A stretch of 64,000 bases of DNA from positions 1 through 64,000 of IMG/VR virus record IMGVR_UViG_3300026097_000805, one strand, 5' to 3'. Of the stretch, positions 1 to 64,000 are shown one piece after another. Positions within the stretch are counted from its first letter, which is position 1. Every line of letters begins with the position of its first letter. The position numbers were made by a program, and so were the translations under genes. The DNA is from a virus. The notes beneath the pieces were generated by a model. It made no database searches. It was not told the DNA's origin and was given only the letters and a program-made list of their open reading frames with translations.

Positions 1-6
1 AATTAT

Positions 7-312
7 ATGATTACGTTGAACAATCAGCGAAAACTAATTCAAGAAAAATTTCAAGAAGAATCAATTCATTATTATAACGGCGGCAAGTTTTGTGTTAGTA
101 GAGATTTAGTAGCATTTGTACAAAGCCTTATAGCACTTAAACAAACAAGTACTATTCTAATCGATGACAACGATATTCCTGTTGAAATTGAGGATCTAGA
201 AAAGTTTGCAACAGATTTATATAGTACATACTTTGAGGCAGCAAATAAATATCTCACAGAATACAACAATATTAAGAAAAATAGAAACGTACAGGGCTTA
301 ATAGATCTATGA
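7..312 (+). CDS. hypothetical phage protein (possibly 5'-truncated)
   Basis: 101-aa ORF whose stop overlaps the next start (ATGA); no motif recognised. Confidence 0.6.
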   Translation: MITLNNQRKLIQEKFQEESIHYYNGGKFCVSRDLVAFVQSLIALKQTSTILIDDNDIPVEIEDLEKFATDLYSTYFEAANKYLTEYNNIKKNRNVQGLIDL

Positions 313-1148
313 CAAAGGGTGTATTGCTTTTTGCACAGAACAACAGTCAAATAGATTATGTAAAACAGGCTCAGTTTTGTGCAAAACGTATAAAGAAATA
401 TTTGGATTTGCCTGTGTGTCTTGCTACAGATACGCTAGAATATCTTGATGAACATTACAAAGACTATCATAAGTATTTTGACCAAGTAATTGAATTAGAA
501 AGACAGCCCGTATATCATCGTAAAAAGTTTAGGGATGGTCTCTACAGTGAGAGATCTTTAGAATGGCGAAATCATAGTAGAGCAGATGCATGGGACATAA
601 CACCGTTTAACGAAACTATTGTAATGGACACAGATGTTATTATATCAAATAATGTACTTTTACATGCATTTGAGTCTAATCAAAATTTCCTTATTGCAAA
701 AGAATCAAAAGACTTAAAAACAACAAGATACATATATGAATTTAAACGCATTAGCGATAGAAGCATAGATATGTATTGGGCTACTCTTTTTTATTTTAAA
801 AAAAATGACAACACACGTATGCTGTTTGATCTTATTAAGCATATCAGAGATAATTGGAACTTCTATAGACTAACATATAAAATTGTTGAAAAGAAGTTTA
901 GAAATGATTTTGCATTTAGTATTGCTATACACATCTTAAACGGTTTTAAAAAAACAAATTGGCCACTAGCTATGCCTGGTAATCTTTGGCATACTATTGA
1001 TAAAGATATATTAGTAGATCTAAAAGACGACAAACTGACATTTTTGTTAGAAAAAGATTGGGAGTATCAGGCAGCAAGTGTGCAAGGATTGAACGTACAC
1101 GTTATGAATAAGTTTAGTTTGAATAGGATTATAGATGAGCAACTCTAA
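309..1148 (+). CDS. GT-A fold (GT8-like) glycosyltransferase/nucleotide-diphospho-sugar transferase
   Basis: N-terminal KGVLLFA...YVKQA; DxD motif in ETIVMDTD; later FRNDFAFSIA; paralog of the next gene. Confidence 0.65.
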   Translation: MTKGVLLFAQNNSQIDYVKQAQFCAKRIKKYLDLPVCLATDTLEYLDEHYKDYHKYFDQVIELERQPVYHRKKFRDGLYSERSLEWRNHSRADAWDITPFNETIVMDTDVIISNNVLLHAFESNQNFLIAKESKDLKTTRYIYEFKRISDRSIDMYWATLFYFKKNDNTRMLFDLIKHIRDNWNFYRLTYKIVEKKFRNDFAFSIAIHILNGFKKTNWPLAMPGNLWHTIDKDILVDLKDDKLTFLLEKDWEYQAASVQGLNVHVMNKFSLNRIIDEQL

Positions 1149-1965
1149 AGGGTTTTGTATACTTGCACAAAATAATACTACTACTAATTATGTAAGACAA
1201 GCATATGCTCTTGCAAGCAGTATACATCGTTTTAACAATGATCAAAAAGTGTGTCTTATTACTAATGATAATGTGCCTGAAGAATATGTATCTGTCTTTG
1301 ATCAAATAGTAAAAATACCATGGACTGACCAAGCAAATGATGCTGATTGGAAGATAGAAAATCGTTGGAAGATATATCATGCTAGTCCATACGATGAAAC
1401 TATTGTAATGGATGCAGATATGATAGTATTACAAAATATCGAACACTGGTGGAACTATTTAGAGCAACGAGATTTATTTTTTACTACAAACATAAAAACT
1501 TATAGAGGAGAGCCTGCCTTAAGCAGAGATTATCGTAAAGTATTTGATTCAAACGATCTGCCTGACCTCTATAGTGCATTTTATTATTTTAAAAAAAGCG
1601 ATGCTGCAAAACAGTTTTTTGTTATGCTAGAACTTATAATGATAAACTGGGAATACTTTTACGGCAAGTTTGCTCCTGTAGATTATCAAAAATGGTGTAG
1701 TGTAGATGTCAGTTGTGCTATTACTGCCAAGCTACTAGGGATTACTAATAATATTACTGATACGCACAGTCCTATCAGCGTTACGCATATGAAACCTAGA
1801 TTACAATATTGGCAACACACACCTGATCGTTGGACGAAGGTATTAGATTGTTTTATGAACGAACGATGCGAATTAATGATAGGTAATTTTTCACAGACTG
1901 GTATCCTACATTATGTAGAAGACGAATTTTTAACAGATAAAATATTATCAAGGATTGTAAAATGA
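1135..1965 (+). CDS. GT-A fold (GT8-like) glycosyltransferase, paralog of 309..1148
   Basis: KGFCILAQN...YVRQAYALA; NRWKIYHASPYDETIVMDAD (DxD). Confidence 0.65.
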   Translation: MSNSKGFCILAQNNTTTNYVRQAYALASSIHRFNNDQKVCLITNDNVPEEYVSVFDQIVKIPWTDQANDADWKIENRWKIYHASPYDETIVMDADMIVLQNIEHWWNYLEQRDLFFTTNIKTYRGEPALSRDYRKVFDSNDLPDLYSAFYYFKKSDAAKQFFVMLELIMINWEYFYGKFAPVDYQKWCSVDVSCAITAKLLGITNNITDTHSPISVTHMKPRLQYWQHTPDRWTKVLDCFMNERCELMIGNFSQTGILHYVEDEFLTDKILSRIVK

Positions 1966-2537
1966 ACTATTACATTTATTATCAATCAGCAACAGGGAAC
2001 ATACTTGCCCTAACAAATGAGCAAGACAGCTCGTTCGGCGGGACTTATATCGAAACAAACAGTGAAGTGTTTGAAAAGTTTGTAAACGGTGAGCATAAGG
2101 TTCACGAGTGGGCTGTTCTTTCTAGTCCTAAAGATGAAGAGATTGTTGAACTTGTAAAACGTGTTCAAGAAGTAAAAGAATTTGATCCTGATCTTAGCAT
2201 AAAGCAAATTGATAAAGTATTAGACTCTACTGAAAATGCATTTGTTATCGAACAAAATACAAAAAAAGGCACTTGGAATATTACAACAACATTAGATGAC
2301 AAGCATTTAATATATTATAGTCAAACAGACGGCTACTCTGATCAGAAAAAACAGATCTTTGTTATACAAGAAGATAATCCTGCTGTACTGTTAGACACAT
2401 TTGTTATAGAATTTAAAGATTTATTGACAAAAAACAAATATAGTGTTAAAGTATACAATAAAGATATTTCAAAAAGAACGGACGTCAGCTTAATTTGCAG
2501 CAGAGTTGACGAAGAGTATGTACATATAGTGAGCTAG
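1962..2537 (+). CDS. hypothetical protein
   Basis: 191-aa ORF translationally coupled to the previous gene. Confidence 0.6.
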   Translation: MNYYIYYQSATGNILALTNEQDSSFGGTYIETNSEVFEKFVNGEHKVHEWAVLSSPKDEEIVELVKRVQEVKEFDPDLSIKQIDKVLDSTENAFVIEQNTKKGTWNITTTLDDKHLIYYSQTDGYSDQKKQIFVIQEDNPAVLLDTFVIEFKDLLTKNKYSVKVYNKDISKRTDVSLICSRVDEEYVHIVS

Positions 2538-2538
2538 A

Positions 2539-3459
2539 ATGAAAAAATTTAAAGTAATTGACTATGACATCATCTACTTGAGTTATGATGAACCTAATGC
2601 AGAAAAAAATTATGCAGATTTGTGTAGCAAAGTACCATGGGCTAAACGTGTTCATGGTGTAAAAGGATCAGATGCTGCACACAAAGCTTGTGCAGAACTA
2701 AGTGAAACAGATAGATTCATTACTGTCGACGGTGATAATATTGTACACCCTGACTTTTTACAGCAAGAATTAGATTTTGAAGAACACACAGATCTAGAAA
2801 ATTCAGTTATTAGTTGGTGCGGAGTTAATATAATAAACGGGCTCATGTACGGTAATGGTGGGTTAAAGTGTTGGCCGAAAACTCATGTACTTAATATGCG
2901 GACACATGAGAATGCAGATTCTGACAATCCACATGCCCAGGTAGATTTTTGTTGGGATTTAAATTATATACAACAAAACAGCTGGTTTAGTTATGTACAT
3001 AATAATGAAACACCTCAACAAGCGTGGAGAGCAGGTTTTCGCGAAGGTGTAAAAATGGCACTAGATCAGGGTGTAAAACCTACAAAAGAAAATTTTCTTA
3101 ATGGGCATTGGAAAAACTTACATCGTCTTTGGATCTGGTTAATGATAGGCTCTGATGTCAAACACGGCCTTTGGGCAATATACGGTGCAAGACAAGGACT
3201 TTATATGACAATGTGCTCAGATTGGGATTATATAAACGTGCGAGATTTTGATTATCTCAACAACATGTGGAATAATGAAAAACATAAAGAAGATGGACTA
3301 CTAATTCAAATACAAGCACTAGGAAATGATCTCAAGGACGAGCTTGATATACCGATAGATGCTAATCCGTTATTACCCGACCAGAGTAAATTTTTTAAAA
3401 CTGTGTATCAAAATCCCAGTAGAAATCCTAATCAACAATTTATTATAGATCCAGAATGA
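2539..3459 (+). CDS. GT-A-like glycosyltransferase-family protein
   Basis: YDIIYLSYDEPNA...RVHGVKG...AHKACAE...FITVDGD (DxD); AWRAGFREGVK; homologous to the C-terminus of 13648..15273. Confidence 0.6.
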   Translation: MKKFKVIDYDIIYLSYDEPNAEKNYADLCSKVPWAKRVHGVKGSDAAHKACAELSETDRFITVDGDNIVHPDFLQQELDFEEHTDLENSVISWCGVNIINGLMYGNGGLKCWPKTHVLNMRTHENADSDNPHAQVDFCWDLNYIQQNSWFSYVHNNETPQQAWRAGFREGVKMALDQGVKPTKENFLNGHWKNLHRLWIWLMIGSDVKHGLWAIYGARQGLYMTMCSDWDYINVRDFDYLNNMWNNEKHKEDGLLIQIQALGNDLKDELDIPIDANPLLPDQSKFFKTVYQNPSRNPNQQFIIDPE

Positions 3460-4874
3460 CAGATAAACAAAAAGGAGATGAGGTAAAGCTACTAAAGGGA
3501 AAGTACCAATCACAGTATTTTGAGAGTAGTAAAGACCTTTTACAAGGACTTAATAATGTTAGTCCTAGTTTCTGTTTGGCTAAGTGGTACAGTGTAAGTT
3601 TACATTTACCTACTGGCAAGACACACAGTTGCTATCACCCGCCTGCACATAATATTCCACTAGAAGAATTAAATATAACTCCGGATGCATTACATAATAC
3701 ACAGTATAAAAAACAACAACGTGCTAAAATGCTTAAAGGAGAACGACCTAAAGAGTGTGAGTTTTGTTGGGCATTAGAAGATCAAGGAAATATAAGTGAC
3801 CGTGCATATCGTAGTAAAGATGTATTTGAGCCTGGACTAATCGAAGCTGCACAAGTAGAAGAAAATCCTAAACCCAAATACTTAGAAGTAAACTTTAATC
3901 AAGCCTGTAATTTAAAGTGTGCATATTGTAGTCCACATCTGTCAACAGAGTGGCACAAAGAAGTTAAAAAACATGGTGCATACCATTTAGATGGATTTAA
4001 ACACAATGATCCTCTTTGGGTCGACAATTTAGGTATTAATAATGCTCCAGATAGTCCGTATGTGCAAGCGTTTTGGGAATGGTTTCCTACGGTATATCCT
4101 ACATTAAAAACATTTCGTATGACTGGTGGCGAGCCACTTATGGATAAAAACACATTTCGTGTGTTTGACTATATAAAAAATAATCCTAATAATAAATTGA
4201 ATTTGAGTATTACTAGTAATTGTAGTCCTCCTAAAGGTCAGTGGACTAAATTTATGACTAGTCTAAAAGAAATTACAGATAAAGATGCGATAGATCATTT
4301 CATGTTGTTTTGCAGTCTTGACAGTTGGGGGCCCCAGGCAGAATATATAAGACATGGATTAGACTTTGACGAATTATATAAGAATATTACGCAATATTTA
4401 AGTGAAAGCAAAAACCACAGCTTAACTTTTATTATAACGGCAAATCTGCTAAGTTTACCAGGTTGGTTAGATTATGTCAAAAACATTTTAAAATTGCGTA
4501 AAACTTTTAACACTAATCGACAATTGATCTGGTTTGATACACCTATGCTACATGATCCCAAATGGATGAGTATGAAATTAGCGACACCCGAACTGTTGAA
4601 GCCTTTACAAGACAGTATCGATTACATGGAAGAAAATAAAGAAACTATACATAACAGGTTCAAAGGATTTAAGGACTTTGAAGTAGATAAAGTCAGACGA
4701 CTGTATGAGTGGGCGTCAGAACCGTTAAATACCACACAAGAACTAACAGCAAAGAAGAATTTTGATTTGTTTTTTAAACAGCATGATATTCGTAGAGATA
4801 CTGATATACAAAAAACATTTCCTGAACTAATAACTTTCATAGAAGAATGTGAGGTATTATATAATGAGCGATAA
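3456..4874 (+). CDS. radical SAM protein, N-terminal SPASM/Twitch-like domain (class A)
   Basis: CNLKCAYC; TGGEP; N-terminal FCLAKW...HSCYHP...CEFCW. Confidence 0.9.
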   Translation: MTDKQKGDEVKLLKGKYQSQYFESSKDLLQGLNNVSPSFCLAKWYSVSLHLPTGKTHSCYHPPAHNIPLEELNITPDALHNTQYKKQQRAKMLKGERPKECEFCWALEDQGNISDRAYRSKDVFEPGLIEAAQVEENPKPKYLEVNFNQACNLKCAYCSPHLSTEWHKEVKKHGAYHLDGFKHNDPLWVDNLGINNAPDSPYVQAFWEWFPTVYPTLKTFRMTGGEPLMDKNTFRVFDYIKNNPNNKLNLSITSNCSPPKGQWTKFMTSLKEITDKDAIDHFMLFCSLDSWGPQAEYIRHGLDFDELYKNITQYLSESKNHSLTFIITANLLSLPGWLDYVKNILKLRKTFNTNRQLIWFDTPMLHDPKWMSMKLATPELLKPLQDSIDYMEENKETIHNRFKGFKDFEVDKVRRLYEWASEPLNTTQELTAKKNFDLFFKQHDIRRDTDIQKTFPELITFIEECEVLYNER

Positions 4875-6273
4875 TTATATGAATCGTGTTAAAGAAACCC
4901 GAGACTCATTAAATGAAGTAGGTCCAGGGTTCTGTGCAATGAAATGGTTAAACGAAACACTTTACTTGCAAACAGGGGACAACCATAGTTGCTATCATCC
5001 ACGTCCTCATCATATTCCTTTGCAGGAAATAGAAGAAAATCCAAATGCATTGCACAATACTAAATTTAAAAAATCAGTGCGTAAAGAAATGCTCGAAGGT
5101 AAGCGTCCTGAAGAATGTTATTATTGTTGGAATGTAGAAGACTTAGACGGAGAACACTATTCTGATAGAATGTTTCATAGTGCAAGTAATTGGGTTTCAA
5201 AAGAAGATTTAAATCTTATAAAAAGATCTCATTGGAACGATAACATTAATCCAAGATATTTAGAATTAAGTTTTGGCAATGGCTGCAATTTTTCTTGCGG
5301 TTATTGTTGCCCGCAAGCAAGTAGTCTTTGGGTAGATGAAATTAAAAAATACGGAAATTATGATATATCTTATAATCAATATGGTATAGAATTTCTTAAT
5401 GGTAATTTTTATAATGACAAAGAATACAACCCTTACGTAGAAGCCTTTTGGAAATGGTGGCCTGATCTAGTTAAAGATCTTAAAATTTTGAGAATTACCG
5501 GAGGCGAACCTTTGATGAATTCTAATACGTTTAAAATGTTAGACATGCTAGATGAAACTCCTGCTCCGGATTTAGAAATCAATATGAATAGTAATCTAGG
5601 TGTAACTAATGCTCGTGTTAAAAAATTAAGTAATAAAATAAAGAAGTTAATAAAAGAAAATAAAATTAAAACATTTAAACTCTATACAAGCATTGACGGT
5701 TGGGGAGAGCAGGCTGAATATATGCGTAGAGGATTAAAATGCGATTTATGGGAGAAAAATCTTGATACGTTTATTACGATTACTGAGTCGCCTGTAAATA
5801 TTATGATCACATATAACATCTTAGCAGTAGCAAACTTTAGAGATTTACTTGTTAAAATACTAGAACTTAGAGAAAAATATAATTCTAAAGATAATAGTCA
5901 GCAAATGTTAGGATTTGATACACCGTATTTAAAAGAACCACCTCATTGGATGATTAATCTGCTTCCGGTTGACGAGTTTGGACATTACTTAGATAACGAT
6001 TTAAAGTTTATTAAAGAAAACCTAAGAAATAATGGTAATGATACATTTAAATTTAGTAAACACGAATATGAAAAATTTAAGCGTGTACGTGACTATTTTT
6101 ATCAAGGTGGACAAAAAATTACTTCTGAGTTAATTGAGAGAGGCAGAAAGGATTTTTATAAATTTTTTACTGAATATGATAAACGTAGTAATTTAGATTT
6201 CAAAAAAACCTTTCCTTTATATAAGAAGTTTATGAAAGATTGTGAAAGATTAGTAAATGAGTCTAAGAAATAA
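4864..6273 (+). CDS. radical SAM protein (class A), paralog of 3456..4874
   Basis: CNFSCGYC; TGGEP; FCAMKW...HSCYHP...CYYCW; start moved to ATG 4864 (ORF open from 4849). Confidence 0.9.
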   Translation: MSDNYMNRVKETRDSLNEVGPGFCAMKWLNETLYLQTGDNHSCYHPRPHHIPLQEIEENPNALHNTKFKKSVRKEMLEGKRPEECYYCWNVEDLDGEHYSDRMFHSASNWVSKEDLNLIKRSHWNDNINPRYLELSFGNGCNFSCGYCCPQASSLWVDEIKKYGNYDISYNQYGIEFLNGNFYNDKEYNPYVEAFWKWWPDLVKDLKILRITGGEPLMNSNTFKMLDMLDETPAPDLEINMNSNLGVTNARVKKLSNKIKKLIKENKIKTFKLYTSIDGWGEQAEYMRRGLKCDLWEKNLDTFITITESPVNIMITYNILAVANFRDLLVKILELREKYNSKDNSQQMLGFDTPYLKEPPHWMINLLPVDEFGHYLDNDLKFIKENLRNNGNDTFKFSKHEYEKFKRVRDYFYQGGQKITSELIERGRKDFYKFFTEYDKRSNLDFKKTFPLYKKFMKDCERLVNESKK

Positions 6274-7441
6274 TAAAACATTTTGTGTATTACCTTGGAT
6301 TCATTTACATTCGAATCCTGATAGCGAAATTAGACCTTGTTGTATAGCAAAAACTGACCAGTATAAGTTTGGTTATTTAAACAACACCACAGTACAAGAA
6401 GCATGGAATAGTAAATCTTATATGCGTGTTCGCAAGAATATGTTAAAAGGAAAGCCTATTCAAGTTTGTGAAAATTGTTATGAGACTGAAAAATATGGTT
6501 CAAACAGTTTACGCAATAATATGAATGAAAAATGGTTAACTACAGATCTTGAATCTACTATACTAACAAATACAGATTCTAAAGGTAGATATAATAGTCA
6601 AGGTCTTTTATACTGGGACATTAGATACAGTAATGTTTGTAACTTTAAATGTCGAATGTGCGGCCCTGCACTTAGCACAAAATGGTACGAAGATGTAGAA
6701 GGATGGAATCATACATTAACTAATATATCCGATATTAAAAGCTGGTGCGATCAAAATAAAGAATATTTAAAAACTTTAAAAGAAATTTATTTTGCAGGCG
6801 GCGAACCTCTAGTTCAGAAGCAGCATTACGAATTTTTAGAATGGTGTATAAAAAATAACATTTATCCTAGTCTTCATTATCAATCAAATGGAAGTAAGTT
6901 AAAATACGGTAAATGGAATATATTTGAACTTTGGAATCATTTTCCAAATGTTGCTTTTAGTCTTAGTTTAGATGCGTTTGGTGCTCTTGGGGAATATATC
7001 AGAACTGGATATATTGATAATGTTGTTAAAGACAATATGAATAGAATACTAGATTTTATGGGAAGTAATCATAGTATTTTAATAAACAGTACATGGCAGT
7101 TATACAACTCTTATTATATGACTGAGTTTTTTGACGAAGTAGATACTTACAAATGGGTGTTAAATAATAATAATTATACACAATTATTAATTAATCCTGA
7201 ATATCTACAACCTAAAGTTTTACCTGCTGAGCTTAAAAAAACAGCAATAAAAAAAATAGAAACAAGTAAATGGTTTAATATATACCCTAATAAATTTGAG
7301 TCGGTGCTTAATAACCTTAAAGAAGAAAGTTCACAGTTACAATGGAAAAAATTTGTTAAATACTCTAAGAACTTAGATAATATTAGAAAAGAATCATTAG
7401 TTGATGTCTTTCCGGAATTAAGGAAATATTATGAATCTTAG
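6257..7441 (+). CDS. radical SAM protein (class A)
   Basis: CNFKCRMC; AGGEP; FCVLPW...RPCC...CENC. Confidence 0.9.
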   Translation: MSLRNNKTFCVLPWIHLHSNPDSEIRPCCIAKTDQYKFGYLNNTTVQEAWNSKSYMRVRKNMLKGKPIQVCENCYETEKYGSNSLRNNMNEKWLTTDLESTILTNTDSKGRYNSQGLLYWDIRYSNVCNFKCRMCGPALSTKWYEDVEGWNHTLTNISDIKSWCDQNKEYLKTLKEIYFAGGEPLVQKQHYEFLEWCIKNNIYPSLHYQSNGSKLKYGKWNIFELWNHFPNVAFSLSLDAFGALGEYIRTGYIDNVVKDNMNRILDFMGSNHSILINSTWQLYNSYYMTEFFDEVDTYKWVLNNNNYTQLLINPEYLQPKVLPAELKKTAIKKIETSKWFNIYPNKFESVLNNLKEESSQLQWKKFVKYSKNLDNIRKESLVDVFPELRKYYES

Positions 7442-8603
7442 ATGTGTTAATTTAGAATCTGGATTAAGAATTGAAAACGATGGAACATGTAAATCGTGTT
7501 GCATGATGAAAGATAAATTTTGGAAAACCAAAAGAGAAAAATATAATTTGTATTCAGATACATTCGATGATATAATGAAATCTAAAGCAAGACGTAAAAT
7601 AGTAAAGGCATTAGAAAAAGGCGAAAAACACCCTGCGTGTCAGCGTTGCTGGGACGAAGAAGCAACTGGCAAGAAAAGTAAACGTCTAAGAGATAATGAA
7701 ACATTTATAGATACTAAGCCTGGTACTGTACAGATTATTGATGTTAGTATGGGTACACAATGTAACATTAAGTGTAGAACTTGTGGTCCTTTTAACAGCA
7801 GTTTTTGGAATAATGAATGGTTTGATACAGGCTACTTTGGCGGAACTAAAGAAGAGTACAAGTCCTATTTAAAGCGTCTAAATTGTGCTTTTGACGATGA
7901 TAGTAGTTTTTGGGATCAATTTAAACAAAATTTAAAAAATACGTTACACATTGATTTTTATGGAGGCGAGCCTTTTTTAGTCAAAAAGCAATGGAATATG
8001 TTAGAATATGCTATAGAACACGGATATAGTAAAGATATTGCAGTTCATTATAATACAAATGGTACTATATGGAATGACAGTGTATATGATATTCTTAAAG
8101 AATTTAAAGCTGTTTATATAGATTTTAGTATTGACGGAGTATACGATAAATTAACATACATTAGGTATCCTGCAAAATGGGATACAGTTTACAATAATCT
8201 TCTCAAACTAAAGGAAGTATCGGATAAAGATACTAAGTTTAAAATTAATATTTGTAATACAATTAGTATTTTAAATGTCTATTATATTCCAGAAATGTAT
8301 GAAGTATTTGCCGAGTTAGGTAATTCTATGTATTTAAATTTAGTATTCGGTCCTGATTATTACTGTATAAAAAATATACCTAAGCCTATAAAAAAAGAAA
8401 TTACTCAACATTTAGAAAACAGTGAAGAGCGTTATTGGACAACTAGTATTCTTAATTTTATGAATGGTAATAAAGACAATCCTAAAGAATGGGAAAGATT
8501 TTTAAAAATAACTAAAAAACACGACGAGTACAGAGGACAATCATTTAAAGAAATATTTCCTGAATTTTACGATATTATAAAAAAGAACGGATTTAGCCTA
8601 TGA
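7431..8603 (+). CDS. radical SAM protein (class A)
   Basis: CNIKCRTC; YGGEP; N-terminal KSCC...CQRCW. Confidence 0.9.
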   Translation: MNLRCVNLESGLRIENDGTCKSCCMMKDKFWKTKREKYNLYSDTFDDIMKSKARRKIVKALEKGEKHPACQRCWDEEATGKKSKRLRDNETFIDTKPGTVQIIDVSMGTQCNIKCRTCGPFNSSFWNNEWFDTGYFGGTKEEYKSYLKRLNCAFDDDSSFWDQFKQNLKNTLHIDFYGGEPFLVKKQWNMLEYAIEHGYSKDIAVHYNTNGTIWNDSVYDILKEFKAVYIDFSIDGVYDKLTYIRYPAKWDTVYNNLLKLKEVSDKDTKFKINICNTISILNVYYIPEMYEVFAELGNSMYLNLVFGPDYYCIKNIPKPIKKEITQHLENSEERYWTTSILNFMNGNKDNPKEWERFLKITKKHDEYRGQSFKEIFPEFYDIIKKNGFSL

Positions 8604-9820
8604 AGAATTTTACCTGGAAAGAATCTAAAGTAACACATATGCACATAGAGTTATCTAATTTTTGTAATGCAGCATGTCCGTTTTGTCCTAGGTATGTAGA
8701 TAGCACTGCAAGAGTTAGACCAGAGTTACAATTGAATTCTATAACACTAGAACAATTTAAAAAATGGTTTCCTTTAAATTTTATGAAAAGTGTAGAGCGT
8801 ATTTTATTTTGTGGAACACACGGCGATCCACTGATGGCAAAGGATGTTATAGAAATTATAGATTATATACAAACGTCATCACCAAAGTGTACCATACAAG
8901 TGAACACTAATGGAGGCATGCGATCTCCTGAATTTTTTAGAGCATTAGGAAAAAAATTAGTTGAGCATGGAACTAATCATAAAGTAGTTTTTAGTATAGA
9001 CGGGTTAAAAGATACAAATCATTTATACAGAAGAAATGTAAAGTGGGAAAAACTTATAGAAAACGCAATAGCTTTTAACAGTACCGGTGCTCGGGGTCTG
9101 TGGGAATATCTTATTTTTGAACACAACGAGCATCAATTAGAAGAAGCCAAACAATTATCAGAAGAATTAGGGTTTTATGATATAAAATTTAAAAAAGCAT
9201 TAGGTTTTGATCCTAATAAGTCAGGGCAATTAAAAGCTAGAGGAGTGTATGATAAAAATGGCGATCTAGAGTACATCATAAGTCCGCCTAGTGACCAGTC
9301 AATGATAAACTCGTCGTGTGTGCCAAACAGTGTAGATAAAAATGTTAAGACCTCAAAAGACATAACATACTTAAAAGACTTTAAACCCGGAGTAAATCCT
9401 ATTGTCGAAAGCAAAGTAGCTAATTTTGACGAGGCAAAAATACCACATTGGAACACTTATATTAAACAGTTTGAAAACAGTGCTATAAATTGTAAAAGCT
9501 GTGTTAAGTCAAAATCGTCAGAAATTTATGTAAGCTGTGACGGTATTGTATTTCCTTGTTGTTTTATAGGAACACGAGTTGATAGTGCAATAGATTTGTA
9601 CGAAGATACACAATTAAGACATCATATAAAACAGTTTGGTAAAGATAAATTTGATTTAAAAAAGACTTCTATTAAAAAAATTATAAAACGGGGCTATTTA
9701 GACAGTGTGTATACGGACAGTTGGGATAAAGAGTCATATACTAACGGTAAACTTTCTTATTGTGCAATGACCTGTGGAAATAATAGTGAGATAGATAGGA
9801 TTTACGATAGAGATGATTGA
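8600..9820 (+). CDS. radical SAM protein, C-terminal SPASM/Twitch (class B)
   Basis: HIELSNFCNAACPFC; CGTHGDP; FSIDGLKDTNHLYRR; C-terminal FPCC...CAMTCG. Confidence 0.9.
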   Translation: MKNFTWKESKVTHMHIELSNFCNAACPFCPRYVDSTARVRPELQLNSITLEQFKKWFPLNFMKSVERILFCGTHGDPLMAKDVIEIIDYIQTSSPKCTIQVNTNGGMRSPEFFRALGKKLVEHGTNHKVVFSIDGLKDTNHLYRRNVKWEKLIENAIAFNSTGARGLWEYLIFEHNEHQLEEAKQLSEELGFYDIKFKKALGFDPNKSGQLKARGVYDKNGDLEYIISPPSDQSMINSSCVPNSVDKNVKTSKDITYLKDFKPGVNPIVESKVANFDEAKIPHWNTYIKQFENSAINCKSCVKSKSSEIYVSCDGIVFPCCFIGTRVDSAIDLYEDTQLRHHIKQFGKDKFDLKKTSIKKIIKRGYLDSVYTDSWDKESYTNGKLSYCAMTCGNNSEIDRIYDRDD

Positions 9821-10598
9821 TTATAAAAAATATGATAGACTAGTGTCTTATGGTTGTAGTTGGACAGCAGGAGATGAAATAAGAGATCATATAATATTAG
9901 ACTTACCGTATCAAAAGTGTAGAAAGCTAAAACTTGATTTAGGTTTTACAAATTTTGGAAATTTAAAGACAAAAGCAGGAGATAGATACAGCACTTTACT
10001 AGATAAAAATAAGCATATTAATAGTAACGCATCTTGGACTTCATATTTGGCTAAAAATTTAGATCTTAAGTTTAAAAATAGAGCTCAAGGCGGTAGCAGT
10101 ATGGATCAGATTTTATATAACATTGTGAAAGATACTGGAAATGGACTATTAAGTAGTAAAGATTTAATAATAGTAGGAATTACTACTCCAGCTAGATCAT
10201 TTATGTGGAAAGACGGAGAATCTCCTAGTAGCTATGTATTAGGAACAACAACGCAAATTCCTGCAAAAGTCAAGGACTGGTGTTTGACAAATATTTGGTC
10301 AGACAGCCAGCTTATTTACAATTGGCTAAAAACAATTAACACTATAGCTATGATGCAAGAAAATGTATACTTTCTTTTTATTCGTCCTATATGCAATCCT
10401 GTAGAATCTGAAAACTATAAAGTAAGTCACGAAAATAAATTCTTTTATGACCAAACAATGCAAAAATTAGGACACAAATTTTTAGACCTTAAATTACACT
10501 TAGAATTAGGAGACGAACATTGCGGTTTTGGACATCCTCAAGAAAAAGAACATATTAAGTTAGCAAATAAACTTACTAATTTAATTAAAGGAAATTAG
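9813..10598 (+). CDS. SGNH-hydrolase-like protein
   Basis: GCSWTAG (block I Ser); NRAQGGSS; C-terminal GHP. Confidence 0.5.
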   Translation: MIDYKKYDRLVSYGCSWTAGDEIRDHIILDLPYQKCRKLKLDLGFTNFGNLKTKAGDRYSTLLDKNKHINSNASWTSYLAKNLDLKFKNRAQGGSSMDQILYNIVKDTGNGLLSSKDLIIVGITTPARSFMWKDGESPSSYVLGTTTQIPAKVKDWCLTNIWSDSQLIYNWLKTINTIAMMQENVYFLFIRPICNPVESENYKVSHENKFFYDQTMQKLGHKFLDLKLHLELGDEHCGFGHPQEKEHIKLANKLTNLIKGN

Positions 10599-10599
10599 G

Positions 10600-11775
10600 T
10601 TGATCCACTTTTTATATCCTACCGATGATTTTAGTTTTGACATTTATAATAAGACAGAAACTACGTTTTCTTCTTCGGATGCTGAAGATTGCTGGTCAAT
10701 GGAATGGTTATTGACCCAAATAGGAATTCCGTATAAAAATATAACACAAGAAACTTTAGAAACATGTTATGTAAAATTTAATTTAAACTTTCCTACAGAA
10801 TATACTGATTTAGATAATATTCCAGATACTACATGGAAAAAAATAAAAAACCAACACAATGTATATTTGTTATTGTATCAGGCAACAGAAGCTACTCCAT
10901 TTTATTTTTGGAATTATAGATGGAGTATATTAAAAGATTTCTTACAATGTAAGAATATACCGCCACAAAAAGTTAAGTTTATTTGCGGAGATGTAGATGC
11001 TACTGCTAATCATAAAATAAATGTAGATGATTATTGGTCATTTGTAGATGTTATAGGAATAGATATTTTCGAGTTAGTACATAACTATAGACATTATCTT
11101 GATAGTAACCCTACAGATATTAGAAAAACTTTAAAGGGTTATTTGAAACAAAAAACTAAAAAGAACTTTTTATGCTTTAACAGACGTCCGCGACCTAATA
11201 AGCAGTCTTTAATTTTTTATCTTAAAAAATATAATCATTTTGATAAAGGTTTAGTCAGTAATCTTTGGGAGGAAGAAGACAAACTAATATCTAAAGAAGA
11301 GTTTGAAATTTATAATTTTGATAACTCTGATTATAATGAGTTAACGCCTCTAGTGCCTGTTCGAAATGAAATACAAGAAGGAAACTTTGTTGCAAATCAG
11401 TCATCACCGGCTGATCTATATAAAAAATCAAATTTTAGTCTAGTTAGTGAAACATTTACAGGTTCTACTGTTAGATTCATAACGGAAAAAACTTATAAGC
11501 CTATAATGATGGGACATCCTTTTCTAATACATGGTACTACAGGAACTTTAAGTTATTTACAGAGCCTAGGTTACGAAACTTTTCAAAACATTTTTGATGA
11601 AACTTATGATTTAGAAAAAGATCCTAAAAAACAACTAGAAAAAATTATTAAAAATTTAGATTGTAATTTTAAGTTAAGTGCCCTTACTATAGAAAAGATC
11701 AAACACAATCAAAATAATTTTCTTAAATTAAATACTAGAAACCGTATAAAAAATCAGCTAGAAGAATTTTTATAA
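10600..11775 (+). CDS. conserved phage protein, glycosyltransferase/exostosin-like C-terminus
   Basis: FLCFNRRPR...SLVSET...FITEKTYKPI..GHPF..GYETF...FDETYD pattern; TTG start. Confidence 0.45.
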   Translation: MIHFLYPTDDFSFDIYNKTETTFSSSDAEDCWSMEWLLTQIGIPYKNITQETLETCYVKFNLNFPTEYTDLDNIPDTTWKKIKNQHNVYLLLYQATEATPFYFWNYRWSILKDFLQCKNIPPQKVKFICGDVDATANHKINVDDYWSFVDVIGIDIFELVHNYRHYLDSNPTDIRKTLKGYLKQKTKKNFLCFNRRPRPNKQSLIFYLKKYNHFDKGLVSNLWEEEDKLISKEEFEIYNFDNSDYNELTPLVPVRNEIQEGNFVANQSSPADLYKKSNFSLVSETFTGSTVRFITEKTYKPIMMGHPFLIHGTTGTLSYLQSLGYETFQNIFDETYDLEKDPKKQLEKIIKNLDCNFKLSALTIEKIKHNQNNFLKLNTRNRIKNQLEEFL

Positions 11776-11893
11776 AACAAATTGTTAATTAGTCTGATAC
11801 TAAATGTATCTAATCTACAAAATTTTGTCTATACGGAGTATCAACTAACTCAATAGGAATAGTCAAAATGTTTGTGTCTATGTATGCGTACAT

Positions 11894-11901
11894 TATAAAT
11901 A
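11894..11901 (+). promoter_or_regulatory. T4-type late promoter box TATAAATA
   Basis: exact TATAAATA in the intergenic gap upstream of 11938. Confidence 0.55.
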
Positions 11902-11937
11902 CCTTGTAGTTATTTATAGGAATTAAACATTTAAATT

Positions 11938-12405
11938 ATGAAATTAGATTATCAAAAACTTGGTATTGTTGTCATGGATGTAGGCCTACCTCAAAATTCT
12001 TATAGATATAACGAAGAAAAATCCACAAATGATGCGTTTGTGTCTTATTTAAATCAACGATTACACGATCTTAAAAAACAAGGTGCTAAAATTATAGAAA
12101 TCAACTATATTTCTCTAGATAGTACACATCCATTGATAGACACAGAGTTTGATCTAAGGACTCTTAATTTGAAGGAACTTGAGGAGTACATAAAAAGAAG
12201 CGGAATTAAACATTTGATTTATACAGGGTTCCATTATCCTATCTGTACAAATGGTGAAAGAGAATTAAGTAGTTATAATTTAGAATCAAACAAAAATCTA
12301 GAGCAAGTTTCTATTGCTGTTCAGTTAACAAGATCTATAAGTAGAGACTACACTGTTCCTTTAGTAGATACGTATAAGTACGGAGTATGGCAGGTGATGT
12401 TATGA
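11938..12405 (+). CDS. hypothetical protein, weak isochorismatase/cysteine-hydrolase-like
   Basis: IVVMDV near the N-terminus; GIKHLIYTGFHYPIC. Confidence 0.4.
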   Translation: MKLDYQKLGIVVMDVGLPQNSYRYNEEKSTNDAFVSYLNQRLHDLKKQGAKIIEINYISLDSTHPLIDTEFDLRTLNLKELEEYIKRSGIKHLIYTGFHYPICTNGERELSSYNLESNKNLEQVSIAVQLTRSISRDYTVPLVDTYKYGVWQVML

Positions 12406-13628
12406 AGATATGTTTTATAGGATTAGGTAAATTAGGATTACCGTGTGCAGAAGTTATAGCAAGCAAAGGGCACGATGTAACTGGTTATGATATTAAAAAA
12501 TGTAAAACTACTAGGGTCTATCAGTTTCCTACTATAGAAGGAGCAGTTAAAAACAGAGATATTGTATTTGTTGCAGTACCAACTCCGCACGATCCTGATT
12601 ATGACGGTAGTTCGCCTACAGCACACTTAGAACCTAAAGACTTTGACTATACTATTGTAAAAGATGTATTAGTAGAAGCAAACAAGTATATGAACAAAGA
12701 TCAACTGCTAGTTCTTATATCAACAGTGCTTCCTGGTACTGTTCGCAGAGAATTTGTAGATCTAGTACCTAATGCTAGATTTGTTTACAATCCTTATCTT
12801 ATTGCTATGGGCAGTGTTGCTTGGGATATGGTTAATCCTGAAATGGTAATGATCGGAACAGAAGACGGCTCAGAAACAGGCGATGCTAAAAAACTTGTAG
12901 AATTTTATAAAACCATCATGGAAAACGATCCTCGCTATGTTATAGGAACATGGGATGAATGCGAATGCATTAAAGTATTTTACAACACCTTTATTAGTGC
13001 TAAAATAAGTCTTGTTAATATGATTCAAGACGTAGCAGTACAACAGGGTAATATTAATGTAGATGTCGTTACAGACGCTTTAGCGCAGTCTACGATGCGT
13101 ATTATGAGCTCACAGTATATGAAGGCTGGAATGGGCGACGGAGGAGCCTGTCATCCAAGAGACAACATTGCACTTAGATACATGGCACAAGAACTAAATC
13201 TAGGTTATGATCTGTTTGACAGCATAATGAACGCAAGAGAAATCCAAGCAGAAAATCTTGCTATGTTTTTAGTAGACATCGCTAACGAAAAAAATCTTCC
13301 TATTTATATACACGGTAAAGCATATAAGCCGGACGTTCCTTATACGGACGGTAGTTACAGTTTACTAGTAGGGCATTATTGCGAACATCACGGATTTGCA
13401 CCAGAATATATTGATCCTCTTACAGGAGATACTTTATATCCAACCGAACCGTGTGTAATGTTAATGGCACATAGTTCTAGCACTACTTATGAATACACAG
13501 GTAAAGAAACCAAAGACGAGTTATATTATTCTATACCTGCCGGAAGTGTAATAGTTGACCCGTGGCGAAAAATAACTAGCTCAGTTAGCACTGTAATTCA
13601 TTACGGCAATACTAGACAAATAAAATAA
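12402..13628 (+). CDS. ugd: UDP-glucose/GDP-mannose 6-dehydrogenase family
   Basis: KICFIGLGKLG Rossmann; VAVPTP; STVLPG; K-x3-N (KVFYNTF); GDGGACHPRD catalytic Cys motif; ATG 12402 overlaps the previous stop. Confidence 0.88.
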   Translation: MKICFIGLGKLGLPCAEVIASKGHDVTGYDIKKCKTTRVYQFPTIEGAVKNRDIVFVAVPTPHDPDYDGSSPTAHLEPKDFDYTIVKDVLVEANKYMNKDQLLVLISTVLPGTVRREFVDLVPNARFVYNPYLIAMGSVAWDMVNPEMVMIGTEDGSETGDAKKLVEFYKTIMENDPRYVIGTWDECECIKVFYNTFISAKISLVNMIQDVAVQQGNINVDVVTDALAQSTMRIMSSQYMKAGMGDGGACHPRDNIALRYMAQELNLGYDLFDSIMNAREIQAENLAMFLVDIANEKNLPIYIHGKAYKPDVPYTDGSYSLLVGHYCEHHGFAPEYIDPLTGDTLYPTEPCVMLMAHSSSTTYEYTGKETKDELYYSIPAGSVIVDPWRKITSSVSTVIHYGNTRQIK

Positions 13629-13641
13629 AAGGTGCTATTAT
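13613..13641 (+). promoter_or_regulatory. sigma70-type promoter TAGACA-N17-TATTAT with extended -10 TG
   Basis: read directly; -10 ends 6 nt before ATG 13648. Confidence 0.5.
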
Positions 13642-13647
13642 ATAAAA

Positions 13648-15273
13648 ATGTATGATATTGTTTTTATTGGTCCTAAGAACGACGAATGGATAAAACTTAA
13701 AAGTCGATTTATCACAGCAAAACATGCTGAATCGTTTGAACAGGCACGATCCATTGTTTTTACAAAAATGTTTTGGGTTATATGGCCCGACGTTGATGTT
13801 TGTGATAACTTTAAGTTTGATTATCGTGCAGATGAATGGAGTCAAGATTACATTCACACATTTTTAAACGGCGACACTCATGATGGCATAATACTTGTAC
13901 CTAAACGTGCTGAAATAGCAGAACGTGAATTACGTCATAGATTCTTTATAAACAAAAAAGAAGTAGACATAGTAGCAAGTACACCTAAGCCGTTTGACTT
14001 GTACTACGTAGACACCTGGGAAGACTACGAATATGCACTTGAGAACAGCTCAACAGAAATGTTTTGGGCAGTTTCGCATAATCTAAAATACAGCATGTCA
14101 TACATAAACAATTTTTATTTTAGTCACCACAATAGCTACGACAGAAAGGAAAATCATGCATTTGTACATGAAGTTAATGGAAAGAAATTATATAATGGAG
14201 TATTCCTGTGTTCGAGAAACAAGCCGCTAAACAAAAAAGAGATAGAATATAGATTTCTTGTAAATGCAAAACAGTGGAACGACGTAGTTAGCGGCCCAAG
14301 ACAGTATGACATATTTACAATAGATACATATGAAGATTATGAGTATGCATTAAAAAATAGTTCGACAGAAATGTTCTGGTTAGTACCTTCTCATGTACAA
14401 ACAAAAGATAATTTTAAGTTTGACTTGTATTTCAGCCACGATAACAAATACGATAGAAATATTAATCACGTATTCCTAAATGGCAAATATCATGACGGAA
14501 TTATCTTGTGCAGTAAAACAGCAGAAATATCTAAAAAAGAGTTTGATTACAAATTTTTAACTAATAAGAAAGAAGTAGATACAATTGCTAGTACGCCTAA
14601 ACCTTACGACATTGTATTCATTAGCTATAACGAGCCAAACGCAGATGCTAACTATGCTGCTTTACAACAGCATTTTCCAAGAGCAAAGCGTATACACGGA
14701 GTAAAAGGAATACACCAAGCACATATCGCCGCTGCCGAGCTCTGTGATACCGATATGTTTTGGATTGTAGATGGAGATGCGCAAATAGCAGATGGTTTTA
14801 ATTTTGATTTTCAATCTCCAACGTGGCAGAGAGATAATGTGTATGTGTGGAGAAGTATAAATCCAATCAACGACTTGGTGTATGGCTATGGTGGAATAAA
14901 ACTGTTTCCAAGAAAAGAAACTCTCAACATGGATACTTCAAAACCTGATATGACCACAAGTATCAGTTCAAAGTTTAATGCCATGCCACAAATATCAAAT
15001 ATAACAGCATTCAACACTGATCCATTTAACACTTGGAAAAGCGCATTTAGGGAATGTGCTAAATTAAGTAGTAAAGTAATTGACAGACAAAAGGAAGATG
15101 AAACAAATGCAAGACTCGAAACTTGGACAACCGTGGGACACGATAGAAACTTTGGTGAGTATGCGATACGAGGTGCTAGGGCTGGTATGGAGTTTGGCCT
15201 TTCTCAGCGGGATAATCTGGGGCTAATTAACGACTTTGATTGGCTAGAGGAGAAGTTTAATGAACAATATTGA
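13648..15273 (+). CDS. multi-repeat protein with C-terminal GT-A-like glycosyltransferase domain
   Basis: repeated EDYEYALxNSSTEMFW modules; C-terminal YDIVFISYNEPNA...FWIVDGD...WKSAFRECAKL homologous to 2539..3459. Confidence 0.65.
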   Translation: MYDIVFIGPKNDEWIKLKSRFITAKHAESFEQARSIVFTKMFWVIWPDVDVCDNFKFDYRADEWSQDYIHTFLNGDTHDGIILVPKRAEIAERELRHRFFINKKEVDIVASTPKPFDLYYVDTWEDYEYALENSSTEMFWAVSHNLKYSMSYINNFYFSHHNSYDRKENHAFVHEVNGKKLYNGVFLCSRNKPLNKKEIEYRFLVNAKQWNDVVSGPRQYDIFTIDTYEDYEYALKNSSTEMFWLVPSHVQTKDNFKFDLYFSHDNKYDRNINHVFLNGKYHDGIILCSKTAEISKKEFDYKFLTNKKEVDTIASTPKPYDIVFISYNEPNADANYAALQQHFPRAKRIHGVKGIHQAHIAAAELCDTDMFWIVDGDAQIADGFNFDFQSPTWQRDNVYVWRSINPINDLVYGYGGIKLFPRKETLNMDTSKPDMTTSISSKFNAMPQISNITAFNTDPFNTWKSAFRECAKLSSKVIDRQKEDETNARLETWTTVGHDRNFGEYAIRGARAGMEFGLSQRDNLGLINDFDWLEEKFNEQY

Positions 15274-15961
15274 ATGGCAAGACGATAAAGATATCTACGG
15301 CCGGCTGCTTATTTTAACTGGCAATCCGTTATTCAATAATTTACGCAATGCTGTAGATAACCATAATGCTGATTTATCCGATGCACTATCGTGGGGACAG
15401 CTCAAAAGCAAACGATGGATAATCGACGAATTGGAAAAATTAGATATTTCTTTGGGTACTGTTTATATATGTGCAGGGTGGTACGGTACACTTGCTGCTA
15501 TGCTGTTTAATAGTAAGTGCAATATAGAAAAAATAAGAAGTTTTGACATAGACAATAATTGTTTAGAAATAGCCGATTGTATTAATCGTCTACAAGTAAA
15601 AGACGGATGGAAATTTAAAGCAATTACACAGAATATACACGACATTGATTATAAAAAACATATTTGGCAAACATGGAGCAAAGCCAACAATAGATTGAGC
15701 TATCCTATTGAAGACATACCTGATACGATTATTAACACCAGCTGTGAACACATAGAAAATTTCGCAGAATGGTATGATAAAATTCCAGATGGCAAGTTAG
15801 TAATTCTACAAAGCAATAACTACTATGACATAGAGGATCATGTAAATTGTGTGGCAGGACCTCTAGAGTTTGCAGAACAGTCGCCCATGGCCCGGGTCCT
15901 ATATCAAGGTGCCCTAGAATTACCCAAATATACGAGGTTTATGAGAATTGGAAGAAAATAA
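15260..15961 (+). CDS. class I SAM-dependent methyltransferase
   Basis: YICAGWYG motif I; RSFDID acidic motif II; IINTSCEH. Confidence 0.7.
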   Translation: MNNIEWQDDKDIYGRLLILTGNPLFNNLRNAVDNHNADLSDALSWGQLKSKRWIIDELEKLDISLGTVYICAGWYGTLAAMLFNSKCNIEKIRSFDIDNNCLEIADCINRLQVKDGWKFKAITQNIHDIDYKKHIWQTWSKANNRLSYPIEDIPDTIINTSCEHIENFAEWYDKIPDGKLVILQSNNYYDIEDHVNCVAGPLEFAEQSPMARVLYQGALELPKYTRFMRIGRK

Positions 15962-17177
15962 AAAAGCTCCTATTTGTTTATTTCCGTTTTACGCATTATA
16001 TTATAGGGGAGACGATCAAAAAATAGGAAGTTGTTGTTTGCAAACCCCTTTGCCAAGCAAGATGAAAGGAGATGATATTTACACTTGGTTTACAAGTGAT
16101 GACGCAATCAAGATAAGACAACAATTTATGGACGGTGAATGGCCAGATAGTTGTAAAATTTGTATGAACGCGGAAAATTCTAACGTCAAAAGCTACAGAC
16201 AACGCTGGGAACATAATTTGTTTAAAGCAGGAGCATGCTATGATGATTTGGATGTAGAAAAAGGCAATAGTACAGGTCATGCTTTTTTTACAGATCTTAG
16301 ACCTGACAACTTTTGTAATTTAAGCTGTTCTATGTGTAATCCAGGGGCAAGTAGTAAAATTGAACAAATGGTAAAAGATCTAGATATAAGCGTGTGGGGT
16401 GACCCAGAACGCAAGCAAGAATTTACAGCTATCAATACACTCAAAACAGCTATTACTAAGCACACTAAAAGATTAAAACTTAATGGCGGCGAACCTACTA
16501 TAAATAACAAAATTAAAAGTCTATATCAGTACTCTATTGACAACGACTTTGCAAAAAATATTGAATTGCAGTTTACAACTAATTTTACTAATTATAATAA
16601 AACTTTTCAGATGCTTGATAATTTTAAAAGTGTAATTGTGACAGCTAGTTTAGATGGAACCAGAGACACATACAATTATATTCGAACCCCTGCTAAATGG
16701 AACACTACTAAAAAAAATATAATTAAATTCAAAGAACAAATGGATGCTAGACGTGATATATTTAATTTTGGTGTAAACACTGTATGGTATGTCGCCACAG
16801 CTTTTACGGTAGATGATTGGCTTCCTGAATTGTTGGATTTTTTCAATAAACATTTTCCTCATAAAGCAGGATCGAAAAATCAGTATATTCATGTAAACCA
16901 AGCACAGAATCCTATATGGCAAAATCTTTCTATTATTCCTCCCGAATACAGAGACGATATTTATGAAAACATAGAACGATATCGATCGCAAGATAGATAC
17001 GCACATCAACGAGAAAGATGTATGGATCAATTAATTTTTGGACTAGATAATTTCCAGTTCAATCCAGAAAATTTGCGCACTTGGCAAGAATTAAATCCTA
17101 AAATGGACGCTTATAAAAAAGTTGATATTACTACACTTCACCCTAGATTTAAAGACCTAATGAATTATAATGTATAA
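15948..17177 (+). CDS. radical SAM protein (class A), copy 1 of a tandem pair
   Basis: CNLSCSMC; NGGEP; TTG start; collinear with 17297..18499. Confidence 0.9.
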   Translation: MEENKKAPICLFPFYALYYRGDDQKIGSCCLQTPLPSKMKGDDIYTWFTSDDAIKIRQQFMDGEWPDSCKICMNAENSNVKSYRQRWEHNLFKAGACYDDLDVEKGNSTGHAFFTDLRPDNFCNLSCSMCNPGASSKIEQMVKDLDISVWGDPERKQEFTAINTLKTAITKHTKRLKLNGGEPTINNKIKSLYQYSIDNDFAKNIELQFTTNFTNYNKTFQMLDNFKSVIVTASLDGTRDTYNYIRTPAKWNTTKKNIIKFKEQMDARRDIFNFGVNTVWYVATAFTVDDWLPELLDFFNKHFPHKAGSKNQYIHVNQAQNPIWQNLSIIPPEYRDDIYENIERYRSQDRYAHQRERCMDQLIFGLDNFQFNPENLRTWQELNPKMDAYKKVDITTLHPRFKDLMNYNV

Positions 17178-17310
17178 ACTAGAAGAAGTTTTCGGCAAGA
17201 TGGGTGCTGTTATTTTCAGCGTTGACGGCCTACGGGACACTAATCATATATATCAAAGAGAGTTAAAATTATCCAAATACACGAGGTTTATGAGAATTGG
17301 AAGAAAATAA
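17170..17310 (+). pseudogene. 46-codon chimeric junction ORF (rearrangement scar)
   Basis: MYKLE (start of 18492 gene) + EVFGKMGAVIFSVDGLRDTNHIY (internal 18492 gene) + ...KYTRFMRIGRK (end of the 15260 methyltransferase); near-identical at DNA level to ~18828-18898 and ~15920-15961. Confidence 0.85.
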
Positions 17311-18499
17311 AAACAAATCGATAGTATGTCTGTTACCTTTCTATGCCATTTATTTTAGTGGTCGTCATGGAAAAATGGGCTCGTGTTGTCTACAAAAACC
17401 TCTTACATCTAGTTTAAAAAAAGACAGTATTGCTAGTTTTTGGAAAAGTGAAGAACAACAAAAGATACGAAAAATGTTTATAAAAGGAGAATGGCCTGAC
17501 AGTTGTTCTATATGTAAAAAACAAGAACAAAGCGGCGTACTTAGTTATAGACAACAGTGGAACGATAATTTTATGACTCGTATTGGAGCTACTGAAGAGG
17601 ATATCGATATAGAATACGGTAACCCGTATAAAGAACCTATATATTTAGATTATAGACCTGATAATATGTGTAATTTATCTTGTACTATGTGTAATCCTGA
17701 TAATGCTAATAAAATAGAAAAAATGGCCAAAGATTTAGATTTAAATCTATGGGATCTATCTGGCGAAGATGCTGATTATAATGCTGAAGAATTTATTAAA
17801 ACTATTTCAAAGAATACTCGACGCATAAAACTAAATGGTGGCGAACCTACAATAAGTAAAAAAATACATAAAATTTTTGATTATTTAATACATAAAGGTT
17901 ATTCAAAAAATATCGAATTACAATTTACTACAAATTTTACAAACTATAACAAAACATTCGAGTTATTAAAGGAATTTAAGACTGTAAGAGTATCTGCTAG
18001 TTTAGACGGTACAAGTGATACTTATGAATATATCAGAAGTCCTGCTAAATGGAAAAAAATTACAGAAAATATTTTAAAATTTGTACAAGACAGAAAACAT
18101 TTTGATAATCGATTTGCTGTTAATTCAGTATGGTTTAGTGCCACTGCGTTTACTATAAAAGACTGGGTACCAGAACTGCTAGATTTTATTGATGAGAATT
18201 TTGAAGAAAAAATCCTCATTCATATGAACCAGTGCCAAAAACCTGCTTGGCAGAATCTTAGTATTATTCCTAATGAATTTAGAAGTGAGATATATAAAGA
18301 TATTGAAGATCTAAAACTTAAATATCCTAAATATTTAAAAATGTTTCAAGCTATGAAATTTGGATTGGATAACTATGCGTTCAATAAGGATAATTTAAAA
18401 ATATGGCAGGACATAACTCCTAAAACAGATGCTTATAGAAAAACAGATATTACAAAGCTCCATCCGAGATTTAAAGACCTAATGGATTATAATGTATAA
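17297..18499 (+). CDS. radical SAM protein (class A), copy 2 of a tandem pair
   Basis: CNLSCTMC; NGGEP; same MEENK start and HPRFKDLM.YNV end as 15948..17177. Confidence 0.9.
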   Translation: MEENKNKSIVCLLPFYAIYFSGRHGKMGSCCLQKPLTSSLKKDSIASFWKSEEQQKIRKMFIKGEWPDSCSICKKQEQSGVLSYRQQWNDNFMTRIGATEEDIDIEYGNPYKEPIYLDYRPDNMCNLSCTMCNPDNANKIEKMAKDLDLNLWDLSGEDADYNAEEFIKTISKNTRRIKLNGGEPTISKKIHKIFDYLIHKGYSKNIELQFTTNFTNYNKTFELLKEFKTVRVSASLDGTSDTYEYIRSPAKWKKITENILKFVQDRKHFDNRFAVNSVWFSATAFTIKDWVPELLDFIDENFEEKILIHMNQCQKPAWQNLSIIPNEFRSEIYKDIEDLKLKYPKYLKMFQAMKFGLDNYAFNKDNLKIWQDITPKTDAYRKTDITKLHPRFKDLMDYNV

Positions 18500-19565
18500 A
18501 CTAGAAGATATAAAAACAATTCATTTAGAAATTACGCAAAATTGTCAGGCTAGCTGTCCTATGTGCGATAGGAACATGAATGGCGAAGGTGTCAATCCTC
18601 ATATCAACCTCGATGAACTTTCGCTAGACGATTGTAAACTGATATTTCCTCCGGAGTTTATCGCACAGTTGAAAACAATGTATATGTGTGGAAACCTAGG
18701 TGATCCTATTGTAGCACGAGATACATTAGAAATATTTCGATACTTTAGAGAACACAATCCAAGCATGTGGTTGAGCATGAACACAAACGCAGGAGCAAGA
18801 GATGAAGAATGGTGGAGAGAACTTGCAGAAGTTTTCGGCAAGATGGGTGCTGTTATTTTCAGCGTTGATGGCCTACGGGATACTAATCATATATATCGTC
18901 AAGGTGTGAACTGGGACAGAGTTGAAACATCTATGCGAGCATTTACCAGCGCCGGGGGTAGAGCTCGTTGGGATTTCCTAGTATTTGAACATAATCAGCA
19001 TCAAATAGAACAAGCAGAACGACTAGCCGATGAATGGGGCTTTGAAAAGTTTATTGCTAAAAAGACAGGAAGATTTGTCACGGCAAAAACAGATGCTAAA
19101 GAAAAACACCAAGCAAAAGATAGAAAGGGTAAGGAGACTACAGAACTTAAAAAACCCGATCTTAAATATCAAAACCGCGCTCTTACTAAACAAGATAAAC
19201 TTATTGAGAAGTATGGGTCTATGGATGCTTACTACGATGCTGCTCCTATCCGATGTAAAGTAAAAGAGGAAGGCAGTCTTTTTATAACAGCCGAAGGACT
19301 AGCATTACCTTGCTGTTGGACAGCTGGTCGTATGTATAAGTGGTGGCACAAGGATCCTCGTGTAGAACAAATATGGGACCATATAGGCGATAAATCTAGT
19401 ATTGATGCTAGGCAAGGATTAGATCAAGTATTTGCTACAGGTATTTTTGACAGTATAGAATCTAGTTGGAACATGTCAAATTGTAGTGAAGGAAAATTAA
19501 AAGTTTGTGCTACTAAATGCGGAACAGAATGGGACCCATTTAGCGAACAATTTACAAAGGAATAA
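18492..19565 (+). CDS. radical SAM protein (class B)
   Basis: HLEITQNCQASCPMC; CGNLGDP; FSVDGLRDTNH; LPCCW...CATKCG. Confidence 0.9.
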   Translation: MYKLEDIKTIHLEITQNCQASCPMCDRNMNGEGVNPHINLDELSLDDCKLIFPPEFIAQLKTMYMCGNLGDPIVARDTLEIFRYFREHNPSMWLSMNTNAGARDEEWWRELAEVFGKMGAVIFSVDGLRDTNHIYRQGVNWDRVETSMRAFTSAGGRARWDFLVFEHNQHQIEQAERLADEWGFEKFIAKKTGRFVTAKTDAKEKHQAKDRKGKETTELKKPDLKYQNRALTKQDKLIEKYGSMDAYYDAAPIRCKVKEEGSLFITAEGLALPCCWTAGRMYKWWHKDPRVEQIWDHIGDKSSIDARQGLDQVFATGIFDSIESSWNMSNCSEGKLKVCATKCGTEWDPFSEQFTKE

Positions 19566-19566
19566 C

Positions 19567-20139
19567 ATGGCTGAAACTTTTTATAAAATAAAAAACTTTC
19601 CAAAGGATATAAAACAAGAATTATGCGAAGCCTGGTCGGAAAATAAATGGCAAGAAATAAAAGAAGTGCTCACTAACAGGATGTGGCATTATTGTTTAAA
19701 TTATGATCATAAACTTTCTACATATTTTGAGGCAGAATGTTATATAGAATATTATGTTGTCAGTAGTGGATGTTCGAATAGGCCTCATTTAGATCGAGGT
19801 AGATTGTGTGCTATTAATGTTCCAATTGAAGTAGACTATGAAAATAGTTTTTTCTTTTGCGGAAAATATATGAGACTAGGATTATACAAAGAAGATGTAT
19901 TACAAACAACATCATATGGTCACAAAGCAAAATATAAAGGACGAAACGGATTTTATGTCTATCAAGATAAAATGTTTGAAACATATAATCTAGAAGATCC
20001 TGTTATATTTTCCACTAAAATACCGCACGGAGGAAACAACATTGCTGGCAAGACTCCTAGGGTAATAGCAAGTGTCGGATTTCCTAATGACACATACGAG
20101 CAAGTATTGAATAACTTACCTAACGAGTGGTTTGAATGA
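19567..20139 (+). CDS. 2OG-Fe(II) oxygenase-like (double-stranded beta-helix) protein
   Basis: HxD in RPHLDRG; distal His in IPHGG; RVIASV; ATG 19567 follows an AAGGA RBS. Confidence 0.55.
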   Translation: MAETFYKIKNFPKDIKQELCEAWSENKWQEIKEVLTNRMWHYCLNYDHKLSTYFEAECYIEYYVVSSGCSNRPHLDRGRLCAINVPIEVDYENSFFFCGKYMRLGLYKEDVLQTTSYGHKAKYKGRNGFYVYQDKMFETYNLEDPVIFSTKIPHGGNNIAGKTPRVIASVGFPNDTYEQVLNNLPNEWFE

Positions 20140-21137
20140 GTTTTTACAAATTACCGTTAAGCTATATTCATATTGAACTTACTACTAGATGTAATGCGGC
20201 ATGTCCAATGTGTCTTAGAAATATAAACGGAGACATGAAAAATCCATATTTGAAGTTAGATGACTTTGATATCAAATGGTTAGATAAAATAGATATTCCA
20301 GTTGGAAAAAAAGTACAGTTATGCGGTAATTATGGAGATCCAATAGTCTATCCCCATTTATTTGATTTTATTAAAGCATGGAAAGAAAAGTTTAACACTC
20401 CTATTACAATAATGACTAACGGGGGAGCAAGAAATACTGATTGGTGGAAAGAATTGGCTGAGATATTAGATAACAGGTGTAAGGTTGTATTTGGTATCGA
20501 CGGATTAGAAGATACCAACCATCTTTATCGTAGAAATGTAAAATGGAACAAACTAATGGAAAATGCTAAGGCTTTTATAGACGCTGGCGGCAGAGCATGG
20601 TGGAAGTTTATAGTTTTTAAACATAATCAACATCAAATAGAAGATGCTAAAATATTAGCCAAAAAAATGAAGTTCGAAAGTTTTGAAAAATTAAAAACTA
20701 ATAGATTTGATAGAGGAGTTTTGCCTGTACTGGATAAAAACGGAAACAATCTGTATAATATATATGAGCCAAATATTTCAAAAAAAGGATTTTTGGATAA
20801 AAACCCTTACAGAGCAGTAGCTAATAAAGACCCTGCTAGAGTAAAAATAGATTGCTATGCTAAAAAAGAATCTAGCATGTACATCGCAGCAGACGGCCGA
20901 GTGTATCCTTGCTGTAATACAGGATATCATTATAGTGGACCTAATCGAATAGAAATGGAAATAGCACAAGAAACACAAACTCCCTACAGTCTAACTAATA
21001 GCAAAGTATCAGAAATCATAAATGGCGATTTTTTTAGAGGATTTGAAAAAACTTGGACTTCTACTCCATATAAAAAATGTCACAGGGTATGTGGTTATAA
21101 AAGAGGAATTCTCCATAAAATAGAGGATCTTAAATAA
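20136..21137 (+). CDS. radical SAM protein (class B)
   Basis: HIELTTRCNAACPMC; CGNYGDP; FGIDGLEDTNHLYRR; YPCC...CHRVCG. Confidence 0.9.
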   Translation: MSFYKLPLSYIHIELTTRCNAACPMCLRNINGDMKNPYLKLDDFDIKWLDKIDIPVGKKVQLCGNYGDPIVYPHLFDFIKAWKEKFNTPITIMTNGGARNTDWWKELAEILDNRCKVVFGIDGLEDTNHLYRRNVKWNKLMENAKAFIDAGGRAWWKFIVFKHNQHQIEDAKILAKKMKFESFEKLKTNRFDRGVLPVLDKNGNNLYNIYEPNISKKGFLDKNPYRAVANKDPARVKIDCYAKKESSMYIAADGRVYPCCNTGYHYSGPNRIEMEIAQETQTPYSLTNSKVSEIINGDFFRGFEKTWTSTPYKKCHRVCGYKRGILHKIEDLK

Positions 21138-21706
21138 TGGAGACTTATTATAAATTAAATAATTTTCCAGAAAAAATTATTCAAGATATCAAGCAAAGCT
21201 GGATAGATAACGACTGGAAGATTATCATAGATACTTATAAAAGTCAATTTTTCCACTATCGTTTAGATAGATCAAAAAAGGTTTATGAACATTTTCCGGA
21301 ATGTGATAAAATAGAATTCTACGAACAAATACCCGGAGTAAAGAATAGACCTCATTCAGACCGAGGTAGATTTGCTGCTATAAATATACCTGTTGAAGTA
21401 GATTATGCGAATAGTTTTTTTTATATAGGAAAATATTTTGATTTGGCAGAATATTCAAGAGATTTTGGACCCAAAGTAGTTACGCAAGGTAACAAATCAA
21501 ATAAACTAGGACAACCTGTATTTTATAAATATGACGAAAAATTAATGGAAAAATATAATCTTAGAACACCTGTAATTTTTGATACAAAAGTACCCCACGG
21601 AGGCGTAAATACTGATTGTCCAACACGAAGAATTATTGCTAGCATAAGCTATCAGCAATATACATACGAACAAGTCCTTGGTATGATATCACCAGAGTGG
21701 TTCTAA
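21137..21706 (+). CDS. 2OG-Fe(II) oxygenase-like protein, paralog of 19567..20139
   Basis: RPHSDRGRFAAINIPVEVDY; VPHGG; RRIIASI. Confidence 0.55.
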   Translation: METYYKLNNFPEKIIQDIKQSWIDNDWKIIIDTYKSQFFHYRLDRSKKVYEHFPECDKIEFYEQIPGVKNRPHSDRGRFAAINIPVEVDYANSFFYIGKYFDLAEYSRDFGPKVVTQGNKSNKLGQPVFYKYDEKLMEKYNLRTPVIFDTKVPHGGVNTDCPTRRIIASISYQQYTYEQVLGMISPEWF

Positions 21707-21721
21707 ATAAACTACGCACTT

Positions 21722-21729
21722 TATAAATA
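21722..21729 (+). promoter_or_regulatory. T4-type late promoter box TATAAATA
   Basis: exact match, 4 nt before ATG 21734. Confidence 0.6.
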
Positions 21730-21733
21730 CTAT

Positions 21734-23131
21734 ATGAAAGAAATATCACCCACATTCTGCGCATTGCCGTGGCTACATCTTTCCAGTCGACCTGATGGAA
21801 AAATGAGAACCTGTTGTACATCAAACGCAAGCTCGGTCCAAGATCCAGACTCTAACAAAAAAGTAGGCGGAGGAGAAGTTGGCGTAGTAAAAAACGATGA
21901 CGGTATTCCGGCGAACTTTAATCACACCAGTCTCGAAGATGCTTGGAACAGTGCCTATATGCGTAATGTTCGCAAGATGATGTTGCGTGGTGAAAAACCA
22001 GCTAGTTGTTTAAAATGCTACAAAGAAGAAGAAGCAGGACATCGCAGTAAGAGAAATTGGGAAACGGAGTACTGGGGTAAAAGATATGATCTACAACAGT
22101 TAGTGGACGAAACACAAGAAGACGGAAGCACTCCTCCTAAGATACGCTATATTGATCTTAGAATGGGAACAAAGTGCCAACTAGCATGTGTTATGTGCTC
22201 ACCTCACGATAGTTCGGGGTGGGTTAAAGAATGGAATGAAATTTATCCTAATCTACAAAACGAAAAATTAAAACAAACAAGCGGATGGGATAATAAAGGT
22301 CGCAATCACGGCGCAAGTTATAATTGGCACAAAAACAATCCTCGATTCTGGAATGAGCTAATGGATCAAGTGCCTCATATGTATCAATTATATTTTGCTG
22401 GTGGAGAAAGTCTAATAATAGACGAACACTACGACTTGTTAGAGGAATGTATAAAACGAGGACATGCTAAAAATATAGAACTAAGATATAATTCAAATGC
22501 TGTAGAATGGCGTGATGACTTATTTGATTTATGGGCAGAGTTTAAGCGTGTAAGATTTCACTACAGTATAGATGCCCATGGAAGACAAAATGATTACATT
22601 AGATATCCTAGTCGTTGGGAACATCAAGAAGAAGTTTTTCATATTTTAGATAACACAACTGACAATGTAGAGATAACAACAGCAACAACACTTATGGCAT
22701 TGAATATTGCTTATATACCTGAGTTTATTCGTTGGAAAGTTGGACAAAACTTCCGTAAAATAAACAAATGGCCTCTAGGAGCAGGCGGTGTAAACATGCA
22801 TTTTGCCTATTGGCCACCACAACTAAATGTAAAAGTCCTGCCACAGGATATCAAACAACAGATTACAGAAAAGTATGAAAATGATTTTTATCCGTGGGTA
22901 GAAGATAATTGGGAAAAGTTTACAGGAGTGAAGGAAGCTGGTATTGATAAAGAAACTTTCTTAAAAGCAGATTATGGAATTCCTAGATACAAAGGTATCA
23001 TAAATTTTATGAATGCCGAAGACTGGAGCGCCAGAATGCCTGAATTTAAAGAATGGGTAAACAAGCTCAATCACACTAGAGGTTTTGACGATTTCGAAAA
23101 AATATTTCCTATATTCAAAGGATATCTATGA
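21734..23131 (+). CDS. radical SAM protein (class A)
   Basis: CQLACVMC; AGGES; FCALPW...RTCC...CLKCY. Confidence 0.9.
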   Translation: MKEISPTFCALPWLHLSSRPDGKMRTCCTSNASSVQDPDSNKKVGGGEVGVVKNDDGIPANFNHTSLEDAWNSAYMRNVRKMMLRGEKPASCLKCYKEEEAGHRSKRNWETEYWGKRYDLQQLVDETQEDGSTPPKIRYIDLRMGTKCQLACVMCSPHDSSGWVKEWNEIYPNLQNEKLKQTSGWDNKGRNHGASYNWHKNNPRFWNELMDQVPHMYQLYFAGGESLIIDEHYDLLEECIKRGHAKNIELRYNSNAVEWRDDLFDLWAEFKRVRFHYSIDAHGRQNDYIRYPSRWEHQEEVFHILDNTTDNVEITTATTLMALNIAYIPEFIRWKVGQNFRKINKWPLGAGGVNMHFAYWPPQLNVKVLPQDIKQQITEKYENDFYPWVEDNWEKFTGVKEAGIDKETFLKADYGIPRYKGIINFMNAEDWSARMPEFKEWVNKLNHTRGFDDFEKIFPIFKGYL

Positions 23132-24456
23132 TAGACAAAGATAAATTCTGTGTAGTTCCTTTTGTACAACTTAATACTCGCGGCAAAGGTGATGCCAGAG
23201 TTTGCTGTAGTATAGGAGGCATTGACCATGGCATACCAAAAGATCTAGTGCTTGACGAAATCAACCCAGACACATATAATTCAAACACAGAAGTTTTTAA
23301 CTTAGGATCTGACAATATTACAGATTTGTGGAATTCCAAGTTTATGAAAGATTTTCGTATGAAAATGCTCAATGGAGAAAACATACCCAATTGCGAATTC
23401 TGCCATAGAATGGAAGCAGGCGGACTCACGTCAAAAAGAATAGGAAAAAATAGTAGATTCCTTGAAAGAACTCTACCACTGCTTGAAAAATATAAAGAAA
23501 AGAATGGTTATGTTGATGTTATGCCACAATGGTGGGAAATTAGACTTTCAACTAAGTGTAATCTAAGTTGTATTATGTGTACTCCTGGATTAAGCAGTAT
23601 GATGTATAAAGAATACAATAAATGGGAAAAGCAAGGAACCATTGCTGATATAATGAAAGGAAGTCTAGATATAGCAAAAGAAAGCGGAGAAGAGTATCTG
23701 TCAAAAAGTGAATTTTTCCGCAACCAAATTTTAGATAATTTAGACCATTGTCTCTTTATGGAATTTCGAGGCGGCGAAGTTTTTTCCGATGTAGACAGTA
23801 TAAGATTTATTGAAGAAATTAGTAAAACACCCCAAGCAAAAAATATACAACTAGATATCAGCACAAATGCTACTTTGTTAGATAATAAAATAGTAGAAAT
23901 ATTAAATAGATTCGCCGGAGGTACTCTCCGCTATAGTATTGACTCATTCCACAAAGAAGATGAGCTTATAAGATATCATACAAAGTGGACTGATGTTATT
24001 GCTAGCATGGATACTTGTTTAAATCTTCATAACGATTGGAGATTTTTAACTCAAACTACACTACAAATGTTAAATTGTCTTTCTATGGACAAGCTAATTG
24101 TGTTTTTAAACGAATACATTGAGAAAAATAATCTAGATAGATTTTGGCTAGGATTTACTACGGTAAGGGGTAAAGATTATCTTAGACATGAAATGGTCAC
24201 TAATGAATTAAGAAATCAACAGATAAAAAAATTAGAATTATTAAAAACAAAATTATATATTTTTACAAAACATAAAAACAAAGAGATTTATCTAAAAAGT
24301 TTAGATATGCTTATAAACACACTTAAAACCCAAGAATATAATAATAATGACTTAAGATACAAAGCAAAATATTATTTTGAAAGTCTTAACGCAAATAGAG
24401 GTATTGACTATTTCGATTCTTTTAAACATCTAAAAGAGAGCGTAGAACCAAAATGA
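23128..24456 (+). CDS. radical SAM protein (class A)
   Basis: CNLSCIMC; RGGEV; FCVVPF...RVCC...CEFC. Confidence 0.9.
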   Translation: MIDKDKFCVVPFVQLNTRGKGDARVCCSIGGIDHGIPKDLVLDEINPDTYNSNTEVFNLGSDNITDLWNSKFMKDFRMKMLNGENIPNCEFCHRMEAGGLTSKRIGKNSRFLERTLPLLEKYKEKNGYVDVMPQWWEIRLSTKCNLSCIMCTPGLSSMMYKEYNKWEKQGTIADIMKGSLDIAKESGEEYLSKSEFFRNQILDNLDHCLFMEFRGGEVFSDVDSIRFIEEISKTPQAKNIQLDISTNATLLDNKIVEILNRFAGGTLRYSIDSFHKEDELIRYHTKWTDVIASMDTCLNLHNDWRFLTQTTLQMLNCLSMDKLIVFLNEYIEKNNLDRFWLGFTTVRGKDYLRHEMVTNELRNQQIKKLELLKTKLYIFTKHKNKEIYLKSLDMLINTLKTQEYNNNDLRYKAKYYFESLNANRGIDYFDSFKHLKESVEPK

Positions 24457-25028
24457 AAATTTATTTTATAGGCGGAACCGGCGAGTTTAGTTCAAAAATT
24501 GTTGAAGATTTAGATACTATTTACGGACATGAGGTAATTGGCGTAGGCAGAACTACTGGACACGCTGTACCTGAAGAAAATAAAAAAATATGTAAAGAAG
24601 CACTTGATAGTGATGTAATTGTTTTGTTTACATATGCTTCCGGATCTCAACTCGAACTGGTGCATGATATATTCAAAACCCTCAAAATAAACAAGTGGGG
24701 CGGACATTTTATTAATATAGGAAGCACGATTGTGCTACACCCTAAAGGAACCAAAGACAAGACGTTAGATCCTTGGCAAGTAAATATATACCGCACAAAG
24801 AAAAAAGCTATAAGGGATTATGGATACGAAATCAGTAGGGATTTTACTAAACATGATTTTAAATTTACACAACTACATGTAGGCATGTTAGCCAATAAAA
24901 AAATGAAACAGCTAGATGACTATAGAAACAACTGTCTACAGCATAACGATATAAGCAATATGATCAACTGGATTGCTTGTGCTCCAAAAAACTGGAATCT
25001 TCACGAGATTATGATCGATGGGTATTGA
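24453..25028 (+). CDS. short-chain dehydrogenase/reductase-like protein
   Basis: IGGTGEF Rossmann-like start; INIGS; YxxxK (YRTKK). Confidence 0.6.
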   Translation: MKIYFIGGTGEFSSKIVEDLDTIYGHEVIGVGRTTGHAVPEENKKICKEALDSDVIVLFTYASGSQLELVHDIFKTLKINKWGGHFINIGSTIVLHPKGTKDKTLDPWQVNIYRTKKKAIRDYGYEISRDFTKHDFKFTQLHVGMLANKKMKQLDDYRNNCLQHNDISNMINWIACAPKNWNLHEIMIDGY

Positions 25029-26265
25029 AAAACAAGACAACGGTGTATTCTGTGTAATGCCCTGGACACACATAGGCATTAAGCCAGACGGCATAATACG
25101 TCCCTGTAGTTGGGCATCTCATGATTTTAGAGTTGATAACGGTTGGTACAATGCTAATGATCACGATATATCCAAGCACCAACAAGTTGAAAGTGTGAAA
25201 CAACTTAAACAAAATATGTTAAATGGTGTTAAATCTCCCATGTGTGTGAGATGCTACGAGCAAGAAAAAGCATGTGGTAGCAGTAAAAGGACTATGGAAA
25301 CATATACAATACAAAAAAGTAGTGCCGAACAAATTCTAGCAGGACTCGATGTACCTATAAAAGAATTAGAATTTAGATTGGGTAATATGTGTAATATAGG
25401 ATGTATAAGTTGCGATGCTTCCAGCAGTAATTTTTTTATTAGAGAAATCAACAAAACTAACACAGATGCTAATCAGTTCGAAAAAAAATTTAGTTCAAAA
25501 TATTTTAATTTTAAAGATAAAAACTTAAATTGGTATCAAAATAAAGATTTTTGGGACAGCATAGAGACGCACATTAGCAATCTAGAGTATCTTTATTTGG
25601 CAGGCGGAGAACCTACTATTATACCAGAAAACTGGAATTTTTTAGAAAGGATTATTGACCTAGGCTACGCAGATAAAATACATCTAGGCGTGAGCACCAA
25701 TCTAACAAATGTTCAACCTAGACATATAGAAATTTATAATAGTTTTAAAAAAACAAGCATCTATTGTAGTATTGACGGATATAAAGAAGTGAACGATTAC
25801 ATAAGATATCCTTCCAAATGGGCTGCTATATCGAAAAATTTTGAAACTCTTGCTAGGGAAACAAAAGATAATGTTGAAATGAAAACAATACCAGTTATAA
25901 GTATCTTCTCTATATGGAATCTTGATAAACTAGCTGAATATATATATTATGTAAGAACGACATATAACAAACCTATTGTTTTTTCAGCCCATACACTTTT
26001 GTATACTCCTAACTGGATGAGTATAGCTAATCTTCCTGAGGAAGCAAAACAACAGGCTCTTGAAGTTATAAAAAATATAGAAAGTAAAAACTATCCATTT
26101 GCGAATCATCATATGGAAAAAATTAAACAGTATCTATTAAATAGTACACCTAACGAAAATATATTTAAAGAAGGTCCAGAAAAAATATTACCCTTTGATA
26201 TAATGAGAAACAACAGTTGGCAAAAAGTTGTGCCTGAATTAAAAAAATATTGGAACTATAAATGA
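25018..26265 (+). CDS. radical SAM protein (class A)
   Basis: CNIGCISC; AGGEP; FCVMPW...RPCS...CVRC. Confidence 0.9.
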   Translation: MGIEKQDNGVFCVMPWTHIGIKPDGIIRPCSWASHDFRVDNGWYNANDHDISKHQQVESVKQLKQNMLNGVKSPMCVRCYEQEKACGSSKRTMETYTIQKSSAEQILAGLDVPIKELEFRLGNMCNIGCISCDASSSNFFIREINKTNTDANQFEKKFSSKYFNFKDKNLNWYQNKDFWDSIETHISNLEYLYLAGGEPTIIPENWNFLERIIDLGYADKIHLGVSTNLTNVQPRHIEIYNSFKKTSIYCSIDGYKEVNDYIRYPSKWAAISKNFETLARETKDNVEMKTIPVISIFSIWNLDKLAEYIYYVRTTYNKPIVFSAHTLLYTPNWMSIANLPEEAKQQALEVIKNIESKNYPFANHHMEKIKQYLLNSTPNENIFKEGPEKILPFDIMRNNSWQKVVPELKKYWNYK

Positions 26266-27638
26266 ACGAATGTAATAAAAATATTTTATGTCCAATACCA
26301 TGGATGAGTCAAAGCCTTAGAGCTAACGGCGATATTCGTGTGTGCTGTCAAGCACAGCACGGCCCTACCGGTGGAATACTCAAAGACGAAGCAGGCAATG
26401 CATATAATGCTAAAACAGCGGATTTAAAAAAAGTTCGCAACAGCAATCTCAGCAAAGAAATACGTCAATTTATGATGCAGGGAAAATGGCATCCTGAATG
26501 TATACGCTGTCAAACTGAAAGCGAAGCAGGAATGAATGCCCGTATCGATTATGAGAATGACATATGGGTTAGTCGAGGCGAGTTTGACTGGGACGATTTA
26601 CTTGCAAAAACAGACGAAGATGGCACTATTAGAGAAGACGAAATCAACTGTAGTTTTTACGATGTTAGATTTGGAAATCTCTGCAATCTAAAATGTCGTA
26701 TGTGCGGTCCAACTGACAGCAGTCAATGGTATGAGGATCAAGTAAAACTATGGGGAGACTCGTATAGAGACAGTCACGGAAAAGTAAAACTTGTTAAAAA
26801 TGCCAAAGGCAAATACGAGCCAGAGACCGATTTATATAATTGGCATGAAAGCGACAACTACTGGGTGCAAATGGATAACAGTATTGAAGAAATACGCAAA
26901 CTCTATATAGTTGGCGGCGAACCATTACTAATTGACAGACACTATGAGTTTTTACAAAAGTGTGTTGATCAAGGACATGCACAAAATATTATTGTAGAGT
27001 ATAACACCAACTTGACTAATATACCTCAACGAGCTTGGGATATATGGAAACATTTTAAACAGGTTAATATTGGAGCTAGCATCGACGGTGTAGGTGACAT
27101 TAATTATTACATGAGGTATCCAAGTAATTTCGATAAGATATATGAAAACCTTGTAAAACTAAGCCAAGCAGAAGGCAATTTCAAAGTATGGATTGCTGCA
27201 ACTATAAATGTTTTTAATGCATTACATTTTCCAGAGTTCATGGAATGGATAATCAAAAACAAACTACCTCGAATTAACGATGATAATTTCAAACCAATCA
27301 TAACACCTCATCCTCTGCATGGCCCGAGATTCTATAACACAAGAATGTTCCCCCAAAAGGTGAAGGATATAGTTCATCAAAAATATCAAGATTACAAGCC
27401 TATACTTATAGATTTAATAGACAAGCAAAACTGGGAAGCAGACAGAAAGGTTGCGAGCAAAAAAGAAGTTGTAAGACTTTTGGATCAATACAGCAAATAC
27501 ATGTATGCCAAAGATTTTTCAGATGCTGTACCACAGTTTTGGAAAGCCACAAGAAGGTTAGACGAAATACGACAACACAGCATTGAAGATTACATCCCAG
27601 AATTATATGAGATCCTAAAAGAATATGAAGTATCTTAA
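26262..27638 (+). CDS. radical SAM protein (class A)
   Basis: CNLKCRMC; VGGEP; LCPIPW...RVCC...CIRC. Confidence 0.9.
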   Translation: MNECNKNILCPIPWMSQSLRANGDIRVCCQAQHGPTGGILKDEAGNAYNAKTADLKKVRNSNLSKEIRQFMMQGKWHPECIRCQTESEAGMNARIDYENDIWVSRGEFDWDDLLAKTDEDGTIREDEINCSFYDVRFGNLCNLKCRMCGPTDSSQWYEDQVKLWGDSYRDSHGKVKLVKNAKGKYEPETDLYNWHESDNYWVQMDNSIEEIRKLYIVGGEPLLIDRHYEFLQKCVDQGHAQNIIVEYNTNLTNIPQRAWDIWKHFKQVNIGASIDGVGDINYYMRYPSNFDKIYENLVKLSQAEGNFKVWIAATINVFNALHFPEFMEWIIKNKLPRINDDNFKPIITPHPLHGPRFYNTRMFPQKVKDIVHQKYQDYKPILIDLIDKQNWEADRKVASKKEVVRLLDQYSKYMYAKDFSDAVPQFWKATRRLDEIRQHSIEDYIPELYEILKEYEVS

Positions 27639-28728
27639 TCCGCAAGATGTTAAATATCTACAGATAGATCATAACTCTACCTGCAATCTAAGATGTCCGC
27701 AGTGTGCTAGAACACACGAGGGCGGAACAGTGCCAGGCCTACCTCTTACTGAATTAACTGTGGATGATTATAAATGGTTCTTAAATGACCTTAAAAACCT
27801 TAAGGATGTAATGTGGTGCGGGAATTATGGCGAAATAGCCGTTTCTGAGACTTGGTTAGATTGCCTACAATATGTTGTGGAAAATACCAGTGCAAAGTGC
27901 ATCATAACCACAAATGCTAGTGTCAGAGACGAAAAGTGGTGGAAAGAGGTCGCTAAAATACTCAAGGGACGAGGAAAAGTTAATTTTAGTATAGATGGAT
28001 TAGAAGATACAAATCATGTATATCGTGTTAACGCAAAATGGCAAAGAATTATGCGTAATGCACAAGCATTTATAGATGCAGGAGGCAGAGCACGATGGGA
28101 CTATCTGGTGTTTGGACATAATGAACATCAAGTAGATCAAGCTGTTGATATTGCAAGACAGATGGGGTTTGAGCAATTTCAATTAAAACTTACCAATCGT
28201 TTTGTGAATGACGAACAATACAAAAAAGGCAATGCTGTTAAAGATCAAACAGTGTCTACAAAGAAATCAGAATACATACTGAACATGCCTCGCAATCCAA
28301 ACTTCCAAGGTTCGGGCAAAAGTCAGAACGAACAAATACTTGAAAATTACGGATCTTGGGAAAACTATGTGAATAAGACTCCGATACAATGTAAATGGCA
28401 ACCTAACGGACAACTGTTTATCGATTTCGAATCAAGAGTATGGAGTTGCACCTGGACAGCCAGCGGTGTTTATCATTATGGTGAAAACACACAAAAGAAA
28501 CAGATAAATCAAATTTTTGATGTATATGGAAAGAATTTCAACAGTTTACGACATCACAGTCTTGCTGAAATATTAGATAATGATTATTTTGGTAGAGATT
28601 TTTGTGCTAGTTGGAAAGGAACAATGGACGACACAGTGCCCAAATTATTCGCATGTGGGAGAACTTGCGGTACTGATTACGAATTTAGTTCGGTTTACGG
28701 AAGCAATAATAGGTTGATTGATTTATGA
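27625..28728 (+). CDS. radical SAM protein (class B)
   Basis: CNLRCPQC; CGNYGE; FSIDGLEDTNH; C-terminal CGRTCG. Confidence 0.9.
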   Translation: MKYLNPQDVKYLQIDHNSTCNLRCPQCARTHEGGTVPGLPLTELTVDDYKWFLNDLKNLKDVMWCGNYGEIAVSETWLDCLQYVVENTSAKCIITTNASVRDEKWWKEVAKILKGRGKVNFSIDGLEDTNHVYRVNAKWQRIMRNAQAFIDAGGRARWDYLVFGHNEHQVDQAVDIARQMGFEQFQLKLTNRFVNDEQYKKGNAVKDQTVSTKKSEYILNMPRNPNFQGSGKSQNEQILENYGSWENYVNKTPIQCKWQPNGQLFIDFESRVWSCTWTASGVYHYGENTQKKQINQIFDVYGKNFNSLRHHSLAEILDNDYFGRDFCASWKGTMDDTVPKLFACGRTCGTDYEFSSVYGSNNRLIDL

Positions 28729-29288
28729 AAATATTAATAGCAGGAAATCCAGATTACGGATTAGCAAAATCTATAAAAACTATCTATCCTGATGCGGAGT
28801 TTTGTAGTAGAAGTCACAGCGATAGGGACTTAACACAATATCAAACGCAGAGAGATTTTGCTGAAAAAAGTTTAGACTATGATGTGGTAATTAGCGTTAG
28901 TTGCCTTTGGAAACATCATCAAACTAACTTAGTACAAGAAGTTGCTAAAAAATGGTTTGAGCATAAAAAAGACGGATACCTTATAGTCGTAGGCAGCAGT
29001 GCCGACACGCCTGTGAAAGGCACAGCGTGGATGTATCCTGCTGAAAAGAAAGCACTTAGAGCATATTGTAGACAAATCAGTCAAGCCAGTGCCGGAGAAA
29101 ATGATAATCCAATTAAGATGACTTATCTCAGTCCCGGTAATCTACACACTCCCAAACAAGATGAAAAAATGCCCAACACACCTAAACTGGATACAGACTA
29201 TGTAGCAGGCGTTATACAGTGGTTGATTGAACAACCAAAAGATGTTAACATTAGTGAGCTATGTCTAGATCGGAAAATAACAATATGA
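28725..29288 (+). CDS. short-chain dehydrogenase/reductase-like protein
   Basis: IAGNPDYGLA; IVVGSS; YPAEK (YxxxK); LSPG. Confidence 0.6.
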   Translation: MKILIAGNPDYGLAKSIKTIYPDAEFCSRSHSDRDLTQYQTQRDFAEKSLDYDVVISVSCLWKHHQTNLVQEVAKKWFEHKKDGYLIVVGSSADTPVKGTAWMYPAEKKALRAYCRQISQASAGENDNPIKMTYLSPGNLHTPKQDEKMPNTPKLDTDYVAGVIQWLIEQPKDVNISELCLDRKITI

Positions 29289-30022
29289 TTTATAATGAAC
29301 AAGATTTTTTAAATAAATGGGGGAATAAAAAAATAAATTTTTTTGATTATAGAAAAGATTTAGAAGCAGTATATAAACATGAAAATCCTGTTGTTTTTTT
29401 AGAACATAAAACAAGTTTGCCCTGGTTTAGTTATCCCCTTCCGGATGTTGATATCAAGGAAATTCAAAATGAATGTTTTGAAATTTTCCGTAATTCAGAA
29501 TATGAGTCTACGCACATTTCAGGACACAACCCCGATGGATGGAGAATTTATCACTTATACAAGTCTGAAAGTGGAGGTAGAGATAAACAAAGACATAAAG
29601 GTATAGAATACGAAAATTATTCTTTTGTGTACGATAAAAAATATCCTGCGCTTAAGGATTGTATCGAAAAATATAACTGTATAAACACCGGTGCTTGGAT
29701 AAGTGCCAACCCCCCCGGAAGTAAAATTCCTATACATTTTGATAAAGGAAATCCAAATAAACAACTAACAAAAAAAAGATTATCTGTATTCTATCCTAAA
29801 GATTGTTTTTTGATAATGGAAGAAGGTGGTATAGTAGATTTTTATCATCAAGAGTTAGTCTGCTTTAATCATAAAAAACTTCATGGAGTTTGGAATAATT
29901 CACAAGAATGGAAGATAGATTTATCTATAGTGGGCTTCCCACAAAATAATGTCTTAAGAAGTAAAGTCAACAATACAATAAAAAATAAGATAGAGCAATT
30001 ATTGGATAATAATGTATCATAG
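29285..30022 (+). CDS. aspartyl/asparaginyl beta-hydroxylase-like 2OG-Fe(II) oxygenase
   Basis: PGSKIPIHFD; LHGVWNNS; ATG 29285 overlaps the previous stop. Confidence 0.6.
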   Translation: MIYNEQDFLNKWGNKKINFFDYRKDLEAVYKHENPVVFLEHKTSLPWFSYPLPDVDIKEIQNECFEIFRNSEYESTHISGHNPDGWRIYHLYKSESGGRDKQRHKGIEYENYSFVYDKKYPALKDCIEKYNCINTGAWISANPPGSKIPIHFDKGNPNKQLTKKRLSVFYPKDCFLIMEEGGIVDFYHQELVCFNHKKLHGVWNNSQEWKIDLSIVGFPQNNVLRSKVNNTIKNKIEQLLDNNVS

Positions 30023-31124
30023 TTTTGACAGTGTTAGAGACCTACATGTAGAAATTACAAATCGTTGTAATGCGGCCTGTCCTATGTGTGCTAGGAATGA
30101 CTTTGGCGGCAAAACCAAAGAGGATCTAGTATTAGATGAATGGACACGGGAAGACGTTGATCGTATTTTTGATAGACAGTTTCCAGATCTAGAAAATGTT
30201 ATGTTCTGCGGCACCCACGGTGATCCTGTTGTTGCTAAAGAAAGTTTATACGCTATAGAACGGATCAAAGAAACCACAGATGCCACGGTAGAGTTTTATT
30301 CAAATGCTAGCCTACGCACACCCAACTGGTGGGCAGAACTAGGCAAACTCATGCAGGATAAAAAACCTGACCATGAACACTATAGAAAAAACGACTTAGC
30401 TATTTTTAGCATAGACGGTCTAGCCGACACAAATCATCTGTATAGAAGAAACACAGATTTTGAAAAGATTATAGCAAACGCACAAGCATATCTTGCCGCA
30501 GGTGGTATTGCTCGTTGGGACTACATTGTATTCAAACACAACGAACATCAAGTCGAAGCCGCAGAAGCACTAGCCAAGAAGATGGGCTTCAAACAATTTC
30601 GTGTTCGTAAAACCAGTCGGTTTGATTATTCACCAGACGGTCCTGATAAATGGCGTGTTAAAAACAAGCAAGGCGATATCGAATATTATCTAGAACCACC
30701 CGGTGAAGAATATCGCAATCCGCAGAGTAAGAAAATCCAAGAACTTACACAACAATACGGCAGCATAGAAAAGTATTACAATGTTGCTCCTATCGATTGC
30801 CTATATAAAAATGAGTTTAAGAGATTGTATGTAAACGCATATGCTCAGGTGTTTCCTTGTTGCTATATTTCTAATGATATCTATCCCAATAAAAATAAAA
30901 TAATGGATGACACTCACGAAAAGCTGTTCAAAAAATACGGCACAGAGTTCAATAGCCTTAGAACAAATTCTTGGAACGATATTTTAAATCATCCTTGGTT
31001 TGCTAGCGAGCTAGAAGCCAGTTGGGATAAAGATCTAGAGGGTGGTAAATTAATGAGATGTGCTAGAACCTGTGGGAAAGGATACTCACCTATCAAAAGT
31101 CAAAGTACGGATACGACTCTTTAA
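30012..31124 (+). CDS. radical SAM protein (class B)
   Basis: HVEITNRCNAACPMC; CGTHGDP; FSIDGLADTNH; FPCC...CARTCG. Confidence 0.9.
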   Translation: MYHSFDSVRDLHVEITNRCNAACPMCARNDFGGKTKEDLVLDEWTREDVDRIFDRQFPDLENVMFCGTHGDPVVAKESLYAIERIKETTDATVEFYSNASLRTPNWWAELGKLMQDKKPDHEHYRKNDLAIFSIDGLADTNHLYRRNTDFEKIIANAQAYLAAGGIARWDYIVFKHNEHQVEAAEALAKKMGFKQFRVRKTSRFDYSPDGPDKWRVKNKQGDIEYYLEPPGEEYRNPQSKKIQELTQQYGSIEKYYNVAPIDCLYKNEFKRLYVNAYAQVFPCCYISNDIYPNKNKIMDDTHEKLFKKYGTEFNSLRTNSWNDILNHPWFASELEASWDKDLEGGKLMRCARTCGKGYSPIKSQSTDTTL

Positions 31125-32214
31125 AACTCTGTCCGCGACTGCTGTCTAGAAACTCTGTGTGACGTTTAAACTCCGGTAGTTTACTACTGTTGTCTTCACT
31201 GTTCATGTAGTTGGCAATGTATTCACAGCTCTTGCGTGTGAGGTCGTTTTTAAAATCATAGTTGGCAAACTTTTCGCTTACTAGTTGTTTAGCAGATTGT
31301 GGCAGCACAGTCACGCTCAAGTGTTCTGGATATGCCAAGTGCGTGGCATTATGTCGTATGTTCATGTCGTCCAGCCATTCCAATGTTTCGGGTAGGTGAT
31401 ATACATTGAGTAGTGTCACGGTGGGCCTAGCAATCACATGTAGATCAATTTCTTTTTGTAGCTCAACAAATCTCTGGATATTAGCAACAACTTCTTCTTG
31501 CTTTGTTCCGTGACGCAGATACTCATTTTCTTGTGGTACAATGCTGTCTAAACTAATCGCTAGTTCAATATATTCAAACTTACGCCAGCGATCTACTATG
31601 TGTTGTTTTGGGTATACAGTACAGTTGGTGCTGTAGTTTAGATATATGTGATGAGCATGTCCTTCGTCAATAATGTAATCCAACAGTCGCCAATGATCTG
31701 GAGTAATAAGAGGTTCGCCGCCTGTTATCTTTAGATGTTTGAGATTGGGCACATGTGGAAATACACTTTCAACGGGCATTTTTGTCCGTGCTGTTTGTGT
31801 AAATGTTTTGCCGTAGTATTCAAATTCTTCTGCGAATATTTTGTGACTGTAGCGACTGTCGCACATTCTACAGGCAAGATTACAATCGTTAGATATAGCA
31901 AGTTCCAACCATTCTATTCTAGGAGCATCTTTTGCTATAGTTTCTATCCCTAGTTTAGCATGTTGATTATATCTTTGTCGCAGACTTTTCTTGCCTGAAT
32001 CTTCCTCTTGCCAACAGCGTGTACAGCCAGGATGCCGCTCACCGGCAATCATTGATTTTCTTACAGCAGACATTTTTTCGTTGTTAAAATTAAGATCAAT
32101 GTCGCCTTCTAACTGTCCGAGATTGCCTTGAAAACGGCAACAGGGTTTTACTCTCCCAGAACCATCAATAAACTGATGATTCCAAATCATCGAACATAAG
32201 GTATCTTTTGCCAT
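31093..32214 (-). CDS. radical SAM protein (class A), inverted relative to the island
   Basis: CNLACRMC; TGGEP; likely start MAKDTLCSMIW at 32214 (the ORF upstream of this is antisense to 32254..33453). Confidence 0.88.
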   Translation of the reverse strand: MAKDTLCSMIWNHQFIDGSGRVKPCCRFQGNLGQLEGDIDLNFNNEKMSAVRKSMIAGERHPGCTRCWQEEDSGKKSLRQRYNQHAKLGIETIAKDAPRIEWLELAISNDCNLACRMCDSRYSHKIFAEEFEYYGKTFTQTARTKMPVESVFPHVPNLKHLKITGGEPLITPDHWRLLDYIIDEGHAHHIYLNYSTNCTVYPKQHIVDRWRKFEYIELAISLDSIVPQENEYLRHGTKQEEVVANIQRFVELQKEIDLHVIARPTVTLLNVYHLPETLEWLDDMNIRHNATHLAYPEHLSVTVLPQSAKQLVSEKFANYDFKNDLTRKSCEYIANYMNSEDNSSKLPEFKRHTEFLDSSRGQSFKESYPYFDF

Positions 32215-32219
32215 AAATA

Positions 32220-32227
32220 TATTTATA
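32220..32227 (-). promoter_or_regulatory. T4-type late promoter box TATAAATA (minus strand)
   Basis: + strand TATTTATA, 5 nt before the 32214 start. Confidence 0.55.
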
Positions 32228-32253
32228 TACGCACTTAATAATGAGATATCACA

Positions 32254-33453
32254 TTGAAACCTGTAGCAAGTTATTTTAAGCACAATCCAACCGGGGCATT
32301 TAGTGTTGATTGGTACATAGGGAAACGCTGTAATTTCAGTTGTTCTTACTGTGTTGACTATCTGCATGACAATCATTCCCCTCATGTTCCCTATGAAAAC
32401 ATGCGGGCCCTTGCTGACACTATCATAGACGCCCACGGCATAAATGTTTTTTGGAGCCTCACGGGCGGTGAACCCACTATCAATCCAGATTTCATGAAAC
32501 TGTGTAAGTATATCAAACATGAGCGGGGCGCAAAACATGTTAGTCTAACCACCAACGGCAGCAGAACAGCAGCCTATCTCAAAGAGCTATATCAGTATTT
32601 AGACGGTATAACACTTAGCTTTCACTTTGAACACATGAAACATCGTATTGATGAATTCATAGACAAATGTATTCAACTAGAAGATTGGCGCAGGCAGTGG
32701 AATGCGGAGCAGGAAGCAAGCAACAACAAGTTTCCAGACTGGGACACAGGTTATATCAAAAAAACACTGATACTTAGATTCATGGTTTATCCAGGACAGT
32801 TTGAAAATGTTGAACGCATGGAACAGGCATTTCGCGATCACGGCATCACTAACATAGAACACCGTTATATTCGTCCGCCAGGCGGCAACTCTAACGAATT
32901 ATTGCCTGATAAGAAACTAGATTTTAAAACCAACAATGATACAGAATCAAAATACAAACTGTTGAGCAATGCTGACCAGACAGATATCAAAGCTATCGAA
33001 ACCAGAGAGAAAAAGTTTTATCGAGAAGGTGAACAAGAAAAAATCAAACAATTGTACGAAAACAAGATAACTCCAGACAAACGCAAATTAAAGTTTTGGT
33101 TCGACAACGACGGTGATCTAGTTGATCAAGATTTTCATTACAATGAACTAAATTTTGACAAGAAAAACAACTATGAAGGTTGGTTATGCTGGGCTGGGGT
33201 AAAACATTTGAAAGTGACACCCACAGGAGATATCTATATAGGAAGTTGTCATGTGGGAGGCAAGCGTGGTAATATATATGATAGCGGCAGCATTGATTTG
33301 CCAACTGAACCGATTCGTTGCCCTAAATGGCGCTGTACTGATAACCTAGATCTCAAAGTACCAAAGATTCGAGATTGGGAATATTACCATCTAGTTAAAG
33401 ACATGATAGAGTGGAAAGATTCTACGGATTCAATAGATATTGACAAACTATAA
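32254..33453 (+). CDS. radical SAM protein (class C)
   Basis: VDWYIGKRCNFSCSYC; TGGEP; C-terminal CWAG...GSC...CPKWRC; TTG start. Confidence 0.88.
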   Translation: MKPVASYFKHNPTGAFSVDWYIGKRCNFSCSYCVDYLHDNHSPHVPYENMRALADTIIDAHGINVFWSLTGGEPTINPDFMKLCKYIKHERGAKHVSLTTNGSRTAAYLKELYQYLDGITLSFHFEHMKHRIDEFIDKCIQLEDWRRQWNAEQEASNNKFPDWDTGYIKKTLILRFMVYPGQFENVERMEQAFRDHGITNIEHRYIRPPGGNSNELLPDKKLDFKTNNDTESKYKLLSNADQTDIKAIETREKKFYREGEQEKIKQLYENKITPDKRKLKFWFDNDGDLVDQDFHYNELNFDKKNNYEGWLCWAGVKHLKVTPTGDIYIGSCHVGGKRGNIYDSGSIDLPTEPIRCPKWRCTDNLDLKVPKIRDWEYYHLVKDMIEWKDSTDSIDIDKL

Positions 33454-33468
33454 AGAATATGTTATATT
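33440..33468 (+). promoter_or_regulatory. sigma70-type promoter TTGACA-N17-TATATT, extended -10
   Basis: read directly; -10 ends 6 nt before ATG 33475. Confidence 0.7.
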
Positions 33469-33474
33469 AATAGT

Positions 33475-34590
33475 ATGAATGAAAATTTAAAATGGTCCAA
33501 CTATGACTTCACTAAAATACCACTTGATGACATTGTCAGTGTTGGTCAACGCACTTTGCTTTATCGTGATCTTTTTACTGTATCGTGGTTGCTTGGAAGA
33601 TTCTGTAATTACAGATGCTCCTACTGTTGGCCATATGCCCGTTCCGACCGTAAAGACCATAGACCTACCGAGCTCTGCTTGCGCACAGTGGATGAAATTA
33701 AACGTCAAGCCAGACTCAACGGCTTCAATTCTTTCCACTTCTCCCTGTCAGGAGGAGAACCTACTTTCCATCCTGGCTACTTCGACATTTTAAAACATCT
33801 AGCTCAAGATATCGAAAACACAAACTACACCAGTATTCACATGACTTCTAACTGTAGTCGTAAAATGAAATGGTTTGAAGAGTATGTAGAGATAGCAAAG
33901 TCCTTTCACAGAGCTAGTATTACAGCAAGTCTACATACCGAACATGTAGACAACAAAGAAAAAATGCAGGAGTTTGCGGATAAACTTATTCTCTGTCAGG
34001 AAAATGATGTACAAATTACTATTAACATGGTCATGGTCCCAGAATGGTTTGATCGAGATTGGGAAAACGCTCTTTTCTTCCACGAGCAAGGAATAAACGT
34101 CACCCTTAAACCACAGAGCGATCCTACAGCGTCCAGAGTCGTAGAGGGCTACACAGAAGAACAGCTACAAACACTCTACAACGGAATGCCACAGCGAGGA
34201 TATACTGACGTAAAACGCAAGTGGGCAAATAGACCCAAACCAAACTTTCAAATACCCAAAGGAATAATGGGAAAAAATGATGCTAGTGTTCCGTGGAACA
34301 TGCAGGTTGAGCTTGAAGACTCTCAAGGAGAAAAATGGTATATGGATCAAGCAGAACGATTCAATGCCTTTAATTTTAACAAGTTTACTGACTGGAGTTG
34401 TAATGCTGGATATCAAGGCATAATTATAAGAGAGCCTGACGGAAATATCAAAAGGTCCTATAGCTGTCACGACGAACCCTTGGGTCATATTGAGACTGGA
34501 TTTACTTTGTTTAAAGAACCCAAGAAATGTATAACACCTAGTTGTGTAAGCAGTGCCGATAGCAAAATACCAAAGAGAAAATATGGGTAA
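33475..34590 (+). CDS. radical SAM protein (class C)
   Basis: VSWLLGRFCNYRCSYC; SGGEP; C-terminal CNAG...SC...CITPSC. Confidence 0.9.
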   Translation: MNENLKWSNYDFTKIPLDDIVSVGQRTLLYRDLFTVSWLLGRFCNYRCSYCWPYARSDRKDHRPTELCLRTVDEIKRQARLNGFNSFHFSLSGGEPTFHPGYFDILKHLAQDIENTNYTSIHMTSNCSRKMKWFEEYVEIAKSFHRASITASLHTEHVDNKEKMQEFADKLILCQENDVQITINMVMVPEWFDRDWENALFFHEQGINVTLKPQSDPTASRVVEGYTEEQLQTLYNGMPQRGYTDVKRKWANRPKPNFQIPKGIMGKNDASVPWNMQVELEDSQGEKWYMDQAERFNAFNFNKFTDWSCNAGYQGIIIREPDGNIKRSYSCHDEPLGHIETGFTLFKEPKKCITPSCVSSADSKIPKRKYG

Positions 34591-35776
34591 AGCAAAAATA
34601 ACCAGCAAAAATAAAGATACTATTTGTACATTTCCGTGGGAGATGTATAGCATAGACACGGGCTTTGGGTGGTATCGTTCCTGTCCTAGAATACCCTATC
34701 AAAAACTAGAAGACTTGGACTTTCACAATCATGGTAAAATTGTTGATTTAAGACAAGGGTTGCGAGACGGTGTAAAACACGACCTTTGTAAAGATTGCTG
34801 GTATGCCGAAGACAACGGCGCAAAGAGCTACAAACAAGTTTTAAAAACTAATTACGCCTACAAAAACAGCGATCAAGATTATGTCGCACATCCTAGAATA
34901 TTAGAAGTAAAGTTTAGCAATCTTTGTAATTTAAGATGTATTTTTTGTAGCAGTAAATGTAGCAGTCTATGGGAAGATGAACAGCCTATTACCGAGGATA
35001 TGTTAGGTTCTAAAAAAGGTGCTGAAGTTAATACAGCCCTATTAAAGTACATTAACGAAAACTATAAAAATCTTGAGATGTTTCAGTTGTTTGGCGGCGA
35101 ACCAGTACTACACAAAGAGTTCAACGATATATTTGACATTATTCTTAAAAAGCCAGAAAGTGACGGGCAAAAAGAAATTAGTTTCAGTACCAATCTATAT
35201 TACAACGACACATACAGGAAAAAATTCGAAGATAACATAAAAGGTTGCCTAGATAAAGGTCATAAGATCTATATGCGAATGAGCATAGACGGTGTATACA
35301 ATCAAGGAAAATATCTAAGACAAGGAATTGACTGGAGCGTATTTGAAAAGAATCTAGACAGTTTCATGGACAAGTTCCACGACTGGCCCAACTTTGGTAG
35401 GCTTAGATGTAATATTGCTTTAAATGCCACAAACATAATGTACTTAGATACAATCATGCACTATCTCAATGATAGAGGTTTAGATAATGTAGAACCGCAT
35501 TATAATTATGTTAGTAATCCTAAATACTTTTATGTTCAAACATATGGCACTCGTTTACAACAAGCTATAGATATTATCAAATCCCAAGACTATAGAATCT
35601 ATGACAAATATAAAACTCATGTATTGGATCTACTAGGTAGCATGGTTCATTTAGAACCACAGACTGATGTAATTGAGCAAGGAAAAGACTGGCTAAATAC
35701 ATATGATATTAAAACCAATCAGAACTTTTTAGAAGTTTTTCCACTTAATAGGTATATGTTTGATGATAGATTGTAG
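34583..35776 (+). CDS. radical SAM protein (class A)
   Basis: CNLRCIFC; FGGEP; CTFPW...RSCP...CKDCW; start moved to ATG 34583. Confidence 0.88.
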   Translation: MGKAKITSKNKDTICTFPWEMYSIDTGFGWYRSCPRIPYQKLEDLDFHNHGKIVDLRQGLRDGVKHDLCKDCWYAEDNGAKSYKQVLKTNYAYKNSDQDYVAHPRILEVKFSNLCNLRCIFCSSKCSSLWEDEQPITEDMLGSKKGAEVNTALLKYINENYKNLEMFQLFGGEPVLHKEFNDIFDIILKKPESDGQKEISFSTNLYYNDTYRKKFEDNIKGCLDKGHKIYMRMSIDGVYNQGKYLRQGIDWSVFEKNLDSFMDKFHDWPNFGRLRCNIALNATNIMYLDTIMHYLNDRGLDNVEPHYNYVSNPKYFYVQTYGTRLQQAIDIIKSQDYRIYDKYKTHVLDLLGSMVHLEPQTDVIEQGKDWLNTYDIKTNQNFLEVFPLNRYMFDDRL

Positions 35777-37205
35777 TCTAGTAGCAATTCCTCCCCTTGT
35801 TCTAAATGGACCTCCTATTGGAATTGCCTTACTCAAAGCACTTGCTGAAGAAAATGGCTATAAGTGCCAATGCTTTAATCCGAGTATTGACGTCTGGGAA
35901 AAACTAGAAAAGAATGAGAAAAGAACTTGGCCATATACACGCTTTACAAAAGAGTTTGAAGAAAAATACGATGTAGATGCTTGGGTAGCAGAGATAGTTG
36001 ATAACGCTTTGGCTCCTAATCCAAAATTCATAGGACTGTCATCGCATACCTGGAGCAGTGAATATTTTTTATTGAAAATTTCAAAACGATTCAAAGAAGT
36101 TCGTCCTGACCTAAAACTAGTATTAGGCGGTGCCGCAGCCATGGAACTTTTTGATACTGTGAGAAAACACAATGATATAGATTATATTGTGGTAGGCGAT
36201 GGCGAAAAAGCATTTTTAAATTGTTTGGAAGGCAAATTTGATTTTGAAGGACTTAACACAAAGGTTTCTCATTCTCTAAGTCCGGAAGAATTTAATAATT
36301 TACCATATCCAGATTTTAGTGATTTAAGGGTAGATTGGCACAAAGCAAAAAACCCTAAAGAAAACAGAATATATCTCATAGGCAGCAGAGGTTGTGTGTA
36401 TAACTGTAGTTTTTGTAATGTGCCTACAATGATGAAATATCGTTTCAAAGACGGAGCAAAATTTGCTCATGAAATACGCCACATGCAGAATCTATACACG
36501 CCTACCAATATTGAATTTGGCGACAGCTTAATTAATGGAAGTCTTAGAGAATATAAAAAACTTATATATACGCTAGCAGAATTAAACAAACAAGATCCTG
36601 TTAACAAACCAAAGATAGTCAGTTTCTATAGAATTAGACCAGAAGCACAAAGTCCTGAAGAAGACTTCAAAGCCGCAGCTGAAGCAGGATTTTACAGATT
36701 TAAAATAGGTGTGGAAAGCGGAAGCGATCAAGTTAGAAGTCACATAGGTAAACAAGAAACCAACGAGGACATAGAATACACCCTTAGAATGATGAAGAAG
36801 TATGGCATCAACGCTAACTTATTAATTATTGTTGGATACCCTACCGAAACAGAAAAAGATTTCCAAGAAACACTCGACATGCTTCAGATGATGGTGGATA
36901 CAGGGTTAGACAGTGTTGTTGACAGAGCAGTTGTAAACGAACTATATATCAGCACTGGTACACGCATAAGTGAGCAGATAGATGAGTTGGGCATTAGAGA
37001 TGCCTATGGCAGCGCAGAAGAAAAAATGAGTAGACCGTGGAGTGTGACTCTGCCTAACGGTGAAATCATTGACGAGGAAGTGCGAGAACGCAGACTACAC
37101 ACTGTGCTAGACTTTATTGAAAACAAGTTTCAAAATGCGCAAAACCTCATGGTTTTTAGCGGCAAGGAGGACAGCAGCCGCAACAGGGAAGGTGACAAGA
37201 CCTAA
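35760..37205 (+). CDS. cobalamin-binding-domain radical SAM protein (class B methyltransferase-like)
   Basis: PPIGIALL; FIGLS; VLGG; VVGDGE; GSRGCVYNCSFC; IGVESGS; VGYPTET. Confidence 0.85.
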   Translation: MMIDCSLVAIPPLVLNGPPIGIALLKALAEENGYKCQCFNPSIDVWEKLEKNEKRTWPYTRFTKEFEEKYDVDAWVAEIVDNALAPNPKFIGLSSHTWSSEYFLLKISKRFKEVRPDLKLVLGGAAAMELFDTVRKHNDIDYIVVGDGEKAFLNCLEGKFDFEGLNTKVSHSLSPEEFNNLPYPDFSDLRVDWHKAKNPKENRIYLIGSRGCVYNCSFCNVPTMMKYRFKDGAKFAHEIRHMQNLYTPTNIEFGDSLINGSLREYKKLIYTLAELNKQDPVNKPKIVSFYRIRPEAQSPEEDFKAAAEAGFYRFKIGVESGSDQVRSHIGKQETNEDIEYTLRMMKKYGINANLLIIVGYPTETEKDFQETLDMLQMMVDTGLDSVVDRAVVNELYISTGTRISEQIDELGIRDAYGSAEEKMSRPWSVTLPNGEIIDEEVRERRLHTVLDFIENKFQNAQNLMVFSGKEDSSRNREGDKT

Positions 37206-38107
37206 TGTGGCCTTACAGCGCAGATCAAGTTGAAAAACTACATCTTGAAACTGGCACCTTTTGTAATCTAGAGTGTCCAGGTTGTCTTCGCACATTTGAT
37301 AACACCGCACAATCGCACCTAAATACTAATTTTCTTACATACAAAAAAGTATCCACATGGTTTCAACCCAATGTATTACCGTCAGTAAACAAAGTAATAT
37401 ATAGCGGGCAGATTGATGAGCCTGCTGCTAATCCAGAAATAAAAGAAATCACAGAATATTTTCTTGACAATTGGAGCCTTAAAGTTCTAATCATGCAGAG
37501 TCACGGAAGCATACGAACCGAAAACTTTTGGACCGAACTAGGCAATCTTAGTAGAGAGTCAGGTCATATTTTTAGAGTAGAATTTAGCATAGACGGATTG
37601 GAAGACTCAAATCATATCTACAGACAAGGCAGTAATTGGCACAGAATTATAAACAATGTTAACGCATACATACAAGCAGGCGGCTATGCCAGCTGGAAGT
37701 TTATTAAATTCAAACACAATGAACATCAAGTGGATCAAGCACTAGAACTTAGTAAGAAGCTAGGCTTTAAACAGTTTGTGACCGTTGACAGTGCTAGGCC
37801 TTCTAGCAAGGAAATAAATACACCTTTTGATTTTAAATCCAACGACAGTGTTAAATGTAGAGCATTTGACGACAAATGGTTGTATGTTCACTATGATGGT
37901 GTTTTACAGCCTTGTTGCTACTTTGGATATGACGAACGCAGTGACGATCCAGAAGATAATTTAAACCACAACACCATAGATAATTATTTTAGTAATAGTA
38001 AATTTTTACATGATCTACAAGATGGTTGGGATACTCCTAGCTGTAATCCAAGATGCTATACCAAATGTAAATTAAATTTACGAGATAACAGGACGGTATA
38101 CGAATGA
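37205..38107 (+). CDS. radical SAM protein (class B)
   Basis: CNLECPGC; FSIDGLEDSNHIYR; QPCCY...CYTKC. Confidence 0.88.
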   Translation: MWPYSADQVEKLHLETGTFCNLECPGCLRTFDNTAQSHLNTNFLTYKKVSTWFQPNVLPSVNKVIYSGQIDEPAANPEIKEITEYFLDNWSLKVLIMQSHGSIRTENFWTELGNLSRESGHIFRVEFSIDGLEDSNHIYRQGSNWHRIINNVNAYIQAGGYASWKFIKFKHNEHQVDQALELSKKLGFKQFVTVDSARPSSKEINTPFDFKSNDSVKCRAFDDKWLYVHYDGVLQPCCYFGYDERSDDPEDNLNHNTIDNYFSNSKFLHDLQDGWDTPSCNPRCYTKCKLNLRDNRTVYE

Positions 38108-38649
38108 TAGAAATCTATGACAACTTTTTGGATGAAAAAGTCTTTAAACAAGTTCAACAAGAAGTTCTTGGTTTGAGCTATGAGCCTATACAACACGGCG
38201 ACGATGTAGCATATAAACTAGACAGCGGTACAATTTATAAAACCAAACACAAACAGTGGTCAGATAACCCAACAGCACTACAGGTGTTTTTTGATGCTAT
38301 GGCACAACAAGATTTTCTTCCATCTGATGTATTTTCTATTATGGTTCATGTTTACGAACCAGGAGCAGAAATCAGTTGGCACAGAGATTATGCCTCACTT
38401 GCTTCATATTCTTTTTATATACACGACGAATGGCGCAGTGAGTGGGGAGGACAGTTAATGGTCACAGATTCTTCAGACCGCCACGGAAATAACGGCAATG
38501 TTTTTGACCACAGGCAAGATGTTATGACACCCGGTGTAGGACAATACTATGAACCTATTCCTAATAGACTTGTGATTATAAAAGACTGTCTACACAAAGT
38601 AAACCGTTGTAATCACAGACGCACTAGCCTTACAGGATTTTTCAAATAA
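38104..38649 (+). CDS. prolyl-4-hydroxylase-like 2OG-Fe(II) oxygenase
   Basis: YEPGAEISWHRD; WRSEWGGQL; LHKV...RTSLTGF. Confidence 0.8.
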   Translation: MIEIYDNFLDEKVFKQVQQEVLGLSYEPIQHGDDVAYKLDSGTIYKTKHKQWSDNPTALQVFFDAMAQQDFLPSDVFSIMVHVYEPGAEISWHRDYASLASYSFYIHDEWRSEWGGQLMVTDSSDRHGNNGNVFDHRQDVMTPGVGQYYEPIPNRLVIIKDCLHKVNRCNHRRTSLTGFFK

Positions 38650-39689
38650 TGGCTTACTGCATGGCACCTTTCAGAAATGTCTACATCAACAACGGCAAAG
38701 CACGGCCCTGCTGTTGGTATGAACGCAGAGAACTCACTAACAAAGTAGACAATCTTATTGAAGTTGTTGATGTATTCAACAGCAATGAATTTGATGCGAT
38801 AAGAAACAACCCCAGCAATAAACCCAGCGGATGTTGGAAGTGTCAGATGCATGAAGACAATGGCGGCGTTAGTCATAGGATGCTATGGAATAAGCGCGAA
38901 AAGGATAACGGAGATGTCAAGCTGACTGATTTAGATATCTACATGGGCAATCTTTGTAATCTTGCTTGTGTGACCTGTAGCAGTCACAACAGTTCTAAAT
39001 GGATCGCTGAAGAAAAACAAATTTATGGATCCAGCTTCAAAGACAAGCAAGACGACATAGACATCAATCTCAACTGGGAGTTGGTAAAGGATTTAAAACG
39101 AATCAAACTAGCTGGAGGGGAAGTCACACTCATGCCCCATCACGAACCATTTTTACAACAGTTGATTGACTTTGATGTGGCAAAAAATATCACCCTAGTT
39201 TATATTGTCAACAGCACACAAGATCCTAGAAAGTTTGAAAATTTGTGGAGCAAATTTAAAAACATAGAATTTATAGTAAGCCTAGACGGTGTTGGCGAGC
39301 TCAGTGACTATATTAGATATCACAGTGATTGGAATACCGTAAGCACAAATATTATTCGCGCCACAGAAATGGGCATTCAAATCAGTGCCAACAGTGTGGT
39401 TAACATTTTGAATGTATACCATTTGCCCGAAATACTGGAGTGGTGGAAACACAAAGGCAGTGTGCTATGGCGCATTTTAGATTATCCGCAACCATTGAGC
39501 ATTGTCAATCTCAAGCCCGAACACAAGGATCTTGTGGCAGAGAGATTGAAAGACTATGATGAGCTTGCGCATGTGATAGAACACATGTACAAAGAACAAG
39601 GCGACTGGAATAGCTTTGTAGATTGGATCACTCCTATAGATAACAACAGAAAGTATAACTGGCAACAGTTTAATCCACAATATGTCTGA
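38649..39689 (+). CDS. radical SAM protein (class A)
   Basis: CNLACVTC; AGGEV; YCMAPF...RPCC...CWKC. Confidence 0.9.
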   Translation: MAYCMAPFRNVYINNGKARPCCWYERRELTNKVDNLIEVVDVFNSNEFDAIRNNPSNKPSGCWKCQMHEDNGGVSHRMLWNKREKDNGDVKLTDLDIYMGNLCNLACVTCSSHNSSKWIAEEKQIYGSSFKDKQDDIDINLNWELVKDLKRIKLAGGEVTLMPHHEPFLQQLIDFDVAKNITLVYIVNSTQDPRKFENLWSKFKNIEFIVSLDGVGELSDYIRYHSDWNTVSTNIIRATEMGIQISANSVVNILNVYHLPEILEWWKHKGSVLWRILDYPQPLSIVNLKPEHKDLVAERLKDYDELAHVIEHMYKEQGDWNSFVDWITPIDNNRKYNWQQFNPQYV

Positions 39690-40344
39690 ACCACAAGTAA
39701 TAGATTTATTCGACAGCGAAGAGATTACCTATCTAGCAGAAGTTAGGCACAAGTATCCGCTGAAAGAAAAAATGAGCGGGACTCGCAACTGGCAATGGAA
39801 ATCGCATGACGAAGTCTGTCATTTCCTATTAGAAAAACTTGATCCATACATAGGCAAGTGCTTTAGACATGGTGGGAACTATTTTGAAACACCCAATCCC
39901 TTTCATCCGCACACAGACACTACCAAACAATCAGAGTTTCCAAATAGCCAACCATATAAGAATGTTGTAATACCTCTAACAGAAAACCCAAATATATACA
40001 CAGTGATTTTTGAACAAAGATGGACAGGACCAGCCAGTCATTTTTGGCAGGGCAGTCTGTTCGGATATCTTCCAGATCCGCTGTACAATGAAAGGAAAAC
40101 AGATCTAATTGGTGTAGAAAATGTATGCGATGAACCTTTTCCTGTAGAAGATTATATGAAGTATCTTACTCACCTACCATATGAAAGTTTACAAGGGTTC
40201 AGCATACTGGGAGCATACCCTTGGAAAATAGGGCAAGCATTGATATTTGATTGCCAAAACATACATTGCGGAAGCAACTTTAGACACCACGGAATAAACA
40301 ATAAACTAGGACTTAGTCTTTTTACTAGCAGATATGTGGAATAA
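39682..40344 (+). CDS. 2OG-Fe(II) oxygenase-like protein
   Basis: FHPHTD (HxD); NVVIPL; distal IHCG. Confidence 0.5.
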   Translation: MSEPQVIDLFDSEEITYLAEVRHKYPLKEKMSGTRNWQWKSHDEVCHFLLEKLDPYIGKCFRHGGNYFETPNPFHPHTDTTKQSEFPNSQPYKNVVIPLTENPNIYTVIFEQRWTGPASHFWQGSLFGYLPDPLYNERKTDLIGVENVCDEPFPVEDYMKYLTHLPYESLQGFSILGAYPWKIGQALIFDCQNIHCGSNFRHHGINNKLGLSLFTSRYVE

Positions 40345-40861
40345 ATTTCAAACAACACACCCAGGTGTAGGCACACTAGTAGATGTCTACATCGACGAGG
40401 ATCAGCAATACATCAAACGAATATTTGATGCTGACTCAATTACCTGCGACGGTAAGCCCAATCGTTTTAACCAATCTCAGGTTAAAGAATTTTTTGAATG
40501 GGAGTGCTATTGGCTAAACATGTTTAAACACAGTGAATGGGTGCCAGAGTTAATTGAAATAGGCGAAAACTATACCATTCAAAAATATTATAGATCATGT
40601 GTGTTAGATGACCTACATGTAAATATGCCAGACATCACAGATCAAATTGTAGAAATGTACAAGTTCTTTAAAACACAAAAAGTATTTAAACGCAACGGCA
40701 GTTTAAGCAATCTTACCCTTAACGGAGATAAGTTGATTGCGTTTGATTTTAAATGGGCAAGGCCCCGACCAGTGGGTATTAACATGGAACTTAAAAGTTA
40801 TTCACAATGGCTCAACAAGGCTGATCCCACTGTTGAACAGAAATTGTTGGATCTACTATGA
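40334..40861 (+). CDS. kinase-like-fold protein (atypical)
   Basis: VPELIE...YTIQKY; KRNGSLSN followed by LIAFDF; catalytic Asp not evident. Confidence 0.4.
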   Translation: MWNKFQTTHPGVGTLVDVYIDEDQQYIKRIFDADSITCDGKPNRFNQSQVKEFFEWECYWLNMFKHSEWVPELIEIGENYTIQKYYRSCVLDDLHVNMPDITDQIVEMYKFFKTQKVFKRNGSLSNLTLNGDKLIAFDFKWARPRPVGINMELKSYSQWLNKADPTVEQKLLDLL

Positions 40862-41697
40862 TAACATACAGAGCAATAGCAGTAAATGATCCAGAAGTCA
40901 AACTAACTATAGAGTCTGTTGATCTACACAATTTCATATATAGTAAGCCGGATCTAGGCGCATTTGTAGAACAATATAGATCATGGTTAGATGAACCGCT
41001 CAATGACTGGCAGGCTTTTGTCACAGACGGAGTCACAGGTGCTTATGATAACTTTGAAAGAGAATATCCCCATCTTCAAACAGTGACATTCAAAGGCGAG
41101 TATCCATATCATCGCAGTTTAGGTGCTGAATGCGTTAACCTAGAACAACTACAAAAAGGCATGAAGTTGGTCATAAGCGATCCATGGGCGGCCACAGGAT
41201 CAAGGCATGAACAGCTCGCAGATATATATCGTGTGTGTAATCAAAAACAAATACCTGTTTTCCTAGATAGGGCATTTTATGGAGCAGCTACCACTGAATT
41301 GTACATAGACGAATGTGTCACGCACATTGCCTACAGTTTCAGCAAAGCATTTTACACAGGGCGTGTAAAAACAGGCATATGCTTTACCAAACAACACACA
41401 GTATCTCCTATGCGGGTATTGAATGAATATGCTTATGTAAACAGTGTTGGGCTAGGACTTCACAAGGTGTTAATGGAAAAGTTTCACAAGTTTTACATAC
41501 ACAATACCTATCGAGATGCGCAATTGGATTATTGTAAAAAGTTGGATATTACGGCCAGTGACACTGTGTTTCTAGGATATACATTTGATGGCAAATACAA
41601 AGGCTTCAATAGAGAAGGCACAGCCAACAGAATATGTTTCAGTAATATATTCAACACAGATATAGATATAACAGCAGTGCCTTGGGAAACAAAATGA
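40858..41697 (+). CDS. PLP-dependent (fold type I) aminotransferase-like protein
   Basis: VFLDRAFY (PLP Asp); YSFSKAF (Schiff-base Lys). Confidence 0.65.
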   Translation: MITYRAIAVNDPEVKLTIESVDLHNFIYSKPDLGAFVEQYRSWLDEPLNDWQAFVTDGVTGAYDNFEREYPHLQTVTFKGEYPYHRSLGAECVNLEQLQKGMKLVISDPWAATGSRHEQLADIYRVCNQKQIPVFLDRAFYGAATTELYIDECVTHIAYSFSKAFYTGRVKTGICFTKQHTVSPMRVLNEYAYVNSVGLGLHKVLMEKFHKFYIHNTYRDAQLDYCKKLDITASDTVFLGYTFDGKYKGFNREGTANRICFSNIFNTDIDITAVPWETK

Positions 41698-42125
41698 TAG
41701 TCAGACAGATTGAGTTCGAAACACTTAAAAATTATTGGATCGAAGTAGATCATTTTAAAGATCCTAACAAGCGCATTGTGGAAGTTATAAGGCGTCTAGG
41801 ACCGCATACAACGACCTACAGCGACCCTCGACGCATAGCCTATGGGCTTTATGACGATCACAAACTCATAGGTGCTACACAGCTAGTACAGTGGAGTGCT
41901 ACACATATACGATATAGAACATTAAATATTAGAAAAGAATATAGAGGACAAGGACTAGGTTGGAAACTTTTACAATCAGCATATGAACAGGATTGGCTAG
42001 GCAAAGGAAATTTGTTTGGATGGATAAGAGACACACATTATGATTGGGCTCTAGCACATGGATTTACAGATTTAGATGCGGAGTGGACAGAAGATCATAT
42101 TGCTATGGAAAGGAAGATGACGTGA
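41682..42125 (+). CDS. GNAT family N-acetyltransferase
   Basis: LNIRKEYRGQGLGWKLL acetyl-CoA motif A. Confidence 0.8.
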   Translation: MGNKMIVRQIEFETLKNYWIEVDHFKDPNKRIVEVIRRLGPHTTTYSDPRRIAYGLYDDHKLIGATQLVQWSATHIRYRTLNIRKEYRGQGLGWKLLQSAYEQDWLGKGNLFGWIRDTHYDWALAHGFTDLDAEWTEDHIAMERKMT

Positions 42126-42685
42126 ATGTAGAACCTTTAGAATATAATTTTGACATACAACAATTAAAAGATGAATGTGAAAATTTAATCAGCACTGTTG
42201 GATTACACAAACATCATAATCAAATCAGTCTCAAACACACCGCTGATGAACTATTAGATAATCCATGGTACCAAGGCTGCGGCAGTTTAAAATATAAATT
42301 TGGCGAGGACTTTATAGACCAAAATGGTAATCTCAAAGAATCTGAAGCCAAACTAGAACAGAGTGATTTTACTAGATTAAATAAAGTACTCACAGGTACA
42401 TATCTAGAAGAAGTACATGATACGGTTGCTCAAGAATACAAGTTTGGACGAATGAGACTAATGGCAATGCCGCATAAAAAATGCATGAGCATACACACTG
42501 ATACAAGCAAGCGTATACATATACCTATAATAACCAATGAAAACTGTCTAATGATAATAGACAATAAAGTGTATCATATGCCTGCCAACGGCAATGCTTA
42601 TTTAACAGATACAACAAAGCCGCACACTGCTCTTAATGCTAATCACAGTTTTATGCGGCTTCATTTATTATTTGATTTATTTTAG
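42122..42685 (+). CDS. aspartyl/asparaginyl beta-hydroxylase-like 2OG-Fe(II) oxygenase
   Basis: MSIHTD..KRIHIPIITN; HTALNA...RLHLLF; probable GTG start 42122. Confidence 0.7.
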   Translation: MNVEPLEYNFDIQQLKDECENLISTVGLHKHHNQISLKHTADELLDNPWYQGCGSLKYKFGEDFIDQNGNLKESEAKLEQSDFTRLNKVLTGTYLEEVHDTVAQEYKFGRMRLMAMPHKKCMSIHTDTSKRIHIPIITNENCLMIIDNKVYHMPANGNAYLTDTTKPHTALNANHSFMRLHLLFDLF

Positions 42686-44163
42686 CTAACAGCATAAGCA
42701 GGCACTACATAATCTGTACCGTCTACATTAATTTTAAAATATGTTGAAGGAGTAGCAGGAAGTGCATTTGCTCCTCCAGCTGCACCAACAGTAGATTGTG
42801 TAGGTACATTTAGCTGGACAGTGCCGGTGCCGCTAGTACGTAATTCTAAATTCGCATTTGAAGATGTTGTAGAAATATAGTTATCATCTATAAGTATTTC
42901 TTCTGCTTGGATAGACCCGGTAAATATTGCATTTCCTCGAACATCTAGTTTAGCAGTTGGGGTATATGTACCGAATCCAAAATTACCTTCTTTGAGTGTA
43001 AAGTATTTTGATTCGTCACTGATAAGTGCAGTTTGAGTATCATGAGCCATACGCATATCTGCTGAACGACCACGAATTGTACAATCTGACCTATCTGTTG
43101 TTGAATCTTCGTATCCAAAATTAATTGACCCATAGTAGCCGCTATAAGATGAAAGGTCTCCTGTTAGATCGACTGTGTTGATATTGACCCTAGATCTTGT
43201 TTGTTTACTTTCGATTCTAAGGTCTAAAATATCTCCGTTATCGGGGCGTGTAATTGTGACTCTAGCTGTATCTGAATTTTTTGGAAGTATTTCAAGTATA
43301 TTAAGACTACTATTTGCGGTATCTAATAATAGCGCATCATCCTGGTGATATATAAATCCATTAACATTTCCTCTATATTCTCCTGTTGGAAAATCAAATA
43401 CTTTTACACCACTTTGATCAAATATATTAGCATGTAAAGGGGCATTTAATTTATTATCAACACCGTCTACTAATAACGTGCTGTCGTCACCAAAAACACT
43501 ACCTACTAGTTCTCCCACTACATTACCAGTTAAAGTACCGTTTAACGTATTACTCACTGCGTCAACAAGTAGTGTGCTGTCGTCACCAAACACAGATCCA
43601 AGTACATCGCCTGTATGAATCCCAGATGTGTTTCCTACGACATTTCCTGTAAATGTTCCTGTAAGAGATTCTGCTCTTAAATTACCAGTGCTAGAATCAA
43701 AAACAACAGTGCTATCGTCACCTATTAAATTTGCATTTATAGAAAGTGCATTTATTTGACCGTCGGCTACTATACTGTGAGCATATACATTGCCCCATCT
43801 TCTAGATAGACTTCCTAAGTCGAACGCAGAATCATTAGTAGGTGTAAGATTGGACCCAATTTGACCGCTTACAATAATATTATCTTCTACACCGTCGCCT
43901 AAATTGATATTACCTGTTGCTGTTATAGTTCCATCGATATTAATATTACCAGTGCCTGTAATATTATTGCCATTTAGATCTAAGTTGCCGCCTAGTTGCG
44001 GTGATGTATCGTCGACAAGGTCGCCACTAATTAATGTACCACCTGCTGTAGTACCATCGCCGATATAAACTTCTTTAGTATCGGTAACATATAATAATTC
44101 GCCTTCTATAGGCGTTATACTTGATCTATCTGCTTCTAAACCACGTCTAATTTGTAGGGCCAT
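42682..44163 (-). CDS. virion structural protein, tail-fibre/receptor-binding-like
   Basis: MALQIRRG...GELLYVTDTKEVYIGDG N-terminus typical of fibre proteins; QLGGNLDLNG; Gly-rich beta repeats; FGIGT-like FGFGTYTPTAKLDVRG; CATAAATA box upstream at 44196-44203. Confidence 0.7.
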   Translation of the reverse strand: MALQIRRGLEADRSSITPIEGELLYVTDTKEVYIGDGTTAGGTLISGDLVDDTSPQLGGNLDLNGNNITGTGNINIDGTITATGNINLGDGVEDNIIVSGQIGSNLTPTNDSAFDLGSLSRRWGNVYAHSIVADGQINALSINANLIGDDSTVVFDSSTGNLRAESLTGTFTGNVVGNTSGIHTGDVLGSVFGDDSTLLVDAVSNTLNGTLTGNVVGELVGSVFGDDSTLLVDGVDNKLNAPLHANIFDQSGVKVFDFPTGEYRGNVNGFIYHQDDALLLDTANSSLNILEILPKNSDTARVTITRPDNGDILDLRIESKQTRSRVNINTVDLTGDLSSYSGYYGSINFGYEDSTTDRSDCTIRGRSADMRMAHDTQTALISDESKYFTLKEGNFGFGTYTPTAKLDVRGNAIFTGSIQAEEILIDDNYISTTSSNANLELRTSGTGTVQLNVPTQSTVGAAGGANALPATPSTYFKINVDGTDYVVPAYAVS

Positions 44164-44218
44164 TTATGAACTCCTGGTAAAATATTCTACAACAGTATTT
44201 ATGCCTTTTGCTACAAAA

Positions 44219-44530
44219 TCATTTGCGTTTTTTCATAAAGATATGCGTTCTGCTTTTGATATCTTGCTTTACCTTTTCAGTGTCCAATCGAAAATCTATA
44301 TTTACAATTACATCTTCATAAACTTCCAACAAGTCCTCTATAGCAGATTCTATATCTACTTCAGGTTTTTCTCTAGAAGATTTTACATCTACATCCCAAA
44401 CCTTGCCATCTTCAAATTCTATACGAACAGAATCTAAATACTCAATAGGTATAACATCAATATTAATTTCATCGAATACCTCCGGCCAGTGATCTATTAC
44501 ATCTGGTGGCAGTTTTTTATTTTTAGGCAC
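44219..44530 (-). CDS. hypothetical phage protein
   Basis: 103-aa ORF in the operon. Confidence 0.6.
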   Translation of the reverse strand: MPKNKKLPPDVIDHWPEVFDEINIDVIPIEYLDSVRIEFEDGKVWDVDVKSSREKPEVDIESAIEDLLEVYEDVIVNIDFRLDTEKVKQDIKSRTHIFMKKRK

Positions 44531-45143
44531 TCTCTGTTTTCTTTGTTGTTTTTTTCTTGGTCGGGCTAAGAGTTTCGGCTTCTTCTCTTAGTCTTTTTGC
44601 TTCCTTAAACATAGCATCTGCTTGTGAACGATATTGAGCCGCAAGTGCTTCGTCGGTAATAACTCCATCGGCACTAGCTTCGGTAGGTGATTTAGTGTAG
44701 TCAGCAACCGGATCGGCTGTAGGTTCTTCTACAGGCGCTTTTACTGTTTGTCCATCTGGACCTTTGATTGCTAACTCGTCAACAGTAAGACCTCGCTGTT
44801 CTGCAATTAAGTTATTCAACTCAGATAACATAACCTTTGTTTTGTTGTCAGGAGTCATCTCAATTGTATTAGTTGGAAACTTTCTAAGCTTGCCTGTTGT
44901 ATGGAATCCTGCTAGCATATTTCTACCATCAGGAAGTGTAGCTCTTGCCATTGCTTCACCAAACTCATATGCTTCTTGACCTGCCGCTGATTCTACAGCT
45001 TTAATCAAAGCATCGTGTTCTCCTGCATCTAGATTTTCTGTTTGTACAACTAAGCAGTGCTCTGGCTCACCAGGTACTACTCTATATGCTACAATTACTT
45101 TTCTTTGATTAGCCGCAATGCGGCCTACATGTTTTAGTGCCAT
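44523..45143 (-). CDS. hypothetical phage protein
   Basis: 206-aa ORF with AGGAG RBS and basic C-terminal tail. Confidence 0.65.
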   Translation of the reverse strand: MALKHVGRIAANQRKVIVAYRVVPGEPEHCLVVQTENLDAGEHDALIKAVESAAGQEAYEFGEAMARATLPDGRNMLAGFHTTGKLRKFPTNTIEMTPDNKTKVMLSELNNLIAEQRGLTVDELAIKGPDGQTVKAPVEEPTADPVADYTKSPTEASADGVITDEALAAQYRSQADAMFKEAKRLREEAETLSPTKKKTTKKTESA

Positions 45144-45146
45144 TTT

Positions 45147-45383
45147 TTATTCTCCTTGTGCTTGTCCTTGTTGAGATGCAACAGCGTTTAGGAATAGTTC
45201 TAGCTTGTTATAAGTTGTTCCTATCACAGCCATTTCGTTTGGCTTAAACGCACCTCTGCTACTTGCAACATCAATAATTTGCTTAATAGCACTAAGATCT
45301 GTCACAGTAAGTTCAGGTGCTTGCTCGGTTTGAGATGCAGACTGTTCAACTGATTGTGTCTCAACTGCTTGTTCTTCACTCAT
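45147..45383 (-). CDS. hypothetical viral protein
   Basis: 78-aa ORF with AGGAG RBS; IIDVASSRGAFK motif. Confidence 0.6.
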   Translation of the reverse strand: MSEEQAVETQSVEQSASQTEQAPELTVTDLSAIKQIIDVASSRGAFKPNEMAVIGTTYNKLELFLNAVASQQGQAQGE

Positions 45384-45415
45384 TTATTATACTCCTTTTT
45401 AAGTGTCATGTGTAT

Positions 45416-45700
45416 TTAATTGTATTTTAAGTGTGGACATGCCAAAGTGAAATAAGAACATTCTTTTGGCTCTTCAAATCCAACCTTCATTACTGTATCT
45501 ATATTACCGTCATTTGACAAGTGTACAGCTTTGCCTAAATAATACCTACCCTTTAAATTCTCAGTAATCCATTTAACTAGGCTTTGCTCTAAATTATATG
45601 TAATAGGTATGTGAATATATTCAAAATGAGAGCAAGGCACCTCTTGGCGCCTTATCTCAAAAAAGTTTAAAGGGTTTGGGTCTTTATGTCTCTGCATCAC
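45416..45700 (-). CDS. hypothetical phage protein
   Basis: 94-aa ORF coupled to the VWA gene stop. Confidence 0.55.
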   Translation of the reverse strand: MMQRHKDPNPLNFFEIRRQEVPCSHFEYIHIPITYNLEQSLVKWITENLKGRYYLGKAVHLSNDGNIDTVMKVGFEEPKECSYFTLACPHLKYN

Positions 45701-47022
45701 GCCTCGTCATAGTGTGCTGTCTGTCCAAATGGTGCCTGCAAGTTCTTATCATGGTGACTGTGAATAACAAATACTGTATCGCAGTAGTCATCTTCTCCCC
45801 AGCTATCCCAAGCATACCCGTCTGTAAACATAAGGAACTTCTTAGGCTGGATGTCGTTCTCACGCATATACTTCCAGTTCGCCATAAAGTCAGTGCCACC
45901 ACCGCCTTTGATTTCATATTCCATCAAGTCGCGTCCGTCGTCAGCACTAAAGTCATCTTCACCATATACTTCTGTGTCAAAGCACCAAATCTTAATCTTG
46001 TAGTCTTTGTACTCGTCCATAATGCCTTTTACTTCTCCCAAGAAGTCTTCGGCTTGTGCATTACCAATACTGCCACTCATGTCAAGTGCAATGCAAATAT
46101 CAATAGTTTCGTCAAAATTCATACCAGGCAGTACTGCACCGCTCATCTGACCCTTTCGACTAGGGCGACTAAACGTATAGTCGCTTTTGATAGTACTCTG
46201 GATTTGTTGACGCAACAGTTCACGCCAGTTCATTTTAGGCTCAGTAAGCTCTTTGATCATACGCTGAACGCCTGCAGGAACATTGCCTGCGCCAGCGGCT
46301 TGTGCGGCATTAATTGTAGCTTCTTTGATCTCGTCTTTGATCTTTTTCAATTCTTCTTTAGAATATTTAGCAGGCTTTTTGCTGACATTATTGCCGTTGC
46401 TGTCTTGGCCTTCTTCACCATCTTCGCCTTCACCATCATCGCCTTCGTTGTCGAGGTGCTCGTCCAGCATTTCGCCTTCTTTATCTAGTTCTTTTAACAA
46501 GTCGGCAAGTTCTTTTCCTTGCTCTTCGACCTGCTTAAATAGTTCGTCGTACACTTCCTCTGAAGTCCATCCTTCGTATTTAAAATCTTGGAAACAGTCT
46601 ACAATCTTAGGTGTTTCTCCAATACGATCGCGTACAAGTGTGTTGTTTACAATATAGTCCGCCGCAATATTGTACAGCATGGGACTCCGGTCATCTCTAC
46701 GTCCTAAGTGATCAAACACCATATGCAGAATTTCGTGAGCAACAACAAATTCAATTTCTTTGTTAGACATTGCATTAAAGAACTGTGTGTTATAATACAA
46801 ATTGCGTCCGTCTACAGCGGCAGTAGGCAACCAATCGTCTGCTGCCAAAATACGTAAGCGTGTGGCCATATTACCGAAGAAGGGATGACGCAATAGTAAG
46901 CCTACTCGTGCAACAATAATACGATCGAGTACTTCTACACGCATTTCTTCTAGCTGTTCTTCTGTAATGTTAGGATCAGGTTGCCAGTTTTTAAGTTTAC
47001 TTGCGGTATCTTTAGCTGCCAT
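45697..47022 (-). CDS. VWA-domain protein with N-terminal HExxH metallopeptidase-like domain (DUF2201-like)
   Basis: VAHEILH; acidic linker; MIDAS motif ALDMSGS; GGGGTDF. Confidence 0.85.
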   Translation of the reverse strand: MAAKDTASKLKNWQPDPNITEEQLEEMRVEVLDRIIVARVGLLLRHPFFGNMATRLRILAADDWLPTAAVDGRNLYYNTQFFNAMSNKEIEFVVAHEILHMVFDHLGRRDDRSPMLYNIAADYIVNNTLVRDRIGETPKIVDCFQDFKYEGWTSEEVYDELFKQVEEQGKELADLLKELDKEGEMLDEHLDNEGDDGEGEDGEEGQDSNGNNVSKKPAKYSKEELKKIKDEIKEATINAAQAAGAGNVPAGVQRMIKELTEPKMNWRELLRQQIQSTIKSDYTFSRPSRKGQMSGAVLPGMNFDETIDICIALDMSGSIGNAQAEDFLGEVKGIMDEYKDYKIKIWCFDTEVYGEDDFSADDGRDLMEYEIKGGGGTDFMANWKYMRENDIQPKKFLMFTDGYAWDSWGEDDYCDTVFVIHSHHDKNLQAPFGQTAHYDEA

Positions 47023-47054
47023 GTTGCACCTTTATTGCTAGTTTCTATAGTATA

Positions 47055-47083
47055 ACTATAACATTATTTACAGGGTTTGTCAA
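47055..47083 (-). promoter_or_regulatory. sigma70-type promoter TTGACA-N17-TATAGT
   Basis: read directly upstream of the VWA gene. Confidence 0.7.
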
Positions 47084-47094
47084 CCGAGAAAAGA

Positions 47095-47122
47095 AAAAGT
47101 GGGCCCATAAGAGCCCACTTTT
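47095..47122. terminator. intrinsic terminator hairpin
   Basis: AAAAGTGGGC-loop-GCCCACTTTT just after the ATPase stop; T-tract on the minus strand. Confidence 0.75.
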
Positions 47123-47128
47123 GGAACA

Positions 47129-48208
47129 TTATGCAGACTGTGCTGCCTTAATGTATTTGCCATAACGCTCGTGGAACTCGTCAAAACACTCCACTTCGTC
47201 TGGATCAATGGGCAATTGATACTGGGTAAGTGCAAGTTTAATGCCCATAACTACTAGTTCAGTATCAAAATTGTCCATTGCAAAGCGCAAGAAGTTATTA
47301 ACTTTATCGTCGAACTTCTTGTCGCCGTTATCGCAGGCTTCTTTAAGTTCGTAGCAGAGTGAGACAGTTAAGGAATACATAGCACTGATTTCTTTTGCCT
47401 TCATCTCTTTTACTTTGCCTGCAAGAATATCAGTTGGATTAGGCATACTCGCCGCTACTTTACGGTGAGCCATAAACTTCACAGCCAAACCCTCGCCAAC
47501 CGAACCGGACACAAGATCAGTAGTAGTATTTTCGTCTAGCTCGTCCTCGACTAATTCGCTTACAAAAGACCAGGAACGAGGTGTTGCAAACGAACGACTT
47601 GGGCTCTTAGGATCAAAATCGTACAAATCCTTCTTACTAAAAGTAAGGAACCCTACTACATCTTTGTGAATATTATTATTAACTGCCCACTGGAACCAGT
47701 CGTCAAAGTCAACACGCATTTCCAAGTGTACAAAGCGGTTAGCCAACGGAGCAGGCATACGATATGTGACTCCTTTGTCAGCTTCGCGATTACCTGCCGC
47801 AACAATATAAACATTGTCTGGCAAGTGATACTGTCCTACCTTGCGGTTAAGAATCAACTGATATGCTGCCGCTTGTACAGCAGGTGCCGCTGAGTTCATT
47901 TCGTCAAGGAAAAGCACAATAGCTTCATGTTGTGTTGCCATTTCTGTGTCGGGCAGTTCTGCAGGAGCACCCCATACCATTTTGTTAGCATTACTATCAA
48001 AGTAAGGAATGCCTTTAATGTCAGTAGGCTCCCAAAGTGACAAGCGAATGTCGATAACATGTGCATTAATAGTGTCGGCAATCTGATGAACAATGTCAGA
48101 TTTACCAATACCCGGAGGTCCCCAAAGAAAGATAGGACGTTTTTTAGCAATAGCGTGTTTAATAGAAGCCTTTGCGGCATTTGGGCTTACAGTACGTGCA
48201 GTATCCAT
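47129..48208 (-). CDS. MoxR-like AAA+ ATPase
   Basis: Walker A GPPGIGKS; Walker B LFLDEMN; AAGNR; PLANRF. Confidence 0.9.
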   Translation of the reverse strand: MDTARTVSPNAAKASIKHAIAKKRPIFLWGPPGIGKSDIVHQIADTINAHVIDIRLSLWEPTDIKGIPYFDSNANKMVWGAPAELPDTEMATQHEAIVLFLDEMNSAAPAVQAAAYQLILNRKVGQYHLPDNVYIVAAGNREADKGVTYRMPAPLANRFVHLEMRVDFDDWFQWAVNNNIHKDVVGFLTFSKKDLYDFDPKSPSRSFATPRSWSFVSELVEDELDENTTTDLVSGSVGEGLAVKFMAHRKVAASMPNPTDILAGKVKEMKAKEISAMYSLTVSLCYELKEACDNGDKKFDDKVNNFLRFAMDNFDTELVVMGIKLALTQYQLPIDPDEVECFDEFHERYGKYIKAAQSA

Positions 48209-48256
48209 AGTATATTCCTCTTAGTTGGATCAGTGCTTATTTCTAACTATGTATTT

Positions 48257-48285
48257 AATATAGCAAATGATTGCTACTCTGTCAA
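48257..48285 (-). promoter_or_regulatory. sigma70-type promoter TTGACA-N17-TATATT
   Basis: read directly upstream of the ATPase. Confidence 0.7.
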
Positions 48286-48680
48286 CCGTTATCTGAATCT
48301 TTCTTGTGCCGATTCATTGCTTTTAACAAGCCGTATTTACGTATGTCACCAGAAAAAAGATGCAATTCCATAGCTTTCTTTTCGTCTGTGACTGTGATAC
48401 CGTTGCGTCCCATAAAGTAAGGACAATCGATAAATTTATCTAAGAAGATTATTACTTGAGTAGTTATGTCAAAGTTTGCAGGATACGGAATATCATAAGT
48501 AGCAAGGTTTAATTCTTCTGATACAAAACGAAACCCCTCCTCAGTGAGTCGCAAGCCTCCACTGTCTTTTAATCTTATGTTTTGCCACCATACCGGCATA
48601 TGTTCTTTTATAGTAGCTTCTGTGACAGCTTTATTTGCCTGTTTCAGAAATATCTTAGTATATACTTCTTTCCAGTTCAT
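48282..48680 (-). CDS. hypothetical phage protein
   Basis: 132-aa ORF coupled to the upstream gene. Confidence 0.6.
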   Translation of the reverse strand: MNWKEVYTKIFLKQANKAVTEATIKEHMPVWWQNIRLKDSGGLRLTEEGFRFVSEELNLATYDIPYPANFDITTQVIIFLDKFIDCPYFMGRNGITVTDEKKAMELHLFSGDIRKYGLLKAMNRHKKDSDNG

Positions 48681-48967
48681 TCTTCTTCAACTATTTCGCC
48701 TGCGGTAAGTTTTACTACCACAAAATCTTCGCATTTGAACATGTCGTTCAATTTTTTTGCTAGATTATGAGCGTGACCTGGATTTGAAAATGAAACTTTT
48801 TTATATTTAGGTCCTGGATAATTAGTAAGTACATTTGCAGACTTTAAATTGAAAGGTTTGTTTTTAAAAAATACAGCCCAGATAGCTTCTGCTTCTAAGA
48901 TTTGTTCAGTTTTATATGTTTTTTTATCTACGTATTCTACGAGTACCGTAGGTTTAGGCCTGCTCAT
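48677..48967 (-). CDS. hypothetical phage protein
   Basis: 96-aa ORF; YKKVSFSNPGHAHNLA; AGGA RBS. Confidence 0.65.
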   Translation of the reverse strand: MSRPKPTVLVEYVDKKTYKTEQILEAEAIWAVFFKNKPFNLKSANVLTNYPGPKYKKVSFSNPGHAHNLAKKLNDMFKCEDFVVVKLTAGEIVEEE

Positions 48968-49006
48968 ATGCGTAATTCCTTTAAATTAACTACGCATATA
49001 TTTATC
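48966..49006 (-). promoter_or_regulatory. late-promoter-like box GATAAATA plus RBS/start-sequestering hairpin
   Basis: perfect 9-bp inverted repeat ATATGCGTA (48966-48974)/TACGCATAT (48991-48999), extendable to 12 bp with one G-U pair. Confidence 0.6.
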
Positions 49007-49034
49007 TCTTTTGTTTAATTATCTACGCACATTA

Positions 49035-49277
49035 TTACCAACCACTACCTGAATCCATATTAATTTGAATAATTTGGTCTTCATTAGAGCCTTGCTTTGC
49101 TAATATTTTTTCTAGATCTCCATTTAATCTGCTCATTACTTCTCCTAGTGTAAAAGCAAGGCGTTTAGCATTTTGTATATCTAGTTTCAATTCTCTAGAA
49201 TTACTCAAATCAGCACTTTTTACCTGTGCGATGAACTGTTGAATTGGTGCTGTATTCAAAGGTTCATTTGTTGACAC
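49035..49277 (-). CDS. hypothetical phage protein
   Basis: 80-aa ORF in the operon. Confidence 0.6.
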   Translation of the reverse strand: MSTNEPLNTAPIQQFIAQVKSADLSNSRELKLDIQNAKRLAFTLGEVMSRLNGDLEKILAKQGSNEDQIIQINMDSGSGW

Positions 49278-49728
49278 GACTTAACTCCTGACGCATTTCG
49301 ATATCAGTTTTGAACGGTCCGCGTGTTTCATATCGCTCTACCGTAATTAACTTAGGGCAAAAACTTTTAACCCAACCTTTATCAAAGTGTATGATATAAT
49401 ACCCTGCACAATATAAGCTTTTAGACTTTTCGCTTTTTGTAAAAAGCGGCAGTTTACGCTTTACATCGTACATATTATTATATGGCTCACAGCTCGTAGG
49501 AAATCCGTGAACTTCCTTGGGTAGTGTTTCTGTTATATTTAATTGTGTCCATTTAATACTGCTTTTAAAAGATTTTTGCAATTGTTTTGTGTTCTGAAAA
49601 AACTTAGTCCCTTGAACATCACTAAGCATATATTGATCTTCTGAAATACTTAATGTACCTATGCGCACACCGTTATCTTCTACGATCCAAAATTTATCTT
49701 TTACGATTTCTTTTGCATTAATTGTCAT
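49264..49728 (-). CDS. hypothetical phage protein
   Basis: likely start MTINAK at 49728 with GAGG RBS. Confidence 0.6.
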   Translation of the reverse strand: MTINAKEIVKDKFWIVEDNGVRIGTLSISEDQYMLSDVQGTKFFQNTKQLQKSFKSSIKWTQLNITETLPKEVHGFPTSCEPYNNMYDVKRKLPLFTKSEKSKSLYCAGYYIIHFDKGWVKSFCPKLITVERYETRGPFKTDIEMRQELSRVNK

Positions 49729-50707
49729 TCGAGTACCTCGCTTGTAGTGGTTCCGCAAAACTTGCCGCTTGATCTGCAATTCTCTGCATATCCCATTTAG
49801 CACAAAATTTCATAAGACGCATTCCGACTTGTGTAATGTCCTTAGGTTGTACTTCTCTAATGGTATTATTAATTATCTCTCTAATATCTGTAGGCTGTGC
49901 TGTTAAGTCACATAATGTCACATTGCGACTGTAATCATCTAACACACGATGTTCTACACCTTCGTGATCTGTCCAACGCTGTAGCATCATGTTGTTCCAG
50001 TTGAAGCCTTTTGTGCCTTTATCTTCAAATGCTTCGATCAAACCAACTTTGTTCTTAGTGCCTTTCTTGCGTACACCAGGATAAGCACTGAATACGTTAT
50101 CACTAGTATCGCCACGCATACACTTCTCAAACAGCATAAACGCAGGATCAGGAGCAGGCTTTGCTTCTTTAGTCTTCTTGTCAATTACAGGAGCACCTTT
50201 GTCGTCAAAGTAGCCTTCGTGTGTAATTGTAGTATTGCTAACACCATTATATTGCTTTACATTAGGAGCAATCAGCTGTGCAAAGTCCCCGTCTGTACTA
50301 ATAATCACATGATTGTCCTTAGGATGGTTCTGTACCCATCCGGCAATAAGATCATCTGCTTCTAGTTGCGGATGTTGAATTACAGTGCAATTAGTTTTTT
50401 CTGCAACAAAATTTTTAAACTCATCAAAAATTTCAAAGAACACAGCATCTTCTTCAGCTTCTTTAGGACTCATTGCATCGCGTGTTTCTTTACGATTACG
50501 CTTGTATGGCTCGTAATAGTCCTTACGCCAGCTACGTCCTTCTAAGCAGAAAACAACATGATCTGCATCAAAGTCTGTCCACGCTTTCTTAATACTATTA
50601 AGTGTAATATGAATTGCCATACCTACTTTTGTGTCAATGTCGCCGCGTACTACATGCCGTGCTCTAAAGAAAGTATTAAGTGTGTCTACTATAACATATG
50701 TGCTCAT
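49718..50707 (-). CDS. rnh: T4-type RNase H / 5'-3' exonuclease (FEN family)
   Basis: IVDTLN; CLEGRSWRKDYYEPYKRNR; EADDLIA; ISTDGDFAQL; RGDTSDNV. Confidence 0.85.
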   Translation of the reverse strand: MSTYVIVDTLNTFFRARHVVRGDIDTKVGMAIHITLNSIKKAWTDFDADHVVFCLEGRSWRKDYYEPYKRNRKETRDAMSPKEAEEDAVFFEIFDEFKNFVAEKTNCTVIQHPQLEADDLIAGWVQNHPKDNHVIISTDGDFAQLIAPNVKQYNGVSNTTITHEGYFDDKGAPVIDKKTKEAKPAPDPAFMLFEKCMRGDTSDNVFSAYPGVRKKGTKNKVGLIEAFEDKGTKGFNWNNMMLQRWTDHEGVEHRVLDDYSRNVTLCDLTAQPTDIREIINNTIREVQPKDITQVGMRLMKFCAKWDMQRIADQAASFAEPLQARYSNDN

Positions 50708-51096
50708 GATACTGAACTACGTCCTTTGTCTATTGGTACTACATTAATATAACCCATTTCCCGCTGTGTGTCAAGTCCTTCTTCTTCCAACATCTGAACG
50801 ACAATGGTGCGGAACCAAGCATCTACAATTTCTTCGTTGCTTTCTCCGCTATAACCTGCATCTAATAGCTGTTCAATAAACTCATTGTTCCAGTCGAGTT
50901 CAAAGAAGCCGTTTCGGATATTATCAGGATTTACCTGTGTGTCTAATACAGCAACCCATGGTTCACCTGCTTCAGTAGCAGCCGCTTTGTCTGCATCTAG
51001 TGCCTCGCGACGAATTTGTTCTGAAGTCTTCTCAATAGGTTCTTCAACTTGCTCTTGCGTCTTCTTATCTCTTACGAGTTTGTTCCACCAACCCAT
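50704..51096 (-). CDS. hypothetical phage protein
   Basis: 130-aa ORF with AGGAG RBS. Confidence 0.65.
   Translation of the reverse strand: MGWWNKLVRDKKTQEQVEEPIEKTSEQIRREALDADKAAATEAGEPWVAVLDTQVNPDNIRNGFFELDWNNEFIEQLLDAGYSGESNEEIVDAWFRTIVVQMLEEEGLDTQREMGYINVVPIDKGRSSVS
50746..50774 (-). promoter_or_regulatory. sigma70-type promoter TTGACA-N17-TATATT
   Basis: read directly upstream of RNase H. Confidence 0.65.
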
Positions 51097-51168
51097 TATA
51101 TATTTCTCCTAATACGTTCAAATTCTTCTTGTGATTGAATGCCACGTGGCATTTCTTTTAATTTTTTA

Positions 51169-52065
51169 TTAAGTTCCCCAGGCATTTCCGAATAGTGATA
51201 TGTGGAGTCGGGGACTGAATCGCCATCCTCGTTGCATACAGAGGTCTGCGACTTCTTGAACATTGAGGGTATATTCTTCACTGCGTCCGCCCATCGGCAT
51301 AAGATATACTGGACATTCCACCCCGGCATCCCTGTATAACTGAACAGCTCGAGTAACTTCGTCAACGTCATCTTGATCGGCAACCACAAACTTAAAGTAA
51401 ATGTCACCACCACGTACACCAGCGTATTGGCGAGCAACTTCAGGCTTAATAGCATCTTCCCAAGATTCTCCCGAAACGGAGAGCTTTGGAGAGCATGAAA
51501 ATGTGACCGTGAAGCGTCCTTGAGTGCTGAGGTATTCCGCAAAATCGCTATGTAGCGGCTGTGTTGTATTTGTTTCAATAGTGACATTTTTTAAGTCCTT
51601 CATTTTAGGATGTTCAAACAATTCTACATATAGCCGTTGCCAAGCTAACAAAGGCTCGCCGCCAGTTAGGATAAGGTGAACATCTTGCCCATTATCCATA
51701 GTCCACTTGCCTTCGGGCAACAAACTAAGCAAGTGATCTACTACTTCGTCCACTTCTGCTTGTCTATTTAGGTGCTTAAACTCTGCGTAGATGCTTGCAT
51801 ATGTATCACAACCTGTGTGTACAATAGGCAAGTCCTCAAATCGTTTTGCTGTATTATGTACATCTTTAGCAATCAAATCTGCTACTTCTGGGTTATACTT
51901 TTCGCCTCGTGCATGTTTGTCCCAACGGTTGCCATCTTCTTTAGGTAATCCAAAGTTCATACAGCGGAAATTACAACCAAATGTACGTAGGAATACGCTA
52001 GGCACTCCTACAAACTTGCCTTCGCCTTGTACTGAATAAAACGCCTCAGTGTAATGTAGTTTCAT
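51169..52065 (-). CDS. queE: 7-carboxy-7-deazaguanine synthase (radical SAM)
   Basis: FYSVQGEG..VGVPSVFLRTFGCNFRC...GCDT; LTGGEP; TIETN; CSPKL; FSPRLH. Confidence 0.85.
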   Translation of the reverse strand: MKLHYTEAFYSVQGEGKFVGVPSVFLRTFGCNFRCMNFGLPKEDGNRWDKHARGEKYNPEVADLIAKDVHNTAKRFEDLPIVHTGCDTYASIYAEFKHLNRQAEVDEVVDHLLSLLPEGKWTMDNGQDVHLILTGGEPLLAWQRLYVELFEHPKMKDLKNVTIETNTTQPLHSDFAEYLSTQGRFTVTFSCSPKLSVSGESWEDAIKPEVARQYAGVRGGDIYFKFVVADQDDVDEVTRAVQLYRDAGVECPVYLMPMGGRSEEYTLNVQEVADLCMQRGWRFSPRLHISLFGNAWGT

Positions 52066-52255
52066 CTTTAATCTCCCAATAGAACACTTTTTTACCTGTG
52101 CGTTCTTCTACAGCTGGCAAAGCAATATAATTATCGTCTACTTCAGTGCGTCCTACATAGTGCCAACTGTGTCCTTGTGCTTGACGCTCTTCTACCATCT
52201 CAAAAAATTCTGCATTGTCTGCTGCAAACAATGCTACAAATACCGCCCAAATCAT
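52046..52255 (-). CDS. hypothetical small protein
   Basis: 69-aa ORF with hydrophobic N-terminus. Confidence 0.5.
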   Translation of the reverse strand: MIWAVFVALFAADNAEFFEMVEERQAQGHSWHYVGRTEVDDNYIALPAVEERTGKKVFYWEIKDETTLH

Positions 52256-52362
52256 AGCGGCAACCTTCCTGTATAAAGTTCGATACCTAAACTGATCATG
52301 CCCATTATAAACACTGCTACAATAAACACTTGTGCCATACGCACTGCAATATAATCACTCAT
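52252..52362 (-). CDS. small membrane protein (36 aa)
   Basis: MSDYIAVRMAQVFIVAVFIMGMISLGIELYTGRLPL; overlaps the folE stop and the next start; not in the ORF track. Confidence 0.5.
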   Translation of the reverse strand: MSDYIAVRMAQVFIVAVFIMGMISLGIELYTGRLPL

Positions 52363-53045
52363 TAGCAACTAAACTCCTGCTGTAGTTTAATGTTGTCAAA
52401 GAACTCTTTCTTTGTACCAGGATCGTCTTTGAATGAACCCTTTAGCACAGTTGTCTGTGTAAGACTGCTATGTGCCATAATACCACGATTCTCGCAACAG
52501 CCGTGTGTTGCTTGAATGTATACACCCAAGTGTTCTGCACCAGTTGAGTATGCAATCTCACGTGCAATATCATTTGCAAGTTCTTCTTGCAGTGTGCCGC
52601 GTCGAGCGCACCACTGTGCAATGCGTGTGTACTTAGATAGTCCGATAAGTTTGTCTGCGGCAATAATACCAATATATGCAACACCGCTTACTGGCTGGTG
52701 ATGGTGCGAACACATACTCTTTAGCTCTGAGCGTACCACAAGCATGCCTTCGTAGCGGTCTTCTGAATCATTAGGAAATGCAGTTGCATCTGGACGATAA
52801 TCATAACGTCCTGCCATAATCTCATTGAAGTACATCTTAGCCAGTCGACGTGCTGTACCCTTGCTGTTAGGATCAGTATGTCGATCAATCACTAGCGTGT
52901 CTAGTACAGTTTCAAATGCTTCTGTAGCTTCTTCAATCAATTGTTCTTTGTCGCCACTCTGTAGCAAGCGAGCAATGTTGTCGCCCGCCCAATAACGCTT
53001 GTCTGCGTTCTTACAGCGTTCGATAATTTCTTCGTATTTTTTCAT
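52362..53045 (-). CDS. folE: GTP cyclohydrolase I
   Basis: SMCSHHHQP; GLSKYTRI; LQEEL; HGCCENRG. Confidence 0.93.
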   Translation of the reverse strand: MKKYEEIIERCKNADKRYWAGDNIARLLQSGDKEQLIEEATEAFETVLDTLVIDRHTDPNSKGTARRLAKMYFNEIMAGRYDYRPDATAFPNDSEDRYEGMLVVRSELKSMCSHHHQPVSGVAYIGIIAADKLIGLSKYTRIAQWCARRGTLQEELANDIAREIAYSTGAEHLGVYIQATHGCCENRGIMAHSSLTQTTVLKGSFKDDPGTKKEFFDNIKLQQEFSC

Positions 53046-53102
53046 TTAGTTCTCCGAGTTAAAGACGAGGATGTCATAAAAAATGGTATACTCATATTAT
53101 TA

Positions 53103-53131
53103 AGTATACCATATATTTAGGCTTTTGTCAA
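53103..53131 (-). promoter_or_regulatory. sigma70-type promoter TTGACA-N17-TATACT, extended -10
   Basis: read directly upstream of folE. Confidence 0.7.
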
Positions 53132-53331
53132 GCATTAAAATATTTTTTTGCCATTTCTAGCATATCATCATATTCTGCAATCTGTTTCATTTCTGTTTCG
53201 ATTGCTTCAATGATGTCTGGGTGCTCGCCGATACCTGCTGGATTATGTAGATATACTTCTACATTTGCTCGATGCTTTTCGATGTGTCCCTTTGCGTGTG
53301 ACACAAACGCTTGTAATAGTTGTTCTCTCAT
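53128..53331 (-). CDS. conserved hypothetical protein of T4-like aquatic phages
   Basis: ANVEVYLHNPAGIGEHPDIIEAIE motif; start 53331 with AGGA RBS. Confidence 0.6.
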   Translation of the reverse strand: MREQLLQAFVSHAKGHIEKHRANVEVYLHNPAGIGEHPDIIEAIETEMKQIAEYDDMLEMAKKYFNA

Positions 53332-53344
53332 ATTTTTTTCCTTT

Positions 53345-53743
53345 CTAACAACCGTCGCCGTAAACAATGTCTACAACTTCATCTATATTTAGATTATCTT
53401 TTTTGTAATTTCCTTTTTCTGGAATTACATGTCTTACTCCACCGCGCGGATCATCCATATCGCCTTTGCGTCTTGGAATAAGGTGTACATGAGGATAGTC
53501 AACAGTTTGCCCTGCTTCTGTGCCTACATTCTGCCCGACATTATAAGCATCACAGTAGCCTGATTGCACCCAGTCATAACCCCATGCATATGCTGCCTTA
53601 TAACACTTTGCAAGATGTTCCCAGTCTTCTACTTTAGGAACAAAAAGGACATGGCCTTCTGTCACAGGGTATCCATCTTCAAACACAGTAAATTCTCTAC
53701 AATCTAAAACTACATCAGTCCAAGGTATTTCGTTAAACTCCAT
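53345..53743 (-). CDS. HIT family hydrolase
   Basis: YPVTEGHVLFVPK; AGQTVDYPHVHLIPRRKGD. Confidence 0.88.
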   Translation of the reverse strand: MEFNEIPWTDVVLDCREFTVFEDGYPVTEGHVLFVPKVEDWEHLAKCYKAAYAWGYDWVQSGYCDAYNVGQNVGTEAGQTVDYPHVHLIPRRKGDMDDPRGGVRHVIPEKGNYKKDNLNIDEVVDIVYGDGC

Positions 53744-54146
53744 AAAATTCTTCCTCGATATATCGTTTAAGTTCGTGGTCCCCTACATTATTAGGAACAC
53801 GTTTTTTATAAAATAATTCATAACTATCCGAGCCGTACTTACCAATACCATATAATTTAGTAGCATCTTCTCCGTCCCATTTGAGGTAATCTTCGGTCAT
53901 TCTCCGTAAACGGTTTGCTCTAACATTTACCATACCTAAAGATTCTATAATATCCTTGATGATATCTTCTGGTGCTTGCAAAAACAATTCAGGTGTTGGA
54001 CAAACTAAAAATAGTTGTGGTAAAACCCTTTTTACCTGTTTACGATTGGTTAAGTTTAAACAAATAACACCTACCATGTGTTGCCATACTGTAGATACCT
54101 GCTGTTGCACCATTAGATCGTCTCTCATTTTTTTATGTTCTTTCAT
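53733..54146 (-). CDS. MBD4-like HhH DNA glycosylase
   Basis: VICLNLT; LGMVNVRA; HhH LYGIGKYGSDSYELF; DHELKRY. Confidence 0.75.
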   Translation of the reverse strand: MKEHKKMRDDLMVQQQVSTVWQHMVGVICLNLTNRKQVKRVLPQLFLVCPTPELFLQAPEDIIKDIIESLGMVNVRANRLRRMTEDYLKWDGEDATKLYGIGKYGSDSYELFYKKRVPNNVGDHELKRYIEEEFYGV

Positions 54147-54742
54147 GAATAATCATCCTGCACTGTGAAGTTAAAAGCAATTGTTATTCTTTCATTGTCA
54201 GAAGTTTGTTGTTCTACTTCGTGATCTAGATAACTTGGGAAAATAATAAGACTACCTGTTTTTGGCTGTAGTCTGAATAAAGTAGAATTTAATTCGTTTG
54301 CTTCTATCCTATTACAATACGGCCAAGCGTTATCTAGATTTTTGTTTATAAATGTAATTTCTGAATCTTGTTCGTCGCATTGAACATAGTACACACCACT
54401 CCATGTACACGGTAAATGATTGTGCTTACCGTGAAATGCATATTTTCTATTAATACTAAACCAACTATCCTGTAATACTACATTCCCTGCTAATCCATTA
54501 TGTGCATGGAAATTAGCCACATTGATTCCAATAAAATCTAATAACTCACTACATTCTTTCCAAAAAAGTATATTTTCATTATTTCCATATGAGGTGTATC
54601 CTCCGTAACAGTAGTTTTCACACGGGTTATTTTTTTCATATTCTTTGAATAAAGGAACTAGCGTATCTTTTGTATTGGAAAAATTTTCAAAATCTCCTAA
54701 CACAACTGGAACAGGAAAGATATTAAAAATAGTAAAATTCAA
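54143..54742 (-). CDS. 2OG-Fe(II) oxygenase (TIGR02466-like)
   Basis: HNH...WSGVYYV; GSLIIFPSYLDHEV; RITIAFN. Confidence 0.8.
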   Translation of the reverse strand: MNFTIFNIFPVPVVLGDFENFSNTKDTLVPLFKEYEKNNPCENYCYGGYTSYGNNENILFWKECSELLDFIGINVANFHAHNGLAGNVVLQDSWFSINRKYAFHGKHNHLPCTWSGVYYVQCDEQDSEITFINKNLDNAWPYCNRIEANELNSTLFRLQPKTGSLIIFPSYLDHEVEQQTSDNERITIAFNFTVQDDYS

Positions 54743-55302
54743 CTACCTACGTTCTCCCAAGGATATACAAGCCAAACAGGATCTTCAGCTTTGTTAACTT
54801 CGTGTGTATAATATCGTACACCACCAAATTCGCTTGACAAGTTTTCTGTAATAACAGCAAAACGAACATTTGCTCGATCGCCTTCCCATACAGCATTCCA
54901 TGCATTTTCTTCGTTGGGCAAACAACTGCTCTGCCAGTCTTGCTTGATCCAGTTAAACGTAGCACCAGTATCATTGATATCATCTACTATCAAAATGTTC
55001 TTACGTTGCTTAATGTCCCAACGAGCACCAGTGACACCAGTTTCTTCAGGATAGTTATAACCAAACGCATCCTCGCTCATCCAGCAGTTAGTTTCTGGAC
55101 CCATACTATCATCACGCAAACTAACCTTAAGTGCTTCACAACGTATGCCTAACATGTTGCTGAGGATAGTAGCAGGAACATTGCCGCCGCGTGTAATGCC
55201 TACAATATAGTCAGGACACCACGCATCCTTGTACATCTGTAGAGCAATGTTAGTACAAGCGTTCTCAACGTCTTGCCACGAATAATAATGTTTTTTAATC
55301 AT
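54739..55302 (-). CDS. type I phosphoribosyltransferase
   Basis: IVGITRGGNVPA; PRPP loop LIVDDINDTGAT; WLVYPWE; start 55302 overlaps the previous stop. Confidence 0.85.
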   Translation of the reverse strand: MIKKHYYSWQDVENACTNIALQMYKDAWCPDYIVGITRGGNVPATILSNMLGIRCEALKVSLRDDSMGPETNCWMSEDAFGYNYPEETGVTGARWDIKQRKNILIVDDINDTGATFNWIKQDWQSSCLPNEENAWNAVWEGDRANVRFAVITENLSSEFGGVRYYTHEVNKAEDPVWLVYPWENVGS

Positions 55303-55541
55303 TTTATTGCTTCCCAAGTTTTGTATTTTTCAAGTTGTGCCTCGTAAGCATCCTTTAGTTTTTTCAGTTTAGGATACTTTGATTCCATGTCTACGTCACG
55401 CTTTAATAATAACAGAGCATCACGCATTTCGTCAAGTTCTTTCATAACGTCTCTGCCATCTACTATTAGTGTAGGGTTAACAGTATCTTCTCTAATAGTG
55501 ATATCGTTAGGAGCATATGTGTAGTCCTGCATACTAATCAT
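55299..55541 (-). CDS. hypothetical protein
   Basis: likely start MISMQ at 55541; KYPKLKKLKDAYE coiled segment. Confidence 0.55.
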   Translation of the reverse strand: MISMQDYTYAPNDITIREDTVNPTLIVDGRDVMKELDEMRDALLLLKRDVDMESKYPKLKKLKDAYEAQLEKYKTWEAIK

Positions 55542-55980
55542 CTTTGGCGCCCCTAGCAAGGTATTGTTCATTGTGTATCCATTCTCCGTCTTTGAGGAAA
55601 CCCCAAGAACCTGCCTTACGCCCCATAAAGAAAAGACTCCAACAAGGTTTTTCATTACCTTCCGCATCTCGTTCTAACTCCAACCAATGTAAGTCACTTG
55701 CCTTGCGATAGCGAAAGTGTCCTGGACCTCTCCAGTAGCGTCCTTGAGGAGTGTTCTCCCAATAGCCGCCTGCGATAATAAATGTAGCATACGACCAAGG
55801 ATGATCGTGTAGCGTAGGTTCATCACTTACCAACACTTTGTGCAGTGTGATGTTAAAAGGAAAACGCTTTCTGTCTTTCAAGAACACGTAGTAGCGGATT
55901 AGATAAGGTACGTCACTATCACGTTCTGTAATAACTCGACGTCTGCCAAGTTTGTCCATAATGTTAGAAAGAAAAGTCAT
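55534..55980 (-). CDS. cupin-like protein
   Basis: LHDHPW...GGYWE; HFRYR...HWLEL. Confidence 0.6.
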   Translation of the reverse strand: MTFLSNIMDKLGRRRVITERDSDVPYLIRYYVFLKDRKRFPFNITLHKVLVSDEPTLHDHPWSYATFIIAGGYWENTPQGRYWRGPGHFRYRKASDLHWLELERDAEGNEKPCWSLFFMGRKAGSWGFLKDGEWIHNEQYLARGAKDD

Positions 55981-56347
55981 CGTCTACTTCACCTGCTTTC
56001 TTTTTACCTTCCCAGTCTTGTTTAACCATGTCGTATACGCTTTTAAAGTTGCGCCAAGTTTTTTCTAAACTAGGATACTCTTTACACATACGTTCAACTT
56101 CATTAGGATCTATATTCATATTATTGTAGATCCAATTAATATCGATAGTATTCGCTGTATCTATACCAACAGTAAATGTAGGATCAGATACAGTTATAGT
56201 ATCGTTTGACCACATTGTTGTAGTTGCTCCATAGGTATCATCTAGATTGATAGTAATAGTATCATCGTTCGATAAACCTAGATCACTCAAATCTAATTCA
56301 TCAATATTAATTGTACTTTCAAAGTCAGTCTTCTTTGATTGCGTCAT
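55964..56347 (-). CDS. hypothetical protein
   Basis: 127-aa ORF; Thr/Asp-rich N-terminus; CKEYPSLEKTW. Confidence 0.55.
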   Translation of the reverse strand: MTQSKKTDFESTINIDELDLSDLGLSNDDTITINLDDTYGATTTMWSNDTITVSDPTFTVGIDTANTIDINWIYNNMNIDPNEVERMCKEYPSLEKTWRNFKSVYDMVKQDWEGKKKAGEVDDDFSF

Positions 56348-57416
56348 ACAGTGCCGCTCCGCTAAAAAATTCTTTGTTTAATCGAGTACGTTGCTTGTCT
56401 AAACTTACTAGATAGTCGTTGTAGTTTTCCATATAGTCGCGAATCTTAGCAACAAGCTCTCCGCGATATTTTACATAACTAGACCAGTCTTCTGTCCATT
56501 TGCTAGGATACTTAAACTCAGGCAGTGCCATTTCTGTATAGCTGAGTCTATCCGGAACCATAGGAATAGCATTTACAAGAGATCCTTCGTACCAACTAAT
56601 ACCAAGTGTTTCCTGCAAGTTAGCACTGAACACCAACTTTGCTTCACCAAGCAAGTTGTGATACTCGTTCTTAGTAAGTTCACGTTCTTGACACACAACA
56701 AACTCATACTCGGGTAGATGTTGTGCAAGGTCACGGAAGATGTCTACTTGTTTCTCAGGAGCAATACGATGTGGGAATAAAATAACATCACGCTTGTCCA
56801 TACCACTGTAGGATACAAGGCTATCACGCAAATACTCCATAGGCCAACCTACACGAGAAATACGATCTTCTTCACCGTTGAGTGCTTCTTCTACCATGTC
56901 TTCAACATACGGATCGTCTGCAAACAGTGTGCGTACAAACATCTCAATATGAAAGTTTGTTGCAAAGAAATTGTCATCATATGTGTAGTACATGCTCTTT
57001 TCAGCATGTCTTACCCAAGGTGCATCTCCTATGAGACGACCCAGGAAATCGTGAGGATCATAACTACCAGCATGCCAAAGGCCACCGATTCCAATGTCGA
57101 CCCCAAGGAGTTCAGCCATGTAGCGCAACTGGATAACAGTTGGGTTCCACGCATCTGTATATAGGAAATAATCTCCATCTTTAATTTCTCCGTTGCAAAA
57201 CCTCTCACCAATCTGTTCCAGCTGTTTCGATTTATAAACGTTAGTACCGCCAAAGTTAAGGAAAGCCCCAGGCGTAGTTGCCTGAGGCGTTTCCCCGCCA
57301 CTGATAACAACCACATCGTTGTTTGTAGCATTACGCACTTGTCTAGGCAAATAGTCCTTCCATTGCTTAGTATAGCGTGTGTCCACTGCTTCGATATCAA
57401 CGATGTAAATAGTCAT
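56325..57416 (-). CDS. GT-B (GT4-like) glycosyltransferase
   Basis: LWHAGSYD; ILFPHRIAPEKQ; ExGISWYEG-type motif (QETLGISWYEG); VPDRLSY. Confidence 0.8.
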   Translation of the reverse strand: MTIYIVDIEAVDTRYTKQWKDYLPRQVRNATNNDVVVISGGETPQATTPGAFLNFGGTNVYKSKQLEQIGERFCNGEIKDGDYFLYTDAWNPTVIQLRYMAELLGVDIGIGGLWHAGSYDPHDFLGRLIGDAPWVRHAEKSMYYTYDDNFFATNFHIEMFVRTLFADDPYVEDMVEEALNGEEDRISRVGWPMEYLRDSLVSYSGMDKRDVILFPHRIAPEKQVDIFRDLAQHLPEYEFVVCQERELTKNEYHNLLGEAKLVFSANLQETLGISWYEGSLVNAIPMVPDRLSYTEMALPEFKYPSKWTEDWSSYVKYRGELVAKIRDYMENYNDYLVSLDKQRTRLNKEFFSGAALYDAIKED

Positions 57417-57622
57417 TAGTTTCTCCGCTGATTCACATTACGACTTGCATTGCGAGCCTTCGCACGTAGCCATCCTTGATATTTTTGATAAGCAATCCAG
57501 TTAGGATCTTGCTTGTTATAAAGTGCTCGTTCGTCAAACACTTTGCCTTCGAAACGACAAAAATCACGATATGCATCCAAGTCATTGAATACTTTGTTTA
57601 CAGTGGGATTTGCGATTGTCAT
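57416..57622 (-). CDS. hypothetical phage protein
   Basis: 68-aa ORF with GAGG RBS, coupled to the glycosyltransferase start. Confidence 0.6.
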   Translation of the reverse strand: MTIANPTVNKVFNDLDAYRDFCRFEGKVFDERALYNKQDPNWIAYQKYQGWLRAKARNASRNVNQRRN

Positions 57623-57640
57623 AATTTATAATTCCTCTTG

Positions 57641-58096
57641 TTATGACTTAGGGTAAAAAATAGAACAGCCATTTTCGTTGTCTTCAGCGACACTAATCTC
57701 TACAAATCGGCCGGGATATTTTGCAGAAATTTCTTTATACAAGTCATCTGCGATCATCTCACAGCTCTTGTGGTTTAACTCTAGTACGCCTTCGACGTCA
57801 TAGAGTCGTTGCATCCAGCGTTTAAACTGAATGAACTCAATATCGCGATCGTTATGAAATACTTCAATACGCACACGAAAGTGAAAGATATGACGATGTG
57901 GAACACCAAGGAACGATACGTCATCCCAATCGCCTGTTGCTAGTTTAGGATCAGTATCTGCACCTGGGTACATATGTACCCCTTCTTTCGAAAAAGTGAC
58001 CCAGATACTTCTTTCTGCTTTTGTCATAAGATTACTCATTTTGTAGTCTTCTTCTCTCATTCTACGTTGCATATAATCGTGATAGCGTTCTTGCAT
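57641..58096 (-). CDS. dpdL: QueD-paralog T-fold protein with LxxxHRHxF motif (DpdL-type)
   Basis: LGVPHRHIF replaces the QueD CxxxHGH motif; SCEMIA Glu; T-fold size; symbol rests on my recollection of the published DpdL signature. Confidence 0.65.
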   Translation of the reverse strand: MQERYHDYMQRRMREEDYKMSNLMTKAERSIWVTFSKEGVHMYPGADTDPKLATGDWDDVSFLGVPHRHIFHFRVRIEVFHNDRDIEFIQFKRWMQRLYDVEGVLELNHKSCEMIADDLYKEISAKYPGRFVEISVAEDNENGCSIFYPKS

Positions 58097-58103
58097 TCTT
58101 TAT

Positions 58104-58132
58104 AGTATACTTTCATGTAATAACATTGTCAA
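58104..58132 (-). promoter_or_regulatory. sigma70-type promoter TTGACA-N17-TATACT
   Basis: read directly; -10 ends 7 nt before ATG 58096. Confidence 0.65.
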
Positions 58133-58631
58133 GGCCATATTTGCTCCAATCTGTGAATTTATCACGATCCATTAGATCATGCAGACTGTGACACCATACG
58201 CCAGGATTAGTTGCCTTGAAATCTACATCATCAATCTTAACCATTGTGTTGTAGTTCCAAAGCTTCGTGTAAGGCAACGGAACACGAATTTGCGGAATAA
58301 AGTTATCGTATTCAGCAAGTCCGCCGTCATGGAACTCGCGACAAGTATCTAACGGAAGATCAAGAGTACAAAGATAGTCTTTCTTAAGGAAGTGTTCGAT
58401 CATGTCTTCCCACGCTTCCCAGTCATCGTTAACAACTGGATTGTATGAGTGATTAGCACCGAAGAAGATGTGTTCGCACTGTTCTTCGTCGTAATGTTTT
58501 TGTACAACATCACAAGGTTGTACGCCTGTCACAAACAGCGTCTTCATTCCAAATGCAGGAGTCTTTTCAACTTCTACACCCGTAAAGAATGTAATATTGT
58601 CCGCTGTACCTGTTTCGTAATCTCGTTTCAT
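58113..58631 (-). CDS. conserved hypothetical protein in the deazaguanine cluster
   Basis: 172-aa ORF; HIFFGANHS; GVWCHS. Confidence 0.6.
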   Translation of the reverse strand: MKRDYETGTADNITFFTGVEVEKTPAFGMKTLFVTGVQPCDVVQKHYDEEQCEHIFFGANHSYNPVVNDDWEAWEDMIEHFLKKDYLCTLDLPLDTCREFHDGGLAEYDNFIPQIRVPLPYTKLWNYNTMVKIDDVDFKATNPGVWCHSLHDLMDRDKFTDWSKYGLDNVIT

Positions 58632-58837
58632 TCTAAACCTTTTTGTACAAGATATGCATTGATTCGGTGCATTTCGTCTTTTAAGTATAACTTCATAGTC
58701 TTCATACGTCTAGCTTCTTCTGTAGCTGACTCGTTATTATAACGCTCTAGTAAGTCCTTGTCAAGTTCTCTATGCTTGCGCTCCAATTCTTCATAATGTG
58801 CTAGAAGTTTGTCTTTAGTTTCAGTCCAGTTGCTCAT
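58628..58837 (-). CDS. DUF465-like small coiled-coil protein
   Basis: LERKHRELD...KLYLKDEM. Confidence 0.55.
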   Translation of the reverse strand: MSNWTETKDKLLAHYEELERKHRELDKDLLERYNNESATEEARRMKTMKLYLKDEMHRINAYLVQKGLE

Positions 58838-60368
58838 CTAGTTTCTCCAACTTAGTTTCTTCCTCTTCAGAGAAAACACCGTCTTCGTGCTCGTCTTCAG
58901 GCTCAGGTTCTTCTACATCAAAGAGTGCGTTAAAGTGTGTACTAGCGTTTACAGTCTTTTTACCAATTGCACCTCTAGTACCAGGTATTGCCATCCAAAA
59001 CTTTGAATAGTCATCTATCTTAGCTAGTGCTTCGTCTCTGTCTGTGATTGCAAATATTTCTTCCACAACATCTCTAAATAGAATCCTGTCAAACTGTTCT
59101 TGCACAAGCATCCGTGGAATAACTCCTGCATCGTATTGTCTGTTTGCTTCTTGTACAGCATTGATATGACTCCATACGTTATGGCCCATCTGAATAGCAT
59201 AGCTAAAGCTATCCCAAGACGTTTTACCTTCTTTGCCGATTTTGTTTAGATCTCCGGGAGCATAAGTGCAAACGTCAGATACTTTGAGTTCGGCAGTGAG
59301 CGGACTGTCTTCAAAGTTTTTAAATATCCCATCTGATATAACAGCATCTCTGAACAGTCTGTTGTCTGTAGCATATTTTTTATCGTCAACACTTGGCACC
59401 ATTCGATATGTCCATTTCGACCGATCCTCAGTTTCATTCTGGATGTAAATCTGTCCGTTTGCGGTTGCGAGGAAAGGACTTGCACAGTCAAAAGTAATAG
59501 TAAAGTTCTCATTATAGTTTTTCCGTACAGCACGTTGAATATCAGTAAGCAAACAAGCCCACTCTAACTTTGATGTTCCTAGGAAGTGCATTACATCGTG
59601 TATGCCTTTTTCTAATAAGCCGTCAAAGTGCATAGTCACAATACGTTTTAGTACCAAGTGTACGTCACACATGTTCTGTCCACCCATTGCCCACCCATTA
59701 AAGTGATTGTCTGGATACTGCTTAGGATCGCAGTACTTCTTCATGCGATCATACCAATCATCTGCTTCTGCGTGATTCTCACCTTGTAGCACGTTTAAGA
59801 ACTTACAAGCACCTGTGCGATTGGCAATCCAATAGTCATTGTTGATGTATGTGCCTTCAACAGCTTCCATATATGATGTAATGCCAGTAGCTTCACGTCC
59901 TGCTGGCGAGCGACATACCCAAGCAGGAATATCAAGGATCATACCATAGTCCATATAAGCATCCATCCAACGGAGAACTTGTTCTCTTTTCTTTTGTGCT
60001 TTAGGACAGTTAGGATTTTTCCAGTCTCCTTCCCATACGCCTTTACCAATCTGGAAGCCACCTGAGTCACCCAAGATCCAGCTATTCTGTCTATCTCTAT
60101 TACGCACCATGTCTTCTTTAGGTGCGTGTTTGTTTACATCAAGTTCAGCATGTCCTGCTGAGTACAGTGTCCATTGATACTGGAACTGTCCTTCTTGTTG
60201 ATTAAGATAGTTTAGACTTTCAACACCGTGTGTAAAGTTGCTAGGAACACGAGACTTATCCACATATTCGTCATAACGCTGTTTGCCCACATAAGTTGCA
60301 TAGAAGCCACTCAGTGCAGGTAGGAATCTAGCGTAATCCTTTTGTTCTGCGGTTAAGTCTTTTTTCAT
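58821..60368 (-). CDS. dpdA: tRNA-guanine-transglycosylase-fold protein, DpdA-like DNA transglycosylase
   Basis: LGDSGGFQ; MILDIP; VLQG; GWAMGG; HFLG; FDCASP; clustered with folE/queE/T-fold genes. Confidence 0.75.
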   Translation of the reverse strand: MKKDLTAEQKDYARFLPALSGFYATYVGKQRYDEYVDKSRVPSNFTHGVESLNYLNQQEGQFQYQWTLYSAGHAELDVNKHAPKEDMVRNRDRQNSWILGDSGGFQIGKGVWEGDWKNPNCPKAQKKREQVLRWMDAYMDYGMILDIPAWVCRSPAGREATGITSYMEAVEGTYINNDYWIANRTGACKFLNVLQGENHAEADDWYDRMKKYCDPKQYPDNHFNGWAMGGQNMCDVHLVLKRIVTMHFDGLLEKGIHDVMHFLGTSKLEWACLLTDIQRAVRKNYNENFTITFDCASPFLATANGQIYIQNETEDRSKWTYRMVPSVDDKKYATDNRLFRDAVISDGIFKNFEDSPLTAELKVSDVCTYAPGDLNKIGKEGKTSWDSFSYAIQMGHNVWSHINAVQEANRQYDAGVIPRMLVQEQFDRILFRDVVEEIFAITDRDEALAKIDDYSKFWMAIPGTRGAIGKKTVNASTHFNALFDVEEPEPEDEHEDGVFSEEEETKLEKLDEQLD

Positions 60369-61096
60369 TACTTACTCTGCGCTGGAAGAATATAATCGTA
60401 TTTTACCATACCTGAATCTACACTAATCTTCATAGCGCCTTGATCCGAAATACTCATAGTCAAGTCACCATCTAAGTTTAGAATAGCTTGCGTTTGTGCT
60501 ACAGGCCAACTCCATGTGTGCTGTAGTGTGCCTGCTACGCCTGCTTCAAATACAAACTCACCTGCGTGTGTGCTTGCATCACCAAACGAGAATACCAAGT
60601 TGCCGTCTTTTGTGCTTACATTAAACGTAGGCTCTTCGCTGTGTGCTGCACTCATCAACTTCATACGTGCAATAGCAGCCATGCTTGGAGTAAACTCTAC
60701 ATTCCAGCTAGCACCTTTAAACTTAACAGTTTTTAACTTCTCCTCAATAATTGCTTTGTTCATAAAGCGATAGTCATTCTGGAAGTCACCTGCGGCATTC
60801 TCAAAGTGAATGTGTGTAGGAATAGTTTCACCGTTGCGTTCTGCTTGCACAACGTCAATCTTTGCATCATCCTTGTACTCTGGATTCTTCAAATGCAATG
60901 CAAGTTTGTCTAAGTTAGGCATACCAAATGTGCCTACAAATTCGTTAACAGGCGAGTGTGTTTCCGCTGAAAGAATAACACTACGATCCTCTGCCATTGA
61001 GTCAATTGCTGTGCCGTCTTCGTTGCTTACTTTAACAAGCGACAGGAAGCCTAGTGCGTGAGTATGTGCTACTACGTCTTGTAAGATGTCTTTCAT
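60368..61096 (-). CDS. DNA polymerase sliding clamp (gp45-like)
   Basis: 242 aa with a two-domain clamp-like pattern; C-terminal KISVDSGMVKYDYILPA; own consensus promoter. Confidence 0.6.
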   Translation of the reverse strand: MKDILQDVVAHTHALGFLSLVKVSNEDGTAIDSMAEDRSVILSAETHSPVNEFVGTFGMPNLDKLALHLKNPEYKDDAKIDVVQAERNGETIPTHIHFENAAGDFQNDYRFMNKAIIEEKLKTVKFKGASWNVEFTPSMAAIARMKLMSAAHSEEPTFNVSTKDGNLVFSFGDASTHAGEFVFEAGVAGTLQHTWSWPVAQTQAILNLDGDLTMSISDQGAMKISVDSGMVKYDYILPAQSK

Positions 61097-61860
61097 TTAG
61101 TTTCTCCGTTGAATAGTTTAAGTATATTGCCTAAGTTGTTGTTTGTCAAGAACTTTTCTACCGTAATCTTCGGTTCCCATCCTAGTGCTCTCATTTGCTC
61201 TATGTTAGCACAAGTATATTCTCTCTCTCCTGGGGTATTTAGACGAACCGGTAGATCAGGCGCCAAATCTTGGATCCTAACAGGATTCCCCGTACCAATG
61301 TCTAATACACCTTTTACATGATCTTTGACAATAAGTATTTCTATAGCATCTAATACATCTTCTAGATGTACAAAGTCTCTATAGTGTTTAGTTGTATATT
61401 CTAGTGTACCATTAAAAAGTTTTTTAAAGAACATATTTTCTCTAGGACAATCTGCTGAATAAACTGTATGAAAACGCATACCTAGCGTATTTGAGTGACG
61501 TACGGCAAGTTCTTCTAGAATATATTTACTTGCAGCATAAGGATTTAAATCTGGTTCGTAGGCTGTGCTACTACTGGCATAGATAATACGTGTATCAGCA
61601 TAGCGTTCGAAAAGTCGTCTACTTGCTTCTACATTACTAAACCAATAGGATGCAGGGTCTTTATGGCTCTCTCTAACACCACTTTTACCTGCAAGATGTA
61701 TGACTAAGTCAACTTTTGTAGGCCAATCTGTATAGTTTACTAAATCGAATTGAGGACCGTCCTTAATATCAATTCCATGTATATTATGTCCCAATTTCTC
61801 TAAGCGTTTTTGTAATGCGCTTCCAACAAATCCTTTATTTCCTGTTATTAGTATATTCAT
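61093..61860 (-). CDS. NAD-dependent epimerase/dehydratase
   Basis: ITGNKGFVG; IHLAG; YASSS; YAASK; RFHTVY. Confidence 0.88.
   Translation of the reverse strand: MNILITGNKGFVGSALQKRLEKLGHNIHGIDIKDGPQFDLVNYTDWPTKVDLVIHLAGKSGVRESHKDPASYWFSNVEASRRLFERYADTRIIYASSSTAYEPDLNPYAASKYILEELAVRHSNTLGMRFHTVYSADCPRENMFFKKLFNGTLEYTTKHYRDFVHLEDVLDAIEILIVKDHVKGVLDIGTGNPVRIQDLAPDLPVRLNTPGEREYTCANIEQMRALGWEPKITVEKFLTNNNLGNILKLFNGETK
61121..61149 (-). promoter_or_regulatory. sigma70-type promoter TTGACA-N17-TATACT
   Basis: read directly upstream of the clamp gene. Confidence 0.7.
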
Positions 61861-62557
61861 TTTGTAATATCTCCCATGTTTCTTTCCAATCTGTTGTCCA
61901 ATGGTTCTTTCCTTGATAAGAGTTTTTATTTAAAGTATTTGCTAATGGATAATCATTGCCGCCTTCATCCATTCGATCTCCAAAGAATACGATAAAATCA
62001 TCCTTGCTGAAGTCTTGGAGTATTTGACTTTTATCTGCACCCTTAGGAGCAATATCAATACCAGTTTCGCCGCCTACAGTTGCAGTAATATCTGGGAATA
62101 GTTGATTAAACTCGTCTGCTATCCTACGCCTATCGCCATTCCACGCTTCATAGTCAACCCAAGATCGACGCTGTTCTAGTGTAGCATTGCGTCCTACGAT
62201 ACTAAAGTTTACCATGCCCGGTCGATGTTCAAAATGCGAGCCTGTGCGAATGTTAAAATCACATTTAGTTAACTGCGTAGTTAACCATTCGTGTGCAGAC
62301 TCTGGCAATGTCCAATTGTTTCTACGCACATTTACATCACCTTCATAAACATCACTGCCACTGCAATTGTATACACGCTTGCACTTATGATATATAAACT
62401 CGCCAACTTGCTCTACAGTCTTTGCACGATCTGATCCGGTTACTAAGTATACATCGTTGTCTTCACAAAACTTACTAAACCACGAAGCAAAGTGTTTGTT
62501 CATGCGACCTCTACTGGGTGTTAGTGTGCCGTCTACGTCAAATATAAACTTATTCAT
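61835..62557 (-). CDS. HAD-family phosphomannomutase (PMM-type)
   Basis: FDVDGTLTPSR; LVTGSD; VNFSIVGRN; VGGETGIDI; FFGDRMDEGGNDYPL. Confidence 0.85.
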   Translation of the reverse strand: MNKFIFDVDGTLTPSRGRMNKHFASWFSKFCEDNDVYLVTGSDRAKTVEQVGEFIYHKCKRVYNCSGSDVYEGDVNVRRNNWTLPESAHEWLTTQLTKCDFNIRTGSHFEHRPGMVNFSIVGRNATLEQRRSWVDYEAWNGDRRRIADEFNQLFPDITATVGGETGIDIAPKGADKSQILQDFSKDDFIVFFGDRMDEGGNDYPLANTLNKNSYQGKNHWTTDWKETWEILQNEYTNNRK

Positions 62558-62711
62558 TCTCTTGTTTTAATCTCCATTGGCAGTAAGCCTCCCAACCAAA
62601 CTCATAAAGTGCGTATGCTGCAACAAAGCCTACATACGGAATAGTAAACGCCATAGTTAGCATTATGTCTGCGGCTAGCAATGCTGCTGGATAATCATAC
62701 CATCTAATCAT
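62550..62711 (-). CDS. small membrane protein
   Basis: likely start MIRWYD at 62711; hydrophobic core. Confidence 0.5.
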   Translation of the reverse strand: MIRWYDYPAALLAADIMLTMAFTIPYVGFVAAYALYEFGWEAYCQWRLKQENE

Positions 62712-62794
62712 ACTAATAAAACTCCTGCAACTAATGATACTATCGCTACGATAGCAAGAGTACCTAATATCCACGGCATAATTTTATCTATCAT
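62708..62794 (-). CDS. small membrane peptide (28 aa)
   Basis: MIDKIMPWILGTLAIVAIVSLVAGVLLV; ATGA-coupled to the next gene; not in the ORF track. Confidence 0.4.
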   Translation of the reverse strand: MIDKIMPWILGTLAIVAIVSLVAGVLLV

Positions 62795-62966
62795 TGCCTA
62801 AACCAAAGCAAGGCGTAGCAAGTGACATATGACATTTTCGAGCATACTCTTCTGGTCCCATAATAGCAATGTTCATTAGCAACGGTACGCCTACCATAAA
62901 AAATGTAACGATTAAAATTGCCCAACCAAGACCTTTTAGTGTGCAATAATTTGTTTGTTCAGCCAT
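62784..62966 (-). CDS. small membrane protein
   Basis: 60 aa with one hydrophobic helix. Confidence 0.5.
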   Translation of the reverse strand: MAEQTNYCTLKGLGWAILIVTFFMVGVPLLMNIAIMGPEEYARKCHMSLATPCFGLGNDR

Positions 62967-63378
62967 TGTTTTGTCTTTCTGCTACTCTAGCTCTAAGATC
63001 GCTGCTACTAAAGCGATGATCACGTTTGTTAAAGTACAGTTCGATATCACGTTTTGCACAGATTGCTCTTCCTGTGAACTTTCCGTCTCTATACTCTTCT
63101 CCTATTACTCTAACATCAATATGATACATTGTCAAGATATCTTCTAGATCTTGTTCTGTGCTATACGGAATAATTTCGTCTACATAGCCAACTGCTTTGA
63201 GTTGTGTGTAGCGTTCTACAATAGTCTGAACTGGAGAGTTTTTTTCTTTCCTGTCCACACTAGGATCAATTTGTAATCCACATATTAGGTAATCACACTG
63301 TTGCTTTGCTTCACGCAACATTTGTACATGTCCTGCGTGAAGTAAATCGAAGGTTGATGCGGTAAATCCTACTCTCAT
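62959..63378 (-). CDS. cytidylyltransferase (TagD/glycerol-3-phosphate cytidylyltransferase-like)
   Basis: TFDLLHAGH (HxGH); DPSVDR; FSSSDLR. Confidence 0.85.
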   Translation of the reverse strand: MRVGFTASTFDLLHAGHVQMLREAKQQCDYLICGLQIDPSVDRKEKNSPVQTIVERYTQLKAVGYVDEIIPYSTEQDLEDILTMYHIDVRVIGEEYRDGKFTGRAICAKRDIELYFNKRDHRFSSSDLRARVAERQNNG

Positions 63379-64000
63379 CCTACAAATGCCTTTTCTAATA
63401 CATATGACCCTTGCTCTTTTTTAGTGCCTTCGGACCATCCGTTCTTGTCTAACATTTCTTTGATGTCCAAATTAAACTCCATATTACCACAAAGCATAAC
63501 TTTATCTGTTTCAGGAGTAGCATTTGTCATAATCGCACCGTTTTTGACTAAATCTGTTATACGATCACTTGTGCCGTTCCACCCATCGCCTCGAGTAACC
63601 ACAGGAGTATAGTCAATGTCTTGTTCCTGTAAAAACTCATTGTATGCTAGTATTTCTGCTTCTGTTCTCACACTCCATACAACGTGTATACGCTTGTATT
63701 TAGATCGTGTAGCAGGATCACGCAACAAACTGATAAACGGAGCAATGCCTGTACCAGTTGCTAACAGCCATAGATTGTCACCTTCTGTTAGATTGTCAAT
63801 CAGCAATGTACCTGTGGGTTTATTGCCTACACTAACAGTATCACCTGGTTGAATCTTTTGCAGTTTACTTGTAAGAGGACCGTCCGGTACTTTGATGCTG
63901 TAAAACTCAACAAAGTCGTCTTCTGGTCCGCTTGTAATACTGTAAGCACGTTTAGGAGCGTCTTCTACACTAATCATAGTAAACTCGCCTGCACGGAACT
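63375..64000 (-). CDS. fpr: ferredoxin/flavodoxin-NADP+ reductase, 5' end beyond the window
   Basis: frame stays open to the window edge (FRAGEFTMI); RAYSI; GTGIAPF; MLCGN; C-terminal EKAF. Confidence 0.88.
   Translation of the reverse strand, partial: FRAGEFTMISVEDAPKRAYSITSGPEDDFVEFYSIKVPDGPLTSKLQKIQPGDTVSVGNKPTGTLLIDNLTEGDNLWLLATGTGIAPFISLLRDPATRSKYKRIHVVWSVRTEAEILAYNEFLQEQDIDYTPVVTRGDGWNGTSDRITDLVKNGAIMTNATPETDKVMLCGNMEFNLDIKEMLDKNGWSEGTKKEQGSYVLEKAFVG

Follow-up and report, generated by a model that had tools for sequence, protein, structure and literature searches.

Radical SAM (rSAM) enzymes with an N-terminal twitch domain are already catalogued in NCBIfam as NF033640 (N_Twi_rSAM), though the family is uncharacterised. 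A 2017 paper mentions a viral genome of marine origin that has 12 rSAM genes (PMC5332604). In the cultured Ralstonia phage RsoM2USA, a single rSAM gene lies within a seven-gene frame (ORF353–347) directly downstream of virion and tail genes; the products of ORF361, 359, and 356, just upstream of this module, are virion proteins by LC-MS/MS (PMC8504454). The corresponding frame in the phage considered here encloses 22 rSAM genes in all. An earlier note, made from the letters alone, knew of no characterised equivalent; this holds for the searchable literature, where only the passing count of 2017 was found, but the main family is catalogued.

The window analysed (64,000 nt) belongs to a 179,647-bp contig from an uncultured jumbo phage, about half of a genome of ~360 kb. 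It contains an island of ~40 kb adjoining tail-fibre genes (Table 1). The span first proposed, 3456–39689, does hold all 22 rSAM genes, but the actual limits are wider, from window position 7 or before it to 42685. Intergenic gaps are few, and the two genes overlap or are contiguous at 36 of the 41 junctions on the same strand (11 times as ATGA), bearing out the near-universal translational coupling noted earlier. The replication/modification block is set apart from the island and occupies the other strand.

Table 1. Features of the island and its edges, in window coordinates.
Position	Strand	Feature	Evidence or remark
7..312	+	Small ORF, 101 aa; left edge, contig cut here	50% identical to G1 15829–16179
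309..1148	+	GT8-like glycosyltransferase, frame gene 1	37% identical to RsoM2USA ORF353
1135..1965	+	GT8-like glycosyltransferase, frame gene 2; paralogue of 309–1148	Family profile match to glycogenin-1
1962..2537	+	Fast-evolving 191-aa protein, frame gene 3	No Pfam/PHROG match
2539..3459	+	GT-A-like transferase, frame gene 4	Paralogue of C-terminal domain of 13648–15273 (HMM E 7e-43)
3456..4874	+	N_Twi rSAM, frame-type	NF033640 312 bits; 36% identical to RsoM2USA ORF349
4849..6273	+	N_Twi rSAM, 36% paralogue of 3456	NF033640 305 bits
6257..7441	+	N_Twi rSAM, structure modelled	NF033640 347 bits; AF2 pLDDT 95.7
7431..8603	+	N_Twi rSAM	NF033640 309 bits
8600..9820	+	Family-B rSAM, C-terminal SPASM-like Cys tail	PF04055 46 bits
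9813..10598	+	261-aa protein, SGNH-like N-terminal motif by eye only	No Pfam, PHROG, PDB match
10600..11775	+	391-aa protein, phage-only family, invariant E-K-T motif	No Pfam, PHROG, PDB match
11938..12405	+	155-aa protein	TATAAATA 44 nt upstream
12387..13628	+	Nucleotide-sugar 6-dehydrogenase	PF03721 + PF00984 over cut-off; TIGR03026 E 2e-45
13648..15273	+	Four tandem GT-A-like domains, frame gene	AF2 pLDDT 92.9, GT-A fold
15260..15961	+	Methyltransferase-like protein, frame gene	31% identical to RsoM2USA ORF347
15948..17177	+	N_Twi rSAM, 52% paralogue of 17297	NF033640 228 bits
17177..17313		Recombination scar	78-nt copy of internal piece of 18492 + 65-nt copy of 15900–15964 junction
17297..18499	+	N_Twi rSAM	NF033640 264 bits
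18492..19565	+	Family-B rSAM, core gene	dN/dS 0.07
19507..20139	+	210-aa protein, partner of 18492, HxD...H by eye	45% identical to 21137–21706; no Pfam match
20136..21137	+	Family-B rSAM with Pfam SPASM match	PF04055 43 bits, PF13186 27 bits
21137..21706	+	Paralogue of 19507–20139	Sequence comparison
21734..23131	+	N_Twi rSAM, core gene	NF033640 419 bits; dN/dS 0.06
23128..24456	+	N_Twi rSAM	NF033640 268 bits
24453..25028	+	Rossmann/SDR-like, weak	NCBIfam SDR E 0.0025, first 38 residues only
25018..26265	+	N_Twi rSAM	NF033640 296 bits
26262..27638	+	N_Twi rSAM	NF033640 366 bits
27625..28728	+	Family-B rSAM	PF04055 31 bits
28725..29288	+	Short SDR-like, weak	PF00106 E 9e-4; phrog_3142
29261..30022	+	Asp/Arg beta-hydroxylase-type 2OG oxygenase	PF05118 27.7 bits, cut-off 22.6
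30012..31124	+	Family-B rSAM	PF04055 30 bits
31093..32214	-	N_Twi rSAM, sole minus-strand gene	NF033640 324 bits over 31102–32205
32254..33453	+	Third-type rSAM, C-terminal 4-Cys region	PF04055 54.5 bits
33475..34590	+	Third-type rSAM	PF04055 58.7 bits; dN/dS 0.06
34553..35776	+	N_Twi rSAM	NF033640 212 bits
35760..37205	+	B12-binding (class B) rSAM, methyltransferase-like	PF02310 45 bits, PF04055 72 bits
37205..38107	+	Family-B rSAM, shortest, lowest Pfam score	PF04055 20.4 bits; 38% identical to 27625
38104..38649	+	Prolyl-hydroxylase-type 2OG-Fe(II) oxygenase	PF13640 42 bits
38649..39689	+	N_Twi rSAM	NF033640 253 bits
39682..40861	+	Two proteins, 220 and 175 aa	No Pfam/PHROG match
40858..41697	+	Aminotransferase class I/II-like, partial match	PF00155 25.6 bits
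41682..42125	+	GNAT acetyltransferase	PF13508, PF00583
42044..42685	+	Asp/Arg beta-hydroxylase-type 2OG oxygenase, ends plus-strand block	PF05118 38.7 bits
42682..44163	-	Tail-fibre-like protein, Mtd N-terminal domain; island's right boundary	PF18454 44.7 bits

The radical SAM set

The earlier count of CxxxCxxC ORFs between 3456 and 39689 was exact: there are 22, while the other 140 kb of the contig, which includes a gene for an Fe-S A-type carrier, has the motif in one ORF only (139 aa). All 22 match PF04055, 17 of them reaching its gathering score. Of the five below it, four (3456, 21734, 23128, and 38649) score 253–419 bits against NF033640, whose cut-off is 170 bits; the sole gene below threshold everywhere, 37205, aligns with its paralogue 27625 at E 9e-40. 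All-against-all BLAST reproduced the four architectures described from the letters. Thirteen proteins have an N-terminal twitch domain and belong to NF033640 (3456, 4849, 6257, 7431, 15948, 17297, 21734, 23128, 25018, 26262, 31093 on the minus strand, 34553, and 38649), six have a C-terminal Cys-rich, SPASM-like tail (family B: 8600, 18492, 20136, 27625, 30012, and 37205), two are of a third type (32254 and 33475), and one binds B12 (35760). The NCBIfam families closest to the last are C- and P-methyltransferases, all under cut-off.

Four N-terminal Cys residues, the CX3CX2C motif, and a GGE are invariant in the 13 N_Twi proteins, and CX3CX2C is kept in all 22. With dN/dS values for core genes of 0.06–0.12 against the related genome G1, similar to those of flank genes, the sequences indicate that the 22 enzymes are intact and under constraint. 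The paralogues share 17–28% identity and interleave in the tree with bacterial and other-phage sequences; they are thus polyphyletic and, judged by this divergence, ancient.

A glycosyltransferase frame beside tail-fibre genes

The frame consists, in order, of two GT8-like genes, a small divergent protein, a GT-A-like gene, an N_Twi rSAM, a multi-domain GT-A-like gene, and a methyltransferase-like gene. It is common to at least four phage lineages; RsoM2USA, G1, G2, and a distant contig, L054, have this order, and in all phages examined an N_Twi gene sits between two GT-A-like genes. Here the frame also encloses an NDP-sugar 6-dehydrogenase (80% identical in G1), three 2OG oxygenases, and SDR-like, aminotransferase-like, and GNAT genes. 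The interleaved enzymes named in the earlier note were recovered in part, namely the dehydrogenase, the oxygenases at 29261, 38104, and 42044, and glycosyltransferases that are GT8-like (309 and 1135) or have a GT-A fold (13648 and 2539); its SDRs (24453 and 28725) have weak matches only. Its methyltransferase (15260) is better called methyltransferase-like, the identification being a language-model lead to Methyltransf_31 (0.95) with no Pfam or PDB match.

The family profile of 309 and 1135 matches glycogenin-1 (GT8) as far as the DxD motif (E 4e-7). The third frame gene has a weak colinear match to its positional counterpart, RsoM2USA ORF351 (E 4e-5), and the fourth, 2539, is 48% identical to ORF350 and 69–79% identical in relatives. 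The last GT-A-like domain of 13648 has a nearly invariant DGD. Foldseek matches to its model include K4CP (chondroitin polymerase), RmlT, and ppGalNAc-T (E ~1e-5), and VIA matches to residues 317–541 (Z 9–11) include the PBCV-1 capsid glycosyltransferase and hyaluronan and cellulose synthases. The VIA list is however headed by IspD and, since the GT-A fold also occurs in nucleotidyltransferases, it does not follow from the fold that 13648 and 2539 are sugar transferases. There are >3200 homologues of 13648, which has no Pfam match, and the 13648/2539 family is essentially confined to phages.

On the right the island is bounded by a fibre-like protein that shares only 26% identity with the corresponding protein of G1. 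On the left, the G1 counterpart of the first small ORF is downstream of tail-fibre genes, and G1 has there a Tail-Collar protein, a Peptidase_G2 (IMC) fibre protein, and a 2750-aa protein.

Possible roles of the island

We would place about half of our belief in the island encoding cytoplasmic enzymes that build sugars and edit them by radical chemistry, probably to decorate proteins of the tail or fibres, with product and target both putative. The glycosyltransferase frame and the NDP-sugar dehydrogenase argue for a glycan, as do fusions of full N_Twi modules elsewhere to a phosphomannomutase (P0285), a TylF-like O-methyltransferase (P0266), an EryCIII-like glycosyltransferase (P0284), and carbamoyltransferases (P0287 and L097). 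In L054 the genes adjoining the rSAM array are for a DegT aminotransferase, an NDP-sugar epimerase/dehydratase, and a GFO_IDH oxidoreductase. The gene for an Fe-S A-type carrier, outside the island, adds support on the iron-sulfur side. The acceptor would be soluble, because none of 44 island proteins scanned has a membrane segment. Of the substrate first suggested, a virion protein or glycan, the glycan part is supported; the virion part is suggested by gene position, since fibre genes flank the island and the RsoM2USA module follows virion genes.

In such a system each rSAM enzyme would reductively cleave SAM at the CX3CX2C [4Fe-4S] cluster, and the 5'-deoxyadenosyl radical would take hydrogen from a carbon of the sugar, whether that sugar is still NDP-linked or has been attached already; the auxiliary cluster in the twitch domain, ligated by Cys throughout, would accept or return an electron. 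Separate paralogues could perform oxidation, epimerisation, deoxygenation, or C-C chemistry, and the B12 enzyme could C-methylate. Soluble transferases would then place the product on a soluble acceptor, most likely one of the tail-fibre or giant fibre proteins whose genes flank the island. The sugar decoration that the island most likely makes and edits would be an unusual one, produced by previously unstudied chemistry.

The rSAM enzymes might instead modify amino acids in the phage's structural proteins directly, by cross-linking, epimerisation, or anSME-like oxidation, the transferases being separate and merely adjacent, which we consider unlikely. The solved structures nearest to the N_Twi model are mostly peptide-modifying maturases (SkfB, CteB, ChlB, SuiB, anSME), although viperin, BlsE, and MoaA are also among them, and the island's 2OG oxygenases come from protein-hydroxylase families (PF05118, PF13640). 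Operon neighbours of bacterial N_Twi genes are heterogeneous. TPR repeats lead among the neighbours and among the fusion partners, and bacterial N_Twi enzymes are often joined to long arrays of TPR or Sel1 repeats, which bind proteins; this fits protein targets and counts against sugars. One bacterial copy adjoins a T9SS-secreted Ig-like protein, and glycosyltransferase families are absent from the 25 commonest neighbour families of bacterial N_Twi genes. Nor is a substrate known for any enzyme in these rSAM families, which also counts against sugars. However, the fusion partners listed above suggest sugars (the methyltransferase being a sugar O-methyltransferase and the glycosyltransferase GT1), as does the constant position of N_Twi genes between GT-A-like ones. 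The island also has no RRE/PqqD match in Pfam, its few gaps contain no precursor-peptide ORF, and its genes are packed without space for one, in agreement with the earlier view that the substrate is not a small precursor peptide.

A free small molecule, an aminoglycoside- or nucleoside-like glycoside released at lysis or directed, inside the cell, at competitors or the defences of the host, is a distinctly unlikely product. The gene mix does resemble that of aminoglycoside and nucleoside-antibiotic clusters (BtrN, GenK, BlsE), bringing together twitch/SPASM and B12 rSAMs, the dehydrogenase, aminotransferase-like, GNAT, SDR-like, and 2OG oxygenase genes, and transferases, all soluble, and BlsE is among the structural matches. 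Pfam and the membrane-segment scan nevertheless found no scaffold-forming enzyme (cyclitol synthase, NRPS, PKS) or exporter in the island, the frame stays beside tail or fibre genes in four lineages, and the GT8-like enzymes are similar to glycogenin, which primes on protein.

We are equally doubtful that modified nucleotide sugars are fed to host envelope pathways, remodelling LPS or capsule during infection, for instance against superinfection or re-adsorption of progeny. LPS-core transferases belong to GT8 and the lipid-A hydroxylase LpxO to PF05118, the island has its NDP-sugar dehydrogenase, and envelope enzymes (PMT_2, UbiA, GDSL, DegT) are in a few cases encoded beside bacterial N_Twi genes; but the island includes no membrane protein, priming transferase, flippase, or polymerase, lies in the tail-fibre region rather than with early genes, and uses a GT-A-like family restricted almost entirely to phages. 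Hypermodification of phage DNA against restriction (e.g., base glycosylation with further tailoring) is highly improbable: known thymidine-hypermodification clusters do contain radical SAM, PLP, kinase-like, and acetyltransferase genes, and the L054 array is near thymidylate-synthase-like and DHFR genes, but no island ORF matches aGPT-pyrophosphorylase, 5-hmdU kinase, DNA glycosylase-like, or DNA-binding families in Pfam, we know of no characterised DNA glucosyltransferase that is GT-A or GT8, and the island lies among fibre genes, away from the replication/modification block.

Variation among relatives

Relatives carry 14–20 rSAM genes at the same locus. Orthologues of 21734 occur in 53 IMG/VR contigs (64–86% identical); of 53 relatives, 51 have an orthologue of 18492 at 50% identity or more and 45 one of 15260. 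The best-conserved island gene, 33475, is 82–84% identical in G1 and G2. Only ~9 of 43 island genes are at least 48% identical in G1, against 50–91% for most flank genes, and the family of 10600 has three paralogues there; by this comparison gene content is mosaic between close relatives. The two copies in the scar are 95% and 88% identical to their sources, as against 52–75% for the gene bodies (dS 1.8), and on these values the scar marks a trace of cassette exchange. Mosaic content, polyphyletic paralogues, and the scar all point to diversification, so that the earlier description of the set as expanded and diversifying is sustained. For a sugar-decorating system, rSAM cassettes swapped between co-infecting phages would make the decoration vary from phage to phage.

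The minus-strand rSAM gene, previously started at 32538, probably begins instead at the ATG at 32214, with TATAAATA immediately upstream.

Radical SAM genes of the island

Exactly 22 ORFs between 3456 and 39689 contain CxxxCxxC, with CX3CX2C once in each; in the remaining 140 kb of the contig the pattern recurs once, in an unrelated small ORF. All 22 match the radical SAM (rSAM) family PF04055, 17 of them at or above the gathering score (29.5 bits). Four of the five below it pass NCBIfam model NF033640 (N_Twi_rSAM), and 37205 (genes are named by left coordinate), sub-threshold at 20.4 bits, is a clear paralogue of 27625. All-against-all BLAST reproduces a 13 + 6 + 2 + 1 split. The 22 copies and four architectures listed in an earlier note are thus matched in every number by motif scan, PF04055 and BLAST. 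Radical SAM enzymes perform some of biology's hardest chemistry, and known clusters have one or a few.

The largest group, with an N-terminal twitch domain (N_Twi), scores 212–419 bits against NF033640 (cut-off 170) over model positions ~1–397 of 398, and the other nine rSAMs score 20–62 bits. Invariant among the 13 are four N-terminal cysteines (C10, C28, C71 and C74 of 6257), CX3CX2C, GGE and few other residues. Pfam SPASM matches the first 60–95 residues in most of these proteins, and the Cys-rich twitch domain preceding the rSAM core in all 13 is predicted to bind a cluster. Identity among them is 17–28%, except for 15948/17297 (52%) and 3456/4849 (36%). The bacterial loci examined have 1–6 copies, in contrast to the 13 deeply diverged paralogues in this one phage. 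The family of these 13 counts thousands of metagenomic members (>6000 matches at E 1e-5 or better), none characterised and none with a known substrate.

The six rSAMs with a SPASM-like C-terminal tail (family B) have five to eight cysteines there, in the pattern C-X18-CC ... C-X3/7-C-X3-C; Pfam SPASM (PF13186) is above cut-off only in 20136 (27.4 bits) and weak in 30012. The two of the third type have a distinct four-Cys C-terminus. The last is, on its domain matches, a predicted B12-binding (cobalamin-dependent) class-B rSAM of the methyltransferase type, with PF02310 at residues 71–154 (45.3 bits, cut-off 32.1), N-terminal of PF04055 at 208–375 (72.1 bits), and every equivalog model scores under its cut-off. 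A small non-rSAM gene follows almost every family-B rSAM. Two of these small genes, the paralogues 19507 and 21137, share 45% identity; the pairs 18492+19507 and 20136+21137 therefore resemble a two-gene unit that was duplicated.

Nearly all genes were said in the earlier note to be translationally coupled, and 36 of 41 same-strand junctions do overlap or abut. With its most likely start, the sole minus-strand rSAM does not overlap the next gene. A sigma-70 promoter scan gave 52 sites against 54 expected by chance. The T4 late-promoter consensus TATAAATA occurs 15 times on the whole contig, four copies lying at most 60 nt from a gene start (0.5 expected), too few to call late promoters. For the 20 accessory ORFs, PHROGs gave nothing useful, and PDB sequence searches found nothing for 33475, 18492, the 10600 and 15260 families, 9813 or 21137, so the SGNH, kinase-like, 2OG-like (19507, 21137, 39682) and "TEK" transferase readings are motif assignments by eye only. 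Elsewhere on the contig, a gene for an Fe-S cluster A-type carrier (PF01521, 55 bits) might supply the 22 iron-sulfur enzymes; a search of the available half-genome gave neither a flavodoxin nor a SAM synthetase gene.

Positions of features in the window, with contig or ORF numbering where stated
Feature	Position	Strand	Remarks
GT8-type gene	309-1148		N-terminal nucleotide-sugar-binding half ending in DxD; activity predicted
GT8-type gene	1135-1965		as 309-1148
GT-A-type gene	2539-3459		predicted Rossmann-like GT-A fold with DxD
GT-A-type gene	13648-15273		as 2539-3459
Frame in phage RsoM2USA	ORF353-347		GT8-like, GT8-like, small protein, GT-A-like, N_Twi rSAM, GT-A-like, methyltransferase-like
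N_Twi rSAM, modelled	6257-7441		AlphaFold pLDDT 95.7
B12-type rSAM	35760-37205		predicted
Family-B rSAM and small gene	8600-10598
Family-B rSAM and small gene	18492-21706
Family-B rSAM and small gene	27625-29288
Family-B rSAM and small gene	37205-38649
Minus-strand rSAM start	32214	-	ATG
T4 late-promoter consensus	11894		just upstream of 11938
T4 late-promoter consensus	21722		just upstream of 21734
T4 late-promoter consensus	32220	-	just upstream of revised start 32214
Scar	17177-17313		non-coding
Scar, first part	17177-17254		78 nt, 95% identical to 18820-18897, inside rSAM gene 18492
Scar, second part	17249-17313		65 nt, 88% identical to 15900-15964, a gene junction
MoxR-type AAA ATPase and DUF2201 metallopeptidase with VWA-like domain	45697-48208	-	conserved pair, 74–86% identical in relative G1
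Fe-S A-type carrier	105650-105952	-	contig numbering, outside the window

A conserved transferase-like frame

The window covers the opening 64 kb of a source record that is linear, 179,647 bp long and 38.6% G+C, with terminal repeat absent. At the 50% completeness that CheckV assigns to the record, the full genome is expected to be about 360 kb and the record to be half of an uncultured jumbo phage; homologues of its proteins sit on 355- and 360-kb contigs. A related phage contig, G1 (275 kb), is rated 77% complete. The nearest isolates, Ralstonia phage RsoM2USA (344 kb) and Vibrio phages K566/K567 (255 kb), are distant. Orthologues of the core N_Twi gene 21734, 64–86% identical, are present on 53 IMG/VR contigs, each with 2–13 CxxxCxxC ORFs in the up to 21 kb fetched, and five larger relatives have 11–20 PF04055 matches apiece, concentrated in one region. 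Both island borders and an internal core are colinear with G1, a second related contig (G2) and RsoM2USA. This agreement with independent assemblies and an isolate rules out misassembly, which the earlier note had allowed for; the rSAM island is a feature of the lineage, not an assembly accident. Its G+C is 28–37% over most of its length, 5–10% lower than the 38–43% of the contig remainder, and climbs gradually towards the right end (window 1–44000 vs 44000–64000).

Among 50,697 phage records, no isolate other than RsoM2USA (MG752970) has these subfamilies. Its ORF353 to ORF347, all annotated as hypothetical and undiscussed in the describing paper (PMC8504454), match 309, 1135, (1962), 2539, 3456/4849, the C-terminal domain of 13648 and 15260, in order, at 31–48% identity. 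HMMs built from the window families find the same frame order in G1, G2 and the more distant contig L054, where the two GT-A-like genes enclose about seven genes of rSAM size. The rSAM array is thus nested in a conserved nucleotide-sugar-transferase-like gene set, with one rSAM within the frame in RsoM2USA (and one more elsewhere in that genome, vs 22 in the window) and many in the others.

The profile of the 309/1135 family matches glycogenin-1 residues 3–117 at E 4e-7, ending at the DxD, with D107 and D109 invariant; as single sequences the two proteins have no Pfam match. The 13648 protein, with no Pfam or PHROG match, was modelled by AlphaFold (pLDDT 92.9) as four tandem GT-A-like domains. 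Foldseek matches it to chondroitin polymerase, RmlT, ppGalNAc-transferases, ArnC and SunS at E ~1e-5, with probability 0.97–1.0 to GT2 and GT27 enzymes, and VIA-align gives Z 9–11 for residues 317–541, the longest alignments (191–217 residues) being to hyaluronan and cellulose synthases. A DGD at 375–377 is nearly invariant in 121 sequences. IspD-type nucleotidyltransferases obtain an equal VIA-align score, and since the GT-A fold is common to them, sugar transfer by 13648 and 2539 is something we infer. The last domain of 13648 is 57–86% identical in more than 3200 metagenomic homologues of 300–950 aa, without a Pfam family, which vary chiefly in the number of N-terminal GT-A-like repeats.

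Mosaic content and a recombination scar

Flank genes at 44–58 kb are 50–91% identical to those of G1. Within the island, about nine of 43 genes (309, 1135, 2539, 12387, 13648, 15260, 18492, 21734 and 33475) have a counterpart there at least 48% identical, and the remaining rSAMs have paralogue-level matches only (25–43%). Within 10 kb of 21734, no orthologue of 15948, 17297, 24453 or 25018 was found in any of the 53 relatives. Core genes are under purifying selection, with dN/dS of 0.06–0.12, rough values since dS is saturated. In a FastTree reconstruction of 179 N_Twi sequences the 13 window copies do not form one clade, and phage and bacterial sequences are interleaved; the starred branches need at least 12 label changes, and long branches make details unsafe.

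A 119-nt gap lies 3' of 15948, and here a non-coding scar combines two segments nearly matching sequences elsewhere in the array. The N_Twi genes flanking it are 52–75% identical in their bodies (dS 1.8) and 82–88% at their ends. Young junctions around old gene bodies would be the expected trace of a diverged cassette inserted by recombination. With mosaic gene content among relatives, polyphyletic paralogues and the scar, the description of the system as diversifying in the earlier note is now better grounded.

Possible substrates and known systems

There is perhaps an even chance that the island encodes a cytoplasmic system that builds a glycan and edits its sugars by radical chemistry, decorating fibre or other virion proteins. 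Besides the frame, it has an NDP-sugar 6-dehydrogenase (12387, 80% conserved), an aminotransferase-like gene, a GNAT, weak SDR-like genes and three 2OG oxygenases; the L054 array adjoins DegT, NDP-sugar epimerase/dehydratase and GFO_IDH genes. Most N_Twi-containing proteins of more than 690 residues are tandem double N_Twi fusions, and the others are fused to a phosphomannomutase, a TylF-like O-methyltransferase, an EryCIII-like glycosyltransferase or a carbamoyltransferase, with a second carbamoyltransferase fusion in a Bacteriovoracaceae genome. The earlier note's probable virion protein or glycan substrate was a reasonable reading. Its sugar part has gained ground (frame, NDP-sugar gene, fusions), while its virion part is, as before, inferred from gene context. 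At the right end of the island is an Mtd_N tail-fibre-like gene, itself hypervariable; ahead of the island, G1 encodes a 2750-aa protein, a Tail-Collar protein and a fibre protein carrying a Peptidase_G2 chaperone domain. No collagen-like repeats were found in the giant proteins. The RsoM2USA module lies after ORF361 (>288 kDa), ORF359 (tail sheath) and ORF356, all detected in virions by LC-MS/MS (PMC8504454).

More tentatively, the N_Twi enzymes may be a large unexplored glycan-editing class, acting on sugars during or after their attachment to phage fibre proteins, with jumbo phages shuffling cassettes so that each wears a different radically tailored glycan. Surface diversity would then be combinatorial, and phages of oxic waters would owe it to oxygen-sensitive chemistry. 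If N_Twi enzymes edit sugars, there would be a new set of carbohydrate reactions, and abundant aquatic jumbo phages would have a glycan layer, related to the virion or to infection, that varies through cassette exchange. In many jumbo-phage-sized contigs (several >270 kb), two complete N_Twi modules occur in one polypeptide of 790–995 aa (P0251–P0280), which suggests paired action of neighbouring N_Twi paralogues, here arranged in runs.

Direct modification of proteins by the rSAMs is unlikely, with several points in its favor. The N_Twi model has as its best Foldseek matches SkfB, CteB, ChlB, SuiB and anSME (E 2e-7 to 2e-5, probability 1.0), ahead of viperin, BlsE and MoaA, which rank just after, and these maturases count away from sugars. 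So do fusions in Elusimicrobia and other bacteria, where the N_Twi module is attached to long arrays of TPR or Sel1 repeats, and TPR as the first-ranked family among 112 bacterial operon neighbours of N_Twi genes. These neighbours are heterogeneous, with no dominant family, no glycosyltransferase among the commonest and no glycosyltransferase enrichment, so cellular context alone does not support the sugar reading. On the other side, TM-scores to the five maturases are only ~0.4, scores against NCBIfam maturase models are far under cut-offs, and the N_Twi proteins lack the C-terminal SPASM. RiPP maturase systems are expected to have an adjacent precursor gene and an RRE; no island ORF matches a PqqD/RRE domain in Pfam, and inspection of the five intergenic gaps (19–162 nt) found promoter-like AT-rich sequence or scar instead of leader- or precursor-peptide ORFs. 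One Elusimicrobia MAG (L121 254–16052, L142, L119) has six consecutive N_Twi genes, at least four of them behind 400–800 residues of TPR repeats, a bacterial array of a different design.

A free glycoside metabolite as product seems quite improbable. BtrN and relatives are twitch/SPASM rSAMs that tailor sugars in natural-product pathways; like BlsE (PDB 7vob), they share with N_Twi an rSAM core plus a Cys-ligated auxiliary cluster, the latter predicted in N_Twi. Gene company is similar as well (aminotransferase, dehydrogenase, transferases, B12-rSAM). In contrast to N_Twi, the auxiliary domain of the BlsE/BtrN type is C-terminal, sequence likeness is at superfamily level only, and those pathways make free metabolites, in bacteria, with one to few rSAMs.

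Remodelling of the host envelope is held to be just as improbable. By Kyte-Doolittle analysis (19-residue segments ≥1.6), 43 of the 44 island proteins have no membrane segment and 35760 has one borderline N-terminal segment; no membrane-embedded priming transferase, flippase or polymerase of Wzx/Wzy or ABC pathways was found among them. As none of the 44 shows a convincing membrane segment, the phage is unlikely to run its own lipid-linked envelope pathway, and the acceptor is likely to be soluble. DNA hypermodification is very unlikely, as no island ORF matches, at the sensitivity of Pfam, the base-activating kinase, pyrophosphorylase or DNA-directed transferase families of phage thymidine/cytidine hypermodification clusters.

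For the preferred glycan-building reading, the nearest virus-encoded parallels are PBCV-1 A64R (PDB 2p73) and chlorovirus hyaluronan synthase, soluble or viral GT-A-type transferases that are VIA matches of the 13648 model (Z ~9). The window transferases differ in being a new family without a Pfam model, and we know of no rSAM enzymes in the PBCV-1/chlorovirus glycosylation systems. A marine T4-like uncultured viral genome of ~183 kb resembles the window contig in having many rSAM genes, 12 in all, and an Fe-S A-type carrier (Nishimura et al., 2017; PMC5332604); the 12 are tallied there as Fe-S proteins only, without architecture, island structure or function. This count was all that searches of the literature yielded, with no function for an N-terminal SPASM/twitch and no phage rSAM-glycosyltransferase system found.

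New here are the conserved frame, the minimal RsoM2USA module beside MS-confirmed virion genes, the fusion census, the all-soluble proteome, the negative bacterial-neighbourhood result and the recombination scar. The finding is testable, since cultured RsoM2USA, and Vibrio phages K566/K567, carry a minimal version, with a single N_Twi gene between two transferase-like genes. Cultured K566 also has three adjacent annotated rSAM genes (locus L149, 161.5–166 kb), one 24% identical to the modelled N_Twi protein, and is a possible second laboratory model.

Follow-up and report, generated by a model that had tools for sequence, protein, structure and literature searches.

Genes at the locus

The window analyzed in this study comprises 64,000 nt of the IMG/VR virus record IMGVR_UViG_3300026097_000805. 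It contains an island in which nearly all genes overlap their neighbours, by 1-38 nt, and in this island a methyltransferase-fold gene (MTase) is followed by three radical SAM genes (rS1, rS2, and rS3), with a mini-ORF of chimeric composition between the first and the second (Table 1). The MTase has no sequence match in Pfam, PHROG or PDB. Its AlphaFold model (pLDDT 84.8) was compared with PDB by Foldseek, and the top 40+ matches are all class I SAM methyltransferases (E ~1e-7 to 1e-6, TM ~0.5). The residues A72-G73-W74, at the expected position of motif I, are invariant in 18 homologs. Gene 15260 is, by its predicted structure, a Rossmann-like class I SAM-dependent methyltransferase fold. The tail of the gene, which is conserved in 64 related contexts, holds both a GAGG (15934-15937) and the TTG start of the next gene (15948).

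All three radical SAM genes carry a PF04055 match and a CxxxCxxC motif. rS1 and rS2 are paralogs (53-55% identical in protein, ~65% in DNA) that share their flanks, namely 41 nt reaching from upstream into the start and the final 41 nt, each with 1 mismatch. They also share identical overlaps with their neighbours, 14 nt (TTGGAAGAAAATAA) upstream and 8 nt (ATGTATAA) downstream, as the earlier note had claimed; for rS1 the partners are the MTase and the mini-ORF, and the 8-nt overlap of rS2 is with rS3. rS2 is the most divergent member of the rS1/rS2 family, with 51-57% identity to all relatives. Three other studies contain copies of it (97.6-100% identity), P0053 is 96% identical to it in protein, and a 93% identical copy of rS1 was found in another sample (L102). 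Close relatives of rS1 and rS2 were found neither in IMG/VR, searched with each protein and with their alignment, nor in JGI metagenome contigs. rS3 has relatives in 469 related stretches of IMG/VR (73-81% aa identity).

Table 1. Features of the MTase-rS3 locus, in window coordinates.
Feature	Coordinates	Strand	Description
Methyltransferase-fold gene (MTase)	15260..15961	+	233 aa; 3'-terminal 62 nt (15900-15961) copied in the scar tail
rS1, radical SAM gene	15948..17177	+	409 aa; TTG start; PF04055 E=5e-7; CNLSCSMC
Chimeric mini-ORF (candidate recombination scar)	17170..17310	+	46 codons + TAA
Scar piece A, copy of rS3 start	17170..17186	+	Source 18492-18508; 17/17 identical
Scar piece B, internal copy of rS3	17184..17254	+	Source 18827-18897; 69/71 identical
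Scar piece C, copy of MTase tail	17249..17310	+	Source 15900-15961; 54/62 identical
rS2, second radical SAM cassette	17297..18499	+	400 aa; TTG start; PF04055 E=4e-10; CNLSCTMC
rS3, MYKLE radical SAM gene	18492..19565	+	357 aa; PF04055 E=1e-7; CQASCPMC

Anatomy of the chimeric mini-ORF

The mini-ORF is a genuine patchwork of three neighbouring gene pieces. The earlier note had described it as the start of rS3, joined to a segment of the same gene (~18828-18898) with few substitutions and then to the 3' end of the MTase, and each of these sequence statements was borne out (Table 1). All segments are traceable to their source genes at high identity, and the joints lie at short microhomologies, with no long repeats. 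The context of piece A from -41 to +17 is that of rS3, apart from 1 nt. Piece B corresponds to nt 336-406 of rS3 (residues E113-Y135), and both of its differences are synonymous third-position C/T changes in Asp codons. In a BLAST search within the 180-kb record, the rS3 match extends over 78 nt (E=5e-30) and the MTase-tail match over 65 nt (E=8.5e-18). Piece C contains a GAGG (17283-17286), the TTG start of rS2 and the TAA of the mini-ORF (17308-17310); it matches the resident MTase tail at 13/20 positions in its proximal 20 nt and at 35/36 in its distal 36 nt.

The joint between pieces A and B had been given as AGAAG; we found instead a 3-nt AGA overlap (17184-17186) inside an imperfect 8/10 repeat. 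The stretch of rS3 that is absent from the scar (18509-18829; 321 nt, 107 codons) includes the cluster motif CQASCPMC. A second joint, which the earlier note left undescribed, connects pieces B and C at the 6-nt microhomology TATATC (17249-17254).

The slot between MTase and rS3 in related phages

Related phages show a conserved order of MTase, variable slot, and rS3. The last of these bounds the slot on the right as its conserved anchor, and scar pieces A and B derive from it. The slot contains 0, 1, 2 or 3 genes, a range of cassette numbers for which the earlier note had proposed a check, and the MTase-to-rS3 gap ranges from -1 to 4682 nt across ~64 distinct contexts. The same overlapping stop/start junctions connect all slot genes, with GAGG + TTG in the MTase tail and RTGTATAA at rS3. 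Genes of the rS1/rS2 family, which is star-like with members 51-81% identical, occur exactly once per context in seven relatives (L095-L098, L103-L105), and a tandem pair is found only in this phage. The scar mini-ORF is present in 0/63 other distinct contexts. An ancient fixed small gene, which would have contradicted the proposal of the earlier note, is therefore rejected. A 24-mer of the scar has no exact match in IMG/VR or JGI contigs, and a conserved small slot gene of the relatives has no match in this record. The locus had no match in a public phage collection in near or distant DNA mode (own-genome records excluded), and a Pfam search for gp23 in the 180-kb, 50%-complete record gave no match, with the controls silent too.

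When the window is compared with L095, identity is 98% in the MTase, ~63% in the cassette, 95% in the last 60 nt of the cassette, and 92% in rS3; at the protein level the figures are 97% for the MTase and only 63% for the cassette. This divergence pattern marks cassette swapping in the slot as recent. The relative L057 carries a second, independent scar of this sort. Here, a 35-codon mini-ORF behind an inserted 232-aa gene duplicates the final 100 nt of the MTase (89%) in frame; its upstream overlap is ATGA, and downstream it shows the same 14-nt overlap with the TTG. In L057 only the MTase-tail copy that precedes the TTG-start gene retains this TTG.

Read support and origin of the second cassette

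Logan unitigs of run X1 cover 15935-17213, 17200-17310, and 17284-18731 with 0 differences, at depths of 62, 55, and 59. Depth is equal across the flanks and both cassettes (60.5, 62.1, 54.9, 58.9, and 60-61), including the MTase, rS1, rS2, and rS3, with 60-61 in the flanks. Both joints are crossed by read-derived 31-mers at ~55-62x, those across the first joint being implied by a unitig that extends just 27 nt rightward, and 31-mers unique to the scar occur at ~55x. In addition, an ENA contig from a MEGAHIT-style second assembly (L100) is 100% identical over 13.2 kb, X1 and L100 possibly both coming from the source sample. In the other samples with rS2 (X2, X3, and X4) the unitigs break at a 27-nt repeat (17284) and the sequence upstream is not visible, so that their low cover of 17214-17283 is no evidence of scar absence. 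X3 contains one weak joint from the rS1 end (17177) to rS3 (18493); it was not used as a sign of a single-cassette strain because it has just 25 nt on one side. The depth of X1 is uniform.

The scar is not an assembly chimera, since 31-mers span both joints at flank depth and the second assembly is base-identical; the earlier note had reserved this outcome for the case that no reads spanned 17160-17320. Flanking repeats of 27-42 nt do exist and close strains co-occur in such samples (X2 holds several variants), from which an assembler or chimeric reads could have stitched two strains carrying rS1 or rS2 in a single slot. With just 3 and 6 nt shared at the joints, these cannot have come from a k-mer (de Bruijn) graph, and a two-strain mix with alternative cassettes is excluded by a flank depth that equals that of each cassette and is not their sum. 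Together with the scar-unique 31-mers and the same sequence in the MEGAHIT-style contig, this leaves the artefact extremely improbable and close to refuted. An origin within one lineage is also unlikely. A tandem duplication of MTase tail, rSAM, and rS3 5' part by unequal crossing-over at TATATC, after which the rSAM copies diverged while gene conversion or selection kept their ends and the scar similar, would fit the direct repeats (MTase tail, cassette ends, rS3 start) and the fact that piece B is nearest to the resident rS3. Yet rS1 and rS2 (55% aa, ~65% nt) have diverged to the extent seen between family members of separate phages, whereas piece B and its source show 97% identity, and uniform decay is incompatible with 2/71 beside 7/20 and ~35%. 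All seven other family contexts are single-copy, so that many losses would be needed, and the duplication is absent from L095 despite its 98% identical MTase. The ‘gene accordion’ of the earlier note is not retained: with paralogs this diverged in a star-like family and no near-identical tandem copies, accordion-type amplification is rejected.

We consider it likely that a recombination event left the mini-ORF as its scar when it added a divergent second rSAM cassette (rS2) to the hypervariable MTase-rS3 slot of an uncultured marine jumbo phage. This reading is carried by the observed anatomy, joints, read support, absence from relatives, and divergence pattern; within it we infer the identity of the donor, the order of events, and any selection on the reading frame. 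Divergence from the resident sources is uneven, with differences at 2/71 positions in piece B, 7/20 in proximal C, and 1/36 in distal C (Fisher tests, p=2e-4 with B entered as 2/72, and p=2e-3). The peptide of piece C, YQRELKLSKYTRFMRIGRK, resembles other natural MTase alleles (GELKLPKY) and not the resident GALELPKY. On these 20 nt, the MTase tail in the scar resembles a foreign allele, and decay under relaxed constraint with AT bias could alternatively account for the proximal divergence. Piece B is closest to the rS3 alleles of the window and L095 (2 differences each), the next alleles being at least 8 sites apart; gene conversion with rS3, and not recency, could also explain its high identity. 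Searches of IMG/VR and JGI contigs, as well as protein searches, yielded no donor genome with the order MTase-rS2-rS3.

Relatives would normally swap alternative slot cassettes by homologous recombination in the flanks. In the proposed event, a strand copied from, or part of, an MTase-rS1-rS3 genome would have left rS3 at nt 406, joined the MTase tail of another phage at TATATC, and continued through the rS2 of that phage. Homology at the 3' end of the cassette or at the start of rS3 may then have returned it to the resident genome, this putative anchor being indicated by the cassette 3' ends (40/41 identical) and the 95% block shared with L095. The outcome of such illegitimate recombination or template switching would be addition of a cassette, not replacement of rS1, with rS2 arriving together with its MTase-tail ribosome site. 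The stranded 5' fragment of rS3 would have lost the 321 nt, with the CxxxCxxC motif, at the AGA microhomology, in the same multi-switch event or later. The unit that the earlier note described (MTase tail, rSAM, next gene start) was thus probably brought in beside an existing cassette and not duplicated in place, rS1 and rS2 being too diverged. Its homology-guided stacking agrees with junctions that are conserved across relatives but not with the new joints, which are illegitimate and lie inside rS3 and the MTase tail.

Reading frame and translational coupling

The MTase-tail piece may have been kept because rS2 needs its Shine-Dalgarno GAGG and TTG start, and the remainder of the mini-ORF probably serves only to bring ribosomes that terminate on rS1 to the start of rS2. 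The loss of 321 nt is in frame, in line with the trimmed but in-frame spacer of the earlier note. The preservation of coupling offered there as its motive is plausible but statistically weak: in an enumeration of phases, 1/9 combinations are fully native and 4/9 still reach the rS2 start, and retention of the frame in L057 has a chance of 1/3. Selection for the reading frame is suggestive only.

The mini-ORF might alternatively be a gene of its own, kept for its peptide, e.g. as precursor or substrate of the adjacent SPASM-type radical SAM enzyme or as regulator of rS2. It is very probably translated, as its start context matches that of rS3; both rS3 differences are synonymous, and a comparable in-frame mini-ORF is kept by L057. 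Small ORFs immediately 5' of a radical SAM maturase are the usual RiPP layout, and the mini-ORF lies in this position. We nevertheless regard a peptide gene as very unlikely. Two synonymous changes are statistically weightless, the peptide is stitched together from internal parts of two folded enzymes, and the L057 mini-ORF has only the MTase tail in common, so that the ribosome site, and not the peptide, appears to be what is conserved. The mini-ORF has no homolog outside this record and other family members have no such upstream ORF, and it was not classified as a RiPP precursor.

A broader and rather doubtful generalization is that the overlapping stop/start junctions (the MTase tail with GAGG+TTG, the ATGNATAR/RTGTATAA overlaps, and AATAAA at the cassette start) are portable coding linkers, with which any number of cassettes carrying them could be lined up without loss of translational coupling in the operon. 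If so, the 22-gene radical-SAM array would be built in a recombinase-free, integron-like manner, and mini-ORFs like 17170-17310 would have been selected as bridges for ribosomes and might also provide material for new peptides.

Comparison with known systems

In the model of Hendrix and Hatfull, phage mosaicism reportedly results from illegitimate recombination and subsequent selection for joints at gene boundaries. Similarly, new gene combinations are formed here at microhomologies that ignore gene borders, and most surviving joints in relatives are exactly at gene boundaries, the scars of the window and L057 representing rare unpolished intermediates. Unlike in that model, the boundary is here a coding overlap that embeds the ribosome site and start of the next gene in the preceding tail, and a surviving insertion must therefore carry a copy of that tail. 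Illegitimate recombination with selection for gene-boundary joints is discussed as a source of mosaicism in PMC2327257.

In the hyperplastic regions of T4-type phages, modular shuffling is mediated by PeSLs, intergenic units of a promoter and a stem-loop terminator (Arbiol et al. 2010, PMC2839356; PMC4122927). The present slot is similar in that non-essential cassettes between conserved genes have been inserted, deleted, or replaced among close relatives, with short repeated motifs at the cassette flanks. It differs in having no intergenic space, its motifs being overlapping stop/start codons within coding sequence, and in new joints that lie away from these motifs. With genes overlapping by 8-14 nt and promoter-like (36 vs 41 +/- 7.7) and terminator-like sites (6 vs 4 +/- 2.3) no commoner than in shuffled sequence, PeSL-type shuffling is rejected. 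Pelagimyophages have also been described, at the level of gene maps, to differ in the radical-SAM cassettes of their host-recognition island (PMC7029224). The present locus adds base-level resolution of the joints of one addition.

Homology-facilitated illegitimate recombination joins one end by a homology anchor and the other at a few bases of microhomology; this mechanism and MMBIR/FoSTeS were defined in bacterial transformation and in eukaryotic rearrangements. The scar shares with these processes a microhomology at one end and a homology anchor, putative in this case, at the other, and with the template switching of MMBIR/FoSTeS a short templated insertion (71-72 nt of rS3) between two microhomology joints. 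The likeness concerns the joints. Poxvirus gene accordions amplify near-identical copies and quickly expand and contract. Close relatives likewise differ in how many related genes occupy this slot, but the copies show 55% identity and stem from separate lineages.

Implications for the radical-SAM island

The scar is a clear example of a known process and reveals no new mechanism. Phage genomes are mosaic, but unpolished intermediates of cassette gain in which both joints are resolved to the base are rarely seen. In a tightly coupled operon, an added gene would import the tail of its former upstream neighbour because its ribosome site lies within this tail. Cassettes would be added or replaced as two outcomes of one exchange between related phages, and in these marine jumbo phages the large radical-SAM island would grow via imported, diverged alleles and not via local duplication. 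The locus also offers a concrete, testable case of whether translational coupling constrains which recombinants survive.

Gene Neighborhood and Anatomy of the Chimeric ORF

The IMG/VR record is 179,647 bp long and about 50% complete according to CheckV, with the window covering its first 64 kb. A plus-strand operon with many radical SAM genes spans ~0.3–41.7 kb of the window and nearly all of its neighboring genes overlap by 1–38 nt.

Coordinates of the features discussed in the window and in relatives L057 and L095.
Feature	Position	Strand	Remark
541-aa protein	13648-15273	+	directly 5' of the 233-aa gene
MTase (233 aa)	15260-15961	+	fold-level assignment
rS1 (radical SAM)	15948-17177	+	TTG start
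Chimeric mini-ORF (scar, 46 codons)	17170-17310	+	between rS1 and rS2
Scar piece A	17170-17186	+	first 17 nt of rS3
Scar piece B	17184-17254	+	rS3 nt 336-406, residues E113-Y135; two differences, both third-position C/T
Scar piece C	17249-17310	+	final 62 nt of MTase, eight differences
rS2 (radical SAM)	17297-18499	+	TTG start
rS3 (radical SAM)	18492-19565	+	begins MYKLE; more paralogous cassettes downstream
Identity drop and return	15260-17200 vs L095:5313-7225		sharp; MTase 98%, cassette ~63%, last 60 nt 95%
L057 locus	8108-10008		232-aa gene 8950-9648; 35-codon ORF 9645-9752; TTG-start small gene; rS3

The 233-aa gene has no sequence match in Pfam, PHROG or PDB. In the PDB, structural matches of its AlphaFold model (pLDDT 84.8, from an 18-sequence alignment) are confined to class I SAM methyltransferases, so its earlier designation as a methyltransferase (MTase) is valid at the fold level. 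The preceding 541-aa protein gave no match in Pfam or PHROG and contains internal repeats (14009-14072 and 14321-14384, 73%). Relatives have two separate genes that match this protein's C-terminal domain, and a radical SAM gene often lies between the two; this locus looks like another shuffling site. Downstream (18492-21706), two cassettes of two genes each, rS3 with a 190-aa gene and rS4 (20136-21137) with a 189-aa gene, form an older tandem; 19776-19869 is 80% identical to 21343-21436. No Pfam match exists for the 190-aa gene family, and relative L098 carries this small partner twice in tandem without a second radical SAM gene.

The chimeric ORF noticed earlier from the sequence could be traced to its sources in three parts, which overlap by AGA (pieces A and B) and TATATC (pieces B and C) as crossover microhomologies. 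The previously proposed joint AGAAG is present in both sources, but the actual joint is the 3-nt AGA, which yields AGAAGAAG and sits in an 8/10 imperfect repeat. Missing from the scar are 321 nt of rS3 (107 codons), among them the iron-sulfur motif CQASCPMC. From -41 to +17, the mini-ORF start differs from the rS3 start context at one base, so that translation of rS3 would very likely entail translation of the mini-ORF. A weak hairpin resembling a terminator lies within the duplicated rS3 piece (17193-17217 and 18836-18860; CGGCA-loop-TGCTG, then TTATTTTC). This hairpin probably arose by chance, because terminator-like sites in the region are no more numerous than in shuffled sequence, though it could be a pause site bearing on template switching.

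Physical Reality of the Locus

Sequencing run X1, in which 94% of the sampled words are present, is the probable source run. Unitigs built directly from its reads (15935-17213, 17200-17310, and 17284-18731, with depths of 62.1, 54.9, and 58.9, respectively) cover the scar without a single difference, providing the read-level confirmation of the junction that the earlier note called for. The flanking anchors have depths of 60.5 (MTase) and 60–61 (rS3). An artefact of k-mer assembly is ruled out since the joints share just 3 and 6 nt, and a merging of two strains with alternative cassettes is ruled out since the flank depth is not the sum of the cassette depths. ENA contig L100 (94,921 nt) is identical to the window across 13,203 nt. 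It may derive from the same sample and is thus counted as a second assembler, not as a second sample.

The rS2 gene itself is present in three other studies (runs X2, X4, and X3 with 98, 97.6, and 100% identity, respectively). Variants in other samples are mostly synonymous for rS1 (27 amino-acid vs 85 nucleotide changes) and about half protein-altering for rS2 (15 vs 29); both cassettes look functional. Run X1, which holds nearly the whole window, is labeled ‘soil metagenome,’ perhaps an oddity of filing; the other runs with matching sequence and the relatives all come from marine, plankton or saltern samples.

A Variable Slot With Conserved Junctions

Relatives of rS3 were found in 469 IMG/VR stretches, the best 80 of which have 73–81% protein identity. 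About 64 distinct contexts share the order 541-aa C-terminal domain, MTase, variable gap, and rS3, with a gap between -1 and 4682 nt. The number of cassettes in this slot, a comparison suggested in the earlier note, indeed varies from none to several genes. MTase abuts rS3 in L011, L013, L076, and L052, while the commonest state is a small gene of ~70 aa (gap of 203 nt). A single gene of the rS1/rS2 family is found in L098 and L104, and together with the small gene in L105. This family is combined with a 301-aa radical SAM gene in L095/96 and L097, and with both the small gene and the 301-aa gene in L103. Other content also occurs (e.g., a UDP-glucose-dehydrogenase-like gene).

The slot junctions are conserved across all contexts. 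The MTase tail (...KYTRFMRIGxK*) holds GAGG and, 10 nt on, the TTG that starts the next gene, whichever it is, and the stop of any gene preceding rS3 is supplied by ATGTATAA/ATGTATAG of rS3. The opening codons of a cassette vary with its upstream neighbor: rS family members start with MEENK behind MTase and MNKK behind the small gene, and the 301-aa family with MYN behind an rS gene and MKS/MHS/MNS behind the small gene. In the window, rS1 and rS2 match each other over 41 nt around the start and over their final 41 nt, with 1 mismatch in each stretch, and have the same neighbor overlaps of 14 nt (TTGGAAGAAAATAA) and 8 nt (ATGTATAA).

The slot gene of most relatives (L016, L028, L045, L057:9739-10008, L103:284-505, and many other loci) is 70–89 aa long, with a TTG start within the MTase tail, a stop within the start of the next gene and a conserved C-terminus (...GPGKD(I/V)KLV...). 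It has no match in Pfam and no counterpart in the 180-kb record of the phage, and might serve the radical SAM enzymes as a partner or as a substrate. Radical SAM proteins of 301–313 aa with a C-terminal SPASM domain also occupy the slot in many relatives (L095:7196-8101, L027, L037, L044, L069, and others), with two in tandem in L027 and L037; their first two or three codons likewise depend on the upstream neighbor (MYN, MKS, MHS, MNS, MKK).

Import Versus Duplication

The two paralogs could stem from an in-place duplication or from the import of a divergent rS2 cassette from another phage. A gene accordion of near-identical copies was rejected, as the rS1 and rS2 proteins are just 55% identical. 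About a dozen proteins out of 5.8 billion belong to the family, whose tree is star-like: rS2 is 51–56% and rS1 58–63% identical to each other member; among the related contexts compared, two members occur together nowhere but in the window. Identity between the window and L095 falls from 98% in MTase to ~63% in the cassette, then climbs to 95% in the final 60 nt of the cassette, with 92% in rS3. A divergent cassette has therefore recently replaced another between near-identical flanks.

The scar itself has diverged unevenly from its resident sources, with differences at 2/71 positions in the rS3 piece, 7/20 in the proximal MTase tail (directly past the joint) and 1/36 in the distal tail; the Fisher p values are 2e-4 (calculated with 2/72 for the rS3 piece) and 2e-3. 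The peptide YQGALELPKY is shared by all four true MTases of the window's subclade. Its counterpart in the scar is YQRELKLSKY, and ELKL(P)KY occurs naturally as an MTase allele among more distant relatives. Taken together, the star-like family, the single-copy contexts, the L095 exchange, the uneven divergence and the foreign-type tail allele favor the import of the scar tail and rS2 from the slot of another phage. Among rS3 alleles, those of the window and L095 are nearest to the rS3 piece (2 differences each, against ≥8 sites in the next alleles), which favors its having been copied recently from the resident rS3 or from a sibling of it.

A usual exchange would replace rS1 through one crossover in MTase and another in rS3 or the end of the cassette. 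Here, the left joint would instead have connected rS3 nt 406 to the donor MTase tail at TATATC, past which there is extra imperfect similarity (TATATC(GT)CAAGGTG vs TATATCAAGG), with a return via homology on the right side. The outcome would be rS1, a stranded 5' piece of rS3 fused to the donor tail, rS2, and rS3. With the 321-nt loss at AGA, the stranded piece would have been deprived of its cluster-binding part, through either a later deletion or a second template switch during the original event. The distal tail would have been kept nearly unchanged because it provides the ribosome-binding site and start codon of rS2.

A Second Scar and the Reading Frame

A duplicated MTase tail is present in two of the 64 distinct contexts, the window and L057, and the two scars are independent. 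In L057, a 232-aa gene without a match in Pfam lies directly 3' of MTase. Next comes a 35-codon ORF, a duplicate of the final 100 nt of MTase (89% identity). This ORF is in frame; it shares ATGA with the inserted gene and, at its other end, the usual 14 nt with the TTG-start small gene. The TTG is intact solely in the tail copy 5' of the TTG-start gene, the codon in the true MTase having drifted to ATC, which supports retention of the tail copy for translation of the next gene.

For the two joints in the window, one of nine phase combinations is fully native and four reach or pass the rS2 start; of the others, two stop 30 nt and three ~70 nt short of it. The chance of both the window and L057 being in frame is roughly 0.04–0.15, so frame retention may still be fortuitous. 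Selection for translational coupling is plausible in this operon of overlapping genes.

Relation to Known Systems

Of the initial interpretation, the stacking of cassettes in a conserved slot and the origin of the scar are thus upheld; the homology-guided joints and the accordion analogy are wrong. The hyperplastic regions of T4-type phages show similar modular shuffling (PMC2839356), a process defined by promoter/terminator cassettes, which the slot does not have. Islands of marine myophages vary by added radical SAM cassettes, as observed in gene maps (PMC7029224), and the cassette addition in the window agrees with this pattern. The scar is a product of phage mosaicism, in which illegitimate recombination is coupled with selection for gene borders that work. 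It represents a clean, base-resolved case of an already known process.
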